Part shown: positions 1 through 64,000 of the stretch, one piece after another
Numbering within the stretch: the first letter of the stretch is position 1
Layout of the letters: each line of letters starts with the position of its first letter
Assembly: GCA_965178125.1 (NCBI GenBank)
Contig: OZ237738.1
Coordinates: 682,001-746,000 of the forward strand
Origin: Bilabrum cf. latius
Lineage: Eukaryota
Direction of reading: 5' to 3'
DNA: 64,000 nucleotides
Notes under the pieces: model-generated
What the model saw: the letters and a program-made list of their open reading frames with translations, nothing else
Databases searched by the model: none
What the model was told of the DNA's origin: nothing
Position numbers and translations under genes: made by a program

Positions 1-3000
1 GCATCTGGGGCCGGCTCCTCCCTGTCCTCACTGGACGACATCACTGCCTTGCTGGCAGATGCAGGATCTCCGCAAGGCGGCATGATCGGAAGGTCCCAGG
101 CACTTGCGGCAGCTGCACAGGCAGCAGCGCTTGGTGGCTCCGCGCGTCCTCGGCAGGTGCGTCTGTGGGACTCAACAGACGACCCGGAGGATGGTCCCGT
201 GGATTGGGACGAGGTGCCCATCATCATCGAGTCCAAGAGCAAGCAGCCGCCTCCCACTCGCAAGGCTCGTGGGTCTGGCTTTATCCCCTACGATCAGAGC
301 ATCGAGTACGGTGGTGGTCGCACGCTTCGTAGCTATCAGGTGGAGGGTCTGAACTGGTTGCTGGCTGCGTGGCATGGTCGGCGCAACGTCATCCTCGCTG
401 ATGAAATGGGCCTCGGGAAGACGGCTCAGATCATCTCGTATTTTGAGCACCTGCACCGAGCCGACGGAGTGAAGGGTCCTTTCTTGGTCATCGCTCCCCT
501 GAGCACGATTGCCCATTGGAGGCGAGAGACCGAAGCGTGGACGGATATGCAGGCTTGCGTCTACCACGGCAGCGGTGGCCTCGGCAAGACAGGTTCTGAG
601 GTCCGCGCGATGATCCGGGAATGGGAGTGGTACTATCCTGGCTACGCCAAAGAGCCGGCCGCACTTCGGTTTGACGTGCTGATCACAACGTATGAGATCG
701 CCATCCAGGACGTGGAGCACCTGGCAAACATTCCGTGGGTGGTCATGGTAGTTGACGAGGGTCACAGGCTGCGGGGAGCAAGCAGCAAGCTGAAGGAGGT
801 GCTGCAGGGACACCTCTACAACGACCGCGGTGACATTGCCGAGAAGGGCATCGAGGCAGACTTCAGGGTGCTGCTGACCGGCACGCCCCTGCAGAACAGC
901 ATGGCTGAGCTGTGGTCTCTACTGAACTTCCTTGAGCCCGATCTCTTCGACAACTTGGAACAGTTCAACGACGAGTTTGGCGAGCTGCGCACCCAGGAGC
1001 AGGTTGGCAAGCTTCAGCGCATGCTGGCGCCGCACCTCCTACGCCGAGTCAAGGAAGACGTGGAGAAGAGCATCCCCCGCAAGGAAGAAACCATCATTGA
1101 GGTGGAGCTCACCCTCGTGCAGAAACAGTACTACCGGGCTATTCTCGAGAGGAACCGTCTCTTCTTGTACCGTGGGTGTGACAAGAGCAACCTTCCGGGC
1201 CTGTCCAACATCGAGATGCAGCTAAGGAAGTGCTGCAACCACCCGTATTTGATCAACGGCGTGGAAGACAAAGACGTGATAGACTTTGAGCAAGGATTGA
1301 GGCAGCAAGTCAAGGAGCGGAAGCCGGAGCTTGAGGAATTGCGGCGCAAAGAGAAGGCGGCCGCAAGGGGCATGCCAGTGGATCTGTCAGCTGCGACCGT
1401 GGCATCTGCGTCCTCTGCAGCATCATCTTTGTCTTCCTCGTCGGCAAGCGCGTCTGCCTCTGCCACTGGTGAATCCATGGGCGGGCCAGACGCCAAGCGT
1501 GATGGCTCCGGTCATGTAGCAGAGGATGCCGATCTCTTGAGGCTCCATCGCTTGCGACGTCTGCCGGGACAGCACCGTCGCATCGAACGCATGATCGAGG
1601 CATCTGGAAAACTTGTTTTGCTGGACAAGCTCTTGCCCAAGCTCAAGGCAGAGGGCAAGAAGGTGCTCATTTTCACCCAGATGGTTCGCGTGCTCGATCT
1701 CCTGCAGGAGTACTGCCACTACCGCAAGTACAACGTGGAGAGGCTTGACGGCAATATCACAGGCAATGCGCGGCAGGCGGCCATCGACCGGTTCCAGACA
1801 CCAGGCAGCGACTCTTTCGTCTTCATCCTAAGTACTCGCGCGGGTGGGGTGGGCGTGACATTGACTGCAGCCGAGATTGTGGTAATCTTCGACAGTGATT
1901 GGAACCCACAGAATGACTCTCAGGCGCAGGCTAGGGCACACCGCATCGGACAGACGAAGGAGGTCAAGGTGTATCGGTTGCTGACCCGTGACACATACGA
2001 GGCCACCATGTTCTCCAGGGCGTCGAAGAAACTGGCGCTGGAGCGCGCCATCCTCGGGGGTGGCGGGGGCGATGACGGACTGGAGGCCGCGGGCCCAGGC
2101 AGGAAGCGCAAGTCCCGCGGAGGATACAAGCCCTCCCCTGAGGAACTGGAGCAGATGCTGCGGGAGGGCGCGTATGGAGTGCTCTCCAAGAGCGGGGACG
2201 ACGCCTCTCGCAGGTTCCAGTCGGCTTCGATCGACGAGTTGCTTAGCCGCAACACTCGCACGATCGAGGTGCAGCAGGGCACGGGGTTCCGCGGCATGAA
2301 TGTGAGCAAGGCCCAGTTCTCCATCGGGGGACATCTCACGGGTGAGGGGGAGGTGGGCAAGCTGGACATCGATGCGGACGACTTCTGGGAGAGAGTCATG
2401 CCGGGGTACTAGAACTCCAGGAAGCTGCAGGAGCGACTTCGCGCCAAGCGTGAGGACGGAACGAGGGAACTGCAAGGTGCCGACCGCGAGACCAAGACGA
2501 AGAGGGAGGAGCTGCTCAACGACATTGGGACGCTCGTGGACAACCTCGTTGAGCTTCGCAAGCAGCAGAGCAAGGACAGCGAGGGCGCCAGGACGGGTGC
2601 GCTCCACGAGACAGAGGCCGAGATTTCCCGGACCTCGACACTGCTGCACATGGTGTCTGCCATGCAGTCGGTATTTAGTGAAACAGAGAGGGCGCGCGGA
2701 GATGCGCTGCAGATCAGGCTTCTAGGCGACAGGAATCGCCGTGCGGGACGGGCCTCCTTTGGCGGAGACAAGGCGAAGCAGGACAAGGAGCGGAGGAGCG
2801 TCCGGCAGAGGGGAAGGCGTGGTAGGCGCACCCGCGCGATCAGAACGGAGGAGGAGTACGAGGACGGCGAGGACGACGACATGGCAGGGCTTGGTGCCTC
2901 TGATGAGGAAGATGACGTTGGCGATGTGCTCGAGTCATCCGACGAGTCGGTCGCACAGGCGGAAGACTCGGGAGATGAGGCGTACATCGGGTACATCCCG

Positions 3001-3537
3001 AAGGGAGCAGGCAGGGGGAGAGGACGAGGCAGGGGAAGAGGTCGTGGGCGAGGCCGAGGCAGAGGCAGGGGCAGGGGCAGGGGCAGAGGACGAGGCCGTG
3101 GTCGAGGAGGTAGAAGGCTGAGTCGACACCGCATGACCGGACCTGACGATGAAGATGCTCCCGTTCTGTCCCTGCGGGCTGAATTTGCCACTGGTGAGGA
3201 AGTTGCGAACGATGGCAACAGCAGGGAAGTCGCATCGCCTCATCGCGATGCTGGCGTAGATCATGCGATTGGGTCGAAGCGGCCGCGTGGTGAGGAAGAC
3301 GACGATGACGACGACGATGCGCTGGAAGAGGAGCTCTTGGGTGGCCTGGAAGACGACGATGACAGCGATGGCTTCCCTGCAGAGGGGCAGGCCGTGGCAA
3401 ACGGACACGGCTCAGGCTCAGGGCCTCCTAGAGCCGTCCGCATCGTGGTTGGTGCAGATGGCAAGCTCGCTGCGCAAACTGTGGGCAGCAACGGTACAAG
3501 CAACGGTACAAATGCGAACGGCGGTTCCGGTGAGTGA
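1..3537 (+). CDS. CHD-family SNF2 chromatin-remodelling ATPase (5'-partial; in-frame TAG at 2410-2412 read as Gln; TGA stop)
   Basis: Motifs LRSYQVEGLNWL, ILADEMGLGKT, VDEGHRL, LLTGTPLQN, LRKCCNHPYL, SGKLVLLDKLL, FDSDWNPQNDSQAQARAHRIGQ. Track ORFs 49..2412 and 2536..3537 are in the same frame, separated only by one TAG. C-terminal GR repeat and acidic tail. Confidence 0.93.
3009..3110 (+). repeat. (Gly-Arg)n low-complexity coding tract in the CHD C-terminus
   Basis: Degenerate GGCAGG/GGACGA hexamers translating as GRGRGRGR... Confidence 0.8.
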
Positions 3538-3640
3538 TCGACGAAAACCGCACCAGTCCGACTGTGGTGGGGTCGATCCACCCACTAATTAGATGGATTA
3601 GTATTCGAATGATTGATTATGCACAAGTTGAATTTTTGGA

Positions 3641-6600
3641 TCAGTCGCGCAATACCTTGCCGTCACTGTCAATTTCAGCCTAAACGGGTAGCCCGAATGG
3701 TCGATCTTGACGCTATAGGCCGAGCAGGTCCAAAGCCTCATCCAGCACGATTGGATCGGCGTAAGATACCGAGATGCTTCTGTCAAAGTATACATGCTGG
3801 TCCTGCGGGCCACTGTGCCGAGCCATCCAGTGGATGTGACTGGCAATGCGGAGAACGTCTCCAACAGCACAAGACCAATCCCTGCCAAGCAAGCCAGCAA
3901 TGCCATCGATCTCATCCTAGTCGTCGCGACTGCCTACGCGCGGTCGCGAAACGGCAGATCTGGGCCTCGCAGAGACCAAGCTCCCTGGATCCGATCTAAG
4001 GATGACACCAAGGTCACGAAGCGACCTAGCAGATGACCACGGTCCCAGCAATGGCATCTCGACGCGTTTCGAGAACTGGCGCAACACGCCAACACCACTC
4101 AGTAGCTCTGGTCGACTTGTGGTGGCCACGAGGAGGAACCGCCCTGCCCAGCCGGACTGACCTGCGGTGTTGTCCTGCATGCGCTTCTGACCAGCCCTGG
4201 TTGGCTGGTCGATCGACGCGAGGATCGTTGACACCGTATGCAGAGTCTGGTGGGCGGCCTGCACGGAGCCTCCACCCGCACTCACAAGCTCCAAGATCCT
4301 GTCCACGTCCTCTAGGAGCACAACAGATGCTTTGAGCCCCTCCGAGCTGGACACACTCGACATTGAGGTGGCCGGCGACGGGTCGGTCCGCCGTTTCGCC
4401 ATTGACACAATCTCGAGTAGTGCTTGGCTTCTCTGGCTCTGGGGCAACTCCAGCAGCTCGTCTGGAGTCACCACTCGAATTCTAGGTTCTTGCTTGTCTG
4501 GACTGCCCTTCCCATCCAATCGCTGTGCTACCGGTCCAGCGTGCCGCCTCCTGGCTCTGCGATCTTGGGGGGAGCCGCCCTCTGTCGCGAAGTAGTGCGC
4601 TAGCTCCGATGCGATCGCTGATTTTCCCGATCGGCGAGGCCCGTGTAGAAGCAGTGACACCCCTGCATACCCGCGCGGCTTGGGTGGTTGCCCCGAAACG
4701 TGTCCAGGCGCCAGCGTCATCTTGCGAGACCCGCCACCGGACAGAGTGTGGGTCAGGCGAGCGCCCGAGTGGTCCGGCTGCGGCTCGACGGGATGCACAC
4801 CCCACGATGACGCGACGAACTACGCGGCCTGAGCAAGCGCCCTTCTCACGGGCTTGGCTGCCAGCAGTCCGCCTGGTTGCATGTGCTTCTTGATTTCGTG
4901 CGGAGTCATCACACCACGCTCCGAACCGTCCGACTCCGTGCTGGCTTCGCGCTCGTGCTGCTGGCACTCCTCCCTCGAGTCTGCCACGGCAGCCTCAAAG
5001 TCAGACCGCGTGACAGTCAGACCACGTGTGGAGAGACCGGCCGGGGCACCGCCACCTGAGGCTGTCCTAGACGCCATGTCGATGACTCTGCGGAATGATC
5101 GTTCCATAGCTCGTCCCGATGCATCTCTCACGATGCCCGCTACGTCGGCGCCGCTGCAGCCCTCCGCGGCCCGTGCGATGGCACCCAGGTTCACGTCACT
5201 TGCCATCACACCTTGGGACTTCATTTTCTCCGTGTGCACCTCCAAGATGTCCCTGCGGCCCGCCTCGTCAGGGTACCCGATCCTGACGTGCACTTCGAAG
5301 CGGCCCGGTCGAAGCAGCGCTGGGTCAATTACGTCCTTGCGGTTGGTCAGCCCAAGCACTAGCACGTTGTCTTGCTCCGACAGCCCGTCCATCTTGGCCA
5401 GTATCTGATCAACTACGCCGTCATAGAGATGCTGGGCTGGGCTGTTCTCCTCCCCAGCACCTGACCGCCTGGTGCACAGCGCGTCCATCTCGTCGATGAT
5501 GATCACGTGAAGGCCAGACGCCTCCCCTTTGGCCGCCCACTCCTGCTCAGCAGGGGCAAACAGGGCGCGCACATTGCCTTCAGACGCGCCAACATACTTG
5601 CTTAGTATCTCTGGCCCTGCCACGAAGCGCACCGAGCTGCTCTGCAGGTAGTCGGCCAGCCGCCTAGCAAGGAGCGTCTTCCCCACTCCGGGCGGGCCGT
5701 ACAGCAGCGCGCCCTTGACGTGGCTGGCACCCATCGCTCGCAGCGTGTGCCTCGGAATGGCCCTCGAAGCAAACAGCCTCCGGAAGAGCTCGCTGATTTC
5801 CTTGTCCAGACCCCCCACGCCGAGCTCGGACCGCGCGTCAAAGTCGAACGGGTTGAAGCGAAGCTCGTACGAGACCGCTCGCTCCAGCTTCAAATTGTGA
5901 ATTCGTTTCACGGGCATGCGTGGTTCAGTGCCTGCCGCCGCTCGCTGAGCCGATGTACCGCTGCTTGGGGCGCCCTATCCCGTGCTCCGCCCCCGAGCGA
6001 TGGTGCGATCATCCACAAAGTTGGCCCGCAGGTCGTTGCCCTCTCCGAAACCAGGAGGAATGGTGCACGTGAACGTGCCCGCCACAGACCGCTCGCAACC
6101 AGTGGCCTGCTGTCCCCCAATATGCAGAGAGGAGAGCCTCACGCCCAGGGAAAACTCACCGTGCAGCCGGATCTTTGCCCCTCCCCCGGTAGGACACCGC
6201 CTGATGTCGTCGACGAATCCGATCGGAGGCTGTGGCGGCTTGTTCTTGCGGTTGGCACTCTAACCATTCCCCGATTGCTGGCCAAGCTGCTGGCCAGAGT
6301 TGGGCTGCGTGCGAGCTCCCTGGGCTGCTCTCGGTCCTTGCTGCCCTAGGGGACCCCTAGGATCCTCTAGAGCACGCATCTGCCCGTCGTGCAGCGGCAC
6401 GTCACACCCTGAGATGCCCTTCAACGAAATAGGGGTATTCTGGAGATGGTGTGGCTGGGTGCTGCTCGCCTGCGCTGGCGGGGTCTGCCGGGCGCTGTGG
6501 TCGATGGCCCCGGCGGCTGGAGCGGACTACTTGCGAGAGCTCGATGATGTGGCTGCTGATGGAGGAGACCCAAGGGGAGCGTCTGTACCGGGCCCTCCGG

Positions 6601-7327
6601 CTTCAGAGGGAGTATTTCCTTTGGAAGGGGACTGGATCGGCGGCGGAGTGACTGCTGGGGAACCCTGCGGCGTTGCGCAAGCTGCAAACGCCGCCACTTG
6701 CACCCGGTACGTGCAGATGCCCTTATCAGTCCCCTCCCGAATCTGCATGAGCCGCGGCAGCGCTGCCGACCGATCGCAGTGCACTTCCAATGTGGTCTTT
6801 CGAAACTTTGCGGTGCCAGCTGTCGTTATGCCTTGGCATCGGGACCCGTCACGGTACTCCAGCGCAAATCCAGCACCGGGCTGGCCTGGGTCCAGCAGCC
6901 GTACGCCAAGGCTCTCGGGCGAAAATTGACCCCCAGCATCCACAAAATCGGCGATAGATACGCATGAACCAATGGCAGATGAATCAGAGGGGGTATGGGG
7001 CAAAGACTTGAGGAGAGTCTACTTCGGGGACTCCCCGACAGGGCGATTCTACTTGTCGACCTTGGGCGTGCGCAGGCACGAGATCGGTGCACAAATTCCG
7101 GTCCGAAATAGAGCCCCATTCTATCCTCCGACTCTACCAGTAAGGTAGCTGCCAAGAAGACCGTTCAAGAATGGAGCTTCGTGCCCCACGGCTGACAACA
7201 GTTGTCGGATCGACTCTCCACATCGCTTGGTCGAAAACTTCCACTGGTGCTCCGGCATTCGCCGATTTGCCAATGAAACACCCGAAAGAAGCAATAAAAA
7301 AATAGTCACAGACAGCGAATGCGCCAT
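3641..7327 (-). CDS. Signal peptide + MRH (mannose-6-phosphate receptor homology)-like + IPT/TIG-like + NSF/Sec18-like double AAA+ ATPase, ~1228 aa with TAG=Gln
   Basis: Track ORFs 7121..7438, 6527..7003, 4820..5917 and 3917..4798 share one frame, with only TAG (10 counted) from ATG 7327 (MAHSLSVTIFLLLLSGVSLA) to TGA 3641. D1 has GVGGLDKEISELFRRLFASR, GPPGVGKT, IIIDEMD, TNRKDVIDPALLRPGRFEV. D2 has GPRRSGKS and LLEDVD. MRH-like segment LEYRDGSRC..RKTTLEVHCD..REGTDKGICTYRVQV..AAC. Confidence 0.8.
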
Positions 7328-7625
7328 CACTGCGTATGCGCTCCCAGAGCGTTCAAATTGTGTTGCCACGACTTTCGCAATGATGGAGAGAAGCAATTCA
7401 GATGGATCGCACCGTGACCTGTTGCTGTGGTGTTGCAAGGCCGCACAAGGGTGATGATGTGGCTGCGGCAGTTGCGGTGCACTTTGTGTTATTGATCATG
7501 CTGCAAGTGCAGCCGTCCGCAGTTGGCATGTTTGATGGGCTAACCTGGAACGGCCTGCCCCAGGTGGGCCATTCCATGGGCAAAACCGCTAATTCAACAG
7601 CAAGGGCACATGTTCGAGGCCACAT

Positions 7626-10600
7626 TCACAGACGAACAGAAGCGGCGCCTGCAATCCTGCGAAGGACTCCAACACCGAGTAGCTTATCAACTTCCTCCCC
7701 GCGATCCGTTGTATCCGCTGCCCCTGTCGCACGCTCAGATGATCCAGAAGTGGACACCGCATCGACATCTTCTGGCTGTCCCATAGACAAGCCCTTGAGC
7801 AATTTTGTCATGTCTCGCATAACTTCTGCTTGCCTTCCTATTGCGTCCTACCTATCTGTTTCGATATCATTCCTCACCTGCGCCAGCAGAGCGGAAGCAA
7901 GACCATCGAGCTCGCGCTGCTCCCTCAGCTGCAACTCCGCCTCTGCTATCTGCTTCTCTAGAGATATACACATCTCAGCTTCTTCCTGCATCGCTTTCTG
8001 CAGCAAACCAGCATCAAATTCTGGACCATCCGCTCGTAAATCCACCTGCTTGGCTGAGACAGCGAAACGATCCAACCCTGCAAGCTCATCGAGCTGCGTG
8101 CTATCCGCCTCTGATGCCGATCCGCTGCCTGCTGGTTCTGCATTCGAGGCTGATTCGGTCGGGAGAGCAGAAAGCGCAGTATGATTGGTCTGAGGTTCCA
8201 AACGGCCACTGGGGTGGTCACTGTCCAGCAAATGGTGGCGGCCCTCAGAGAATCCTGTGGCCTTCGCTGTCGACGCTGACAGCCCAAGGATCTCTGCCAG
8301 TGTAACGTCGTCCTCGGTGCGCTTAAATGTACTGCTTCCATCAGACTATACAGTCTACGATTCTTTCCTAATGTAGTGTCTGTGACCGTCGTCGATAGCC
8401 ATCATGCTGCTGCCGCCGCCTGCCGTGGCACCAGACTGTGAATCTACATCTTGCGTGCCATCCTCAGAATCAGCAGCATATGCAGCCGAGAACTCTTTAC
8501 CAAGAAGTGCTTCCTCGCTCTGAACAGGCGAACTCCTTGGTAGGCCGCTATTTGCATTTCTAGACGGACATTCGGTCGACTGCTTGGACTCTGCTAAGCT
8601 AGACCTGGGTTGTTCTATCTCCTCTGATGCTGCCAGTGGATCAGCGCCCCCCCCTGCATCCAGAGCGGAAAAAGCCATGAGCTCAGTGCCCAAATCTGGG
8701 TAGTTGTCGATTCGCTGCGGAGCACCGTCACTGCTTGTCGTTCCACCACGGGCATGCATCGCGTCTTCCCCCCCAGGACCACGCAATCTACCTCTGGATG
8801 CCGCACTGGCAGTGTCGCTGGCTACGCTAGTCGAACCACGCCCCGACGACTACTGATCCTGATCCTGATCCTACTGCTGCACCCATTGCGACAAATCCAC
8901 TAAACCTCCGTCGATTGCAGGAGATTGTGACGACGAAACTCCTGAAGGTCCTTGCCAGCTATCATGCTCCAGCTGCAGCTGCAGCTGCAGCTGCAGCTGC
9001 AGCTGCGGTGGCACCGGAACCTGCCGTTCCCTCGCTGGCCGCCCCAGGCCGCCAGGGCTTGGCATCTGCGACATCGTTGGAGAGTACAGGATGCTTTCTT
9101 GCAATGCACTTCGGGCTCTAACTCGAGACAGGGGCGCGGCAGTGCTACCTCGTCTGTATTCTGCCAGCGCCTGCTCCTGGAGCGCCTTGAGCTGCTCCTT
9201 GGAGACTGGGCTGGCAAACCCACCCGACTCGCTATAAATGAATGAGGAAGCCTCTTCTGCCTATGGTTGCTTTCCTCGCAATTGAGGCGTCCTGCTTGGG
9301 GGGCTAGGCTAGGCACTGGTGATCGGAACTCCTGACGTGTCAAGACGGGTCGGTCTCTGCGATGTAGGACCGTCATTCGAGACAGTGCCAGCATGCGCAG
9401 AGGGTGAGACCGGCTGATTGGAATGGGCGGCCCTAGAATTGGACTACCCGCCCGTAACACACTCTATTTCTGCAGTAGACTCGCCCGTAGACTCTGTGTT
9501 GCCGAGTTCAAGGCTATTGTGCCTAGCTGTTGCATGGCTCTGGCTGGTGCTGGGAGCAGCCACGATGCCATCGCCATCAGATTCCCGCGCTGCTGAATCA
9601 ATCTCGCGGCCACTGCTAGCCTCAGCGGAGCTGCTAGCATCTGTGCCTACCACCTTGACTTTCACCTCAGACTTCAGGGGCGAAGTACCTGCGGAGGGTG
9701 GCTTGACGCCCCGCAGCACAGGCCGCTTCGGTGGCGGCGGGTGCTAGAGCCGACTGCTTGCAAGCGCACTATCTTTTTCCTCTCTTAGGACAGGCTAGCT
9801 AGCCTGCTGCTTAGAAGCACCAGTAGTGTCTATCCCGTCGATCTGCCTGGCAGGAGCTATCCCGTCGATCTGCCTGGCAGGAGGCTTAGGCGGCGAGGAA
9901 GTTCTCGCTGGAGGAGGAGGCGGAGGAGGAGGCGGCGATCCTTTTTTGGCTGCTGGGGCTACTGCAGCGGCGGCTTCCACCTGCTGGCTTTCTGAATGCT
10001 CGGCATGATCGCCAGCAATCTCGCCCACATGTCCCAACGAACCTCCAGGAGATCGAATGCTCAGACCTCTTGGCGGTTCGCCCTGATCCTTCATTGGCGA
10101 CTCATGGGCATAATCGCTTGTAGAGCTGCGAATAGAAGCAGCCTACTCACTGCCAACGGCATGCTCAGCTACATGGGTGTCTCTAACCTCAGCTACAACT
10201 CCATCAATAGAGTCGTGCAAGACATCCAAAGTCTGATCTGTCAGATCAGTCTCCACATCTGGTGCTCCGGGCAGAGCCATCCTCGAAGGGGGGGGTAGAG
10301 GTACGGATTCGCTCGCTTTGACCCCATCCTAAACTCCGCCCTTGCCCTTGCCCTAGCTCTTGCTCTTGCTCTAGCTCTTGCTCTTGCCCTTGGGTCCCGG
10401 CGGGGAGGCCTTGGCGCCGGCTGCATTCCCTGTGCTCTTGCCCTTGCACTTGCTCTTGCCCTTGGGTCCCGGCGGGGAGGCCTTGGCGCCGGCTGCCTTC
10501 CCTGTGCCCTTGCTCTTGCTCTAGCTCTTGCCCTTGGGTCCCGGCGGGGAGGCCTTGGCGCCGGCTGCATTCCCTGTTCCCTTGCTCTTGCTCTAGCTCT

Positions 10601-12257
10601 TGCTCTTGGGTCCCGGCGGGGAGGCCTTGGCGCCGGCTGCATTCCCTGTGCTCTTGCCCTTGCACTTGCTCTTGCCCTTGGGTCCCGGCGGGGAGGCCTT
10701 GGCGCCGGCTGCCTTCCCTGTGCCCTTGCTCTTGCTCTAGCTCTTGCCCTTGGGTCCCGGCGGGGAGGCCTTGGCGCCGGCTGCATTCCCTGTTCCCTTG
10801 CTCTTGCTCTTGCTCTTGCTCTTGCCCTTGGGTCCCGGCGGGGAGGCCTTGGCGCCGGCTGCATTCCCTGTTCCCTTGCTCTTGCTCTTGCTCTTGCTCT
10901 TGGGTCCCGGCGGGGAGGCCTTGGCGCCGGCTGCATTCCCTGTGCCCTTGCTCTTGCTCTAGCTCTTGCTCTTGGGTCCCGGCGGGGAGGCCTTGGCGCC
11001 GGCTGCATTCCCTGTGCCCTTGCTCTTGCTCTTGCTCTTGCCCTTGGGTCCCGGCGGGGAGGCCTTGGCGCCGGCTGCATTCCCTGTTCCCTTGCTCTTG
11101 CTCTAGCTCTTGCCCTTGGGTCCCGGCGGGGAGGCCTTGGCGCCGGCTGCATTCCCTGTACCCTTGCTCTTGCTCTAGCTCTTGCCCTTGGGTCCCGGCG
11201 GGGAGGCCTTGGCGCCGGCTGCATTCCCTGTACCCTTGCTCTTGCTCTAGCTCTTGCTCTTGGGTCCCGGCGGGGAGGCCTTGGCGCCGGCTGCATTCCC
11301 TGTGCCCTTGCTCTTGCTCTAGCTCTTGCTCTTGGGTCCCGGCGGGGAGGCCTTGGCGCCGGCTGCATTCCCTGTGCCCTTGCTCTTGCTCTTGCTCTTG
11401 CCCTTGGGTCCCGGCGGGGAGGCCTTGGCGCCGGCTGCATTCCCTGTTCCCTTGCTCTTGCTCTAGCTCTTGCCCTTGGGTCCCGGCGGGGAGGCCTTGG
11501 CGCCGGCTGCATTCCCTGTACCCTTGCTCTTGCTCTAGCTCTTGCCCTTGGGTCCCGGCGGGGAGGCCTTGGCGCCGGCTGCATTCCCTGTGCCCTTGCT
11601 CTTGCTCTAGCTCTTGCCCTTGGGTCCCGGCGGGGAGGCCTTGGCGCCGGCTGCATTCCCTGTGCCCTTGCTCTTGCTCTTGCTCTTGCTCTTGCCCTTG
11701 GGTCCCGGCGGGGAGGCCTTGGCGCCGGCTGCATTCCCTGTGCCCTTGCTCTTGCTCTTGCCTTTGGGTCCCGGCGGGGCTTTGGCAGCCGGAAGTGGCA
11801 TTGGTGCTTGGGACAACCCAGACGGCACGCTATGACCCCGTGGCAGCTTGCCAGGTTTAGGTGGGGATCTGTTGGGCTATGGGGGCAGCTTCCTGCTGGA
11901 CTCTTTTCGAAGCATTGAGCTGCTTCCGGTATCTTGCCCGTCATCGATCTTCACGAGAACTCTTTTCGACGGCTTCTTCGGCTGCCGTACAGACGCCACT
12001 CGTCGCACCCGCGGCTTGGTGGTGGGCTTTGCGGACAAACTTGGGCTAGATTTCATTCTGGAGAGTGGCCGGGAAGATACGCTGCCACCAGATGCTTGCT
12101 CGGCAGCATCCAAGTACGGTTGTTTAGATTTTCTCCTCGTCTTCTTTCCAGCAATTGAGAGTGATGGAGCTGCAGCACGCGGTGGAGCTGGCAAAGTTCC
12201 CTTCTTATTTTGAGGTATAGACTAATTTGGGGGTGGTGGTATCGCTTTGCGTGGCAT
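7626..12257 (-). CDS. Large low-complexity protein (~1540 aa) with Lys/Ser/Pro tandem repeats, poly-Pro and C-terminal coiled coil; function unknown; start could be 12257, 12290 or 12302
   Basis: Track ORFs 11877..12194, 11607..11828, 9795..10094, 9444..9719, 8871..9104, 8355..8786, 7848..8231 and 7626..7820 are all in one frame. The gaps contain only TAG and the frame ends at TGA 7626. Confidence 0.75.
10339..11780 (-). repeat. Coding minisatellite, ~19 units of 72 bp (some 78 bp), peptide KASPPGPKGKS(K/Q)SKSKGTGNAAGA
   Basis: Direct tandem repeat visible in sequence. The GGC/GGA/GGT variation is synonymous (Gly) in the frame continuous with both flanking coding regions. Confidence 0.95.
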
Positions 12258-12354
12258 GCAGCCACCAATGTTGGAATGTGCAACAGCCATATCGCCGCGC
12301 ATTTTGGTTCCGCTTTTCCCTACCGTTTGCAGAGCTTGCAATTCTCAGGTGACA

Positions 12355-13461
12355 ATGTCGCGAAACGCTGCTCGTAGAAAAGGAAAGGCAAAGGTTTCAA
12401 AAACAGAACAGGACTTGAAGTATTAGCTTGAAGATGTTCACATCGAGCTCGACCGGAGATGCGATCGAATCCGACAGGAGGCAGAGGACTCTGTCCTCGC
12501 ACTAAAGAATTGCTTGTCTGTGCAGCTTGCGAAGCTACCAACAGCAGTAAGAAAGCAGAAAGTGCTTCCATTGTGGCATGATTGCTAGCAGAGTATGAGC
12601 CGCTTGATTGCAGCGGCGAGTGCTCCAGTAGCTCGCTAGCCTCTTGCTGCTGCGTCTGGGGCAAGCTTGGTTTCTGCTGCCAAGGCCAGGATTGGCGGCA
12701 AGAGGTCCGCAATTCAGACCATTAGCCACGTTAGCAAGGTAAGCAGAACACCGTTGAATTCGTGCTTATCTCCGAAAGCCAATACTGTTTATATCCGTAA
12801 GTCAGCTTCGTTGCATGCTATCGCCCTCGCGCAGAAATCTCGAATAGGAAATGGAGCTGCCGCTGCAGGCCGCGCAGCCCCCAAGACGCCTGGGGCATCG
12901 AAATCGTCCAGAAGCGGTGTTGTTGCAGGCGCGATGCGAAGCGCCCGGCCCGGCGGGGCATACTCGCGGTTGCCAACCACACCGGGTACGGCCATGAGGC
13001 GAGCCAGACGGGGCGAAATTATGCTGTCTGCGAACGGATCTCCTCTTACCGTGGCTGGACCAAGGGCGCGAGCCGCCGTTGGCCTAGGGCTCGCCGCGTC
13101 CTCTTCCTCGTCCGGTTCCAGTGCAGGCGCGGGGGCCACAAGCCACAAGTCCTCCTCATCCTCCTCGTCTGCCTCGTCTGCTGCCGGCGAATCGGCGACT
13201 GCCACCGGAGTGGATGAAGAGGAGGGCATTGCAATCGACGTTGCTCTTGGGGATGGCATGGCTGTTGACGTGTCAGACCCGAGCGCGCTTGCCGGTCTCC
13301 AGGGAGAGGACAAGGAGCGAGCGGTGCAGCAGCTCCTCGAGCTGCAGGCCAAGCTGGCTTCCATCGTGGGGTCTTTGCAAGGGCCTGGAGAGAGTAGTGG
13401 TAGGTCTGGGGCAGCATCAGGGGCTGCCAAGGCTGGCAGGCCACCACTCGGGACGGACTGA
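12355..13461 (+). CDS. Borealin/Nbl1-like chromosomal passenger complex subunit (probable intron ~12739-12834)
   Basis: ATG 12355 gives MSRNAARRK...Y*LEDVHIELDRRCDRIRQEAEDSVLALKNCLSVQLAKLPTAVRK, resembling Nbl1/Borealin_N. In frame with RRARRGEIMLSANGSPL and a C-terminal helix; TGA stop. Confidence 0.7.
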
Positions 13462-13686
13462 CGGACTGACTGACACAATCTCATGCCAAGCATCATGAAG
13501 AGCTGCTGCGAGTGCTTTGAAACCAGAAATGAAAGAATGATTGTATTGAGCCAAATCTTGCATAAAAAAATTGTCTGTTATCTAGACGCATGAATGAACG
13601 CACGATCCCGCAGCAACACCCCCGCGACTGGAGGGGCAGTGGCTTGCGGGCGACGTGGCTTCTTTCCAAGGACATTGCAACTCGTA

Positions 13687-16617
13687 TCATCCGCCATGCA
13701 GCAAGCTCGGCCGTGGAAAGGGCGACAGTGCCAGCCCGAGACTGGTTGAATTTGCGCTCCAGTCATCGAATGCCGCCCTGTGATACCCACTCCCGATGCC
13801 CACCCACCCAAGAGCGTATGTCGCGTCCTGCACCGCGGCCACCTGCACGCCATCCACCCAAGCAGTGATGGCATTCTTTTCTGTCTTGAGTCGCAGCGTA
13901 TGCCACGTCCCCACCCCGGAGTGACCAGCGGGAATGCTGCCCGATGCTAGCACAGTCTGCTATCCGAACGCTGCCTCTGTCGCTGCCCCGGCCCCAAGGA
14001 CCTGCGATCGATCTGCTCGAGACACAGGTGAACGTCTCGCTTCCCACTCCGCCTCAGACACACCGGCTGGCTTTGAAGTACCGACGCTGAGGATCCACGT
14101 ACCGTTCGATTGCAAAAAGAGCCAGTAGCCGTACTTGTACCAAGACGATGAGTATGCAGCGCATGCGGCGCTCGTACTGTTGCTCGCCGCAGCACCGCCG
14201 AGTCGCGCCCCCACTGCCACCATAGTCGCCTGCTCTTTCGCCCCGGGCGGCATCGCTGAAAGGCACATTGGCTGGCCCTGAGGCCCAGATTGGCCCATGG
14301 CTTGAAGCTGCCCCGAGCTGCCAACGCTTTGCCACACCTGCGTAGCTGGCGTGTGGTCGCCGCACGGCTGCATCGTCACATCGCTGGCTCCCTGCTGCGC
14401 GGCTTTCTTGTCGATACTGGCCGACAGGCACAGCCCCGACTGCATGCGAGTCTTGAGCTTAAATCCGCCAGTGGACTCCACCAGCACCTTGTCCCATCGT
14501 TGGTTGTTCGAGTCGCAGTTCGCGTCGGTTGTGTCAACGCACCCCCACATCCACGCCGGCGTGCCAGCAGATTGGTTGCAGCCAAGCACGTCCAAGCACT
14601 GCCTCGACGCTGCGTTGGCGATCGATCCGTTTAGAACTCCCGGAGGATCGAATACCCACTGCATGTCGCCTGGTACCGCGCCCGAAGGGCCTGGCTTGCT
14701 GCACGGACGCAGACTCAGCACGGGGTTGTCGTTGCTGCTGGTCCAGCTTGCCTCTTCAAGTACGGCCGCCCTTGCTGACACGTCCGAATCAGATATGTCG
14801 AATCGCCCCCCAATTGACAGGGCAAACACCGGATCGTCGCCATGGAAGTGCCAGGTGCTGGGTGGAGCAGTGACGTTCTGAAGGTATGCCTAGCCATGCG
14901 CCCCTGCAATGCCATCAGTGGCCGCAAAAGTACCCGATTGGTCGGAGAAGTACTTGGCCATGCGCTGCTCTGGGGTGCTCTCAAAGTCCTCCGTCCAAGA
15001 AGGTGGAAACACCGTGGCGTTGGCAGGGGGCTGCTTGGGCACACCGTGGGTCTGCCCACTGTCACGAGAGGCGATCGTGTACTGGGAATCGGGCCGGATG
15101 CCCGTGATTGTAAATGTGCCTGCGAGCGATACTTGCACATCTGCCAGGCGCTCAAACCACGTGACCGGCTCGCCATCGCTCTGAAAAAACACCGACTTCC
15201 AGACCACGACGCTGCTTGGCCGTCGCATTCCCTGCCCCAAGGCGAACGTCACGTCCTGCGTGTCGGCCACCGGCCACGGGTTGCTCGGATTTTGCCGGAT
15301 ACAGCGGCTGTGGTCGAGCGTGGTAGTCTCTAGCACCACCACCCAATCCATGGGAGCGCCGCCTGGCCCTGTAGCGCGCGCAGCATCAGAGTCGTTGCGA
15401 CTGTCTTGGCGGTAGGCGTTGCCTTGACGAAGCCAGGCGAGCATGGCCTCCCGTTCGTGGGCGGCACCCCCGCGCTGACCCTCTGTGAGGCCGCCGGCTG
15501 CCTCGATCTGTCGCCGGAGATGGGGCGGTTCGACGAGCGTGACGAACGTTCCACCCCCCGGCAGCTCACCTGCGCCCATGCCTGGGTGCAGAAACCTGTA
15601 CCCAGGCTGCACGAACTGGCCCCAGTGTGCCATGGCCCAAAGCGGGCTCGTGTCGTAGTAGCTGCCTGACCACGGCTGGGCAGCCGCGATGAGCGAGTCA
15701 CCGTACCAGTGCAGCTGCTCGAGATAGCTGCTCGCGAGGTTCCACACTATCGTTGAGGTCATGTTGCCGTATAGGACATTCCAGTTCAGGATGCGGGCGA
15801 GACACGCCCCCCCTTGGGCGTCGAAGAACGTGCTGGAGTCCTCGCTGCTCCACAGTGGGGTGCCCGTTGACACAGCGAGCGGGGTTGAGTTGCTAGCGTG
15901 CGGGTAGTGCGCCCCAATGACCGCGGTGGCCTGCTTCATTTCCTGGTCTGCAAGGATCTGCTTCGCTACCGGGTCAAAATCGCCGAAGTTGTCGGACACC
16001 ACAACCTTCGTCTCGTTCAGACCGATCGCATCTAGCTGTCGCCGCAAGTCTTTCACGTAGTCCACAGTCCAAGGCATTTCGTTGTGGATGCCAGTGTAGT
16101 CACATGTGTACCCCCATTGCTCCTTCGCGCCCCTGCAAAATCGTGCTTGATACGAGATAGTTCGGTTGGTGAGTGGCGAAGTCAGGTATCCGGCTAGGTG
16201 TCCTGGAAATCCCCAGCTCAAAGTATAGCCAAGCATCGACGGATTTCTCTATAGCGCTGCTTTGACCACGTCTCCCTCATACCCCCGCTTGAACGATGCC
16301 TCGTCGTCTGTGTCTCCGGAAGAGTGCTCTATGCTGGGCTCGCTCCCGCACCCGCTGAAGCTGTCTCCCCCAACCTCTATCTTCAGGGTGTGCATAGACG
16401 CCCCAAATAGGGGTTTAAACAGAAGATCGTATGCGCTGCCAGCTGTTGACTCATCGTAGTCGATCAGCAGACGAGAGGTTGCGCCTCCTCCAGAAAGCGC
16501 CCCAACGCCATCGAATTTCCTTCCAAGCAATGCCCCATCCAACTTGATTACAGGAGCTGAGCTTGCAACGATTGACAATAAACAAGAGATAGCAGCCGGA
16601 GCTGCTGTAGAGAACAT
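13687..16617 (-). CDS. GALC: GH59 galactosylceramidase-like glycoside hydrolase with signal peptide and ricin-B lectin insert, 976 aa with 3 TAG=Gln
   Basis: FDGVGALSGGGATSRLLIDY, LKIEVGGD, GIHNE, IGAHYP, LWSSED, KYFSDQSGTF; QxW-type ricin repeats. Four track ORFs in one frame joined by TAG at 16249, 14890 and 13960; TGA stop. Confidence 0.92.
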
Positions 16618-16763
16618 ATCGGTGGGTTAATTGTGTGTGAATGTTGGCAAGACATTTCGCCCCTCCCAGTGGCTCGGTTCGGAAGGAACCACAAGCAGCG
16701 AACCTCCAAGTCGCACCACAAGAAACCACAGCATGGTGTCTAGGCATAAAGCTGAAAGCACAT

Positions 16764-17929
16764 TCATAGTTCCTCTTGTCGGGGTAAACTTTGGCCTGTT
16801 GCATCGACAGCAGGCTGGCCAAGCTTCACGGGTCGGTGTGCTGCCTGGCTGCCGGCTGGCTGCGAGGACAGCGACTCAGCGCTAGCCCTGTCGACCCTGT
16901 GGCTTCCTCCACGCGCCTTTTGCGCCTGTCGCTGCTGGTGCGGTGCTCCTTCAATCCCGCTGAGAATGCGCTCGTCTTCCGCTTTCTCTCCCGCGATCCA
17001 CCAGTCAGGGCGAGCGAGCATCCCTGCCCGAGCAAGTGCCTCGGCCATGCCACGGATCGCTGCCCTCCCACGCCGCTCCAATTCCGCGCACCTCGGGACA
17101 GCCACATTCGTTGCCATGGCATCGGCATCAGACGCTTCATTTTCTTCTTGATTCGCCGCTGGTGCTGCCTGTGACCGCCCTCCCAGAGCAGCCAAAGGGG
17201 GGCTTGCATTCGCTCGAGACACCGGGAGGCACCTGCAAACGCGGTCCGAAGTCGCATCAGAGTCGACTCCATTAGGCGAACTCGGAGTCAAGCAGCCACC
17301 TGCAGGCACCCACACCATGGGCTCGTCGTCCGCTGGACCTAGGCTGCTAGCATGGCCGGACGATGTTCGGCGGCGGCGCTGTCCCTGGCCCCACTGCACA
17401 CCACCGCCGCTAAATATGCTGCTAAACATGGAAGTACCATGCGGCCTATTCGCTCTGCCCGGTGTCTTTGCCCTGCCTGATCCCTGCACGAGCCGGAGCT
17501 GGGCTTCGGCCTCGACCCCTCGCACCTGACGCAGCGGCACCCATTCCATCAGCAGCGCGATGCTATCAAACTACCCAGGGTCTAAGTTGTAGTCTCCTAG
17601 CGCTAAGTTGCTCGTAACAAGTGTCTCCCATCTCCCTGAGCCAGATTGGCCGACAACTACCTTGAATCTGTCGTGTCCAAGCCAGCGTCCAGCCGTAGCA
17701 AACGTCTCATCAGTCTGCAAGCATATGAAAACTATGACCGTAGGTTCCAGTATTTTGATCGACTCCCGTTTCGCGATCAATTTGAATCCAACGTTCTGAT
17801 TCTCACGGTTGCACTTGGTGGACCGCCTCGAAGCGTCACGACCTGTGTGGGTTTCGAGTCAAGTTGCAGCACGACAACACCTGCAATGGCACATGCCGCA
17901 GCAAGTAGAACTATGCTTCGATCAACCAT
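16764..17929 (-). CDS. Hypothetical protein with N-terminal hydrophobic anchor (probable intron ~17716-17807)
   Basis: MVDRSIVLLAAACAIAGVVVL, then a GTGAGA...TTGCAG intron, then ORFs 17571..17780 and 16764..17549 in frame via TAG; TGA stop. Confidence 0.5.
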
Positions 17930-17988
17930 GCGAGCCCATCGGCTTGAAAGTGCTCGGTTGCAGGAGAGGGTAGTAGGGTGCACATTCG

Positions 17989-20900
17989 ATGTATTCCAGA
18001 GTTGCCGTTCGGCGCGCTCCACTCTCACCTCTGATGTCCCTTCACCAGCGAAAGAGACGAAGGGGGTCAGACTTGGTTAGCGTCGATATTGCTGATGTTT
18101 TTCGTGCTAAAACTGCTGGCGGGGGGAGGAAACCGCTTCAATTCGGCCTACCAACCACTGGACGACGGTAGAGTACGTTTGGACCACTCGCAGCTGGCTA
18201 TGACCCGCAAAGTGTCACCCTAAGCACATCTAAATCAAAGGAAATGGGAATGTTTCTAAGGCGTGAACAAGTTCGAGCTTTGGAAGCGGCTGACCTTGGT
18301 ATGCCAGTCGAGCTGCCCGGTGGCTCGCAAGCGGTGTCGTACCATTCGCTGCGCGGCGCTTCTCTTGCAGCGCAACGGGCACAATCTCGCGGACGAGGGG
18401 TGGCCGCACCTTCACTCTGTAGCAGTGTATCTGGCGTGTTTTCCTCGACAGGGAATCGCTTGATGACCCGACTAGGTTCGTCCGAGGCAGAAGCTGCCAG
18501 CGGGGGGAAGGACGGTGTGCAGCCTGGACAGCTGATGATGTCTGCAGCAAACGCCATTGCTGCTTCAATTGCTAAACTAGAACAAGAGTACGGACTAAGT
18601 CGGGACTCTGACACTGACAGCGACGATGAGGCCAGAGTCGCTGTTACGAGCACCATCGTGAACTCGACCAAACGGCCTGGCACGGGGCGAATTGAGCTTG
18701 CCTCCGATGCTGCCCAGTCCTCCAGCCTGTCACCACTTCAAATAACGACAAAACTTCGACCCGAAGGACCTCATGTATTGGGCAGGGGACGCGCCGCGCA
18801 CGCATGGCAAGACTACGTCACGGTGCAAGCTCCTTTCTTCAGCAGGGCTGGCGGACGAATACGGGAGACTTTGAGCGTGCGCACGTCCAGACAGTTAGAG
18901 TCAGACGATGGTCCACCTACGCTGCTCCCTCCCAGTTTTGCTCGATCCGGGCGCGCTGGGACTGGAACGCTGCGCGACAACCGAAACGCGAGCTACGGCA
19001 GCGGCGTTGACCTGTGCTCCCAGCGAACCCTCGGCCATCTCGTCCGTAAGGAGGCTGCAGCGGCCGCAGCAGAGCGGCAACGAAACCTTCTGCAGTCAAA
19101 GGGTCTGCCAGTCTCTCGGCCTGCACGAAACCTCAGGCTGGCATCGAGGAGCCAGCCGGCCGACGGCGGGTCCAGTCTCCAGTCCAGGTCGTCAATCTCA
19201 GGCAGTTAGCTGACAGGCCAAATTCCGTTGCAGAGCTCACGGCAGCGGGCACGGGTGGTTTCAGCTGCAAGCGATTTTCCCTGGGCGAGAGAGCGCGACA
19301 GCCACAGCCCAGACACCTTTGATCTGGCCGACAGTCAAGCCGCATCGAATGGAGCTTCGATTAAAAAGACGACCGAGAAAAGCCAGCACGGATCGAATGC
19401 GATCGTAGGCCTACCACCGCTGTTACAGCGACTGGAAAACTGCTCACCTACGCAGATGGTCGGCATTAGCAGCGGGGGCAGCAGCATGCTGACGCTATCC
19501 CCCGGTCGGAGCCCATCCCCCGCGCAAGCCGGAGCGTCTTCCTCCGACGGTCGCACCGCCAGCGCACTCAGCAATAAAAGTGGTGATCACTCTATCAACA
19601 CAGCGCGCTCGCGTGCCGCTGCGATCCGGATTGCGTCAACAGAGGGGCTGCCTCAGCTATTCGGGTGGACCTCACGCTTCACAGGACCAGGTGAGGTTAA
19701 GGTGGCTCTGGCCGTTCGTTCCCGCGTCAAGCGACTTCGCCTGGAGATTGATGAGCAAACTCAGCTGATAAAACAACTCCAAGACTTGCAAAAGGAGGAG
19801 CCTGCGGGAACAGCAGACGGAGCTGAAGCAGCTGCCCGGCGGCAGCACTTGGACGTTCTCAAGCGGAGCATCAAGCACAAAAAGCTGCATCTGCAAACGT
19901 TCCTAGCTGAAAATGCAGCCATTCTCGAATCTTTGGATGATTTCGAATCCAAGGAAGATATGAAGGCGGGCCCAAGCCGTGCATAGTCGAGGGCCCGAGT
20001 GAAGCATGCAAGCACGGCTGGCAGCGTGAAGCCGCCCCAGTCCATGGTTCCAGGACGCACAGCCGTTCTAAAGTTCCCTGAGCGGCATCAAATAGACATA
20101 GTTGGTGTCCGGTCCATGGTTGCTCTGTCTGACCCGGTGTCGTACGCAGAAAATGTGGCTGGTCAGCCTGAGCACGTGTCAGCCCATGTGCCGGTCCCAG
20201 TTGCAATCAAGTCACAGAGCCTGAAAGAAGGGGAAGACGTCAAGCCAGAAGGCCAGCAGCGGAGCCTCATTGACTTGGTGCAGAGAGGTGAGCTGGAGGA
20301 AGGGTCCATGCGCCTTCGGCAAAGAGATTCTTCTGCTGCGGAGGCCGATCAACTCGACCCGGGTGCCGCTGCCAGCAGGTCAGTTCCGCTCACGAACCTT
20401 CCCATCAATGCGAAAAATGCCGTACAGAGCCCACTGCACAAGCACATCGAGCCCGAAAAGATCATGTATCCCATGGCAGGCAAGGCAGCTGCTACATCGT
20501 CTCTTGGCTTGGCGGCACGGCTGCCGGGTACGATTCAGCGACGCATCTGGAGGCGACTTGCGCTGCGAGACATTGTCTTTTCAACAACAGTCGCCGACTT
20601 TGGAACGATTATCACAGGAAGAGAGTACGCCCTAGCGATTCGCACCAAAAACGTATCCATTGACAGGCAGCGACTCAGGGTGCACGCACTTCACGTGTGG
20701 GATTCCGATGGCACGGAGTTGCAGAAGCCTGTACCTGGCCTGTCGCTGCGGGTTCGAGCTCGCAGCAGCGCGATGCTTCCGGGGGAGGCGCGAAGAATCG
20801 TCGTGCTGATTCACAGCCATGTTGCCAGGGACATTCGCGCGAGGCTGGTGCTTCGGACCCAGCAGGGCCGGCTGAGGTCTGTGCAGATTCGAGCTGCGGC

Positions 20901-21879
20901 CCTGCAGAAGCCAGCGTTCCACTTAAAAAGACAAGAGCGACTGGTAGCGATGCAGCAAAAACCTGTAGGCAAGCAGCGCGAATCTGGAGATCTAGGCTAG
21001 TCCGGCGTATCTGATGGTCACGCGATGCCCAGAGGTGCAAGCAAAGGACGGCTGCTTCAGTCGCAGTCTAGATTGCAGTTCCACGGAAAGCAACAGGATC
21101 TCTCCCGCTCCAGATCGCATCTGAGCTCTAGGGGGCTCGATATTGGCACCGATGCCTTCACAATTGCAAGGCTTCAGGTCTCCGACGGCACAAATGGCGG
21201 CACAGAGCCCCACCTTGATCGGGTAGACAGGCCAAGCATGCGAAAGCAGCCAATGGTGGAACTCGAGTAGCCAGACGTGAACCTTCTTGGAATGAACTCT
21301 GCAGAGTTTGAAGCTTGCCTCATGCCAGGAGAAGGAGGAACAAACCCTTCTGCGGTTCCCATCGTTTCAGGGGGGGAGGGGCCGCCAATCGAGTTTATGG
21401 CGAGGACGAGGCTCCGGTCGGAGGCCAGTCCGGAGAGGAAACAAAGCAGATGCGAGATCGTACTGGGATCAGGAGCGGACTTGAAACAACCTCCATCAAA
21501 AACTTTCTTCCGAGTTACGCAATCTCAAGGAGGAGCTCACCCGGTCGATGGCAGCAGCGGTGGTACCCAACAGCAGCCTCCTACTCAGCGTAGAGACAGG
21601 AAGCGACCTATGGAGGCTGCTGCAGATGTGGCCCCAATGCTGGCATCGATGACTGCCGTCACAGCGACGCCGCAACAGTGGATAAATCTGTCTCAGTGTA
21701 GACCAATCAGCAGGCCCGACGGTGCTGTCGAGCAACTGCAGCAGCAAGCAATGGAGCTGACCGGCGCATAGATTGGCGATGGAAACGACGAGAAGACAGG
21801 CACTGTCGTGCCATAGCCATTTGGTACGACGAACGCCGTCGTGGGGATAATGGGGACTAGCAATGGTATCAGGGTGTAA
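17989..21879 (+). CDS. ~1290-aa protein with coiled coil and ASH/PapD-like Ig domain, possibly ciliary; start 17989 or 18034
   Basis: Six track ORFs (17989, 18244, 19228, 19999, 21025, 21277) in one frame, separated only by TAG; TAA at 21877-21879. DFGTIITGREYALAIRTKNVS...MLPGEARRIVV...LVLRT resembles an ASH domain. Confidence 0.7.
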
Positions 21880-22476
21880 TTGTGAGAATGCACGCCATTT
21901 TTCAATGTCTATCTATGTCAAACATGCCAGCATGCATGCGTCTCCAATACAACCTGATGAACTAGAAGCGTGCAGTTGGAAATACCAGAACAGCTCCAAT
22001 GTCTAGGCAAATCCACGAGTCTCCAGCACCAATCCTGGATGCCCAACCCTAAGTATGCCCACACGCGTGCGCTCATTCAGTGCACTTCTTTCCCGGTGCG
22101 TACAACATCACCATGTTCCCATCGAAGCGTCCAGCTGCACGCTCGGACGCTTGTGATTTACCTGCATGATGGCCATCAGCTTCAGTTCTACCAAGTTGGA
22201 TGAGTCAGATGCTAGGTCCGGAAATGCAGATTGCCGCAAATAGGCGTTCCCGTGGGAGTCATTCCTTCCACCATCATGATCACGTTCGCATCCACGGGCG
22301 TGGGCTTGTCCCTGTCCCACACCAGCACTGGATTCTGCTCGGAAAGCGATGTGACCAGCGTCTTGGCCGCCCAAATGGACCACACATCTGCCCAAGACCC
22401 TCTGCCCCCCCCCCCCCTTGCTATGGGCAGATTCGCCGCTCCTTTAAGAATGCTCGCACTATCCCCAGCGTTTGTG

Positions 22477-25400
22477 TCATTTTTCAAGCACGGACCAACC
22501 GTCTTCATCCCACACTTCATTGGCCATCGGTCCGCAGCAGACGTAAGTGAAGCAACAGCCTACGCACACATAAGCCCTGTTGGCTCGCTCTGACTGGCAG
22601 CACCCAGGGAAACAGAACTGCACGTTGCCTTGCGCACCGCGAATCCGACGTTGCGCCTTGGTTGCGGCCGTCACACGTTCGTCTGGATGCTGCTGATCAT
22701 GCGGCTAGGTTGCCACCTTTGTCTCGTCCTCCAAGTCATTGAGCAAGGCTAGCTTGCAGTGGCCTGGCAGAAGCTCCAAAGCCACGCTCTTGAGCTGCTC
22801 CAGGTCTCTCTCACTAACTTCCCTCTGCCTTGCCCTGTGCTCCATAATCGCCAAATCCAGCGTGTGCACGTTGCGCTGATAGAGGATGACTTGCATCCAA
22901 TAGAGAAGCAAGTCAGTGGCAAACAGCAGGTACGCGATCACCTGAGCCAGGATAGCCAGCCAGCATCGAGTGAGTGCCTGTCCCTCGAGATCTTCAGTCC
23001 TCCACCGCCCATCGAAGCTGCATGCAGGTATGTGATTCAGAATTAGGGAGTCCTCGGGATCGTAGAGGCCGCTCGTGATGTACGGGTCCCTCTTCGGATC
23101 AGCTTGCCATCGGGCTCCCGTGCAACTGCGGCCAGCCGAGACGAGCTTGAACTCGAAAATGACGACGACGACCGCCAGCAGAGACAGAACTGCTAACACT
23201 ATAACGAGATGATAGCCCACGTTCCATTGGCACCCGTTACATTCAGGCTCCTTCTTTCGCGTTGGCGCTCGGGTTCGGTGGCTGTGCTGAAGGCGGGACT
23301 GGCTGGCCATGATTGCTTGCGGCCGATTGGAATCCTGTGGCAAGCTTCCGTAGTAGCTTGTTTGAGTAGGCATTCCAGCCTGCTAGGTAACACTAGATCG
23401 AATGACACCTTGCGACGTGCCCGAAGCATGGACCTGGTAGCTGCGCGTGACAGCGGAAGACTGTTCCGCAAGAGGCTCCGGCTGCTGAGCACGGCGCACC
23501 CTCTTGTCAAAGACAACATCATCGACTTTCTCGGCGATCAAGTTGCCCACGCTCCGCGCCTGAAAGGTGCCTTTAGGAACGCAGCACACGATCTACTGGT
23601 ACCACATAAAAGCAGCGACTACCACAACGTAAACTCCAGTCCCAGCAATCAGGATCGACCTCAGATAGTCAAAGCGCACGCGACATGATTGCAGCCCCTC
23701 TCCGAGGCCGGGATGTTTGAGGTCAGTGAGCGTAGAATTAGTGATTGAAACTGTGGAACAGTCCGGACCGCACGGCAAGCAGCTATACTAGAAAACCGAG
23801 GCCGCGCAGTTGCCAGTTTCGCGCAGCACATCGTCACACGGTCTGGCGCACTGCTCGTAGTAGCGACACTGACCCTAAACCTGGCCATTGTTTGCACTAG
23901 CACCAATGCTAGCCTAGTCGTAGCTGAGTGGGCTCGTTTGCTGATTGACATAGCATTGAGGGACGCCCTGTGACGTCTACCCATCCCCTGGATAGCAGAA
24001 ACAGGCCGCACCGGCGGTCGAAGGGCACTCTGCCCTCGGGTTGCTTTGGACGTCAACGAGGTATCGGACGAAAAAGTCGCCGGGCGGTAGCTTTGTCGCG
24101 TCTATCACTTTTCTGATCTCAACGTCTGCATCGATAGCTGCCCAGCAAACCACCGCCACCATCACAACCATCACTGCGTACATGATCAGATGGCACGGCA
24201 CCCACGGCTTCCTGGACATCTCACAGAGGATCGAATACGGGCCGCAGCCGATCCCTCGAGGTAGATGCACCCTTCTTCGAGTTGGCACAGCAGCGATTCC
24301 CGAGGATCCACTGCGCTTGGTGATGTACTTGTAGCTGATAACATCGACGCCGCGGCAACGAAGCCAGCAGCAGAAACAAGCACAAGCCTCTGCCCACGGG
24401 GAGTGTCGGGGGGACGGTCTCGTGCTTATGCTGTCAGTCCCAGGGAGCGCGTCATCTGGAACAAGATTGTGAGTCGGGCCATCGCCGCCCGATGCACCTT
24501 CAGCTGCGGCGGCAAAGGAGTCCTACTGGACCAGGAGTTCGGCGGCATCGACGTGCCTCGGTCCAAACCCGCACCGGCCAGGACACCAGGTGCTTTCAAG
24601 GCCAGTGTACGGAAAGGAAGGCGGAGTCGGCCCGCCCACCTCTGCCGCTGGATGCCCCCACATGCCGAAGCACCATCGCGCCCACCGAGGCACGCAACGC
24701 CCTCGCGCTCCACAGCAGCTTAGCTCACCGTGAAAGCATGGTACCCCGCTGGTGTGCGCAGTCTGGCACCCGTCAAACTAGAATGCGTCCCGCAACCGCA
24801 CTCGGTTCACTCGCAGGCTCGGCCGATAGTCGTGGAGGTCTTCGTTGGGTTTGATGCCTGTGTCGTTGCTGCCCTCCAAAGATCCGCGTTCAGGTGGCGG
24901 TGGTGCCGAAGGATTCAGCGCAGGTGACACAGCCGATAGTGACGAGAATTGCGAGCCCTCACCTTGCTAAACGCGCACATTGGTATGCGGCTAGGCTGGT
25001 GCAATCGGAGTAAATCGGTAATTGAGGGAGTCTTCTGGCCGCGGCACCTTGCCTTGAACATAGGCTTGCCTTGCAGACACCGTGGAGCCAGCCTTGGACT
25101 CAGCAGCGCTCATCCCATCGTCTTCTTCGTCATCGCTATCTCTCACAACACCGCCTGGGGCATAGGTTGGGACAGGCTCTAAAGAGCCGGCTACGCTGTG
25201 AGCATCATCTCTTTGGACCTGACGCATGCTCTCTGCTGCACGCGCAAGCTCCGGAAATCGCTTGGCAATGAAGCAGCAGAACCAGGACGTCCCAAAGAAC
25301 CGCACGAGGCCCAGCGCCCCGATCGCTCCAAAAAACAGGACGGACCATCCCGTATCCTAGATCGTGGTTATGCTCGCGCACTGGATCATGGTCAGAAGAA

Positions 25401-27938
25401 CGGAGACCTGGGCGTCTGCAGTGACGCTGGGCTGAGTTCTGTTGCTTGTAGCTGCTGCCGAATCGACAAGCGAATTGCGCTTTACGATGAGTCGAGACCC
25501 AGTGACGACGGCAAGGTGCAGCCTGCCACTGGAGCCGTACACTGCGTCATCAGCAGCGTCACTACGGCCCGCACCGGCAGGGAAGAATGGCGGGTATAGG
25601 GGTGGCGGCGGATACACGACGCCACCAAGCACTCTGGCAAAGTAGGAAGTTTTCGCCGAATGAAGCGCATGCAGGACATACTGGTATTCTCTACCACTCC
25701 TGGCCGCTGCTGCTGCCCTGGATATACCTGCCAGCTGGCCACTGCGGATTGAGTTGAGTGGTATGCCGCCACGAAAGTCGAGTGCCTCCGCCGCTACGTC
25801 GTCGTCCTCCAGAGGCTCCACCGTGACAACATAGGCGACGTTGCCCGCCGTGATCACCGGAGACGCGCAAGCCTCTATGGTATCAATATCGTTCCATTCA
25901 GTCTTGCCCGAATCAAGGTTGATAGCGCCCATGCCCACGCCAGAGCCAGGGCGAGGGATGTTACCAGATGTGCCCGTGGCCCCCCAATCGTAATAAGAGG
26001 GGAGATACGACTGGCAGAAGTACAGGAGTGAGCCTGACATGGCCACCTGGACAATGGGCGCGGGCTGTCCAATGGTGGCCATGCGCGGTTCCAGACCACT
26101 CGAGCGAACAAAGCCAAGCAAGGTCCCGTTACTAGTGTCCACAGAAAGGACGCCCGTTCTGCCGTTGATCGAAGCAGCAGCATACCCTATGCTGCCTGCC
26201 AGCAGCCAGTTCGACCGAATGTCTGTGATGTTCACAGTGCTTGCACCACCCGGAGATAGCTGCCCCTACTACTTGCCAAGATGCCAGCCTCGTCCTGGCG
26301 TGTGCGGGTCCGTCTGCACGTCCACGCCGTATACCTGCACTTCTGGCAGCGACCATCCCTAGGCTGCTTTGACGCTGGAGCTGTGTAGCGGACCCTCGGA
26401 CCGAAGTGTCGTCACCTAGTCCGCCGGGAAGGACACGAGCAGGCGGCCGGAAGGCTCGTCCACCACGAGCGATACCAGAGCCAGCTCGCCGTACGACCAC
26501 GCAGCCGCCGTGGTGGCCACATCGCCGAAGGACAGCGTCTTGAACTCCGAGGGGCCGCCACTCATGGAGTCGACTTGCACAGTGTACGTGACGAGCTCGA
26601 CCTGCGTCCCCTGTTTCTGCAGCACGTAGAATACCGCCCAGCTCCTGAAGCCATCGTCGCCCAGGGCGTGCTGGCGGGGCGAGCCAACAGGCCTTCCCCA
26701 CGACAAGCCGCCCGCAGGCTCGTCAGGTGTTAGTGGCTGAGAATCAGTGAACAGGCCCGCGGAGGAGTTCCACAGGCTCGGCGGGGCAACCTGTATGGAA
26801 TAGACCCTTTGCACGCTATCAACACCGAGAGAGCTTGCGGGTGCCACGGGGTTGTTGGAGCTGGCTGCTGCTGCATCATCCTAGGGAGCGCGGCTCTGCT
26901 TTGACGACGCACTCCTGGCACCATGCAGCGGCGGCACGCTCTCTTTGTTGCCGGAAAGAAGTCGCCTCTGCTGCTTGATCGTGCGTTCCATGCAGTCTTC
27001 CACCCCATCTACCCAGCCACCCCGTACACCTGCAGCAGCATGCGCTGTGTATGGCGCGAAATTCTCGCAGAGAATCAAGTCTCCGTGCTGGGCGACGACA
27101 GCGGCAAAGATCGAGACGTCGATCAGTTCAGGCATATTGTCCGTTTTGGCACGGGGCCCCAGCGCGGATGAGTTGATGGCGCCGGTCACTGAGACTGCCA
27201 CGATGCCAGACGGGTGGTCGATGGCGAGCTCGGCGAACAGGATCGGCGGGGTGGAAACGTCGGCTCCTGGGCTGTTAGCGCCCACAATACCACTGAATTG
27301 GCTGATGCCATGCAAGCTAGCTTCGATGAAAGAGCCCGTGTTCCATAATTCCTTGCTGTACTGCTCTGCATTGTTGCTGAACACTTTGGTCATGCGGAGA
27401 GACAGCATCTGGCGAGTGGACGTCTGGTTTGATCGTAGGGCTTCGTTATATGGCTGCAAGAATCGAGAGATTGAAATAGAGCGCCAAAGGAGCTTGCGTC
27501 GGACGATCGACCTGGCATAGGCTGCGTTTTTGCTGCACTCACGACCAATGCGGCGGTAACGAAGTACGAGTTGGCTTCCCTGTCTGCGACAAGACTCGAT
27601 TCGACCAGGTGCGATTTAGGAATAACTACTTCTGAACCCTTCTGCTCATGCCACTCCTCGCAGTACTCGCTCGGTCCGGCCGCTGAGGAGGCGAAAGCTC
27701 CGGAAGGCCCACCAGAAGCCGTGGTCCAGCCAGCCACGCCGCTCCCCGCAGATTCGATAGGATTATCCGCTCGTTGCCGTAGAACGAATAAAATCATAGT
27801 GATTAGGACAGTGAAGGATACCACAAGGCAGACAGGGGCCAAAATGTCCCGCAGTCGGCCTCCCTGCACTCTGCACACGAAGCATTCTGCCTCCTTAGTA
27901 TCTTGCGCCCCTCCGGGTTGCAACAGCCGGGAACGCAT
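22477..27938 (-). CDS. Large multipass membrane protein (~1790 aa): N-terminal TM, beta-rich ectodomain, several TM helices with Cys-rich loops; intron 27454-27542
   Basis: Track ORFs 26881, 26416, 25357, 24991, 23977, 23593, 23383, 22705 and 22477 are all in one frame and joined only by TAG. Exon 1 (ATG 27938) joins via a phase-0 GTGAGT...TTGCAG intron; TGA stop. Confidence 0.7.
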
Positions 27939-28110
27939 AGCAGTAGTCAATACTTGATCAATGACAAATTACCATTCAAGAGTTTGGTGACTGGGTCTTG
28001 TGCGAGGAGCACTGAAGAAGGTCGCATTTTGTGACGAGTGCACAGCTTCTGGGCACATAGTTCGCATTCGTGCAGATCTGGAGCACAATGTTGCACGTAT
28101 AATCTCTGGA

Positions 28111-29280
28111 ATGTTGCAGAGGTGGTCATGGCCTGCTCACGACGAGACAATCGCACAAGAATTTGTCGAGATACGTGAAAAGGCGGGACCACCACCGCCG
28201 GTTCAAGATCCCGGTCTACTGTGCACAGCAAAAGAAGGACCGTGTGAAGTTGAGTGCACTCTACGAGCCGATAGTCGTGCTTGTTTCCGTGGGATGATTG
28301 CTGTAACGAACTCCAGAAGAGCAGAGGTATGGTTTGCCAGAGACAAGACCATCGGGCCCAGATCGGGCCAAGGCGTGGCTGCAGCCGATTGGAACTACCA
28401 TTCAACTGTTTTGGCACGGCCAGTTCCCGGAAATGTGCACGCATTTATACTTGTGCACTCCTTTAAGCCAGAAATGGTTGGAGTTCGTGGCATTCGGATT
28501 CGGTGGCATTCGGATGGAGAGTTCAAAGGATGGGCTGTCCGCCTCTTAGGCTAGGTTTCACACACTTCGACTCCTTCCACACAGAATGGGCAGGGCCACT
28601 TAAGAGTGCTGTCGGCTTCATAGCCCGGAGACATGCGAAGGACTGCTGCAGCAGGCGGGGTGGCGATGTCAGGCTCGGCACCTCCGATGAGATCCTCCAT
28701 CGCTTACACTGCCAGTGGCAGTAGCAGCGGCTCGAATGATCATGGTGCTACTAGTATTAGTACGACTGGTGCCCCAGATGCAGAGAAGCTCACGCCTGGA
28801 GCAGGCATATCGCCCGGCGGGCGGCTGGGCAGTGGTGACGACACACCGCATGCTCGTGCCATGCAGATGATCGCTGCCCTCAGGCTATCATCATCCAGCC
28901 GCGCGGATCAGGCTAGGGGTGGCTTCGGTGCTGATGCTGATGCTGGTGCTGGTGCTAATGGTGGTGTTGTCATCGCTAGCAGCAGAGCAGAGACGAGCAG
29001 CGAGGCTGCGGTAGGGGCCGAGGAGGGAGCTCCTATAGCGCGGCAGGAAGAACTAGCAGACTAGGCGGCCCCAAAGACTGAAGTATCAGCGGCTGCGGAA
29101 CCGGGCGGATGGCATGCCGGTGGGCAGCAGAGCGCGGCTGGGCCTGTGGGGGCCCTAGCAGCGCCTGGCTTGGTGCAGGCAATCGCACAAGCAGTCGCTG
29201 CAGAGGTCGAGCAGAGGCTAGCGTCTCGTTTAGATAGGATTGAGAGCAGGCTTGTCAGCCTGGAGGGATTGCTGCGGTAA
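28111..29280 (+). CDS. Hypothetical protein with C-terminal coiled coil (weak resemblance to PAAT/C10orf88-type proteins)
   Basis: ORFs 28000..28554 and 28633..29064 in frame via TAG, continuing to EVEQRLASRLDRIESRLVSLEGLLR-TAA at 29278-29280. Confidence 0.55.
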
Positions 29281-29369
29281 AAGAGGACTCTGCAACATGC
29301 ACCTTACAAACACCTGCTGAAGTCGACGTTGAATTGCCACAAAACCCTGCTCCTTTATCACGCAGCAGC

Positions 29370-30542
29370 ATGTGAGAGACAACATTCATTCAGCAGCATG
29401 TTGGTTTGAACGCCTACCAGCGAGCATCGACACTTTTTTGCTTTGAGACGCTACGGTTCAAGATCTTTGCAGCTGCAACTGCGCTTTCTATCTTGTCTCG
29501 CAGGCAAACCGTGTATAAGCTTGCAGTTCTTGCATGCGTCTCCGGCTTGTCTTTGGCGAAGAATCCTGATTGCACCTTTGCTGGCTAGAAGGGTGCTCTT
29601 CTAGGGAACGCAGCAAGAGAGAACGTCTGCATGCCGTACGCTGGTATCGGAACTGGATCGTACCGCCACGGCAGCACAGGGTCGGGGGAGTGGTGGAATG
29701 ACACCGTGGCAGAGGTTGCCATTGATCAGTGGCTACGAATCGGTGGACGCCGCATTGATACATCATTCACGTATGGAGACCAAGTAGGCATTGGCCGCGG
29801 GATGGTGAAGTCAGGCCTGCCGCGCGAACAAATTTTTGTGACTTCCAAGGTCGGCCCCGGGAACCCCCTCGGTTACAACGAGACATTGCAGCAGTTCGAT
29901 CAGGTGCTCGCCACGCTCGGCAACCTCTCCTACGTCGACCTCTTGCTCATCCATTGGCCCGATGGGGGCAGCAAGAGCACCGACCCGGCGTGCAGCGGCC
30001 CCAGCAGCAGCCCCAAGAAGTGCAGGCAGAGCACGTGGAGGGCACTGGAGGACATCTACACGGCGAAAGGCGCCCGGGCCATCGGAGTGAGCAATTTCGA
30101 GAAGCATCACGTGGAAGACGTGCTGGAGCTGGGCGGCCTCAAGCCGGCAGTGGACCAGGTCGAGTACCACCCTTACTTCCACGAGGACGACCTCGTGAGT
30201 TACGTGCAGTCCCAGGGGATCCAGTTCAACTCCTACGCTCCCTTCGGGGCCTACGATCACGCAGTGCCCGCGTTCCACTGGCCACACAGTCCGCTGGAGG
30301 ACCCCGTGGTGCAGGCGATCGCGAAGGATCACGGGGTGACCGGTGCAGAGGTGGTGCTCCAGTGGAACTACCAGCAGGGCATCGTCTGGAACCCGAGGAC
30401 TATGAGCTAGCAGCACATGCGCGAGAACTTGCTTGACAAGGAGTTCACTCTGTCTGGCGACCAGATGACCCAGATTGCCACAAAGGTGCAGGTCCCCTCC
30501 AACCACCCCAAGGTGTGTCCGAATCCGCAGGACATGCCGTAA
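29370..30542 (+). CDS. Aldo-keto reductase (AKR, 2,5-DKG reductase-like) with signal peptide; 5' structure uncertain
   Basis: IDTSFTYGDQ, REQIFVTSKV, YVDLLLIHWP, AIGVSNF, QVEYHPY. TAG at 30408 is followed by the conserved QHMRENL..FTLS segment and TAA 30540-30542. The upstream TAG at 29586 links to the hydrophobic leader KLAVLACVSGLSLA. Confidence 0.88.
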
Positions 30543-30729
30543 GAGGCAGCGGGCCAAATTGGGTCGGATCGATGGATAAACGCAGTTGTCGACCGGTGGT
30601 CAATCGGTTGTATTCATTTGCTTTGCATGTGATAATTCTTTCTTTCTCTCATTAGGTAGAGCTAGATTCCAGACGCCTTGCCGGTGGCATGAGCCCACCG
30701 CACCTCCAGAGGCAACACCGTCTGGGCGC

Positions 30730-31846
<1,117 letters not shown>

Positions 31847-32008
31847 GGCTTCGAATATCTGTGCGTGTGGATCCGGCAACCAGCGAGCCTGAGGGAACGT
31901 TCCTGCCAGCGGTTTCGCCATGCCAGCCGGGCACGCGGTGAATACTTGCTTGTTTGGTACAGGAAGCTATAATTTTGGAGGGAAACGACAAGTTGGGAGT
32001 GGGGAGAA

Positions 32009-33187
32009 TCATTGTCTCGAAGACGAATCAGGACCACTGGCATTGCTAGCCCCAGGTCCATCACCACCATTTGCACTCCGAGTCGCACCACCACCACCAG
32101 TAGGCCTGAACCTGTCCACCGCAGAGGCCTCCAGCGACCTCACCCCGGTGATACCAGCCGTCCCTCGATTGCTCACTCTGTGGAGGCACGCAGAGTCGCC
32201 CACGGCCGCCTCCATCCGCCGGTACCAACCCTCCATCCTCGTGTTCCCCAGCGCGTCCCTGAAGCTGTCCAGGCCCTCGATGGCCCTTAGCATTCCGAAC
32301 ACCGTCACGTCCGCACGGCTGGGACGGTCCCCGCCCATGAAGGCCCGCCCAGGGACGGATTCCACGGCATCGATCCACTCGTCGATGCAGCGGTACAGGG
32401 CCTGCCTCGGGGTGCCGTCGCCCTCACTGTCGAAGCCGTGCTTGGACATGAGACGCTTGCCCACCGCCCACATGATGGTAGCCCCGACCCACTTGCCGGC
32501 CAGTGCTTCGAGGTAAGACATCGTGGAGTGATCCGCGTCCATCATGAATTCGAATGACTGTATCGCTTCCGCCGTGGTTCGGTAAATGTTCGGGCTTAAT
32601 ATGTGCACGAACCGTGCGTAAGCCCACTTGCGCCACTGGCGAGATTCTTCGGTGTCCTCGGCGTACAGCCGCTGCGGACTGTCTATGCCAAGGCTTCTGT
32701 CAGCTTCTGCGACCAGCTCGTCCAAATAATCCACAACGCAGGAGCTGTCGTGTACTTCCATACCATTAACGATCGCAATTGGTACTTTGGTGTACTTTGT
32801 AAACCCAACTTCTCGCTTAATAAGCGGATTTACGTCAACCATGGCATACGGCACCCCGGCGTAGTCTAACGAAGCTCGTGCCACGTTGCAAAACGGACAA
32901 TTCGAATACTGATAGACAACAGCCATGGTGGAGCCCTTCCTGGTGCCCTGATCGCACCGGGCGAATCCACCTCGGCGCTACAACAGCGGGAGCATGGCCG
33001 CTCCGTCTCGATCTAGCTGGCAGCCGATGCCAGGACCGCCGTCAACTACGGCAGGATCAATTCCTGGCTCTGATTTGGCCGTAACATTCCACGCAAGCGC
33101 TGCGGTTAGCGCTGCGGGAGCAACAAGCGACCTTCCCGCCCCTCGCAACAAACGCTGAAACTGTCGGACACCAAACGAAGCCCTCAT
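32009..33187 (-). CDS. PTGES2: Prostaglandin E synthase 2 (mPGES-2)-like GST-fold protein with probable mitochondrial presequence
   Basis: YQYSNCPFCNV, VDVNPL, YTKVPI, LSPNIYRT, FMGGDRPSRADVTVFG. The presequence ORF 32978..33187 is in frame via TAG; TGA stop. Confidence 0.88.
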
Positions 33188-33410
33188 TGCAGCAGGGCGT
33201 TCTGCAGAGACTTCGAACGGGTAGATCAGGACACTACTCTCGGTTCAAGATCCTATTCACGGCTGTGACAGGTGGTTTTGCTGTCTGTTTGCTCTGAGGT
33301 GCAGGTGACGAGTGCAAGCTAGACTGACGTGGTGTGTGTGTGCTCAACGATGCGGTCTGGAGCACGTGAATTCTGTACGGAAGCAGCGCGCCACCATGCA
33401 TCTCACCACA

Positions 33411-36219
33411 TCACGTCCGTTTCCCAGCACCTCGGCTCAGCCAATCCGCGAACCCCGCCTCCACAAGTGCCTTGGCCCTCCTGGCCTGCCCCCTCACGTA
33501 GGCCAGCTCCTGCCTCGCGTCCTAAAACAGGGCGTGCTGCTTCCTGTACGATGCCTGCGCAGCACGCAGGGCCTCGGCCGCGGCATCGCCCTCCTCGCCC
33601 TGGGCGGCCGACCGCAGCGCAGCCGCGGCCTCGTCCACCCGCTCCTTCTTCCGGTTTACCTCCGAAGCGAAGGCCTCGGCGCGGGCCTTCGCCTGCCGGA
33701 CCGTCTCGGCCGCCCGATCGAAACTCGCGACGGCGTCCCGACCGGCACCGGTCTTCCAGGCAGCGAGCTGCTCCGCTGGATCCGAAGAGGTTGACCCGGT
33801 CCCGGTGGTGCTCGGTGAGGCAGCGCCTGGCGGCTCCATGCCAAGCTCTTCCCCAGGTGGATTTGATGCTGCTACTCTGCCGGCCCCCGCCCCAGCCCCA
33901 GCCCCCGCCCCGGCCCCAGCATCCCCAGAGGTGGCCCGCCTGCCAGGCCTGCCGAGCGGCGAGCTGCTTCTGGAACTCTTGCCGCGGGTGTTTCCCCGAA
34001 GATCCATTGTTCCCTGAGAATCTATTGTTCCCTGGGTGGCCCGCTCCACTGTGGCCATGGAGCGGGCAGGAGAGCCCTCGCTCCCCCGCACTGGTGCTGG
34101 CCCACCGTCATGCGGTTGCCTTTGCCCTTGCCTTGATAACCGGTCCAGCAGCACGGCAATGCCAATGTGGAGCTCCCGGGCCGTCCGAAGCTGCCAGATG
34201 GCGGATCCACCGGCACCCGCGTCGTCCGCGTCGCCAGCGTCATCGCTGGGGTCGTCCCACCGAGCGAGCGCTTCCAGGACTGCGGAACCTTCCCGCGCGG
34301 CGCCGCGCATCTCGACCGCTCCGTGCATTGCGGAACCAGACTACCGCTCTGCTTGTTCCTCAAGTAGCCTGTCGACGACTTTGCCCACTTCACGCATTTG
34401 CTCCGATCGGGGAGGACCGTGTCTCACGCCCAGCCTCCCCGTCATCTCGTCGTGCAGCGCAAGCTCCTGCCGCAGCATCCGGACCTCGTCCTGTAGCCGA
34501 CGAACCTTCACGAACACCTGGGGGTCGACCGCGGTCCCCGCTCCGCCTCCGGACCCCCCTGCAAGTGTGACGTTCCGCGAGGGTCGGTTCCGCACCCGCA
34601 GCATCCGCGCGGCGAACCGCAGCGTGGCAGTGCTCTCGCTCGCGTGAGCACTCGAGGGCCACACGCATGCGACCAGCCTGGTGAGGCAGTTGCCTCCGAG
34701 CGAGTCTCGCAGGTACTGGGTGAGCACGCTCCGGCGGTACGGGATGTGACGAGTGTCCCCGGAGCCGCCCTTGCCACCCTGACGGCTGCCACCACGACCA
34801 CTGCCAGTTTTCCTGTCTTCATCTTCATCTCCAGCTGCTCCGCCCCGGCCTCTGTCCCCCAAAGCAAGCACAACCTGCTGCAGCGCACTCAGGCTCTTGT
34901 TGATGTGCGTGGCCTCCTCCAGGGTACGGCCCTCCGATCCTGTCTTGCTCACCCTCTCTGACCCGGCCAGGTCAACCAGGTGAAGCTTGGACGAAGTCAC
35001 CTCCTCCACCTCCACCTCGTCCTCTACCTCGCCGCCTTCAGCTCCACCAAGGTCTCCATCTTCTCCCACTCCTCTTCCTATTTCTCTATCCCTGTTGCCC
35101 CGGCCTCCGGAGCCAGGCCCCGCTGATCCTGCAGCCGCATGCACGCGCTTCTCCAACTTTTTCTTATTACTCCTCGCCTTTCGAAGGAGCGTTCTTGATC
35201 TTCTAAGGTGCAGCGTCACCACGCAGTGCGACCGTGTCGAGCGCTCGTTCAGCGAGTGCTCCGCAATGGCGCGCACCTGCTCTGCGCGAGCGAGCAGCTC
35301 AAGGGCTTCTTCCGCGCTGTGCAGGACGGGCTGGCGCAGACCGCGCACTTCCACACCTCCGCTGGGGCTTGACACGACCCGTAGCGCCCCAGACGCAGTC
35401 GGAGCACTTGCTCGGCCAAAGGCGAGCGCGGGTCCCTTCAGGCCCGCCCTTCTGCTCTCGGCAGCTGCAGAGGCTGCCGCTCGAGTCGGGATGAGCTCTT
35501 TGGCTTCGGGATGCATCGAGACAGCCTAAGATGCGCCCGTTGGTTGGGAGGGACCGGACGAAGGAGACGCAAACGTGCCAGCATCTCCCATGCCAGTGGC
35601 GGCTTGTTGCCGCTGCTGCTGCAGCATGGCAACGAGGGGGTCCGCGGACACCCGCTCGTCGAGGAGGTCCAGGAGCCTCTCGTTGTAGATTTCGAGGGCG
35701 GACACGCGAATTGCCCACGCAACACTTGTCACGCTGCTGTCTTCCAGCGGCGTGCTGCGCTCGTCCTGCGCTGCGTGTCGAAGCAGCCACTCGATGGATC
35801 TTGGCACCAGGCCGCGCCCCGAGTATCCGCCACCGGGGGAGCCTGTCATGGTATGCGTCTTACCCGCCCCCGTCTAACCGTAGCACATAATTGTTCCATT
35901 CTACCCGCGGACTGCACTTTGCAGCACGGGGATTGCAACGGCATCAAACACGGCTTGCTGGCTGCCGGCTTCATCCACGACAGCGCTGCAAGGAAGCTTG
36001 AGCTCGCTACCTCTCGCGTCAGACCCGCTCGTGGAATGAACAGTGACCGTCTGCGATAGGCTCTTGCCGGGCGCGTATCGATTTTGCCGGCAATGCTTGC
36101 TCAAACTAGGAACTGGTCGGCAACAGCGAAGGACGGCTTACCTTCGGTCCAGTGACAATTCTGGCATCTTTATCGATACTAGGCCTTAGGCGAACGCAAA
36201 CATCAACTGATTTCTTCAT
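33411..36219 (-). CDS. Kinesin-9 family (KIF6/KIF9-like) motor, intron 36051-36141, 5 TAG codons
   Basis: VCVRLRP; G*NGTIMCYG*TGAGKTHTM; LEIYNE; NERSTRSH; LVDLAGSER; INKSLSAL; HIPYR; TLRFAARM. KIF6/9-like C-terminal YRKQHALF*DARQELAY...FADW; TGA 33411. Confidence 0.92.
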
Positions 36220-36392
36220 ACAGACATTATTTACGGTTTCCTGCGCGAACGAGTATGCCCGCACAGCAACGGCAACCAAAATCGCCCCGCGGTTCCGCAA
36301 TGCATATTTGCGCGGCGCCAAGTCCAATAGCTCTTGCGACCATTCGAAACGGACCTTGCTACGTTTCTGGCGGCGCTAGACCGCAAGCAATC

Positions 36393-39300
36393 ATGGGTGT
36401 ATCATCATCCGTGCCAGAAAACAAGCATCATGGGGATGGGGTCGTTGGAGAGGCGCGTGCGTATTCCCCTGCCGGGTTGTCGACGCGAGAGTCTACCGCC
36501 GATTCTGTGGCCACAAGTGATTCTGCCGAGCCTGTGCCGCAGCCAGGAGAACAATGGTGAGTTCACTAGAAATGTGTGCGTGCGCCGGGGGGACTCCTGG
36601 CTGCGTGTTTTTCGCTGCCCAGGCGTCAAGCCGGTGTCGCTCTTTTTCGTCGCTGCGGTACGTTCAGGAGGCATCTTGAATCAATGCGCGAACGGGCGTG
36701 CAGTAGATTTATATTATGGTTGGGCTTAGTAGCGATATCTGCAGATGCCAGAGGCGCAAGAGCTGCAGCGGACTAATGTGCATCGAATCTGTTGTTGCGT
36801 ACCCTCTTTCCATTGGATGTTTGCCTCGCAGGGTGTTTATTCATGCTCGCACCACTCAGAAAGAAACTAGACAAGTTCGAGAGATGATGCTACGGCACAG
36901 GTTGGAGCGTGGGGCAGAGTTGAACCTGGGCTCGAGCCTCGACGCAGAATTTTCTCTGCGAGACACAAACCTTGGTGGTCGACACGTCAAAATCGTGTGC
37001 GACGAGCGCGGCATGCCAGCCATAGAGGCAGTGAACCGCACGTATTACATGGTAGGCCAAGGAAGGCACCAGAGCGCCTCCCACCAGCTGAAGAAGGATG
37101 ACATTCTGAAGATGGGCGCATGCAGCTTGCAGGTCACCGAGTTGTGCTGCGCGGGCCCAAGCGCGTGGGGGAGCGCCCAGGAAGGACAGGCGTGAGACAA
37201 AGACTAACACGTGTGCGCAATGCAGGTGTCTTGCACGCGGTTCGGCTCGCGAACTGAAGACGGTCGCTCCCCGCCATCCCCGCCATCCCCGCCATCCCCG
37301 CCAAGCGGCACACACGCCTTGGGGAGTGTCTGAAGCAGCCCACAAACCTACACGGCCCCCTTATTTGCGCGATTGTTGTTGCCGAAACCCGGTCTAGTAG
37401 TTGGTCTGCGTTTACTTTCGATTATCTCATCGATGCGCAGCCTTAAACGCGAGCTGGCCCCCGAAGACCGTGCGTGCTACATCTGCATGGACGAGACGAG
37501 CACCCCGGGCAACGAGCTCATACCCTCACCCTGCGCCTGCAAGCGCATGGTGCACAAGCAGTGCCTCACCAAGTGGATTGCGACCAGGGGAAACCGGATC
37601 TGCTCCATCTGCAAGGACAGGCTGCCCTCGGAGTTCACCGTGGACCCGCCCTTCCTCGTGCTCCAGGTGGTCAGGCACATGCGCGGGCTGCACTGGACGG
37701 GGGAGCGGGAGTACATCGTGTCGCTCAAGAACAGGCCGGCCGTGACTATCGGCTCCGGATCCCAGTGCCACCTCGCCCTGCCGGACCCCTCCCTAAGCCG
37801 GCTCCACTCCAGGATCGCCTTCTAGTGCGGCAGCTTCTTCGTGGAAGACCTCCAGAGCTCTGCGGGAACCTACCTGCGGGTGGCCAGGAGGCAAAGGGTG
37901 CCCCGCGCGAGCAGCGGGGACCCGCCTTCCTGCTACAAGGCGGGCCGCACGGTCTTCGCGATCACCTCCAGCGTCATCCCGAGCGACGGATCCCTGCCCG
38001 ACCTGGACGCGCTGAGGCGGTGCAACGAGCATGCCTCGAGGGCAGAGGGGGGAGCCGACCCGGCGGCGGTGGGGCATCAGGCGTAGGGCGGCCCGGTGGC
38101 GGCCGGTGGTTCTTCTGGTCGGGCTGGTGGCAGTCGGCGCGGTGGAAGGGCAGACAGAGGAGGAGCTGCTGCTGCGACGGGGGGTGCTGCGGGTGGGCAC
38201 CGCAGTGTGCTGCACCTCGCCCGGTCCGTTGAGGGCGGGGGCGACGATTCCGGCGGGATCGTGTGGCAGGCAGGTGTCCCCAATGCGGGGGCGCGGGGTC
38301 TTGCCAGGGGTGGGGTCACCGGACTCGACCAGCTCGGCGCGGTGGGCGTGCTCGGGGGCCCCATGCTGCTGCGGGACCTGGTGGAGGCCCATGGCGGCAG
38401 CGTGGCCGGCCTTCGGATGGCCCGGGACGGTGACGCTGCCGGGCACGGGTTGGCTGGCCCCGGGCCCGCCGATCTCGCCGTAGGGGCGGGGGGAGGGGAC
38501 GTGCAGGAGGGCGGCCGCGGGTGGAACGGCACCTTGCGCGACCCCCTCGTTGATCTCGGGGAGCCGGGGGGGCGGGCCGGCCGCCTCATGGGCCTCGTGG
38601 ACTCGATGCGGTCCCCGCGCAGCCGTCGGCAAGGCGGGACCCAGGGAACAAGGCAGTAGGGAACAAGGTCTCCTTTCTTTGCCGTGGATGGAGGGACGAG
38701 GACGGGCGCCGAGGCGGGACGAGCGGGCGGCTCTGCCGCAACGGGCTCTCGTACCCTGTCCGTTGGGCTGGGCCGGGCGCACCGGGGCGCAGACCCCTTG
38801 GCCAGCGCTGACGAGTGGGGGGCGGGCCTAAGCCCCGCCATGATCCAGCAGGCGAGGGCCATCGTAGGGCCCACCGGCTCCGCCATGGAGATCAGAGACA
38901 CGGCGATGGCGCTCGCTGCTTCCCTGCACGCGGGGGAACAAGAGATGCGGAGGGCTCCGCAAGCAGCGGCGGATGCGAGCCCCGGCAGGCTTGCAGTTGC
39001 GGGGGCGGGGGCAGAGGCAGGGGGGCCCGAGCCGGCGGGTGGCAGTGCGGGGGGTCAGGGGGCCAGGCAGCGGAGGGGCAGCGGGCCGCAGGTGAGGCCT
39101 AGGAGAGGCAGCATGAGGAGGAGGCAGCTGCCAGTTGGAGGCGAGGCATCGGATGGGACAAGGGTGGAGCCTGCAGCCGCTGCGACTCTGCGCGCAAGTG
39201 CGACCGGCTCGGGCGCGTCTGGTGCTGGTGCTGAACACGGCGGTGTGGCTGGGCTTGTGGTGAGGGGGGCGGGCAGCAGTGAGCAGGCCAGTGCCAGGGA

Positions 39301-39832
39301 ACAGGAGCAGGGCGGGGTGCAGGCGGTCGGACGAGGGCCGCAAGAACTTGGGGAGGAGGAGGGGGAGGACGAGAGCGATGGGGATCGGGCCCCTTGCCCG
39401 AGCGGCCTCCTGGCGAGCAGGAGGAGCGCAGGCATTGGGGGACGGGTGACCAGCAGCCCTGGCAGCCCTGCTGGGTCTGGATCTGGGTCCAGGAGCTCCT
39501 CCCCCGGCGGTGGCCCGGGCTTGTCCTCCCGCGGGGGCAGCCGGATGGCCACCGAGGCGACGGCTGCATCGAGCGCGTGGGTCGGCGGGATCGAGGCATC
39601 TTTCCCGGGCGGGCAAGGGCAGCAGGGGGATTGCGGGCCGCCGGGGAGTGTCGGTCCTCGGCCCACGACCGAATCTCCCTACGCGGGCAGCAAGCAGTCT
39701 GCGCGAGATGACGAATCTCTGCTGCCTGGTTCTACGGGTAGGGTAGATGTGCCGTCGGAAGCAGGGGAGGATGCTGCGCCCCCTCGTGGATCGGCGAGGC
39801 GCGTTAGTGTTGGCGAGCAACCGAGCACTTGA
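36393..39832 (+). CDS. FHA-like + RING-CH (RINGv) + FHA domain protein, putative E3 ligase; introns ~36557-36831 and ~37192-37440
   Basis: MGVSSS start (possible myristoylation); ACYICMD...SPCACKRMVHKQCLTKWI...CSICK; IGSG...DPSLSRLHSRIAF*CGSFFVEDLQSSAGTY. In-frame via TAG at 37823, 38084 and 38657; TGA stop. Confidence 0.82.
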
Positions 39833-40008
39833 GAGGCGACTCAGTGTGCGCGCACACTGCCCGGGCCCGTGTGCAAAACTGGGTTCGATTTCTCCGTGTT
39901 CCATTTTATTGTGGCGAGAAATGCTACATCTAATATACGCGGCAAAATAGCGAAAACTGGTTGAAACTCACAATACAGGCATAGTGCCTGTGGCTGCGGC
40001 ACTCAAAC

Positions 40009-40880
40009 TTAAGATGTCTTGCGCGGGCGGCGGAGGGCGGCACCAGCAATTCTGCGCCAAGACTTGGGGTTGGGACCGTCGATCTTCCACATCTCGACGC
40101 GGTGAAGAAGCAGCTTGTTGCCCTCCTTGATCAGCTCCTCGCCCACCTTTTTTGTCTCCTCCTTGTGGCCGGCCTCAAGCTTTCCCTCGATGTCGTAGAT
40201 GAGAGACATGTGAGGGTCGTACGACTCCCAGTCTGTCTCCTGGTTGGCCACTCCCTTTACGATCCTCTCGTAGCAGTCCTTGAGACGCTCGTTGTCCTTG
40301 GATACGCTCAAGTACACGCACTTGTGCTGCTCCGACCTGCGCGCGCAAGCAAACAGAAATTCAGTATAAGCGTCGATGTACTCGATATGTTGCGAGCTGC
40401 AAGCTCGCGGGTGACGACAAGCAATGCTGCGGGAACGCCCGTCGTTGAGATGGTCGGTTTTGTGTAGCCTCGCCCTGAAGCGTTGAAATGCAGCCAAGGA
40501 GAGTTCCAGCGCCGCTTTATGTTGAAAGAAGCATTGAAGCACAAAATGATTGAAGCCAGGGACGCAGTAAGCGGTCTGACTTACCCTTCCTTGACCTCCG
40601 GAAAGGTCACGTGGAACGCGGTGTTGACGTCGCGGCAGACTGCGCGCATCTTCGCCTCGACTTCCTCCTCCTTCGCTTCGATCCCGGAAGCAAGGGTAAT
40701 GTGAGGCGGAAATGGCCACGATGCACCCTTCGTATTCGAACATTCCCACATTTTCGTGCGAATGGTTGGGAGGGGATCTTCACTCGACGTGATCCACATC
40801 GAGTAGGTGAACTTCTTGGCCTCGCCGCTCTTGTCATCCCCATCGGTCATGGGAGCCGCACCAGAGCCGCTTGATGCCAT
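40009..40880 (-). CDS. 2H-phosphoesterase / cyclic phosphodiesterase (CPDase), intron ~40337-40583
   Basis: Two HxT/S motifs (FPPHITL, YDPHMSLIY) and an N-terminal YSMW; TAA stop. Confidence 0.8.
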
Positions 40881-41598
40881 GGTTTGTTGTGTGCTTCGGG
40901 TGTGGTGATGTGCAGAACAGGATCGACCAAGCGGCGATAAACAGAATCCTGCACGTTACAATTGGACGAACTCGTGCCGAGCTACTTCAGCGTTTGGTTA
41001 TCACCCAACTCATATTTCGATCAGACGGACTACGAGTTGGATGGTAAACAAACATTCTTCGAATTTGCTTGCATCACGGAAGGGAGGACCTAGCAACGGG
41101 CGAGTTCGCACACTACACTACCTCGATGCACGTTCACAACGCACTGCTTACAGGTGGCTTAACGCACGACTCATCCCCACATAGCATCCATCGTTGTATA
41201 ATGCTCATGGCCGTAGATAATGACGGCATCTAAACCTCAACGAGGGCGAGGCCAGGCCAGGCCAGCCCCGGCAGGAGCACCCGAGCACTTGCTCCAGTCT
41301 CTAGATTGCTGGCAGACAGGCTCGTGCGATGCTTCTGGGCCTTTGAAGTTCACGACAGTTGTGATTCCGACAAACTGACCTTTCGCGCCGTCACCAGTCC
41401 CCCAAAATGTGGCTGCAAATGCCGACAGGTCTCGTGAGCCGAACCTAGTCGGCGGCCGTGAACGTGGCAGCCTGCATGTGCTCCTGTGGCATGCAGCCGC
41501 GGCCTGGGAGAAAGCAAGGTTTGCATAGGCGGGACATCATATTTTCGAGTCTTACCCCCCCACCGCCCCCCCCCTACCATGGTATGCGATGCATCCAA

Positions 41599-42751
41599 TT
41601 ACGCCGCCTGGTGTCTCGGCGAGTGAAGCGTGGGCTGCCTCTTCTCCGCGCCACCATGCATGCGCGCCATCGATGAAGATGACGATGAAGATAACGATGA
41701 CGCCAGGGCAACCCTAGTCGCAAGGTCGAGCACTTTCTGCGCCTGTTCCACGTGGAGCTCCTCCACGAGCTGGCCGTCAACAACCACCACTCCAGAGTCG
41801 GGGTCCGCGGCCGCGGCTGCCCCCACGATCCGGGCGGCGGCAGCGACCTCCTCCTGCGAGGGGCTGAACGCCTCGTTGCAGGGTGCGATGGTGGATGGAT
41901 GAATCAGGGTCTTCCCGTCGAAGCCGAATGATCGGGCCAGTGCCGCGCTCTCGTCAAAGGCAGCGTCGGCCTGCACCCCTGCCGGCACGCCGTCCAGGCA
42001 GGCAAGCCCGTTCGCCCTAGCTGCGAGCACAACCGTCTGCATGGCGGTGCGGATTGTGGATCCATCCGCAGACCGATGAGCTCCCAGGTCTTTTACGAGG
42101 TCGTTGGTGCCGAGCACGAGGCACGAAAGCTCTGCCTCAGCCTCCCGGGCGAGCTCGTCGGCCCGCAGCACTCCAGCCGCGGTCTCAATCATGGCCCAGA
42201 CCTCCTCCACGCTGCCACCTGCGCGGCGAACCGCGGATGTCAGCTCGTGAATCTGGTCGGCCGACTCCACCTTTGGCAACACAAACGAAGTGATTCCGGC
42301 CTCGGCCAGCTCCGCCACATCCGCTCGGCCCCACGGGGTTTCTAAGCCATTCACGCGGACAACTACGTGCTTATCACCAAAATCACTTCTCTACACGCTT
42401 TTGACTACCTGATAAGGACGAAGAGGAGGGAAAGTTCAACTACTGGGCTCCCAAACGGTTCAAGGAGTACGAGAGCAGGTGCCCGCGCAGTGGTGCAGCC
42501 CTCACGTTACTTCTTGCGATGTCCTTTGCTGTTGGTGACACAGCATCTTCCAAATCAAGGATAACACCATCGCACTACAGCTGTCCAACCTTTGCGAGGT
42601 GCTTCTCCGAGGCGCCAGGAACGTACAACACTGACCGCAGCAGCGGTGGTTGCACCCTGTTCCTTCCTGATGCGTATGACAGCAGCCTTTTCCCTCCTGA
42701 GCGCGACAAGGTCCAACTAAGAACGCGTTGTTGCCTACAAACGCGATGCAT
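41599..42751 (-). CDS. CitE / citrate lyase beta-like (HpcH/HpaI family) with probable mitochondrial presequence, intron ~42409-42505
   Basis: Exon 1, missed by the track, reads RSVLYVPGAS...L*CDGVILDLEDAVSP. Exon 2 has VVRVNG, LPKVES, MIETAAG, GTNDL, GFDGKTLIHP. TAA stop. Confidence 0.88.
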
Positions 42752-42898
42752 CCTCTCAGACTAACGAGAGTGGGCGCCACCAAGAAAACCATTCCACACG
42801 TGTAGATTCTATTTGTTTGAAACATTACGCTACAATGTCACTTTGAATCCATGGTGCTTTTGATGTAATAAGGAGCACATACTTGCAGTTTTGTGGCA

Positions 42899-45627
42899 AT
42901 GAAGCAGTCTAGGACAGAAAGGTCAGTCACGGACGCATTCGAGCGGGACGAATTCGATGAGGGGGAGCAGCAGCTTCGGGTAGCTGCTGGGGCTGCCAAA
43001 CCGCTGTTTGTGTCTTTGGCCCAGGATGCTATTCGGGTCTTCTACGGTGAGTTATGCCTGTAGGTGTCCAGAACAACGTATGTGTGTCGATGCTGATCCA
43101 TTTTAATTCGCGTCCTGTTCCCTGCTTCGCTGCCGCAGCAAGCTCTCCAGCCGAGTATACCACTTGCTTAGATTCCTCGTGGGAAGTGCCGCCGTCGAAA
43201 ATGCCTCTTTCTGATGAGATCCACGAGGACGATGACGATAAGGAAGGCGAGCTGCAAAGCTCGGAGGAAGGCATGCCCCCTTGCGGGAGGAAGCCAGCGT
43301 TCGTGCATCAGCTGTTTCACCGCGAACGAATCGTTGGCTATCGCGCCCCGAACGTTCGCGTTGTGTATGCGAACCCTTCCTTGCGCTGCTTCATAAGAAT
43401 ATCTCACGACGGAGCTCTGGAGGAGGCCGAGCTCCGCGACGACATCCCTGGACTGCTGAGCATGGCGTCACCGCCTGCAGCAACGCACGGCGCGAGCGAC
43501 GAAGCTGCTCTGCGGCGCGCCTTTGCGGGCGCCGACGTAAGCGCAACGGCGTCATCCGCTCCAGCGCTACCATCCAGCGGGGCAGGAACATCGTCCTCGT
43601 CGTCTTCGCCATCGTCTGCTGCATCCTCTTCCACCTCTGCGGCTGCTGCATCCTCGGCCAATTCGTCGCTGCAGCCACGCATGGCGGACGGCCCAGGCGG
43701 CTCCGCAGGACACAGCGAGGAGGAAGAGGAGGAGAAGCATGATGATGCCCCCAAGTTGGGGACCAAGCGCGGGAGGCCAGCGGAGGGGGGGAAAGATGGC
43801 GAGGATCCGCAGGACCTGCAGAGGGGGCCGGGTGATGCCGGTCTTGTGCGGCAGGCTGACCGGCCGTTCGAGCTGGGGACCGCACTCATGCAGTACTCGT
43901 GTGGCGAGTGCGATTCTGGCTCCGAGTTTGAGGTACGGACGTGGGGTTTGAGCGAGCCGGCGGCGCAGGCGTTTCACCGGAGGGTGGAGGCGACTGCCGT
44001 GTGGCACATCGAAGGTGAGCACGAGAACGAACCGCCGAGCAAGTGCTCCAGGCTTGGGCACCGCGCTCATATGCGGTGGAAGCGTCTTCAGCCCGCCTTG
44101 GAGCCGTGCTTCTTGGCCTCTGCACCTGTTGCTGTCCTTGGCCTGTCTCCACTCGTTTCCGTTCCCTGTGTCTCTCTCTTGTTTCTTGCCTTTGCAGCTC
44201 TCGATGGGATTGGCATAAGCCCGGAGACCACGTGGCACGCCGTGGCGGTGTTCCGCAAGCAGGCGGAGGGGAGCGGCGCGGCGCCCCAGGTTCCGCTGCT
44301 CGTGTCCTATGCGTCCTTGATCGAGATGCACAACCCCTTCGCGGACCCAGAGAGACCCACCGTCCTGCGCGTGGCACAGGCGCTGGTGCTGCCGCCCTTC
44401 CAGAGGCAGGGGCACGGGGAGGCCCTGCTGCGTGGGTGCTACGAGCTGGGGAACAAGAGGGGCGCGCGGGAGGTGCAGGTGGAGGACCCCGCCCCGGGCT
44501 ACGCCAGGCTGCGCAGGACGGCCGATTTTAGGAGGGTGCTGGCCACGGGGCTGTGCCGCGGGGCGCTGCCTCGCCTCCATCAGTTAGCCAGGGGGACAGG
44601 TTCCGGTGGACCAGCTACGACCGCAGCGAGCACCGGCGCTGGGAAAGCCACCGGTGCCGCTGGTCGGCTCCTGCCGCGCTGCTCGCTTCCACGCGTTGAT
44701 CCGATCCCCGAAGCGGAGGTGTCCGGCCTGTTGCGGGCTGCTGAGGATCGGATCAGCGCGGATCGGAGCAGAGCAACCAGTCCGAAGACCGCCACGGCCG
44801 CAGCTGACTCAGGAATCGCAGAGGCCCCCGCACCCTTGCGCTGGGCCAAGGCACCCTGGGCGGTGCAAAAGCGAACCAGCGCCGAACCTTCGTCGGGTTC
44901 GTAGCACCGGCAGTCTCTGCAGGCCTATCGAAGACTCGCTGTCCTGGCCGAGGCGGCCGCTGCCCAGTTGCTGCTGCCCCGAGCGCACGCCATGCAGGTG
45001 GTGCGAGACATGGCCTTCGCCGAGGCTGAGCTTTGCGGGGCCGGCGGTGGGGCAGGTAGCACAGCAAGCACAACAAGCACAAGCAGCAGCAGCAGCAGCA
45101 GCAGCAGCCTCGTGTGTGCTCCTCGGGACCATCGGCTACTCTGCAAGCGAATTTTGTTCCCTGGAGTGGAGGACGTGGCGGACCGCCGCGCCCGGCTCGC
45201 GGTGCTGGAGGCCTCGTACCGCGAGGAATCTCTCGAGTCGTGCCGCGTGCTGGCCTCCCTGGGACTTGCGACCAAGGATAGGCTGCGGGCGGAGGAAGAG
45301 GCGCTGGCGGGGGCACAGGCCAGGGCTGGGCCGCTGGTAGAGGCGTACAACGCCAAGCAGCAGCTCGAGCAGCTGAAGAAGGCTGGAGCCGACGTCAGGC
45401 AGGGAACAGGGGGAGCTGGCATCGGTGGGGAGGGGGCGCAGGACGAGGGGAGTGGGAGTGGGGGCACAGGAGGGTTGCTGAGTGGGCTTGGGGGCCTGGG
45501 CTAGGTGGCGGGATAGGCGCTCGGCGCACTGCAGTCCATGCTCGGCGGGGGGAGCTCTGAAGGGGCCGGGCAGCAGCGGGCGGGTGCGGAGTCGCCGGGC
45601 AAAGACGATGAGATGGGAGGATTTTGA
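42899..45627 (+). CDS. HAT1: Histone acetyltransferase type B catalytic subunit (HAT1)-like; introns ~43047-43138 and 44015-44197
   Basis: FVHQLFHRERIVGY, FHRRVE..WHIE, RVAQALVLPPFQRQGHG, VEDPAPGYARLR. Extends through TAG at 44902, 45502 and 45514 to TGA 45625-45627. Confidence 0.83.
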
Positions 45628-45678
45628 AAATGGCAGGCGCAGCCGCGCGAATACCAGCCCACATGCAATACTAGCCAA

Positions 45679-48600
45679 ATGCTTTTGGCGTCCCTGCTGG
45701 CCTGCCCAGGGGCCCTGTCTTCGCTACTGGCCCAATTGATTAAAATACACACGTTACAATTGGGGGGTATCCTTTCCAGCGTCAGTGGCAAGGGACTTCC
45801 TTCCCCCCCATCGCGCAAGGCAGTACGCAGTTGCCTCCGATTTTTGTCGATCGGGGACTACCGTAAGGCCATGTCGCGGTTGGCTGCTAGGCCCCACGCT
45901 AGGGGCACGGCAGCCGAAATGCAGGCGAAGGTTTAGGGGAAGTTTCGCACCAAGCGGTCCCAGCCGATCCCCAGGTTCCGCTGGACACGCCCGGTGCGAA
46001 GAGGCCGACGAGGGGGAACTGGAGGAGACGCGCGCGAGCATGTGGTGGAGCTGTCGGGGGCTAGACTAGGGGAGGAGGTCTAGAAGGCCCTGCGACTCAA
46101 GGCGCCAGATGCTTTTGGTGTGACGAGAGAGGTGCTGAAAACCTTGCTGACCGGGGAGGGAGCAGATGTGAAGCGGCTTTATGACGACTTCCATGCCTTC
46201 TGCTAGTCCATGGTTGAGGGAGCCCTGCCGCCGTGCCTATTCGCGTGCCTGGGCCTGTTTCGAGGGGTCCCAATCCCGAAAGGGGAGGGGGGCTCGGAGT
46301 TCAGGGTCATCGCAATCCAGCCTCAGTGGCATACATTTGTGAGCCGAGCCCTTCGGCCCGAATTGCTGCCGAAGGTGTAGCGAGCTTGCGCCCCACACCA
46401 GATGGGGGCGGGGCTCAAGTGCGGGATGGACGGAGCCATTGCAACGATCCAGGCTCTTCTCAGCGCTAACCCTGAGTGGGTGGTCGCTGCGCTGGATGCC
46501 TCGGATGCATATGGCTCCATCCATCGGAAGGCGACCTTGCAAGCTTTGGCGTCGCTGTCCACCGGACTGGGCACTTACGTGCACCAGTGTCTGCAGCACG
46601 CAGTACATGGTGTTGTGTCTGGCGAGGATGGAACAGAGCTTGTGCAGAACCTGGAGGGGGTGCTGTAGGGGTCGCCATTGTCTCCAGCGCTGTTCTGCGC
46701 AGCCATTTAGGGCGCTCTGAAAGCGACAAAGATTGCCCACATGGATGTGTACCTAGTAGCGTACCTTGACGACGTGTTCCTGTTGGGGGAGCTAGATAAT
46801 GTCAGGGCAGCCATCGCCACGTTGGAGGGGAAGTTGGGGGACGTCGGCCTCTCCCTCAACTAGAAGAAAACGTCGTTCTTCTCCCCCTCCCGAGCCACCT
46901 ATTAGCGCCTGGTCCACCTATTGGCGCCAGACCAGGAGGATAGGCTCGAAGGAGTGGTCCACGAGCATGGGCTGAGGATCCTGGGCGTCCCGGTAGGGAC
47001 CGACGTCGGAGTGGCCGAACAGGTCTTGAAGGGACGCTTGGAAGAGACGGTGGTTCAGGCTTTTCGCCTGGCCTACCTGGACCCAATCAGTGCGCGCGCA
47101 CTGTTTGCCCGGTGCGTTGTGCCGGCGTGGACGCACGTGCACAGGAGCGGGTGCCTCTTGCCCGAGCTCAAGGACGGGGTGACACCCCATTTGCAGGAGG
47201 TGTAGGGAGCGTTTCTGGAGTTCCTGACAGGGATGCGTGTAAGCGCTCTCTCGCAGGCCCAGAGACTGGTGTTGGACGTGCTGGGTCCGCTATCCGTTGC
47301 CCGTGGGGGCCTCGGAGTGGGGCTCGTGCCTGCCGATTTAACCCGGGAGGCAATGTGCGTCGGGGGGTTGTTGGATGTGTGGCCCTGGTTGGCGAGGGTA
47401 GCACGCGACTTCAACCTGCCACACCTGCAGGTGGCGCTCAACCAGTGGGACCCGGCGGAGGAGGTCGGGGAAGGTGCGGCGGCAGGTGCCGGGGAGGCAC
47501 CCCCTCTGCTGAACCCACTGCGAGGGCGCACCGCGCGCCTGAACTCCCTTGTGGACACTGTGATGACCGCAATCTCGAAGTACGGGAGACTCGTACAAGA
47601 GGGGAAGCAAGACAATTTCGGGATGGCTGGTTTCCCGAGTCCGTTGCTTCCACTTGTTCCGGAGGCTGACGTCCCCCCACGCTATGGTATGGTGTGGGAC
47701 ACAGCCCGCACTTCGGAACTCCTGGGCAGCCCAGCCGAGAAGGCAGCCCGTATGGAGCTGTGCGGTGGGGCCACTGAACCCTGGCGCCTGGAGGTGAAGG
47801 ACCTTCGGGCATGGGTGACGAGGCAGCTGGCTGGGGAGCAGCCGGCACCCACCGCATCGCAGGCGGTTATTCGTTTTCTCGAAGGTGCCGCAGGAGGGCA
47901 CAACCAGAGCCATGTGACGGCACTGGCTGAGCGAGTGCAGGTGGAGAGGCTCCTCTGGGATGCCTCATCTCCGCTTGCGCACGACAGACTCGCTCCAGTC
48001 GATGCAGTCACCAGAGAGTACGCAGGAGTGGCGCGAGCCACAATCCGCGCCGCCAGGTCCCAAGGAGCCGGGTCTTGGCTGCATGCGCCGCTCTCTGTCC
48101 TAAGCCGAGTCCAGCCTGAAGATGCCCGGGGCATGTTCTGCCAGCGTCTCGCCATCCCACAGCCGTGCAGCTGTCCCCCACAACCTCTTGGGGCAACGCA
48201 CGGTGCATGTGGGGAGGCGTGGCGTGTCACGCAGATCTGCCCGGGGTGCCGGAAGCAGGGCAAGGTAGTCGAACTGATCTAGTCAGTTCGCCACGGTGCC
48301 ACGTGCAAGGACAAGCGTGTCTGCGGAGGCCTTCCAGGCCGCAGGCACTTCCGGGTGCTCAACGTGCTCGAGCAGGTGGTCCGCGAGGCCACGGGCAGAC
48401 GCCCTATCCGGGAGCCAGAGGGCCAAGTGGCCCGGCTGCCGGGTCGGCGCGGTCCGCTCGTGCCACGAGGCGACCTATTCTTTGAGCACGAGGGGACGGC
48501 TTATCTCATCGATGTCACGGTGGTTGATTCCACTGCGGCAACTTACCGGTGGGACCGCTCGTCGTGGAGGATTGGCAGCGACTGGCAAGAGGGGTCTGCT

Positions 48601-49290
48601 CTGCGGGCCGCGCATGCCACGAAGCTGGCCAGCTACGGCAGGCCCGTCGACCTCGGAGCGCTCGGCGTCCGGATCGGAGGAGAAGACAAGTGGTGTCCTG
48701 GGACCGTGAGGACGCAGAAAGGGGCGGTACGCAGTGGCGTGCGGGTCGTACCCTTTGTGGTGGACGTGTTGGGGGGGATCGGGGAGAAGTCGGTCGAGTT
48801 CCTGTAGGTGCTCGATAAGCTGCGGAAGAAGAGGCAGGAGGACAAAGGGCGGCGGGTTCCGACTCGTCCGGCCAACGCGCGCCTCTCGTGGTCTTCCGTG
48901 GCAAAGGCTCGCCTCTCCGTTGCCGCCTAGCACCAGCACGTGCGCGGGGAACAGCGTGTGTACCACACTATGTACTCAAGGGTCATGCAGGACCACTCAA
49001 GGATCCTCGATTTTGTCTCGAAGGGATCGAGGAGGGCTGCAGCGAAGGCCAAACGGGCGCTCGCAAGGGCGATCCGAGAGGACTTTGCCAGCCTGGCTGT
49101 AGGGGCAGCCGAAAACAACAACCTCGCCGTGGCGATCGCCAACGTCAAGGCAGGGTTGGCTCAGAACGGGCAGCAGGACGGGGTGCCGGCAGCGGGCGCC
49201 GGAGGGAACGTGAATGCTGACGCTCCCCATGGGGAAATGGGTCCCCAGGGTGGAGCTTAGGTGGCTTAGGCCATTGCAGCTGAAGCGTGA
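45679..49290 (+). mobile_element. Non-LTR retrotransposon-type ORF (CRE/SLACS-like, RT + Cys/His knuckle + restriction-like endonuclease), ~1203 aa, uninterrupted under TAG=Gln
   Basis: RT motifs IPKGEGGSEFRVIA, PHQMGAGLKCG, ALDASDAYGSIHR, GVL*GSPLSPALF, AYLDD (46759-46773), GLSLN*KKT, LRILGVPVG, RGGLG. RLE motifs GAGSWL, C..C/H..C, RRH, RGDL...IDVTVV, KLASY, PFVVDVLGGIG. 14 in-frame TAGs, no TAA/TGA or frameshift until TGA 49288. Confidence 0.9.
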
Positions 49291-49656
49291 AGTCTGGTAG
49301 GTCCCGGGCCCTCGTTCCAGATGTTTCTTCGTGATAGCGTGCGCTTTTGAGTTGAGTTCACAAAATATCAGATCCCCCCCAAAATTTGCGACCAATGCAG
49401 CGAAACGGAATCACAGAGGATTGGCGGAGCAGTACAGCACAATTGGACAATCCAGCTCCCTCTACACGATATTCCTGCCACGCGTTTGCCGTTCCGGCGT
49501 TTTAGGATTGGCGCGGCTGGGTATCTGGCTCGTTTCGGTTTTTCGATTCTGCATGTTGAACGGCCACCTACAGACCTGAGCAGAAGCTGATTGGCTTATT
49601 CTCAGAAAGATCAAGCCGCACAGAAACGCTACCTAGATTTACGGTTGAGATTACAT

Positions 49657-52600
49657 ATGGCATCTGCTAACGGCGCTGGGGGGGCGTCTGCAGCCAGTGG
49701 TGCAATCGCAACGGCGAGCCCCAGCGTCGCTCCAGGCCAGCAATCGCAGCAAATGAACCAGTAGCAGCAGCAGCAGTAGCAGCAGCAGTATATGCAGGTG
49801 AGTTTCGTAAGATGTGGCACGATCCGCGGACGCTGCGGTCCAATCCGTGCACCGTTTGCTTTTACACCCTGCCAAATCCTTCGCAGATGCAACAGCAAAT
49901 GCTGGCCTAGCAGTAGTACTAGATGCATGCTGGGTACCAGGCTGCAATGCAACAACAAATGATGTTGATGCAGATGCAGATGCAAGCTCAAGTATAGGCC
50001 GCTGCGAGCGCTGCGGCGGCTGCAGCAACAGCGGCCGCTCACCAAGCCTCTGCGCGGGCCTCCGCCCGATCCTCGATACGGGAAGGGCTGGCCTCTACAT
50101 CTTCAAGATCATAGAGAGGAAGAGATAGCAGCATAGACAGGCAGCTCCCCGCGCAGTACGCGCAGCACCCGCTGGCCCAAGGCCTGGCCCAATCGAGTGC
50201 AACGCACCGCGGTAGGGCACCTCACGACGCCGACAGGTTCAGCGTGGTGTCTGCTCGGAGCGGTCGTAGCTCTGTTGCCTACCGCTCCAGACGATCTCCG
50301 CAACCATGGGCGAGGTCCCGCCGCGGCTCGCGCGCCGTTGGCGCTTCTGATCGCGCCTCGGTCGCGAGCGGCAGGAGCACCAGCAGGGCGCGGAGCAGGA
50401 CGCGGGGTCATGTCCCGGGCCCGGGTGCGCACTCCAGGAGGCAGTCTTCTTCCAGGGTGAAGGGGCTGAAGCCGGGCAGGGGAAAGGAGGGCGGCAGGCC
50501 GCGGTCCAGGGGCGGCCGCAGCGTGGCGTCGTCGGCCAGCCATGGGCAGGGCCGGAGCGGGGGCTGGTAGCCGAGGCGCGGCTCACAGACAGCAACAGGT
50601 GAGGGTCACGGACACGGGGGGATTGGAGGGGCAGGGCAGTACCAGTACCAGTACCAGAACTAGCACTAGGGGATGGGGATGGGAATGGGAAGTGGTTCGG
50701 GCTTGTCCTCGCCACCAGGTACGTCACACGGGTTGCCCATCGGCAGGGGACTCGGGGAGCACAGCGTGGGGCCCAGGCTCGTCCAGGGCCGGTTGCAACC
50801 GCTTGGCAGCCCTGGGGGGCTGCAGCCCAGTGCCTCCACACCGAACCTCGACGAAGGTTCTCTCATGTCCCAAGGGTCCTCCACCCGGCCGCCGCTGTCG
50901 CCTGCAAAGCCGCAGCGGTCCAACCGCTCGGATCAAGTTGGATCATAGGGAGGTGGCTATTTCCCTTCGCCAGGGAACAACGGAAGGGGTACCCGCAGCC
51001 GCAGTGGGAGTACCACACCCGGATCTGGAGCTGGGGCTCGAGAGGTCCTGAGCACTCGTCACAGCGCGTCCACGCCCGCGCTCCCTATGCGTCAGCAGAC
51101 CGGAATGCCGGGGCCTGCTGCGGCGTGGTAGCACTAGCAACACCATGCGATGCAGCAAGGCGGTCCGGCCGGGGGACGGCCCTACGCCGTTGCGTCAGTG
51201 CCGGTGTCTCCGGCTGCGGCGGACAGAGCGGTAGGAGGCGCTGGTCGAGGCCGAGGTCGAGGCCCTGTTTCCAGCGGTGGTGGAGCTGGAGGGGGGCGGC
51301 GGATACGGCAGTCTGCGCCATCTCCGACGGGTAGCGCGAGAACGTTCGCCGTGGACGGGCGAACTTCGCTCTGGGGGGGGAGGAAGAGCGGTCGAGGGCG
51401 GGGCGACCCGGCGGTGGCTCCCCCCAGCGGGGGCATGCGGCACTCGCCCGTCCCTGCCGGTTTGGACAGGCCGAGGGGCCGTCGCAGCCACGTGAGGCGA
51501 GAAGGAGACAGCCGGTCTCCGGCTCCCCTTCACCCTGCAAACGGAGATGCCCTGCCCGACCGCGCCTACGCCGACGGGCCAGGCAATGCGGGTGTGGGCG
51601 TAGTTCCAGCACACACGCCAGGCAGCCCGGGAGCCTCCTCCGTGTACACGGGGGTGGGCAGCGTGGCGTCATCCGTGCGATCGGGAGCCCCGGGCTCGGG
51701 CAGTAGGCACGTGGTCACGCATGCGGGCCGCCGGGCCTCAGGAACGGGAACACTGCCGTCGTCGTCTAGCGTGCTGGGTGGCGGCGCGGCCGGGGCTGCA
51801 GGTGACGGGGCCTCCACCGCTCGAGGCGGGGGCCCCGGCAGCGTCGCCACGGCTCCCATCGGGTACGGCTCGGCTGCAGCAGAGGCCAGGCAGGCGGCGC
51901 GAGCTGCACGCAGGTAGGCCATTGAGTCGCTTCGGCGGCGCGAGGCCAAGGAGGCGCAGATGGCCGGCGGCATCATGCAGTACCGGCAGCAGCAGTTGCA
52001 GGAAAGGAGGGTACGGCTACACTCGGCAAGCACGGACCGGTCCGCCACCACGGAGGTGCCTGCGGCCAGCGCTACCAGACCTTTCCAGCAGCAGGGGGGC
52101 CAGCAGCAGCAGTAGCAGCACCAGCACCAGCAGCAGCACCAGCACCGGCAGCACTAGGGGGTTGAGAGCGCGGGAAGGCGGGACTAGGTCCAGGCCAGCG
52201 AGCTTGTATCGATCGCACCGGTCCTCAAAAAGCCACCGTCGGCTCCAGCCGGGGCTCAGGGACAGCAGCAGCAGCAGCAGCAGCAGCAGTAGCAGTAGCA
52301 GTAGCAGTAGCAGTAGCAGTAGCAGTAGCAGTAGCAGTAGCAGTAGCAGTAGCAGTAGCAGTAGCAGAAGATGCGAGGCCGCAGCGGCCGCGGCGGAGGT
52401 CCGCTAGCTCTGGACCCTGACGGCCCCGGCGATCCCGACGACGTGCCAATGGACGACACGACCCGCCGCATGCTGGACGAGTCGGCCAAGCTGATTCGAA
52501 AGACTCGGAAAGGGTCTCCGTCGTCGTTCTCGCGACAGGGGTCTGCTAGCGGTCGATCGAGCCGGAACAAGTCCACCGGGTCGGGCCGTCACGCGCCTGG

Positions 52601-54992
52601 GGGAGGAAGCAGCGGGCCAGGCACAGGCGCGAGAGGCTAGGGGCGGAGCAGGAGCAGCTCCTATTCCCTGCCTACAGGCGTGGCTGGCACGCGGAGCACG
52701 TCTGGCGCCTCCTCTCCCGACACGGTCATGAAGAAGACGCTCCCGGAGAAGACGCGGCGCGCGGCGAGACATGAGGTGAGGCATGGGTCGAGCCTCGATG
52801 CGCGAACCGACGCGGCTAGCCAGGGATCGGGCTCAGGCTCGAGGTCGAGGTCGAGGTCGCGCGGCGGGCCCGAGATGGAAACCAAGGGCGAGTCAGAGGA
52901 AGGTGAAGAGGAAGGGTACGAGGACGAGGACAACTCGAACGGCTAGGGGCCTGGCAGACGCGGCCTGGGCAGTGGGGCTGGGTTGCCCTCAGCGGGGTAC
53001 AGGCAGGGCGCATCGCAAACCAGGGCTTCGGATAAGTTCCACAGGCAGGTGCAGCGGAATGCAAGGCTAGGGCGCGGCGCACCGACTGAGGTGGTGGGCT
53101 AGCACGGTATCGGCGTGGGGCCGGTGACTCTCAGCCCCAACGCCTTCAGGGGAGAGGTGCCCATGTCCAGGGAACAAGCCCGGGCGGAGGGCATTGACGG
53201 GCACAGCATCCACAGGTTCAAGGGTTCGGAGCAGCATCAGGCCACAGCAGAGCGGGTGGACCGGGCACCAGACGACCCGGCGGCGTCTGCAGGTGAGAGG
53301 CAGAGGCAGGCTCGTCTGCGGCAGTCCAGGGCCAAGGCACGAGGCGGGGCGCCCGACCTGGTGGAGACGAGGTTGTCTGGCATGCAGGCGGACCAGTCCC
53401 TGTGGGAGAACGAGCTTGCCAAGGCTTCCCTCGCCCTGTACAGGGCGCAGACGACCGCGGTTGCGGAGGATGGGGTGCTGGCTGCAGACGATGGGCTGGG
53501 TCAGAAGACCAGGACGAGAGGCAGCGTGGGTCGAGGCAAGGGCCTCGTCGGAGGAATGCGAGGCACGAGGGCTGCGGGGATGATGCCCGGCCCGCGGTCT
53601 GGATCCGCGTCTGCCATGGAGCTTGCGTCGGCCTTTGCTGGGCCAGACGATGCGTCCGCCGGGATCCGCGGCCTGGCTCGGGCCTCGGCCGCTCGATCCG
53701 CGGCAGCCGGCGGCGGCGCGTCGTCGACGGGTCCATGGGCGGCAGAGGAAGACGGGAGGTCCGTGGCGTCTGTAAACTCGACGAGGTCAGCCATGCTACC
53801 TCGGGGAACAAGTCGGAGCCTCTCCGGGGCCGTTGCCGCAGGCGCTGCGGGCGTGAGAAGCAGGGGTGGTTCTACAGCCGGCGGCGACAGTAGTGCTGGC
53901 GGGGCTGGCAGTGCTCGCGTGATGGGCGGCGGTATCGGCAGTATGCGGGGCCCCGGCCGCCAAGCCGCAGCGACTGGTGCGGAGGCGGTGAGGCTCAAAG
54001 GCTCAGCCCCAAACCTGATATGGTACGGCGGGGGAGGGGGGAGCGTTACGGCTCGAGCGGACTGGACGGGGGTAGGTCCTCAGGCAGCACTGGATCGCGA
54101 GCAGCAGGCAAAAGAGGCGCTGCGTGCCGCGCCTCCGGGTGCGGCGCCGCAGCCCGTGTCCACCATGCCGGAAGGACACGACAAGGATGCTGGTCTGCGG
54201 TCTCATTTGGCGGGACTGGAGCGCAAGGGCCAGTACGTCAAGTACGTGTCTCTGCTGGTTTCGTACATGTAGCCAAGGTTGCGGGCGCAAGACCGCAGCG
54301 AGAAGGAGAAGCGGCAGTGGAGGCAGCTTGTGGTGGCCACGAACGTCTTTGCAGTCAAGTACACTGAGGCGGAGAAGCATGCCCGGGCGCTGGACATGCT
54401 CCGCAAGGCCCTCGAGCTCGTGCAAAGCGACGATGGGATGCCACCGCACACCAAGCGGGAGCTTTCAGGCTTCGTGCACGACTCGTACGCGCTGTACTAC
54501 TTCAGGAGGAGCAAGCTGTCTGCCGCGCTCCAGAGCTCCCACAAGGCCACGAAAGCGCACGCTTCGGTGAGGCAGTGGGACCACGTTGCCAAGTGCCACC
54601 TGCACACCGCGGCCATCCTCAGCCGGCTGGGCAAGCACGGGGAAGCTGTGCGATGCATGGGCCAAGTGCTGCAGCTGGTCGACGAGGAGCGCCTGGAGGC
54701 GGGCGGCGCATCTGCAGAAAAGCTCTGCCTGCTTTCGGTGGCGTACCACAACATCGCTGTCGAGCACATTCTGCTTGGCCAGGGCGAGGACGCTTGCCTG
54801 GCCTCACAGAACTGCAGGAGGCTGGCGCGCCTGTGCCTGAGCTACTCCAACCGGTACATGCGCCACTTTGAAGCTACACATGCAGCCGCTCTGGCCCAGC
54901 TGCAGCGATCGCGCGAAGCCAGGTCGCTTACGATGAACGACCCCCTGCACAGGAAGGTCTTCCGCAACTTGAGCGCCGCGCTTTACTCGTGA
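49657..54992 (+). CDS. Large Gln/Gly/Ser-rich protein with C-terminal TPR-like helical domain (intron 49798-49886)
   Basis: ATG 49657, a GTGAGT...CGCAG intron, then one frame to TGA 54990-54992 interrupted only by TAG. The C-terminus has HLHTAAILSRLGKHGEA and LSVAYHNIAVEH (TPR-like). Confidence 0.8.
52263..52367 (+). repeat. (CAG)9(TAG CAG)13 in-frame microsatellite = 35 Gln under TAG=Gln
   Basis: Read directly from the sequence; in frame with flanking ORFs 51150..51917 and 52371..52640. Confidence 0.9.
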
Positions 54993-55474
54993 GCGTGGGT
55001 ACTTCGCGCCGCCTGGTCTGGATGGGATACTGGCTTAGCACATGTCCGGTATGAATCGTTGCATTCGTACATCTTTCTCTTTCGCGTATTTTCTTGGTTG
55101 CATCAATACAATCAAGCTGCTTGCGACCATTTGAAACGCCACCTGACTTTTTATCTTCATTGTTAGGTTGCGACCGCAGGCAAAGCGTGGCGTCTATCTC
55201 GCCGATCGAGCCATAGCTTGCGTTTGAAACCCAGCTGCTGATCGCGGCCGGGAGTTTTTGCTTATTTACCGATCGAGAGCGCTAGAATAGCGACAGGAGC
55301 GATCGATAATCGCACGGATATTCCGGAATCCGGAGGCAAAGACCTGTGCGTTGAGCTGTACGCCCGTCGATTGCACCTTGATATATCTTCCGCTGGCCGA
55401 AGCACTAACGCAATTACAGCATTTTTTGATAGAATTTACCATTGCAGATAAAGATTGCTGCTGATCGCCTCCAG

Positions 55475-58400
55475 ATGGTGGCCTTCAGGGCGATTGGGCT
55501 TGCATTCGTGATCTCTGTGGCTGGCTTGGCCTCCGCCGGCTGCCCAAACGACTGCAGCTCGCGAGGACAATGCGTGAACAACGCCCAATGCCAATGTTTT
55601 GATGGGTTTACTGGCGTTGATTGCTCGCAGCGTGAGATGGTGCAGCCCTGTGCTCAAATGCGATCTGGAGCGTCGTGCTTTGAACGACTACCTCGTTGAC
55701 AGGCCCCCCTCATCGTTTCATGTCGCAGGCACGTGCGCCAAAGGCGAAGTTTGGGTGTCACGACCTGACACTGAAGGAGTTCTCCATGGAAGCATGGAGG
55801 AATGCAGCAACCGTGGCACCTGTGACCGATCCACCGGTCTCTGCGAGTGCCTGCCGGGCTACGAGGGCCTCGCTTGCTAGCGCAGTGAGCTTGCCCGCAC
55901 ACTACCTCCGCATTGCTCCCATTATTGGTTCTTATTAGGTTGTGTTGCGGAAAGTTCGGCGGATATAGTTTGGGAGCATCGTTCCTGAGGACGCTGCCCT
56001 TTAGCATGCTGTTGCCTCCTCGTCTTGCTGCTTTCGCCATTCTTTATTGCTTTAGCACCGTCAATCACAATTGCTTCACTCATTGCGCAGCTTCGTGTCC
56101 GGCGGACTGCAATGACAATGGTGTGTGCTCCACCATCGAGCAGATCGGTGATCATCTCGCCTCCGGCTCCACGGATCCCTCCACTGGGGTGCAAGACTTC
56201 GGTGTTGAGTACACCAACTGGGACAAAGAGAGCTCTGCTGGGTGCGTCTGTGACTTTGGGAGGTTCGGACCGGACTGCTCCCTGACCATGTGCCCAAGGG
56301 CCGACAACCCCTCCACTGACGTGCAGCACGACTACACGTTCGTCTTTTCCGTGGGCGCCAACGGAACCAATGGGGGTGCAGACTCTCTCACGGGAGAGTT
56401 CGGACTATTCTTTGCTGGGCAGCAAGCCACGCTTCCTTTCCCTGCTCAAAACGCCTCCGAGGTGCTTTGCGAGCTCTCCTTCGAGAGCCTCCCCAACGTC
56501 GAAGACGTTGACTGTGTCAGGACGACGTCTAATTTTACCGCGGGAGCGCACTCGTTCGTCGTGCGAGTCAAAGAATTCTCTGCTTTTGATGGCAACAAGC
56601 AGAACAACCTGTGGAACCACGACGGCAAACCGCCGCTGTCCTACTTCGCGTGCTCGCTGGGGAGCGCCAACTCCACTGGCTTCGGGGAGCCGGAGTGCTC
56701 GTTCTTCGAGTTCGACCGGAACATCGAGACGGAGTTCAACAACACCTTCTTCGGAATTGTGGACACCTAGTACACGATCGAGGTGTTCGACGACCAGGTG
56801 AGGCCCAACACTTACCGGTTCAGGACATAGATCAGCAACTGGTCGGAACCCCTCCCCATGAACGCCTCGTTTCACCCAGACATGGGTCTGGATGACGACG
56901 GCGTTGTCATCAAGTTCAACTCGATCGTTGGACATACTAAAGGAACGCGGTGGACCATCAGCGCCAGGGCAAGTACTGGAGACATCGACGAGCCCCGGCT
57001 GGCTAGCGATGCTCGAGAGTTCGACATGTGCGCCGGGAACGGCATCTGCGACACATCAACGGGCCTCTGCAGCTGCTTCGACGGATACGAGGGGGCAGAC
57101 TGCGCAACGGAGCGGTTTTTGTCGAATGCAACCGAGAATCTGCCGGGCAGCTGGGTCAGGGCCTCGAGCCCAACCTACCTTGGAGACGTGCTTCGTCTCA
57201 CAACCGAGAAGGGCCCACGGGATGACTTCAATCTGCTCTACGCGCAAAGTGGAAACAAGACCCAGTTCTTTGTGAGGGGTGATGGATTCATGTTCGTTGA
57301 GGACCTTTTCGTGAACAGCATCCTTCGGCTTCGGGAAGGTGAGTTCCAGGCACTCCGCATTACTGGGGACGGCCTCACCATCGAGCAAGGCGGCCTTGTG
57401 ATCGACCTAGATGGCGCCACCATCCACGACGGTGGTCTAGCTATCAATGACGACGGTGCTCTCATTCAAACAAACGGCAATGAGCACGCCCTTCACGTCG
57501 TGAGTCGCGCAACTAGCGGATACACGTCGACGGTGCTGCAGGTGTCATCGGAGCAGCCCCGTGGCGACACATTTAGGCTGGCCGAGCTGGACACTGACGG
57601 CGATGTGGTTTTTACCGTGTCCGGCAACGGTCAAGTTCGCTCTGAGCACGGAGGTGTGTGGATTGACGAAGTCGGTCTGCACGTCGAGTCAGGTGGCGGC
57701 ACGATCGTCGATGGCGGACTGTTTGTGCAGAACCGCGAGCCGAATGATCCGGTGCTGCACGTCAGCATGGATGATCCAGACTTCAACAGCGTTGGTATCA
57801 ACATCACTTCCGACGAGCTTGCATCTTTCTCGAACTACTTCTTCTTTCAGGCCGTCAACACGGATGGTTAGATTCATTCTATTCGTGGGGACGGCCTCAC
57901 GACCATCTCCCGTGGCGGTTTGCTGATTGAGAGCGGCGGTGCTACCATGGTCGGAGGCGTGTTCATTGAAGACGGTCTCACTATTACTACAGGCGGCGTG
58001 CACGTCGAGGACGGCGATGTTAACATTCAGAATGGAGCACTCAATGTCCGCGAGAATGGAGCCATCATCACGTCGGAATTGCAGAGCGTCTCGCCCTTGG
58101 TTTTACGGGCCACAGACAACAACTTCGATGAGACAATCTTCAATGCTCAGACCACGCGGGATCCTTCAGACGAATACAACATGTACCGGTACGAAACTGC
58201 AACCGAGACAATGTCCCTTTTCTCCGGCGACGGCTTTAAGCAGGAGACGGTTTTGAGCAATGACAACCGTGCTTTGTACCACTTGAGGCGCGCCCGCGAT
58301 TCGGGCGGTAGCCCTAGCGCTGTGAGCGACGGAGAAATATTGCGTCACATCGAATTTCAGGGGTACGGTGGAACTGACTACCAGCCCTCGGCAGGAATCC

Positions 58401-61400
58401 GAGCCGTCGTTGACGAGACAATTCCATCTGACACCGCAATGGGTGGATCTCTGCTGTTCTACACTTCAGAGGCAACAACGAACACCTTAGAACAACGAGT
58501 ATTGATAGACTCCACTGGTGTTGTCACTATCGGAAACACCCCGAACGAGCGCATCGTGATTACACCGGGCGTGGAAGGCCAAATTCGAGCGCAAGACGAG
58601 TTGCATCTCGATGCTAGGAACGATGTTGAGGTTACCTCGGAGAACGGCGACATCAGCCTCATTGCTGATAACAGCATTGTTGGCATCGCCCTGAATGGGT
58701 TTGTGGACGTTGATTCCCTACTTACCCAATCTTACACGTCTGGTGGCCAGACGACCATAGAAACAACCGACCAGACAGGGTCTGCTGGTGCAGACATGCT
58801 TCTGCAAACTGGCGCAAGTGATATTGCAACCGGTGGAAGCATCAGTATTTTGACCGGTGCATCGACAGGCTCTACCTCCGGACAACTTGAACTTCGGACT
58901 GGACAATCAACGACTGGAAGCTCCGGAACGATCGTAGTGGCCTCTGGAGATTCATCAGGTGCACAATCGGGAGCAGTATCCATGCACTCGGGAGCAACAG
59001 ACACAACTAATTCGGGTCTCGTAACCATCAATAGTGGAGCCGCAACATCTGGAGCATCCGGAAATCTACTGATAGCGTCTGGTACATCCACGGTAGGAAT
59101 GTCCGGAACAGTACAAATATAGTCAGGTACTGCAGTATCAGCTGCATCTGGCGGCGTGAGCGTGCTGTCTGGGTCGTCGTCGCTTGACTCGTCGGGCGCG
59201 GTGACTGTGGGCTCTGGCACGTCCGACGTGGATGTGACGGGCGCGGTGACTGTGCGGTCTGGCGATGCGGCATCAGCGTCATCGGGCGCGGTGAGCGTGG
59301 CGTCGGGCGCATCGACGAAGGCGGTGTCTGGCGTGGTGACTGTGGGATCGGGCGCGGCGGTGTCGGCTGCATCTGGCGGCGTGAGCGTGCTGTCTGGGTC
59401 TTCGTCGCTTGACTCGTCGGGCGCGGTGACTGTGGGCTCTGGCACGTCCGACGTGGATGTGACGGGCGCGGTGACTGTGCGGTCTGGCGATGCGGCATCA
59501 GCGTCATCGGGCGCGGTGAGCGTGGCGTCGGGCGCATCGACGAACGCGGTGTCTGGCGTGGTGACTGTGGGATCGGGCGCGGCGGTGTCGGCTGCATCTG
59601 GCGGCGTGAGCGTGCTGTCTGGGTCTTCGTCGCTTGACTCGTCGGGCGCGGTGACTGTGGGCTCTGGCACGTCCGACGTGGATGTGACGGGCGCGGTGAC
59701 TGTGCGGTCTGGCGATGCGGCATCAGCGTCATCGGGCGCGGTGAGCGTGGCGTCGGGCGCATCGACGAACGCGGTGTCTGGCGTGGTGACTGTAGGATCG
59801 GGCGCGGCGGTGTCGGCTGCATCTGGCGGCGTGAGCGTGCTGTCTGGGTCTTCGTCGCTTGACTCGTCGGGCGCGGTGACTGTGGGCTCTGGCACGTCCG
59901 ACGTGGATGTGACGGGCGCGGTGACTGTGCGGTCTGGCGATGCGGCATCAGCGTCATCGGGCGCGGTGAGCGTGGCGTCGGGCGCGTCGACGAACGCGGT
60001 GTCTGGCGTGGTGACTGTGGGATCGGGCGCGGCGGTGTCGGCTGCATCTGGCGGCGTGAGCGTGCTGTCTGGGTCTTCGTCGCTTGACTCGTCGGGCGCG
60101 GTGACTGTGGGCTCTGGCACGTCCGACGTGGATGTGACGGGCGCGGTGACTGTGCGGTCTGGCGATGCGGCATCAGCGTCATCGGGCGCGGTGAGCGTGG
60201 CGTCGGGCGCATCGACGAACGCGGTGTCTGGCGTGGTGACTGTGGGATCGGGCGCGGCGGTGTCGGCTGCATCTGGCGGCGTGAGCGTGCTGTCTGGGTC
60301 TTCGTCGCTTGACTCGTCGGGCGCGGTGACTGTGGGCTCTGGCACGTCCGACGTGGATGTGACGGGTGCGGTGACTGTGCGGTCTGGCGATGCGGCATCA
60401 GCGTCATCGGGCGCGGTGAGCGTGGCGTCGGGCGCATCGACGAACGCGGTGTCTGGCGTGGTGACTGTGGGATCGGGCGCGGCGGTGTCGGCTGCATCTG
60501 GCGGCGTGAGCGTGCTGTCGGGCGTGTCTGACAAGGATGTGACGGGCGCGGTGACTGTGCGGTCTGGCGATGCGGCATCAGCGTCATCGGGCGCGGTGAG
60601 CGTGGCGTCGGGCGCGTCGACGAACGCGGTGTCTGGCGTGGTGACTGTGGGATCGGGCGCGGCGGTGTCGGCTGCATCTGGCGGCGTGAGCGTGCTGTCT
60701 GGGTCTTCGTCGCTTGACTCGTCGGGCGCGGTGACTGTGGGCTCTGGCACGTCCGACGTGGATGTGACGGGTGCGGTGACTGTGCGGTCTGGCGATGCGG
60801 CATCAGCGTCATCGGGCGCGGTGAGCGTGGCGTCGGGCGCATCGACGAACGCGGTGTCTGGCGTGGTGACTGTGGGATCGGGCGCGGCGGTGTCGGCTGC
60901 ATCTGGCGGCGTGAGCGTGCTGTCGGGCGTGTCTGACAAGGATGTGACGGGCGCGGTGACTGTGCGGTCTGGCGATGCGGCATCAGCGTCATCGGGCGCG
61001 GTGAGCGTGGCGTCGGGCGCATCGACGAACGCGGTGTCTGGCGTGGTGACTGTGGGATCGGGCGCGGCGGTGTCGGCTGCATCTGGCGGCGTGAGCGTGC
61101 TGTCTGGGTCTTCGTCGCTTGACTCGTCGGGCGCGGTGACTGTGGGCTCTGGCACGTCCGACGTGGATGTGACGGGCGCGGTGACTGTGCGGTCTGGCGA
61201 TGCGGCATCAGCGTCATCGGGCGCGGTGAGCGTGGCGTCGGGCGCATCGACGAACGCGGTGTCTGGCGTGGTGACTGTGGGATCGGGCGCGGCGGTGTCG
61301 GCTGCATCTGGCGGCGTGAGCGTGCTGTCGGGCGTGTCTGACAAAGATGTGACGGGCGCGGTGACTGTGCGGTCTGGCGATGCGGCATCAGCGTCATCGG

Positions 61401-64000
61401 GCGCGGTGAGCGTGGCGTCGGGCGCATCGACGAACGCGGTGTCTGGCGTGGTGACTGTGAGATCGGGCGCGGCGGTGTCAGCTGCATCTGGCGGCGTGAG
61501 CGTGCTGTCTGGGTCTTCGTCGCTTGACTCGTCGGGCGCGGTGACTGTGGGCTCTGGCACGTCCGACGTGGATGTGACGGGCGCGGTGACTGTGCGGTCT
61601 GGCGATGCGGCATCAGCGTCATCGGGCGCGGTGAGCGTGGCGTCGGGCGCGTCGACGAACGCGGTGTCTGGCGTGGTGACTGTGGGATCGGGCGCGGCGG
61701 TGTCGGCTGCATCTGGCGGCGTGAGCGTGCTGTCGGGCGTGTCTGACAAGGATGTGACGGGCGCGGTGACTGTGCGGTCTGGCGATGCGGCATCAGCGTC
61801 ATCGGGCGCGGTGAGCGTGGCGTCGGGCGCATCGACGAACGCGGTGTCTGGCGTGGTGACTGTGGGATCGGGCGCGGCGGTGTCGGCTGCATCTGGCGGC
61901 GTGAGCGTGCTGTCTGGGTCGTCGTCGCTTGACTCGTCGGGCGCGGTGACTGTGGGCTCTGGCACGTCCGACGTGGATGTGACGGGCGCGGTGACTGTGC
62001 GGTCTGGCGATGCGGCATCAGCGTCATCGGGCGCGGTGAGCGTGGCGTCGGGCGCGTCGACGAACGCGGTGTCTGGCGTGGTGACTGTAGGATCGGGCGC
62101 GGCGGTGTCGGCTGCATCTGGCGGCGTGAGCGTGCTGTCTGGGTCTTCGTCGCTTGACTCGTCGGGCGCGGTGACTGTGGGCTCTGGCACGTCCGACGTG
62201 GATGTGACGGGCGCGGTGACTGTGCGGTCTGGCGATGCGGCATCAGCGTCATCGGGCGCGGTGAGCGTGGCGTCGGGCGCATCGACGAACGCGGTGTCTG
62301 GCGTGGTGACTGTGGGATCGGGCGCGGCGGTGTCGGCTGCATCTGGCGGCGTGAGCGTGCTGTCTGGGTCTTCGTCGCTTGACTCGTCGGGCGCGGTGAC
62401 TGTGGGCTCTGGCACGTCCGACGTGGATGTGACGGGCGCGGTGACTGTGCGGTCTGGCGATGCGGCATCAGCGTCATCGGGCGCGGTGAGCGTGGCGTCG
62501 GGCGCGTCGACGAACGCGGTGTCTGGCGTGGTGACTGTGGGATCGGGCGCGGCGGTGTCGGCTGCATCTGGCGGCGTGAGCGTGCTGTCGGGCGTGTCTG
62601 ACAAGGATGTGACGGGCGCGGTGACTGTGCGGTCTGGCGATGCGGCATCAGCGTCATCGGGCGCGGTGAGCGTGGCGTCGGGCGCATCGACGAACGCGGT
62701 GTCTGGCGTGGTGACTGTGGGATCGGGCGCGGCGGTGTCGGCTGCATCTGGCGGCGTGAGCGTGCTGTCTGGGTCTTCGTCGCTTGACTCGTCGGGCGCG
62801 GTGACTGTGGGCTCTGGCACGTCCGACGTGGATGTGACGGGCGCGGTGACTGTGCGGTCTGGCGATGCGGCATCAGCGTCATCGGGCGCGGTGAGCGTGG
62901 CGTCGGGCGCATCGACGAACGCGGTGTCTGGCGTGGTGACTGTGGGATCGGGCGCGGCGGTGTCGGCTGCATCTGGCGGCGTGAGCGTGCTGTCGGGCGT
63001 GTCCGACGTGGATGTGACGGGCGCGGTGACTGTGCGGTCTGGCGATGCGGCATCAGCGTCATCGGGCGCGGTGAGCGTGGCGTCGGGCGCGTCGACGAAC
63101 GCGGTGTCTGGCGTGGTGACTGTGGGATCGGGCGCGGCGGTGTCGGCTGCATCTGGCGGCGTGAGCGTGCTGTCTGGGTCTTCGTCGCTTGACTCGTCGG
63201 GCGCGGTGACTGTGGGCTCTGGCACGTCCGACGTGGATGTGACGGGCGCGGTGACTGTGCGGTCTGGCGATGCGGCATCAGCGTCATCGGGCGCGGTGAG
63301 CGTGGCGTCGGGCGCATCGACGAACGCGGTGTCTGGCGTGGTGACTGTAGGGTCGGGCGCGGCGGTGTCGGCTGCATCTGGCGGCGTGAGCGTGCTGTCT
63401 GGGTCTTCGTCGCTTGACTCGTCGGGCGCGGTGACTGTGGGCTCTGGCACGTCCGACGTGGATGTGACGGGCGCGGTGACTGTGCGGTCTGGCGATGCGG
63501 CATCAGCGTCATCGGGCGCGGTGAGCGTGGCGTCGGGCGCATCGACGAACGCGGTGTCTGGCGTGGTGACTGTGGGATCGGGCGCGGCGGTGTCGGCTGC
63601 ATCTGGCGGCGTGAGCGTGCTGTCTGGGTCGTCGTCGCTTGACTCGTCGGGCGCGGTGACTGTGGGCTCTGGCACGTCCGACGTGGATGTGACGGGCGCG
63701 GTGACTGTGCGGTCTGGCGATGCGGCATCAGCGTCATCGGGCGCGGTGAGCGTGGCGTCGGGCGCGTCGACGAACGCGGTGTCTGGCGTGGTGACTGTGG
63801 GATCGGGCGCGGCGGTGTCGGCTGCATCTGGCGGCGTGAGCGTGCTGTCTGGGTCTTCGTCGCTTGACTCGTCGGGCGCGGTGACTGTGGGCTCTGGCAC
63901 GTCCGACGTGGATGTGACGGGCGCGGTGACTGTGCGGTCTGGCGATGCGGCATCAGCGTCATCGGGCGCGGTGAGCGTGGCGTCGGGCGCATCGACGAAC
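55475..64000 (+). CDS. Giant secreted protein (3'-partial): signal peptide, mastigoneme(Sig1/Ocm)-like EGF region, beta-rich fibre-like region, 15-aa Ser/Gly/Ala/Val repeat array; introns ~55632-55728 and ~55885-56090
   Basis: [84 protein letters not shown]. TAG at 55878, 56768, 56828, 57869 and 59120; the frame stays open through the repeats to the window end. Confidence 0.85.
59147..64000 (+). repeat. Near-perfect coding tandem array: 225-bp (5x45) units interspersed with 180-bp (4x45) units
   Basis: About 16 long units, 6 short units and a partial unit. Long unit SGGVSVLSGSSSLDS/SGAVTVGSGTSDVDV/TGAVTVRSGDAASAS/SGAVSVASGASTNAV/SGVVTVGSGAAVSAA; most variants are synonymous on the + frame. 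Confidence 0.95.

Follow-up and report, generated by a model that had tools for sequence, protein, structure and literature searches.

UAG as a probable glutamine codon, with UGA and UAA as stops, in 64 kb of nuclear DNA

The 64-kb stretch of DNA analysed here (the window) raises the question of whether UAG is a sense codon in the nuclear genome that it represents, which amino acid it specifies, and whether UAA and UGA still end genes. A sequence-only reading had proposed that UAG is reassigned to glutamine while UAA and UGA remain stops, and this proposal finds support in homology, conserved-column statistics, polyglutamine context and related sequences from other sources. From this one window, it is very likely that UAG is a sense codon for glutamine and that UGA and UAA have been kept as stops.

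Open reading frames and stop codon usage

Candidate ORFs were drawn by letting TAA and TGA alone end a frame (Table 1). The 18 candidates (18,569 codons) contain 138 in-frame TAGs compared with 558 CAG and 196 CAA codons, in agreement with the earlier estimate of more than 100, and many of these TAGs are not independent of one another because 27 lie in the ORF with the tandem array and 13 in a (TAGCAG)n microsatellite. The earlier count of 19 complete ORFs is reduced to 17, but their ends were correctly described: 12 close with TGA and 5 with TAA, and the TAA stops lie exactly where they had been located. Pfam domains are present in eleven of the TAG-bearing ORFs, which together hold 46 TAGs. 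Glutamine is 2.5-fold enriched among the neighbours of TAG in the candidate ORFs.

ORF length does not test the code cleanly, because the lack of internal TAA and TGA follows from the way in which the ORFs were drawn; with that limit, the window has 15 ORFs of at least 800 aa when TAG is read as sense, 6 when TGA is and 4 under the standard code, and at least 500 aa is reached by 23 ORFs in the TGA-sense and 22 in the TAG-sense reading. The genes are not intron-free. A short frame-shifting intron splits the proline iminopeptidase-like gene, where ORF 31310–32008 matches Abhydrolase_1 (2.5e-28) over profile positions 1–113 of 245 and the rest of the fold continues in ORF 30730–31311 in another frame.

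Table 1. Features of the window (numbers after Pfam names are the reported match values)
Feature	Coordinates	Strand	In-frame TAG	End	Remarks
CHD-type SNF2 helicase ORF	1–3537	+	1 (2410–2412)	TGA	5′ end open; Pfam SNF2-rel_dom 8.1e-70, Helicase_C
AAA ATPase ORF	3641–7495	-	10	TGA	Pfam AAA 1.2e-37, AAA_lid_3
Lys/Ser-rich repeat ORF	7626–12344	-	27	TGA	Putatively coding, from the open frame only; 72-bp tandem array at 10361–11758, 19.2 copies; no Pfam family in C-terminal 724 residues
Borealin-like ORF	12226–13461	+	3	TGA	Pfam Nbl1_Borealin_N 3.1e-07, Borealin 1.8e-05
GH59 galactocerebrosidase-like gene with ricin domain	13687–16626	-	16249–16251, 14890–14892, 13960–13962	TGA (13687–13689)	Pfam Glyco_hydro_59 1e-81; 65 homologues
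1359-codon ORF, no assigned function	17800–21879	+	9	TAA (21877–21879)	No Pfam family
1712-codon ORF, no assigned function	22477–27615	-	17	TGA	No Pfam family; no relatives found in metagenome contigs
429-codon ORF, no assigned function	27991–29280	+	3	TAA (29278–29280)	No Pfam family
Aldo/keto reductase (AKR) gene	29376–30542	+	2 (1 within domain)	TAA (30540–30542)	Pfam Aldo_ket_red 2e-30
Proline iminopeptidase-like alpha/beta hydrolase	30730–32008	-	Both upstream of first Met		Two exons in different frames
GST_N/glutaredoxin-fold ORF	32009–33244	-	1	TGA	Pfam GST_N_3 7.1e-08
KIF9-type kinesin	33411–36137	-	5	TGA	Pfam Kinesin 1.2e-77
TAG at kinesin P-loop Gln	35874–35876	-			YG-Q-TG-GKT
TAG at mostly-Tyr kinesin column	35901–35903	-			G-Y-N
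RING-variant and FHA domain ORF	37334–39832	+	3 (1 within FHA)	TGA	Pfam FHA 5.2e-10, RINGv 3.6e-08
Short ORF	40009–40779	-	0	TAA (40009–40011)	Weak Pfam 2_5_RNA_ligase2, 20.3 bits (curated cut-off 27)
HpcH/CitE-type lyase ORF	41599–42435	-	1	TAA (41599–41601)	N-terminal part absent from ORF; Pfam HpcH_HpaI 3.6e-35, profile positions 49–221; PDB alignments
HAT1-like ORF	43051–45627	+	3	TGA	Pfam Hat1_N 5.5e-10
Reverse transcriptase (RT) ORF of retroelement	45628–49290	+	14	TGA	Pfam RVT_1 2e-17
TAG at RT-motif Gln	46666–46668	+			..L-Q-GSPLSP..
Gln-rich, low-complexity ORF, 1773 codons	49671–54992	+	32	TGA	No Pfam family in last 663 residues
(CAG)9(TAGCAG)13 tract	52263–52367	+			In frame with surrounding Gln-rich ORF
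Very long ORF	55889–64000	+	4		3′ end open; EGF-like domains; 225/405-bp tandem repeats

Homology tests of the meaning of TAG

Searching with tblastn is independent of how ORFs are drawn. The 305 homologues of three families gave 604 HSPs, and these cross eight distinct stop codons, every one of which is TAG and none TAA or TGA; the single TAG of the CHD ORF is crossed by 57 HSPs. For the 14 TAG sites at which 20 or more homologues align, the summed log-odds score is +18.9 bits for Gln, with Arg next best at −8.4 and Ser, Leu and Tyr at −21.1, −34.2 and −38.4 bits. In a control on the 58 sense codons with at least 8 sites, the same procedure returned the standard meaning for 56, and it yields 1.35 bits per site for TAG against 0.76 for CAG.

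Two sites in invariant Gln columns were read directly as TAG. The kinesin P-loop position is Gln in 120/120 homologues and 123/123 HSPs (several of these homologues are labelled KIF6/9 or KIF9 by their sources), and the invariant RT-motif position is Gln in 147/147 representatives. Gln is the commonest residue at two further TAGs, RT site q261 (64/147) and GH59 residue 579 (24/65), and it is rare at others that fall in variable columns (GH59 residue 126, 2/64; SNF2 residue 804, 1/57; RT q312, 5/145). There is one clear counter-example, the kinesin TAG at 35901–35903, where the 120 homologues have Tyr (103), Val (11), Phe (4) or Ile (2) and never Gln.

Related copies of the retroelement

The RT ORF matches 3113 library proteins at E ≤ 0.001, and related copies of the retroelement lie among metagenome contigs L001–L008. 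Over 1150 codons L001 has 11 in-frame TAGs and no TAA or TGA, and it is 67% the same as the window RT across 1150 aligned codons. Window TAGs stand opposite Gln or TAG in L001 at 7 of 12 sites and window CAG/CAA codons at 25 of 43, while the 11 TAGs of L001 face a window Gln six times and a window TAG once. TAG and CAG interchange between related copies; the RT-motif site, for instance, is CAG in L001, L002 and L003, and position q526 is TAG in L001 through L006. In P0306, a 99%-identical copy, three window TAGs are matched by Q, E and Q, and the protein read in the standard code stops just before the next TAG; the protein P0312 stops just before the RT-motif TAG. Among close copies, E, K and R also occur opposite TAGs of the window. 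The pattern extends to a prolyl oligopeptidase gene on metagenome contig L007, which over 867 codons has 8 TAGs and no TAA or TGA, and two of these TAGs align with Gln in 5/5 of the PDB alignments listed.

Decoding and alternative readings

In the reading favoured here, UAG would have turned into an ordinary codon for glutamine, accounting for about 15% of the Gln codons in the window, with UGA and UAA as the remaining terminators. By analogy with other eukaryotes in which UAG is Gln, and not from the window itself, it would be decoded by a CUA-anticodon tRNA-Gln that the normal GlnRS charges, and the N-terminal domain of eRF1 would no longer recognise UAG. Neither the 64-kb window nor contigs L001–L008 yielded a tRNA gene.

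The same code might instead be served by other machinery, in which there is no dedicated tRNA-Gln(CUA) and near-cognate tRNAs (tRNA-Gln CUG, perhaps tRNA-Tyr) read UAG once the grip of eRF1 on it is lost. Read-through of UAG in standard-code eukaryotes inserts Gln, Tyr and Lys, and the kinesin TAG at a conserved Tyr would fit such decoding. There is a parallel in Blastocrithidia, whose UGA is decoded by a modified near-cognate tRNA according to PMC13092985. We nonetheless think this arrangement unlikely: the column sum is strongly for Gln and not for Tyr, and the share of TAG among Gln codons, together with its 13-fold occurrence in one tract, argues for efficient cognate decoding.

A second alternative is an ambiguous code, with UAG meaning Gln within genes yet acting as a context-dependent terminator of some of them; stop codons are context-dependent in Condylostoma, as is UAA in Blastocrithidia. 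The last TAG does lie only 7, 13 and 21 codons before the closing TGA or TAA in the RT, AAA and 1359-codon ORFs, whose ends are not fixed by homology. However, the density of TAG over the last 50 codons is not significantly above that elsewhere (10/850 vs 124/14,998; Fisher p=0.25), and no complete ORF (0/17) needs it as a terminator. Homology does bear on the ends of GH59 and AKR. Each of these genes has its last TAG inside a Pfam domain, and the TGA and TAA ends match those of homologues: 13 of the 15 best homologues of GH59 (979 residues) stop at query residues 961–979, and the alignment of the solved AKR 4fzi_A (290 aa) reaches residue 268 of that chain, opposite query residue 367 of 388. 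Ambiguity of this kind seems to us quite improbable.

There is little likelihood of a table-6-type code, in which UAA and UAG would both be Gln and UAA too rare to show in a GC-rich genome. A-ending codons are indeed the fewer (CAA 196 vs CAG 558), so that UAA is expected to be rarer than UAG, but about 48 in-frame TAAs would be expected if TAA stood to CAA as TAG does to CAG (138 to 558), and none of the eight stops crossed by homology is TAA. Five ORFs end at TAA, one of them (AKR) at the C-terminus of solved AKRs, and neither L001 nor the L007 peptidase has an in-frame TAA.

Least probable, and very remote, is an artefact or decay, with the TAGs arising as errors of sequencing or assembly (such as C-to-T damage), as RNA-edited sites or as nonsense mutations of pseudogenes. 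A single transition does suffice to turn CAG into TAG, but damage at the rate needed would also convert CAA to TAA and CGA to TGA (about 48 of each expected from 196 CAA and 196 CGA, of which homology crosses none). Decay would scatter all three stops plus frameshifts. Editing of UAG to CAG is conceivable on DNA evidence alone, but it would have to hit every TAG and no TGA or TAA. Positions that are TAG in the window are TAG again in a separate 99% copy and in diverged copies found in other records (q526 among them), and the unrelated L007 gene has the same pattern.

Comparison with known variant codes

Codes in which both UAA and UAG are Gln (NCBI table 6) occur in many ciliates, some ulvophytes, Hexamita, Streblomastix and Amoeboaphelidium, and presumably use a suppressor tRNA-Gln and an altered eRF1; they share UAG=Gln with the window, whereas here TAA behaves as a terminator. 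The variant in which UAG alone becomes Gln is already known, from Iotanema and some ciliates. As described by Panek et al. (2017; PMC5304391), Iotanema spirale (Fornicata) has nuclear UAG=Gln with UAA and UGA as stops, corresponding to NCBI code 15, and the GTS motif of its eRF1 carries T32G. The likeness is close: the codon table is the same, in-frame UAG occurs at sense positions only and aligns with Gln, and genes end at UAA and UGA. Iotanema is, however, an anaerobic metamonad whose predominant terminator is UAA, whereas in the window CHD groups with stramenopiles, the genome is about 61% GC and TGA predominates (12 vs 5).

The precedents named by the sequence-only reading were slightly incomplete, in that, according to PMC11687900, Protocruzia tuzeti, two phyllopharyngean lineages and Scotinosphaera should be added. 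Protocruzia and the phyllopharyngeans likewise reassign UAG alone to Gln (PMC11687900), a variant that has evolved independently and recurrently, but they are ciliates, and the window is without ciliate signs, its best CHD matches being to oomycetes and ochrophytes. The rhizarian exLh (UAG=Leu) and Scotinosphaera (UAG=Ser) also uncouple UAG from UAA and keep UAA and UGA as stops, as reported in PMC5304391 and PMC11687900; they differ in the amino acid, since here Leu and Ser score −34.2 and −21.1 bits vs +18.9 for Gln.

Placement of the organism

The source would be a microbial eukaryote with a flagellum and a GC-rich genome (about 61%), and the window nuclear DNA. The earlier suggestion of a flagellated stramenopile is partly borne out, by the KIF9-type kinesin and by CHD, for which 15 of the first 50 matches name an organism, 14 of them a stramenopile, the best named being oomycetes, a diatom and a chrysophyte. 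The KIF9 tree, on the other hand, does not place the query, and in the CHD tree it adjoins an oomycete and ochrophyte clade with weak support (79), so that a stramenopile placement from this one gene, CHD, is only partly backed. The sequence-only reading knew of no nuclear UAG=Gln in stramenopiles, and we likewise found none in the literature searched.

Reassignment of UAG alone is a rare genetic-code change, for which that literature holds no stramenopile-like case. Its recurrence in the metagenome retroelement copies and in the prolyl oligopeptidase gene suggests an environmental lineage rather than a single odd assembly.

Gene content and in-frame TAG codons

When only TAA and TGA count as stops, long ORFs are densely packed on both strands of the window, whose G+C content is ~61% overall and 56–70% across 4-kb bins. 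The genes among them that Pfam identifies are of kinds typical of eukaryotic nuclei, and they are collected in the table with the other features discussed here. ARAGORN and Rfam found no tRNA gene in the 64-kb window, nor does any lie in L001–L008, eight metagenome-contig loci related to the window's reverse transcriptase (RT) ORF; no Rfam family reaches its gathering score within the window, and eRF1 is absent among its genes.

Features of the window and of one related metagenome locus (L007; coordinates on its own contig)
Feature	Position	Strand	Remarks
AAA ATPase ORF	3641–7495	−	Pfam; 1284 codons, Pfam coverage only residues ~583–1011
72-bp tandem array, inside ORF 7626–12344	10361–11758	−	19.2 copies, 94% matches; Lys/Ser/Gly/Ala-rich product
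Segment recurring in sequencing runs	29300–39200
Proline iminopeptidase-like hydrolase gene	30730–32008	−	Pfam; breaks after '...WFYEGKGA' and picks up at '...SQFIYPDAW...' in a different frame
Kinesin P-loop TAG	35874–35876	−
Kinesin G-Y-N motif TAG	35901–35903	−
Reverse transcriptase (RT) ORF	45628–49290	+	Pfam
RT-motif TAG	46666–46668	+	Precedes GSPLSP
ORF with EGF-like domains	55889–64000	+	>2700 codons, extends past window end
CHD-type SNF2 helicase			Pfam
Borealin-like protein			Pfam
GH59 galactocerebrosidase-like enzyme with ricin domain			Pfam
Aldo/keto reductase (AKR)			Pfam
GST_N-fold protein			Pfam
KIF9-type kinesin			Pfam
RINGv-FHA protein			Pfam
HpcH/CitE lyase			Pfam
HAT1-like protein			Pfam
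L007	1–4908		Prolyl oligopeptidase gene and divergent endonuclease/exonuclease/phosphatase-like ORF; RT-element fragment at opposite end

The 18 candidate ORFs drawn in this way (18,569 codons) contain 138 in-frame TAG codons, along with 558 CAG and 196 CAA. Eleven TAG-bearing ORFs have Pfam support and together hold 46 of the TAGs. Many of the remainder are copies of each other, the ORF with the 72-bp tandem array accounting for 27 and a (TAGCAG)n tract for another 13. At one position in the copies of the 72-bp array, AAG (Lys) and TAG alternate.

Because TAA and TGA delimit these ORFs, the lack of internal TAA and TGA is partly circular as evidence. ORF length proved non-specific as a test of the code, since at 500 aa or more there are 23 ORFs with TGA as sense and 22 with TAG as sense; TAG is distinct only at 800 aa or more, where there are 15 ORFs with TAG as sense, six with TGA as sense and four under the standard code.

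In the proline iminopeptidase-like gene the frame is changed by a short spliceosomal intron (roughly 80 nt) that contains the closing TGA of the first ORF; spliceosomal introns are thus present, but sparse. The HpcH and kinesin ORFs are without the N-terminal parts of their profiles, which suggests further introns there. The N-terminal ~560 residues of the AAA ATPase ORF match no Pfam family and include six of its ten TAGs; this part may belong to a separate gene lying upstream, or may be UTR through which the frame stays open. The ORF that runs off the window has EGF-like domains near its start and, after them, tandem repeats of 225 bp and 405 bp whose product is a Ser/Gly/Ala/Val-rich array; judged from sequence, the whole protein looks like a giant surface protein.

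Stop codons crossed by homology

Comparison with known proteins is independent of how the ORFs were drawn. We searched the window by tblastn under the standard code with 305 homologues of the kinesin, CHD helicase and GH59 proteins. The 604 resulting HSPs cross eight distinct stop codons, and all eight are TAG; none is TAA or TGA.

The amino acid at TAG

Two TAGs lie in invariant columns. The column of the kinesin P-loop TAG holds Gln in 120 of 120 homologues, and that of the RT-motif TAG holds Gln in all 147 library representatives. At two other TAG columns, GH59 residue 579 (24/65) and RT ORF residue q261 (64/147), Gln outnumbers every other residue. When log-odds were summed over 14 TAG sites, each with at least 20 aligned homologues, Gln scored +18.9 bits, followed by Arg in second place (−8.4) and, far lower, Tyr (−38.4). 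The same procedure, applied to each codon with at least eight sites in the same four genes, recovered the standard meaning of 56 of 58 sense codons, the narrow misses being CAA and GTA. Per site, TAG gave 1.35 bit vs 0.76 for CAG. Within the window, residues no more than two positions from a TAG are enriched 2.5-fold in Gln, and a (CAG)9(TAGCAG)13 tract lies in frame inside a 1773-codon ORF.

The counter-example is another kinesin TAG, which falls at the Tyr of the G-Y-N motif, where 103 of 120 homologues have Tyr and none has Gln. If TAG is Gln, this motor would by its sequence carry Gln in place of that Tyr. Several other TAGs fall in variable columns in which Gln is rare. With TAG read as Gln, Tyr (TAY), Lys (AAG) and Glu (GAG) are each one step from Gln, and we suggest that this would account for these partners. 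Comparison of the AKR and HpcH TAG sites with PDB chains was uninformative, as both are variable columns (K or P, and G).

Termination at UAA and UGA

The complete ORFs, 17 in number, end in TGA (12) or TAA (5), and all five positions at which the sequence-only reading had placed a TAA stop are TAA ends of complete ORFs. The ends also agree with homologous proteins. The TGA of the GH59 ORF lies no more than 18 residues from the ends of 13 of its 15 best homologues, and the TAA of the AKR ORF lies 21 residues past the last aligned position, a point at which PDB chain 4fzi_A has 22 residues remaining. In homology-supported stretches no in-frame TAA was seen vs ~48 expected from the CAA count, by analogy with TAG/CAG. 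Thus the earlier proposal that UAA and UGA are kept as stops holds for the window, in that each closes complete ORFs, neither is crossed by homology, the AKR TAA sits at the C-terminus of the PDB enzyme and the GH59 end matches its homologues.

Related sequences in other records

Used as a library query, the RT ORF retrieved short proteins, near-identical fragments from its own element family. One entry (P0306), 99% identical to the RT ORF, reads Q, E and Q opposite three TAGs of the window and ends just ahead of the next window TAG; another (P0312) is 100% identical and ends just ahead of the RT-motif TAG. These two are products of standard-code gene callers run on such DNA, and they place the TAGs in another public assembly. 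The RT ORF has a Cys-rich C-terminal part that may correspond to the restriction-like endonuclease end found in R2/NeSL-type non-LTR elements.

Metagenome contigs scanned with the RT ORF yielded the eight loci L001–L008 at 54–66% identity; a scan with a 1712-codon ORF of the window gave 91 pattern matches and no relatives. L001 aligns with the window RT over 1150 codons that contain 11 in-frame TAGs and no TAA or TGA, and when the HSPs of all RT loci, many of them redundant, are pooled, 38 of 42 in-frame stops are TAG. Window TAGs face Gln or TAG in L001 at 7 of 12 sites, the same proportion as for window CAG/CAA (25/43), and the 11 TAGs of L001 lie opposite a window Gln six times and opposite a TAG once. 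A TAG at RT residue q526 is common to six of the eight loci.

L007 extends the pattern to cellular genes. Its prolyl oligopeptidase ORF has 867 codons, among them eight TAGs but neither TAA nor TGA. Two of these TAGs correspond to Gln in all five of the PDB alignments shown (four of the five chains are near-identical mammalian enzymes); of the others, one corresponds to Asp, one to Arg, and one to Met or Glu. The neighbouring endonuclease/exonuclease/phosphatase-like ORF (772 codons, five TAGs) has a Pfam match slightly under the curated cut-off. From the TAG patterns of L001 and L007 it follows that the TAG reading is true in at least one related environmental organism. The central proposal of the sequence-only reading, that UAG encodes Gln, is therefore upheld by the identity of the crossed stops, by the log-odds, by the two invariant Gln columns and by the exchange of TAG and CAG with L001.

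Decoding of UAG and alternative explanations

With UAG encoding Gln, the codon would be decoded by a tRNA-Gln with anticodon CUA, and eRF1 would presumably have lost UAG binding. Panek et al. 2017 (PMC5304391) discuss a T32G change in the GTS motif of Iotanema eRF1, and eRF1 changes of this sort in the rhizarian exLh. UAG might instead be decoded by near-cognate tRNAs without a tRNA-Gln(CUA), to which we assign a low probability. Similarly improbable is an ambiguous code in which UAG sometimes terminates. Three ORFs, with C-termini as drawn from the open frames, have their last TAG 7–21 codons before the end, which leaves room for occasional termination there, but TAG shows no significant excess near ORF ends (10/850 in the last 50 codons vs 124/14,998 elsewhere; p=0.25).

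Explanations in which the TAGs are not codons of functional genes fare worse. C-to-T damage should also turn CAA (196 codons) into TAA and CGA (likewise 196) into TGA, yet neither is seen, and neither damage nor assembly error fits with the repetition of TAGs in other copies and other records. Pseudogene decay would be expected to spread all three stops and frameshifts. Lastly, a table-6 code (UAA and UAG both Gln) is contradicted by the TAA terminators of five ORFs and the zero TAA count in homology-supported stretches, and pyrrolysine at TAG was rejected, the genes being eukaryotic and TAG standing at invariant Gln.

The host lineage

The host had been guessed to be a flagellated stramenopile, and this stands in part. 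The KIF9-type kinesin presumably indicates flagella. Among the first 50 matches of the CHD search, 15 carry an organism name and 14 of these are stramenopiles (oomycetes, a diatom and a chrysophyte). The fifteenth, the fish protein P0121, is the top match but owes its high score to a duplicated helicase domain; it is not a close relative and was omitted from the tree. In that tree (FastTree, 33 sequences, 513 trimmed columns) the query and library entry P0125 (61% identity) are sister to the clade of oomycetes and ochrophytes (including the diatom), with weak support (79) and a long branch. The KIF9 tree does not place the query, whose branch is long and whose composition deviates. We consider it somewhat more likely than not that the host is a stramenopile, one probably outside the oomycetes and ochrophytes.

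All or part of the stretch is listed in 12 sequencing runs from seven studies, none of them on record as RNA. Over one segment (table), at least half of the sampled 31-mers occur in runs under at least three organism labels from three studies. Given these several run labels, the organism might be one that accompanies others, in co-culture or in some other association.

Relation to known codes and significance

A code with UAG as Gln and both UAA and UGA as terminators is known from Iotanema spirale (PMC5304391), and PMC11687900 names Protocruzia tuzeti and two lineages of phyllopharyngean ciliates for it as well. Few nuclear codes split UAG from UAA; by the account of these two papers they are those of Iotanema, of a rhizarian, of Scotinosphaera and of some ciliates. 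The window shares with the Iotanema code (NCBI table 15 type) UAG in conserved genes, its alignment to Gln, and UAA and UGA as stops. Our search of full-text literature, with most subscription journals outside its coverage, turned up no stramenopile for which a nuclear stop-codon reassignment has been described. Thus, the code variant itself is already known, and the stramenopile-like case is new to the literature found. We give about an even chance to an independent, unreported origin of a UAG=Gln-only nuclear code in a deep-branching, GC-rich stramenopile (or other SAR organism) that occurs across several environmental metagenomes and whose retroelements are adapted to the code.

If true, this would give the stramenopiles their first nuclear stop-codon reassignment, and it would not fit the view of UAR reassignment as a consequence of AT pressure. 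Such convergence, on a different supergroup branch and in a 61% GC genome, would add a data point on recurring eRF1 and tRNA changes, and a further independent case would put codon-capture models that invoke AT pressure to the test. Beyond its interest for researchers on code evolution, the finding cautions, in practical terms, anyone who calls genes in this organism and its environmental relatives. Standard-code gene callers fragment its proteome, as public proteins are already TAG-cut pieces (P0306 and P0312), and since metagenome contigs hold relatives with the same reading, environmental surveys may mis-translate the whole lineage.

Follow-up and report, generated by a model that had tools for sequence, protein, structure and literature searches.

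In the genome from which this DNA was taken, nuclear UAG is almost certainly a third glutamine codon, with UAA and UGA as the stops, which is formally NCBI translation table 15. The window, by which we mean the whole 64-kb stretch that was analysed (G000:C4:682001-746000), belongs to an assembly of 48.6 Mb in 111 contigs (G000). The evidence comes from the KIF9 gene in the window, from kinesins, dyneins, Ras-family proteins and the release factor eRF1 across the assembly, from a tRNA gene with anticodon CUA and from integrated virophages.

TAG codons in KIF9 and in conserved protein families

The earlier note on this DNA had read two in-frame TAG codons on the minus strand and had placed one of them at the P-loop Gln of a kinesin. 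Both (35903-35901 and 35876-35874) lie in one shared frame, and the letters are exactly as given there. Translated with TAG as X, the frame has its closest PDB relative in KIF9 (9ijj, E 2.3e-54), in which the motif is GYNGTIMCYGQTGAGKT; TAG 35874-35876 stands opposite the P-loop Gln and TAG 35901-35903 opposite Tyr. The top PDB matches are KIF9 (E 2e-54 and 2e-52) and the next family follows at 1e-43, a ranking by PDB comparison and not by a tree. The motor domain is closest to KIF9 and has the P-loop, switch I and switch II, and the alignment to the Pfam Kinesin family that had been proposed as a check gave a match with E 2.7e-76. The gene is an intact KIF9-type kinesin (Kinesin-9). That the rest of the motor domain is intact, as had also been claimed, holds for these motifs, but the domain carries long low-complexity insertions and aligns in four separate stretches. 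The frame runs from 36050 down to its TGA (33411-33413) and has 879 codons with five TAG, no TAA and no other TGA (Table 1). The gene most likely starts at the ATG at 36219, followed by a 91-nt intron, and additional in-frame introns within the main exon are possible. The TAG at 35901 does fall on the variable G(Y/F)N position recognized earlier, and it is the sole site of the finding without a Gln consensus. A predicted tryptic peptide of KIF9, GQNGTIMCYGQTGAGK, covers this TAG and the one at the P-loop.

Table 1. KIF9 gene and other TAG-containing frames in the window (positions of the window)
Feature	Positions	Strand	Basis
KIF9 exon 1, 26 codons from ATG (36219)	36142..36219	-	inferred; GTAAG donor at 36141
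KIF9 91-nt intron, GTAAG...CGCAG	36051..36141	-	inferred from frame and likeness to three eRF1 introns
KIF9 main exon, 879 codons, five TAG, TGA end	33411..36050	-	reading frame
TAG at G(Y/F)NG position	35901..35903	-	Tyr in KIF9; 14 Tyr and 6 Phe in paralogs
TAG at P-loop Gln of KIF9 (YG-Q-TGAGKT)	35874..35876	-	PDB and paralog alignment
Third in-frame TAG of KIF9, inside an insertion	35526..35528	-	reading frame
Fourth in-frame TAG of KIF9	34341..34343	-	reading frame
Fifth in-frame TAG of KIF9	33522..33524	-	reading frame
AAA ATPase frame, 1284 codons, 10 TAG	3641..7495	-	
GH59 galactocerebrosidase-like frame, 979 codons, 3 TAG	13687..16626	-	
Aldo-keto reductase frame, 2 TAG	29376..30542	+	
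Reverse-transcriptase element frame (non-LTR-type), 1220 codons, 14 TAG	45628..49290	+	
1773-codon frame, 32 TAG, contains poly-Gln run	49671..54992	+	
Poly-Gln run, 35 codons: nine CAG, then alternating TAG/CAG (13 TAG)	52263..52367	+	

Reading through TAG opened long, almost tiling frames of 858-1,773 codons across the window, and Pfam families were found in 14 of the 25 such frames tested. When TAA or TGA was read through instead, no comparable long tiling frames appeared in the window, and TAA and TGA were rejected as sense codons on this ground. The window also contains two long tandem-repeat proteins, one Lys/Ser/Pro-rich with 27 TAG at 7626-12344 (minus strand), the other an EGF-domain, Ser/Gly/Ala/Val-rich protein at 55889-64000 (plus strand) that extends beyond the window. 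The non-LTR-type reverse transcriptase frame lies directly after a HAT1-like gene.

A single gene with five stops, like KIF9, could reflect nonsense mutations in a pseudogene or assembly errors. The 31 kinesin motor segments of the set (the window's own and the 30 best of 95 matches) comprise 10,425 codons, which include 34 TAG, 1 TGA and no TAA. TAG occupies the position of the P-loop Gln in six of the 31, and 17 others have Gln there; at kinesin columns at least 60% conserved, 9/9 TAG are opposite Gln. Stops within matches are almost only TAG, and they include those of the essential single-copy eRF1 gene and of all 19 dynein frames. An independent metagenome contig, L099, has the same usage. 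It matches the eRF1 of this genome with 82% nucleotide and 93% amino acid identity over 236 codons, has TAG opposite CAG at one site, and ends in TGA where the eRF1 gene here ends in TAA; it is the only close relative among 80 metagenome eRF1 loci. The code thus appears to be common to this relative, on one site, yet one that is independent of this assembly. With the kinesin, dynein and L099 data, pseudogenes or assembly errors are vanishingly improbable, and this explanation was discarded.

The 19 dynein heavy-chain frames (57,918 codons; 2,070-3,332 each) contain 262 TAG, 2,082 CAG and 366 CAA. The TAG codons were scored against 150 outside dyneins, and 149 sites had enough aligned homologs. 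The summed log-odds at these sites were +109.9 nats for Gln, -70.1 for Glu and -85.2 for Lys. As a control, the same method gave the standard meaning for 61/61 sense codons. At the 23 TAG columns that are at least 70% conserved, the residue was Gln in 17, Glu in five, Val in one and Tyr in none, and the residue profile of TAG correlated with that of CAG at 0.97 and with that of TAC at -0.34. The reading of TAG 35874-35876 as Gln, made earlier at one P-loop, is thus borne out genome-wide in kinesins and dyneins. That UAG instead means Tyr or Glu could draw on the tRNA with anticodon CUA, whose body is nearest to that of tRNA-Tyr and whose anticodon loop is 6/7 like that of tRNA-Glu(CUC), and on the KIF9 TAG opposite Tyr; it is extremely improbable in view of the absence of Tyr from the conserved dynein columns, the lead of Gln over Glu by 180 nats and the alternation of CAG and TAG in the poly-Gln run.

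Glu was commoner at conserved TAG than at conserved CAG columns (5/23 vs 10/286, P 0.003); against CAA columns the comparison gave 5/23 vs 3/29 (P 0.44), and three of the five Glu-facing sites are one single column. The fitted Tyr admixture at TAG was 0.035 (95% CI 0.004-0.067) and that of Glu 0.089, with 0.017 and 0.102 for the CAA control. Since the control is similar for both residues, TAG behaves as a rare Gln codon. Among the individual dyneins (L179-L197), TAG is used more often the lower the GC3, in parallel to CAA, the extremes being L181 (GC3 0.90, one TAG) and L190 (GC3 0.54, 43 TAG).

Termination, eRF1 and the tRNA with anticodon CUA

Homology fixed 34 gene ends, of which 26 are TGA, eight TAA and none TAG. 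They are the ends of 13 dyneins with a C-terminal GVA/GTA motif (10 TGA, 3 TAA), of 20 of the 30 Ras-family loci, in which TGA (16) or TAA (4) comes after a terminal Cys prenylation motif, and of the eRF1 gene (TAA). The count omits six of the 19 dynein frames (five open at the fetched edge and one broken by a probable intron) and the 10 Ras loci lacking the Cys motif; the omitted loci are uninformative because the read-through construction excludes TAG ends. The kinesin, dynein and Ras data show that UAA is not a Gln codon, the meaning it has in table 6. Coding scores in 35 coding-like frames were 0.231 before and 0.205 after TAG (n=127), 0.197 before and 0.203 after CAA, and negative after TAA or TGA.

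UAG could be mostly Gln and still be leaky or dual, either because it terminates a number of genes close to the end of the mRNA, as the reassigned codon does in the context-dependent codes of Condylostoma and Blastocrithidia, where it also becomes scarce towards gene ends, or because the Tyr-like tRNA receives Tyr (or Glu) in part. Within the final 30 codons of the 35 frames there is one TAG where about 3-4 are expected, which could be mild depletion but is within chance and of low power. The tRNA with anticodon CUA has retained C1:G72 and its body resembles that of Tyr, the core residues of eRF1 are unaltered, and the Tyr mixing weight given above is just over zero; next to the CAA control, however, TAG behaves as a rare Gln codon. 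The absence of TAG from all 34 defined ends has a P of 0.0005 if TAG ended 20% of genes and of 0.03 if it ended 10%, so that these ends are compatible with TAG as terminator in about 10% of genes or less, with the 10% share weakly disfavoured. Overall, we consider a leaky or dual UAG improbable, and UAG as an ordinary Gln codon remains the preferred reading.

The eRF1 gene, on contig C35, has four exons, three introns and two in-frame TAG, one of them opposite a Gln kept in 89/94 homologs. In human numbering the protein carries G29A, N30D, S60V (TAVNIKS), L69Q, F117P, N129S and K130H. The same residue occurs in no homolog for N30D (0/87), F117P (0/95) and K130H (0/95), and in few for S60V (1/95), N129S (4/95) and L69Q (6/95), while T32, S33, E55, T58, S70, Y125, C127 and F131 are unchanged. 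By these comparisons the N domain, which reads the stop codons, differs from that of nearly all homologs. L69 and N129 have been tied to the third-position G, and N30A is neutral in yeast (PMC4381064). An environmental eRF1 clade near Cafeteria was also found (P0124, P0126, P0127 and P0128, one entry being labelled Symbiodinium), and L69Q together with N129S is present in those of its members that cover the two sites. The altered eRF1 would no longer terminate well at UAG. We propose a loss of UAG recognition tentatively, because T32 is intact, N129S and L69Q also occur in the environmental group and N30A is neutral.

A tRNA gene with anticodon CUA lies at G000:C23:907607-907679. It matches the Rfam tRNA family with 69.8 bits, the second-best such match (63 of 780 genome candidates were scored), and folds into a cloverleaf. 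DNA and pattern searches of the genome found this one gene, none of the 13 other CTCTA-pattern matches in the genome being a tRNA. There are one ordinary Gln tRNA gene with anticodon UUG and two with CUG, and a DNA search of the genome found no further Gln(CUG)-like copy. Pattern searches, which also missed both Gln(CUG) genes, found no tRNA with anticodon UUA. A tRNA-Trp was not located in the genome, as 12/12 Trp-pattern matches were not tRNAs. The CUA anticodon can pair with UAG and not with UAA, and a eukaryote-type GlnRS, which is present in the genome (G000:C33, L207), would charge the tRNA with Gln. A GluRS lies on C15 (L208).

Each part of the tRNA(CUA) was checked against the corresponding part of 21 further tRNAs from this genome, tRNA-Trp not among them. 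Overall likeness was greatest to tRNA-Tyr(GUA) (50 vs 43 for the next). The acceptor stem agrees with that of tRNA-Tyr(GUA) at 12/14 positions (next best 6/14) and the anticodon stem at 8/10, and both tRNAs have a 5-nt variable loop and C1:G72. In contrast to these Tyr-like stems, the D-arm is 14/16 identical to those of Gln(UUG) and of Glu(CUC), and position 73 has the G of Gln(UUG) in place of the A of Tyr. In E. coli, an amber tRNA-Tyr with a mutation at position 73 is known to insert Gln. A73 and C1-G72 are eukaryotic Tyr determinants, and bacterial Gln determinants include G73, G2-C71, G10 and U35, the eukaryotic Gln row of that compilation being blank (PMC9976931); amber tRNAs from fMet and Trp were charged with Gln (PMC9976931). 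Given the Tyr-like stems, the Gln-like D-arm and G73, and these determinants, a Tyr origin with a switch of identity is the best reading. The tRNA would have arisen from tRNA-Tyr(GUA) through G34C, a change of the Tyr determinant A73 to G and acquisition of a D-arm of the Gln type. We regard this derivation, and not one from tRNA-Gln(CUG), as reasonably likely.

Other observations on tRNA genes were made. A 40-nt copy of the tRNA-Tyr 3' half (L239:1343-1382) lies about 160 bases upstream of an intact, intron-less tRNA-Tyr. The usual eukaryotic tRNA-Ile has the anticodon AAU edited to IAU; nuclear tRNA-Ile genes with anticodon GAU were found here at L016:1501-1573 and L088:4993-5065.

Integrated virophages and known variant codes

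Five tRNA-Met loci lie inside inserts of 36-38% GC, whose frames are open only when TAG is read through. A 52-kb low-GC block on contig C3 (G000:C3:1089800-1141800; L200, L084, L201-L203, L091, L204) holds a capsid gene with nine TAG that matches the mavirus MCP (6g45, E 3.6e-32), together with two rve integrases, methylases and helicases; it seems to consist of several adjacent elements. A virophage major capsid protein, an rve integrase and a low-GC insert, the marks of a mavirus-like endogenous virophage, are thus all present. The packaging ATPase candidate has weak Pfam matches, and the penton and cysteine protease candidates of the inserts have no Pfam match. A viral sequence collection was searched with the virophage integrase, the virophage capsid protein and the tRNA(CUA), and none of the three had a match there. 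The mavirus-like inserts are multi-copy (L080, L092 and L093 among them) and carry tRNA-Met(CAU), one also tRNA-Pro; they also encode an RNA ligase, a C5 methylase and a Tet/JBP-like oxygenase.

In four inserts, 63 of the 69 frames of at least 150 codons contain TAG (copies and some shadow frames included), and the frames end in TAA (47) or TGA (22). Among the 1,185 Gln codons of the four inserts, 279 are TAG, vs 262 of 2,710 in the host dyneins. When virophage copies were compared, Gln was the commonest residue opposite TAG, in 19/120 at 30-85% identity and 1/5 at 85% identity or more, a weak comparison. From these frames, the integrated virophages share the UAG = Gln code of the host, and their heavy TAG use looks like adaptation to that code and not like decay. 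TAG usage of this kind in AT-rich virophage genes also speaks against a standard code with TAG in the DNA and U-to-C editing or splicing of the mRNA. TAG is a common ending of 3' splice acceptors, but hundreds of TAG lie in continuous conserved frames, a cognate tRNA gene exists and TAG is avoided as a terminator. A Gln meaning of UAG is one simple explanation for the sites, the tRNA, the terminator avoidance and the virophages, and we consider editing or splicing very improbable.

To our knowledge, UAA and UAG are nearly always reassigned jointly, and the few known exceptions are based on transcriptomes or incomplete assemblies. A long-contig genome gives codon usage, tRNA, synthetase and release factor together, so that the source of UAG-reading tRNAs, and how eRF1 drops UAG yet keeps UAA and UGA, become directly testable here. 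UAG alone means Gln in Iotanema and in the ciliates Protocruzia, Hartmannula and Trochilia, and the account of these codes in PMC11687900 names no stramenopile; the same source has UAG as Leu (a rhizarian and three ciliate MAGs) and as Ser (Scotinosphaera). Iotanema spirale (Fornicata) likewise has UAG = Gln, UAA as stop and an altered eRF1 N domain, but belongs to another supergroup and has T32G, whereas here T32 is intact and its neighbours are changed (PMC5304391). Its tRNA was predicted only, as there was no genome, and derived from tRNA-Gln(CUG) (PMC5304391), whereas the tRNA(CUA) here is nearest to tRNA-Tyr; if true, a tRNA-Tyr origin contradicts that standing prediction.

The ciliates Hartmannula sinica, Trochilia petrani and Protocruzia tuzeti likewise reassign only UAG to Gln, and a dual UAG meaning was not seen in the phyllopharyngeans (PMC11687900). 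In the UAG-only ciliates UAA ends 86.9-98.3% of genes (PMC11687900), whereas TGA is the main stop here (26/34) in a genome of about 60% GC. Neither H. sinica nor T. petrani yielded a suppressor tRNA (PMC11687900), but one is present here. In the UAR = Gln codes of ciliates, ulvophytes, Hexamita, Streblomastix and Amoeboaphelidium, stops likewise became Gln, but both UAA and UAG changed (PMC11687900), whereas UAA is still a stop here. The present case extends the code change to a GC-rich genome with TGA as main stop, outside the lineages of the cited reports. The codon table of table 15 is identical to that of this genome, but its label names Blepharisma nuclei and some phages, not stramenopiles.

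Cafeteria burkhardae (roenbergensis) has a genome of 34-36 Mb with 70% GC (PMC6972860), compared to 48.6 Mb and about 60% here, and the sole non-standard code named in that description is mitochondrial. The EMALE virophages of Cafeteria are likewise low-GC endogenous mavirus-like elements with an rve integrase, and the terms 'genetic code' and 'tRNA' are absent from the main text that describes them (PMC8547959). In the literature searched, which included few subscription papers and no supplements, we found no report of a nuclear reassignment in stramenopiles, bicosoecids or Cafeteria, nor of a recoded virophage; it is possible, if rather unlikely, that a prior report of such a code change exists. 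The codon table itself is known, and the novelty lies in the lineage, in a decoding tRNA that resembles tRNA-Tyr and in recoded virophages. Jointly, a first nuclear code change in stramenopiles, a tRNA-Tyr to Gln switch and virophages (and, presumably, their giant viruses) in the host code are proposed tentatively, with slightly more doubt than confidence.

The recoded virophages are a case of a eukaryote DNA virus following the code of its host and, if true, the variant code would wall off this host-virus system from standard-code relatives. An eRF1 that ignores UAG only is of interest for genetic-code expansion. Standard gene calling truncates the genes of this organism, as in the database entry identical to its eRF1, a 225-aa fragment, and the lineage is therefore probably hidden in metagenomes.

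Host, mitochondrion and assembly

TAG-containing genes are found on each of contigs C12, C23 and C35, so the code, the tRNA and the eRF1 belong to one organism. The best named eRF1 match is Cafeteria roenbergensis (69%), and the named CHD and dynein matches are mostly oomycetes and some animals. A cox1 search gave 120 matches, the two nearest at 94% and 89%. In a quick eRF1 tree, this genome, L099 and P0121 form a long-branched clade (support 100), which falls together with Cafeteria in a weakly supported group (84% SH-aLRT, long branches). From these matches the host is very likely a stramenopile, and likely a bicosoecid near Cafeteria, the latter placement coming from a one-gene tree with weak support. 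The tandem 18S genes on C12 (1,700 nt) have what we take to be a bicosoecid look.

The mitochondrial genome (C111, 38.4 kb; L096-L098, L206) uses UGA for Trp, as is also the case in Cafeteria and Cafileria (PMC6972860, PMC6723347). In its first 30 kb, all complete frames of at least 120 codons end in TAA. ARAGORN found 10 tRNA genes in it, with none for Thr, Ala, Gly, Leu, Ser and others. A second, different 18S of 1,802 nt (L001, L094-L095), presumably dinoflagellate-like, is on a small low-complexity contig of 17.9 kb (G000:C95) and probably comes from a co-occurring organism in the assembly.
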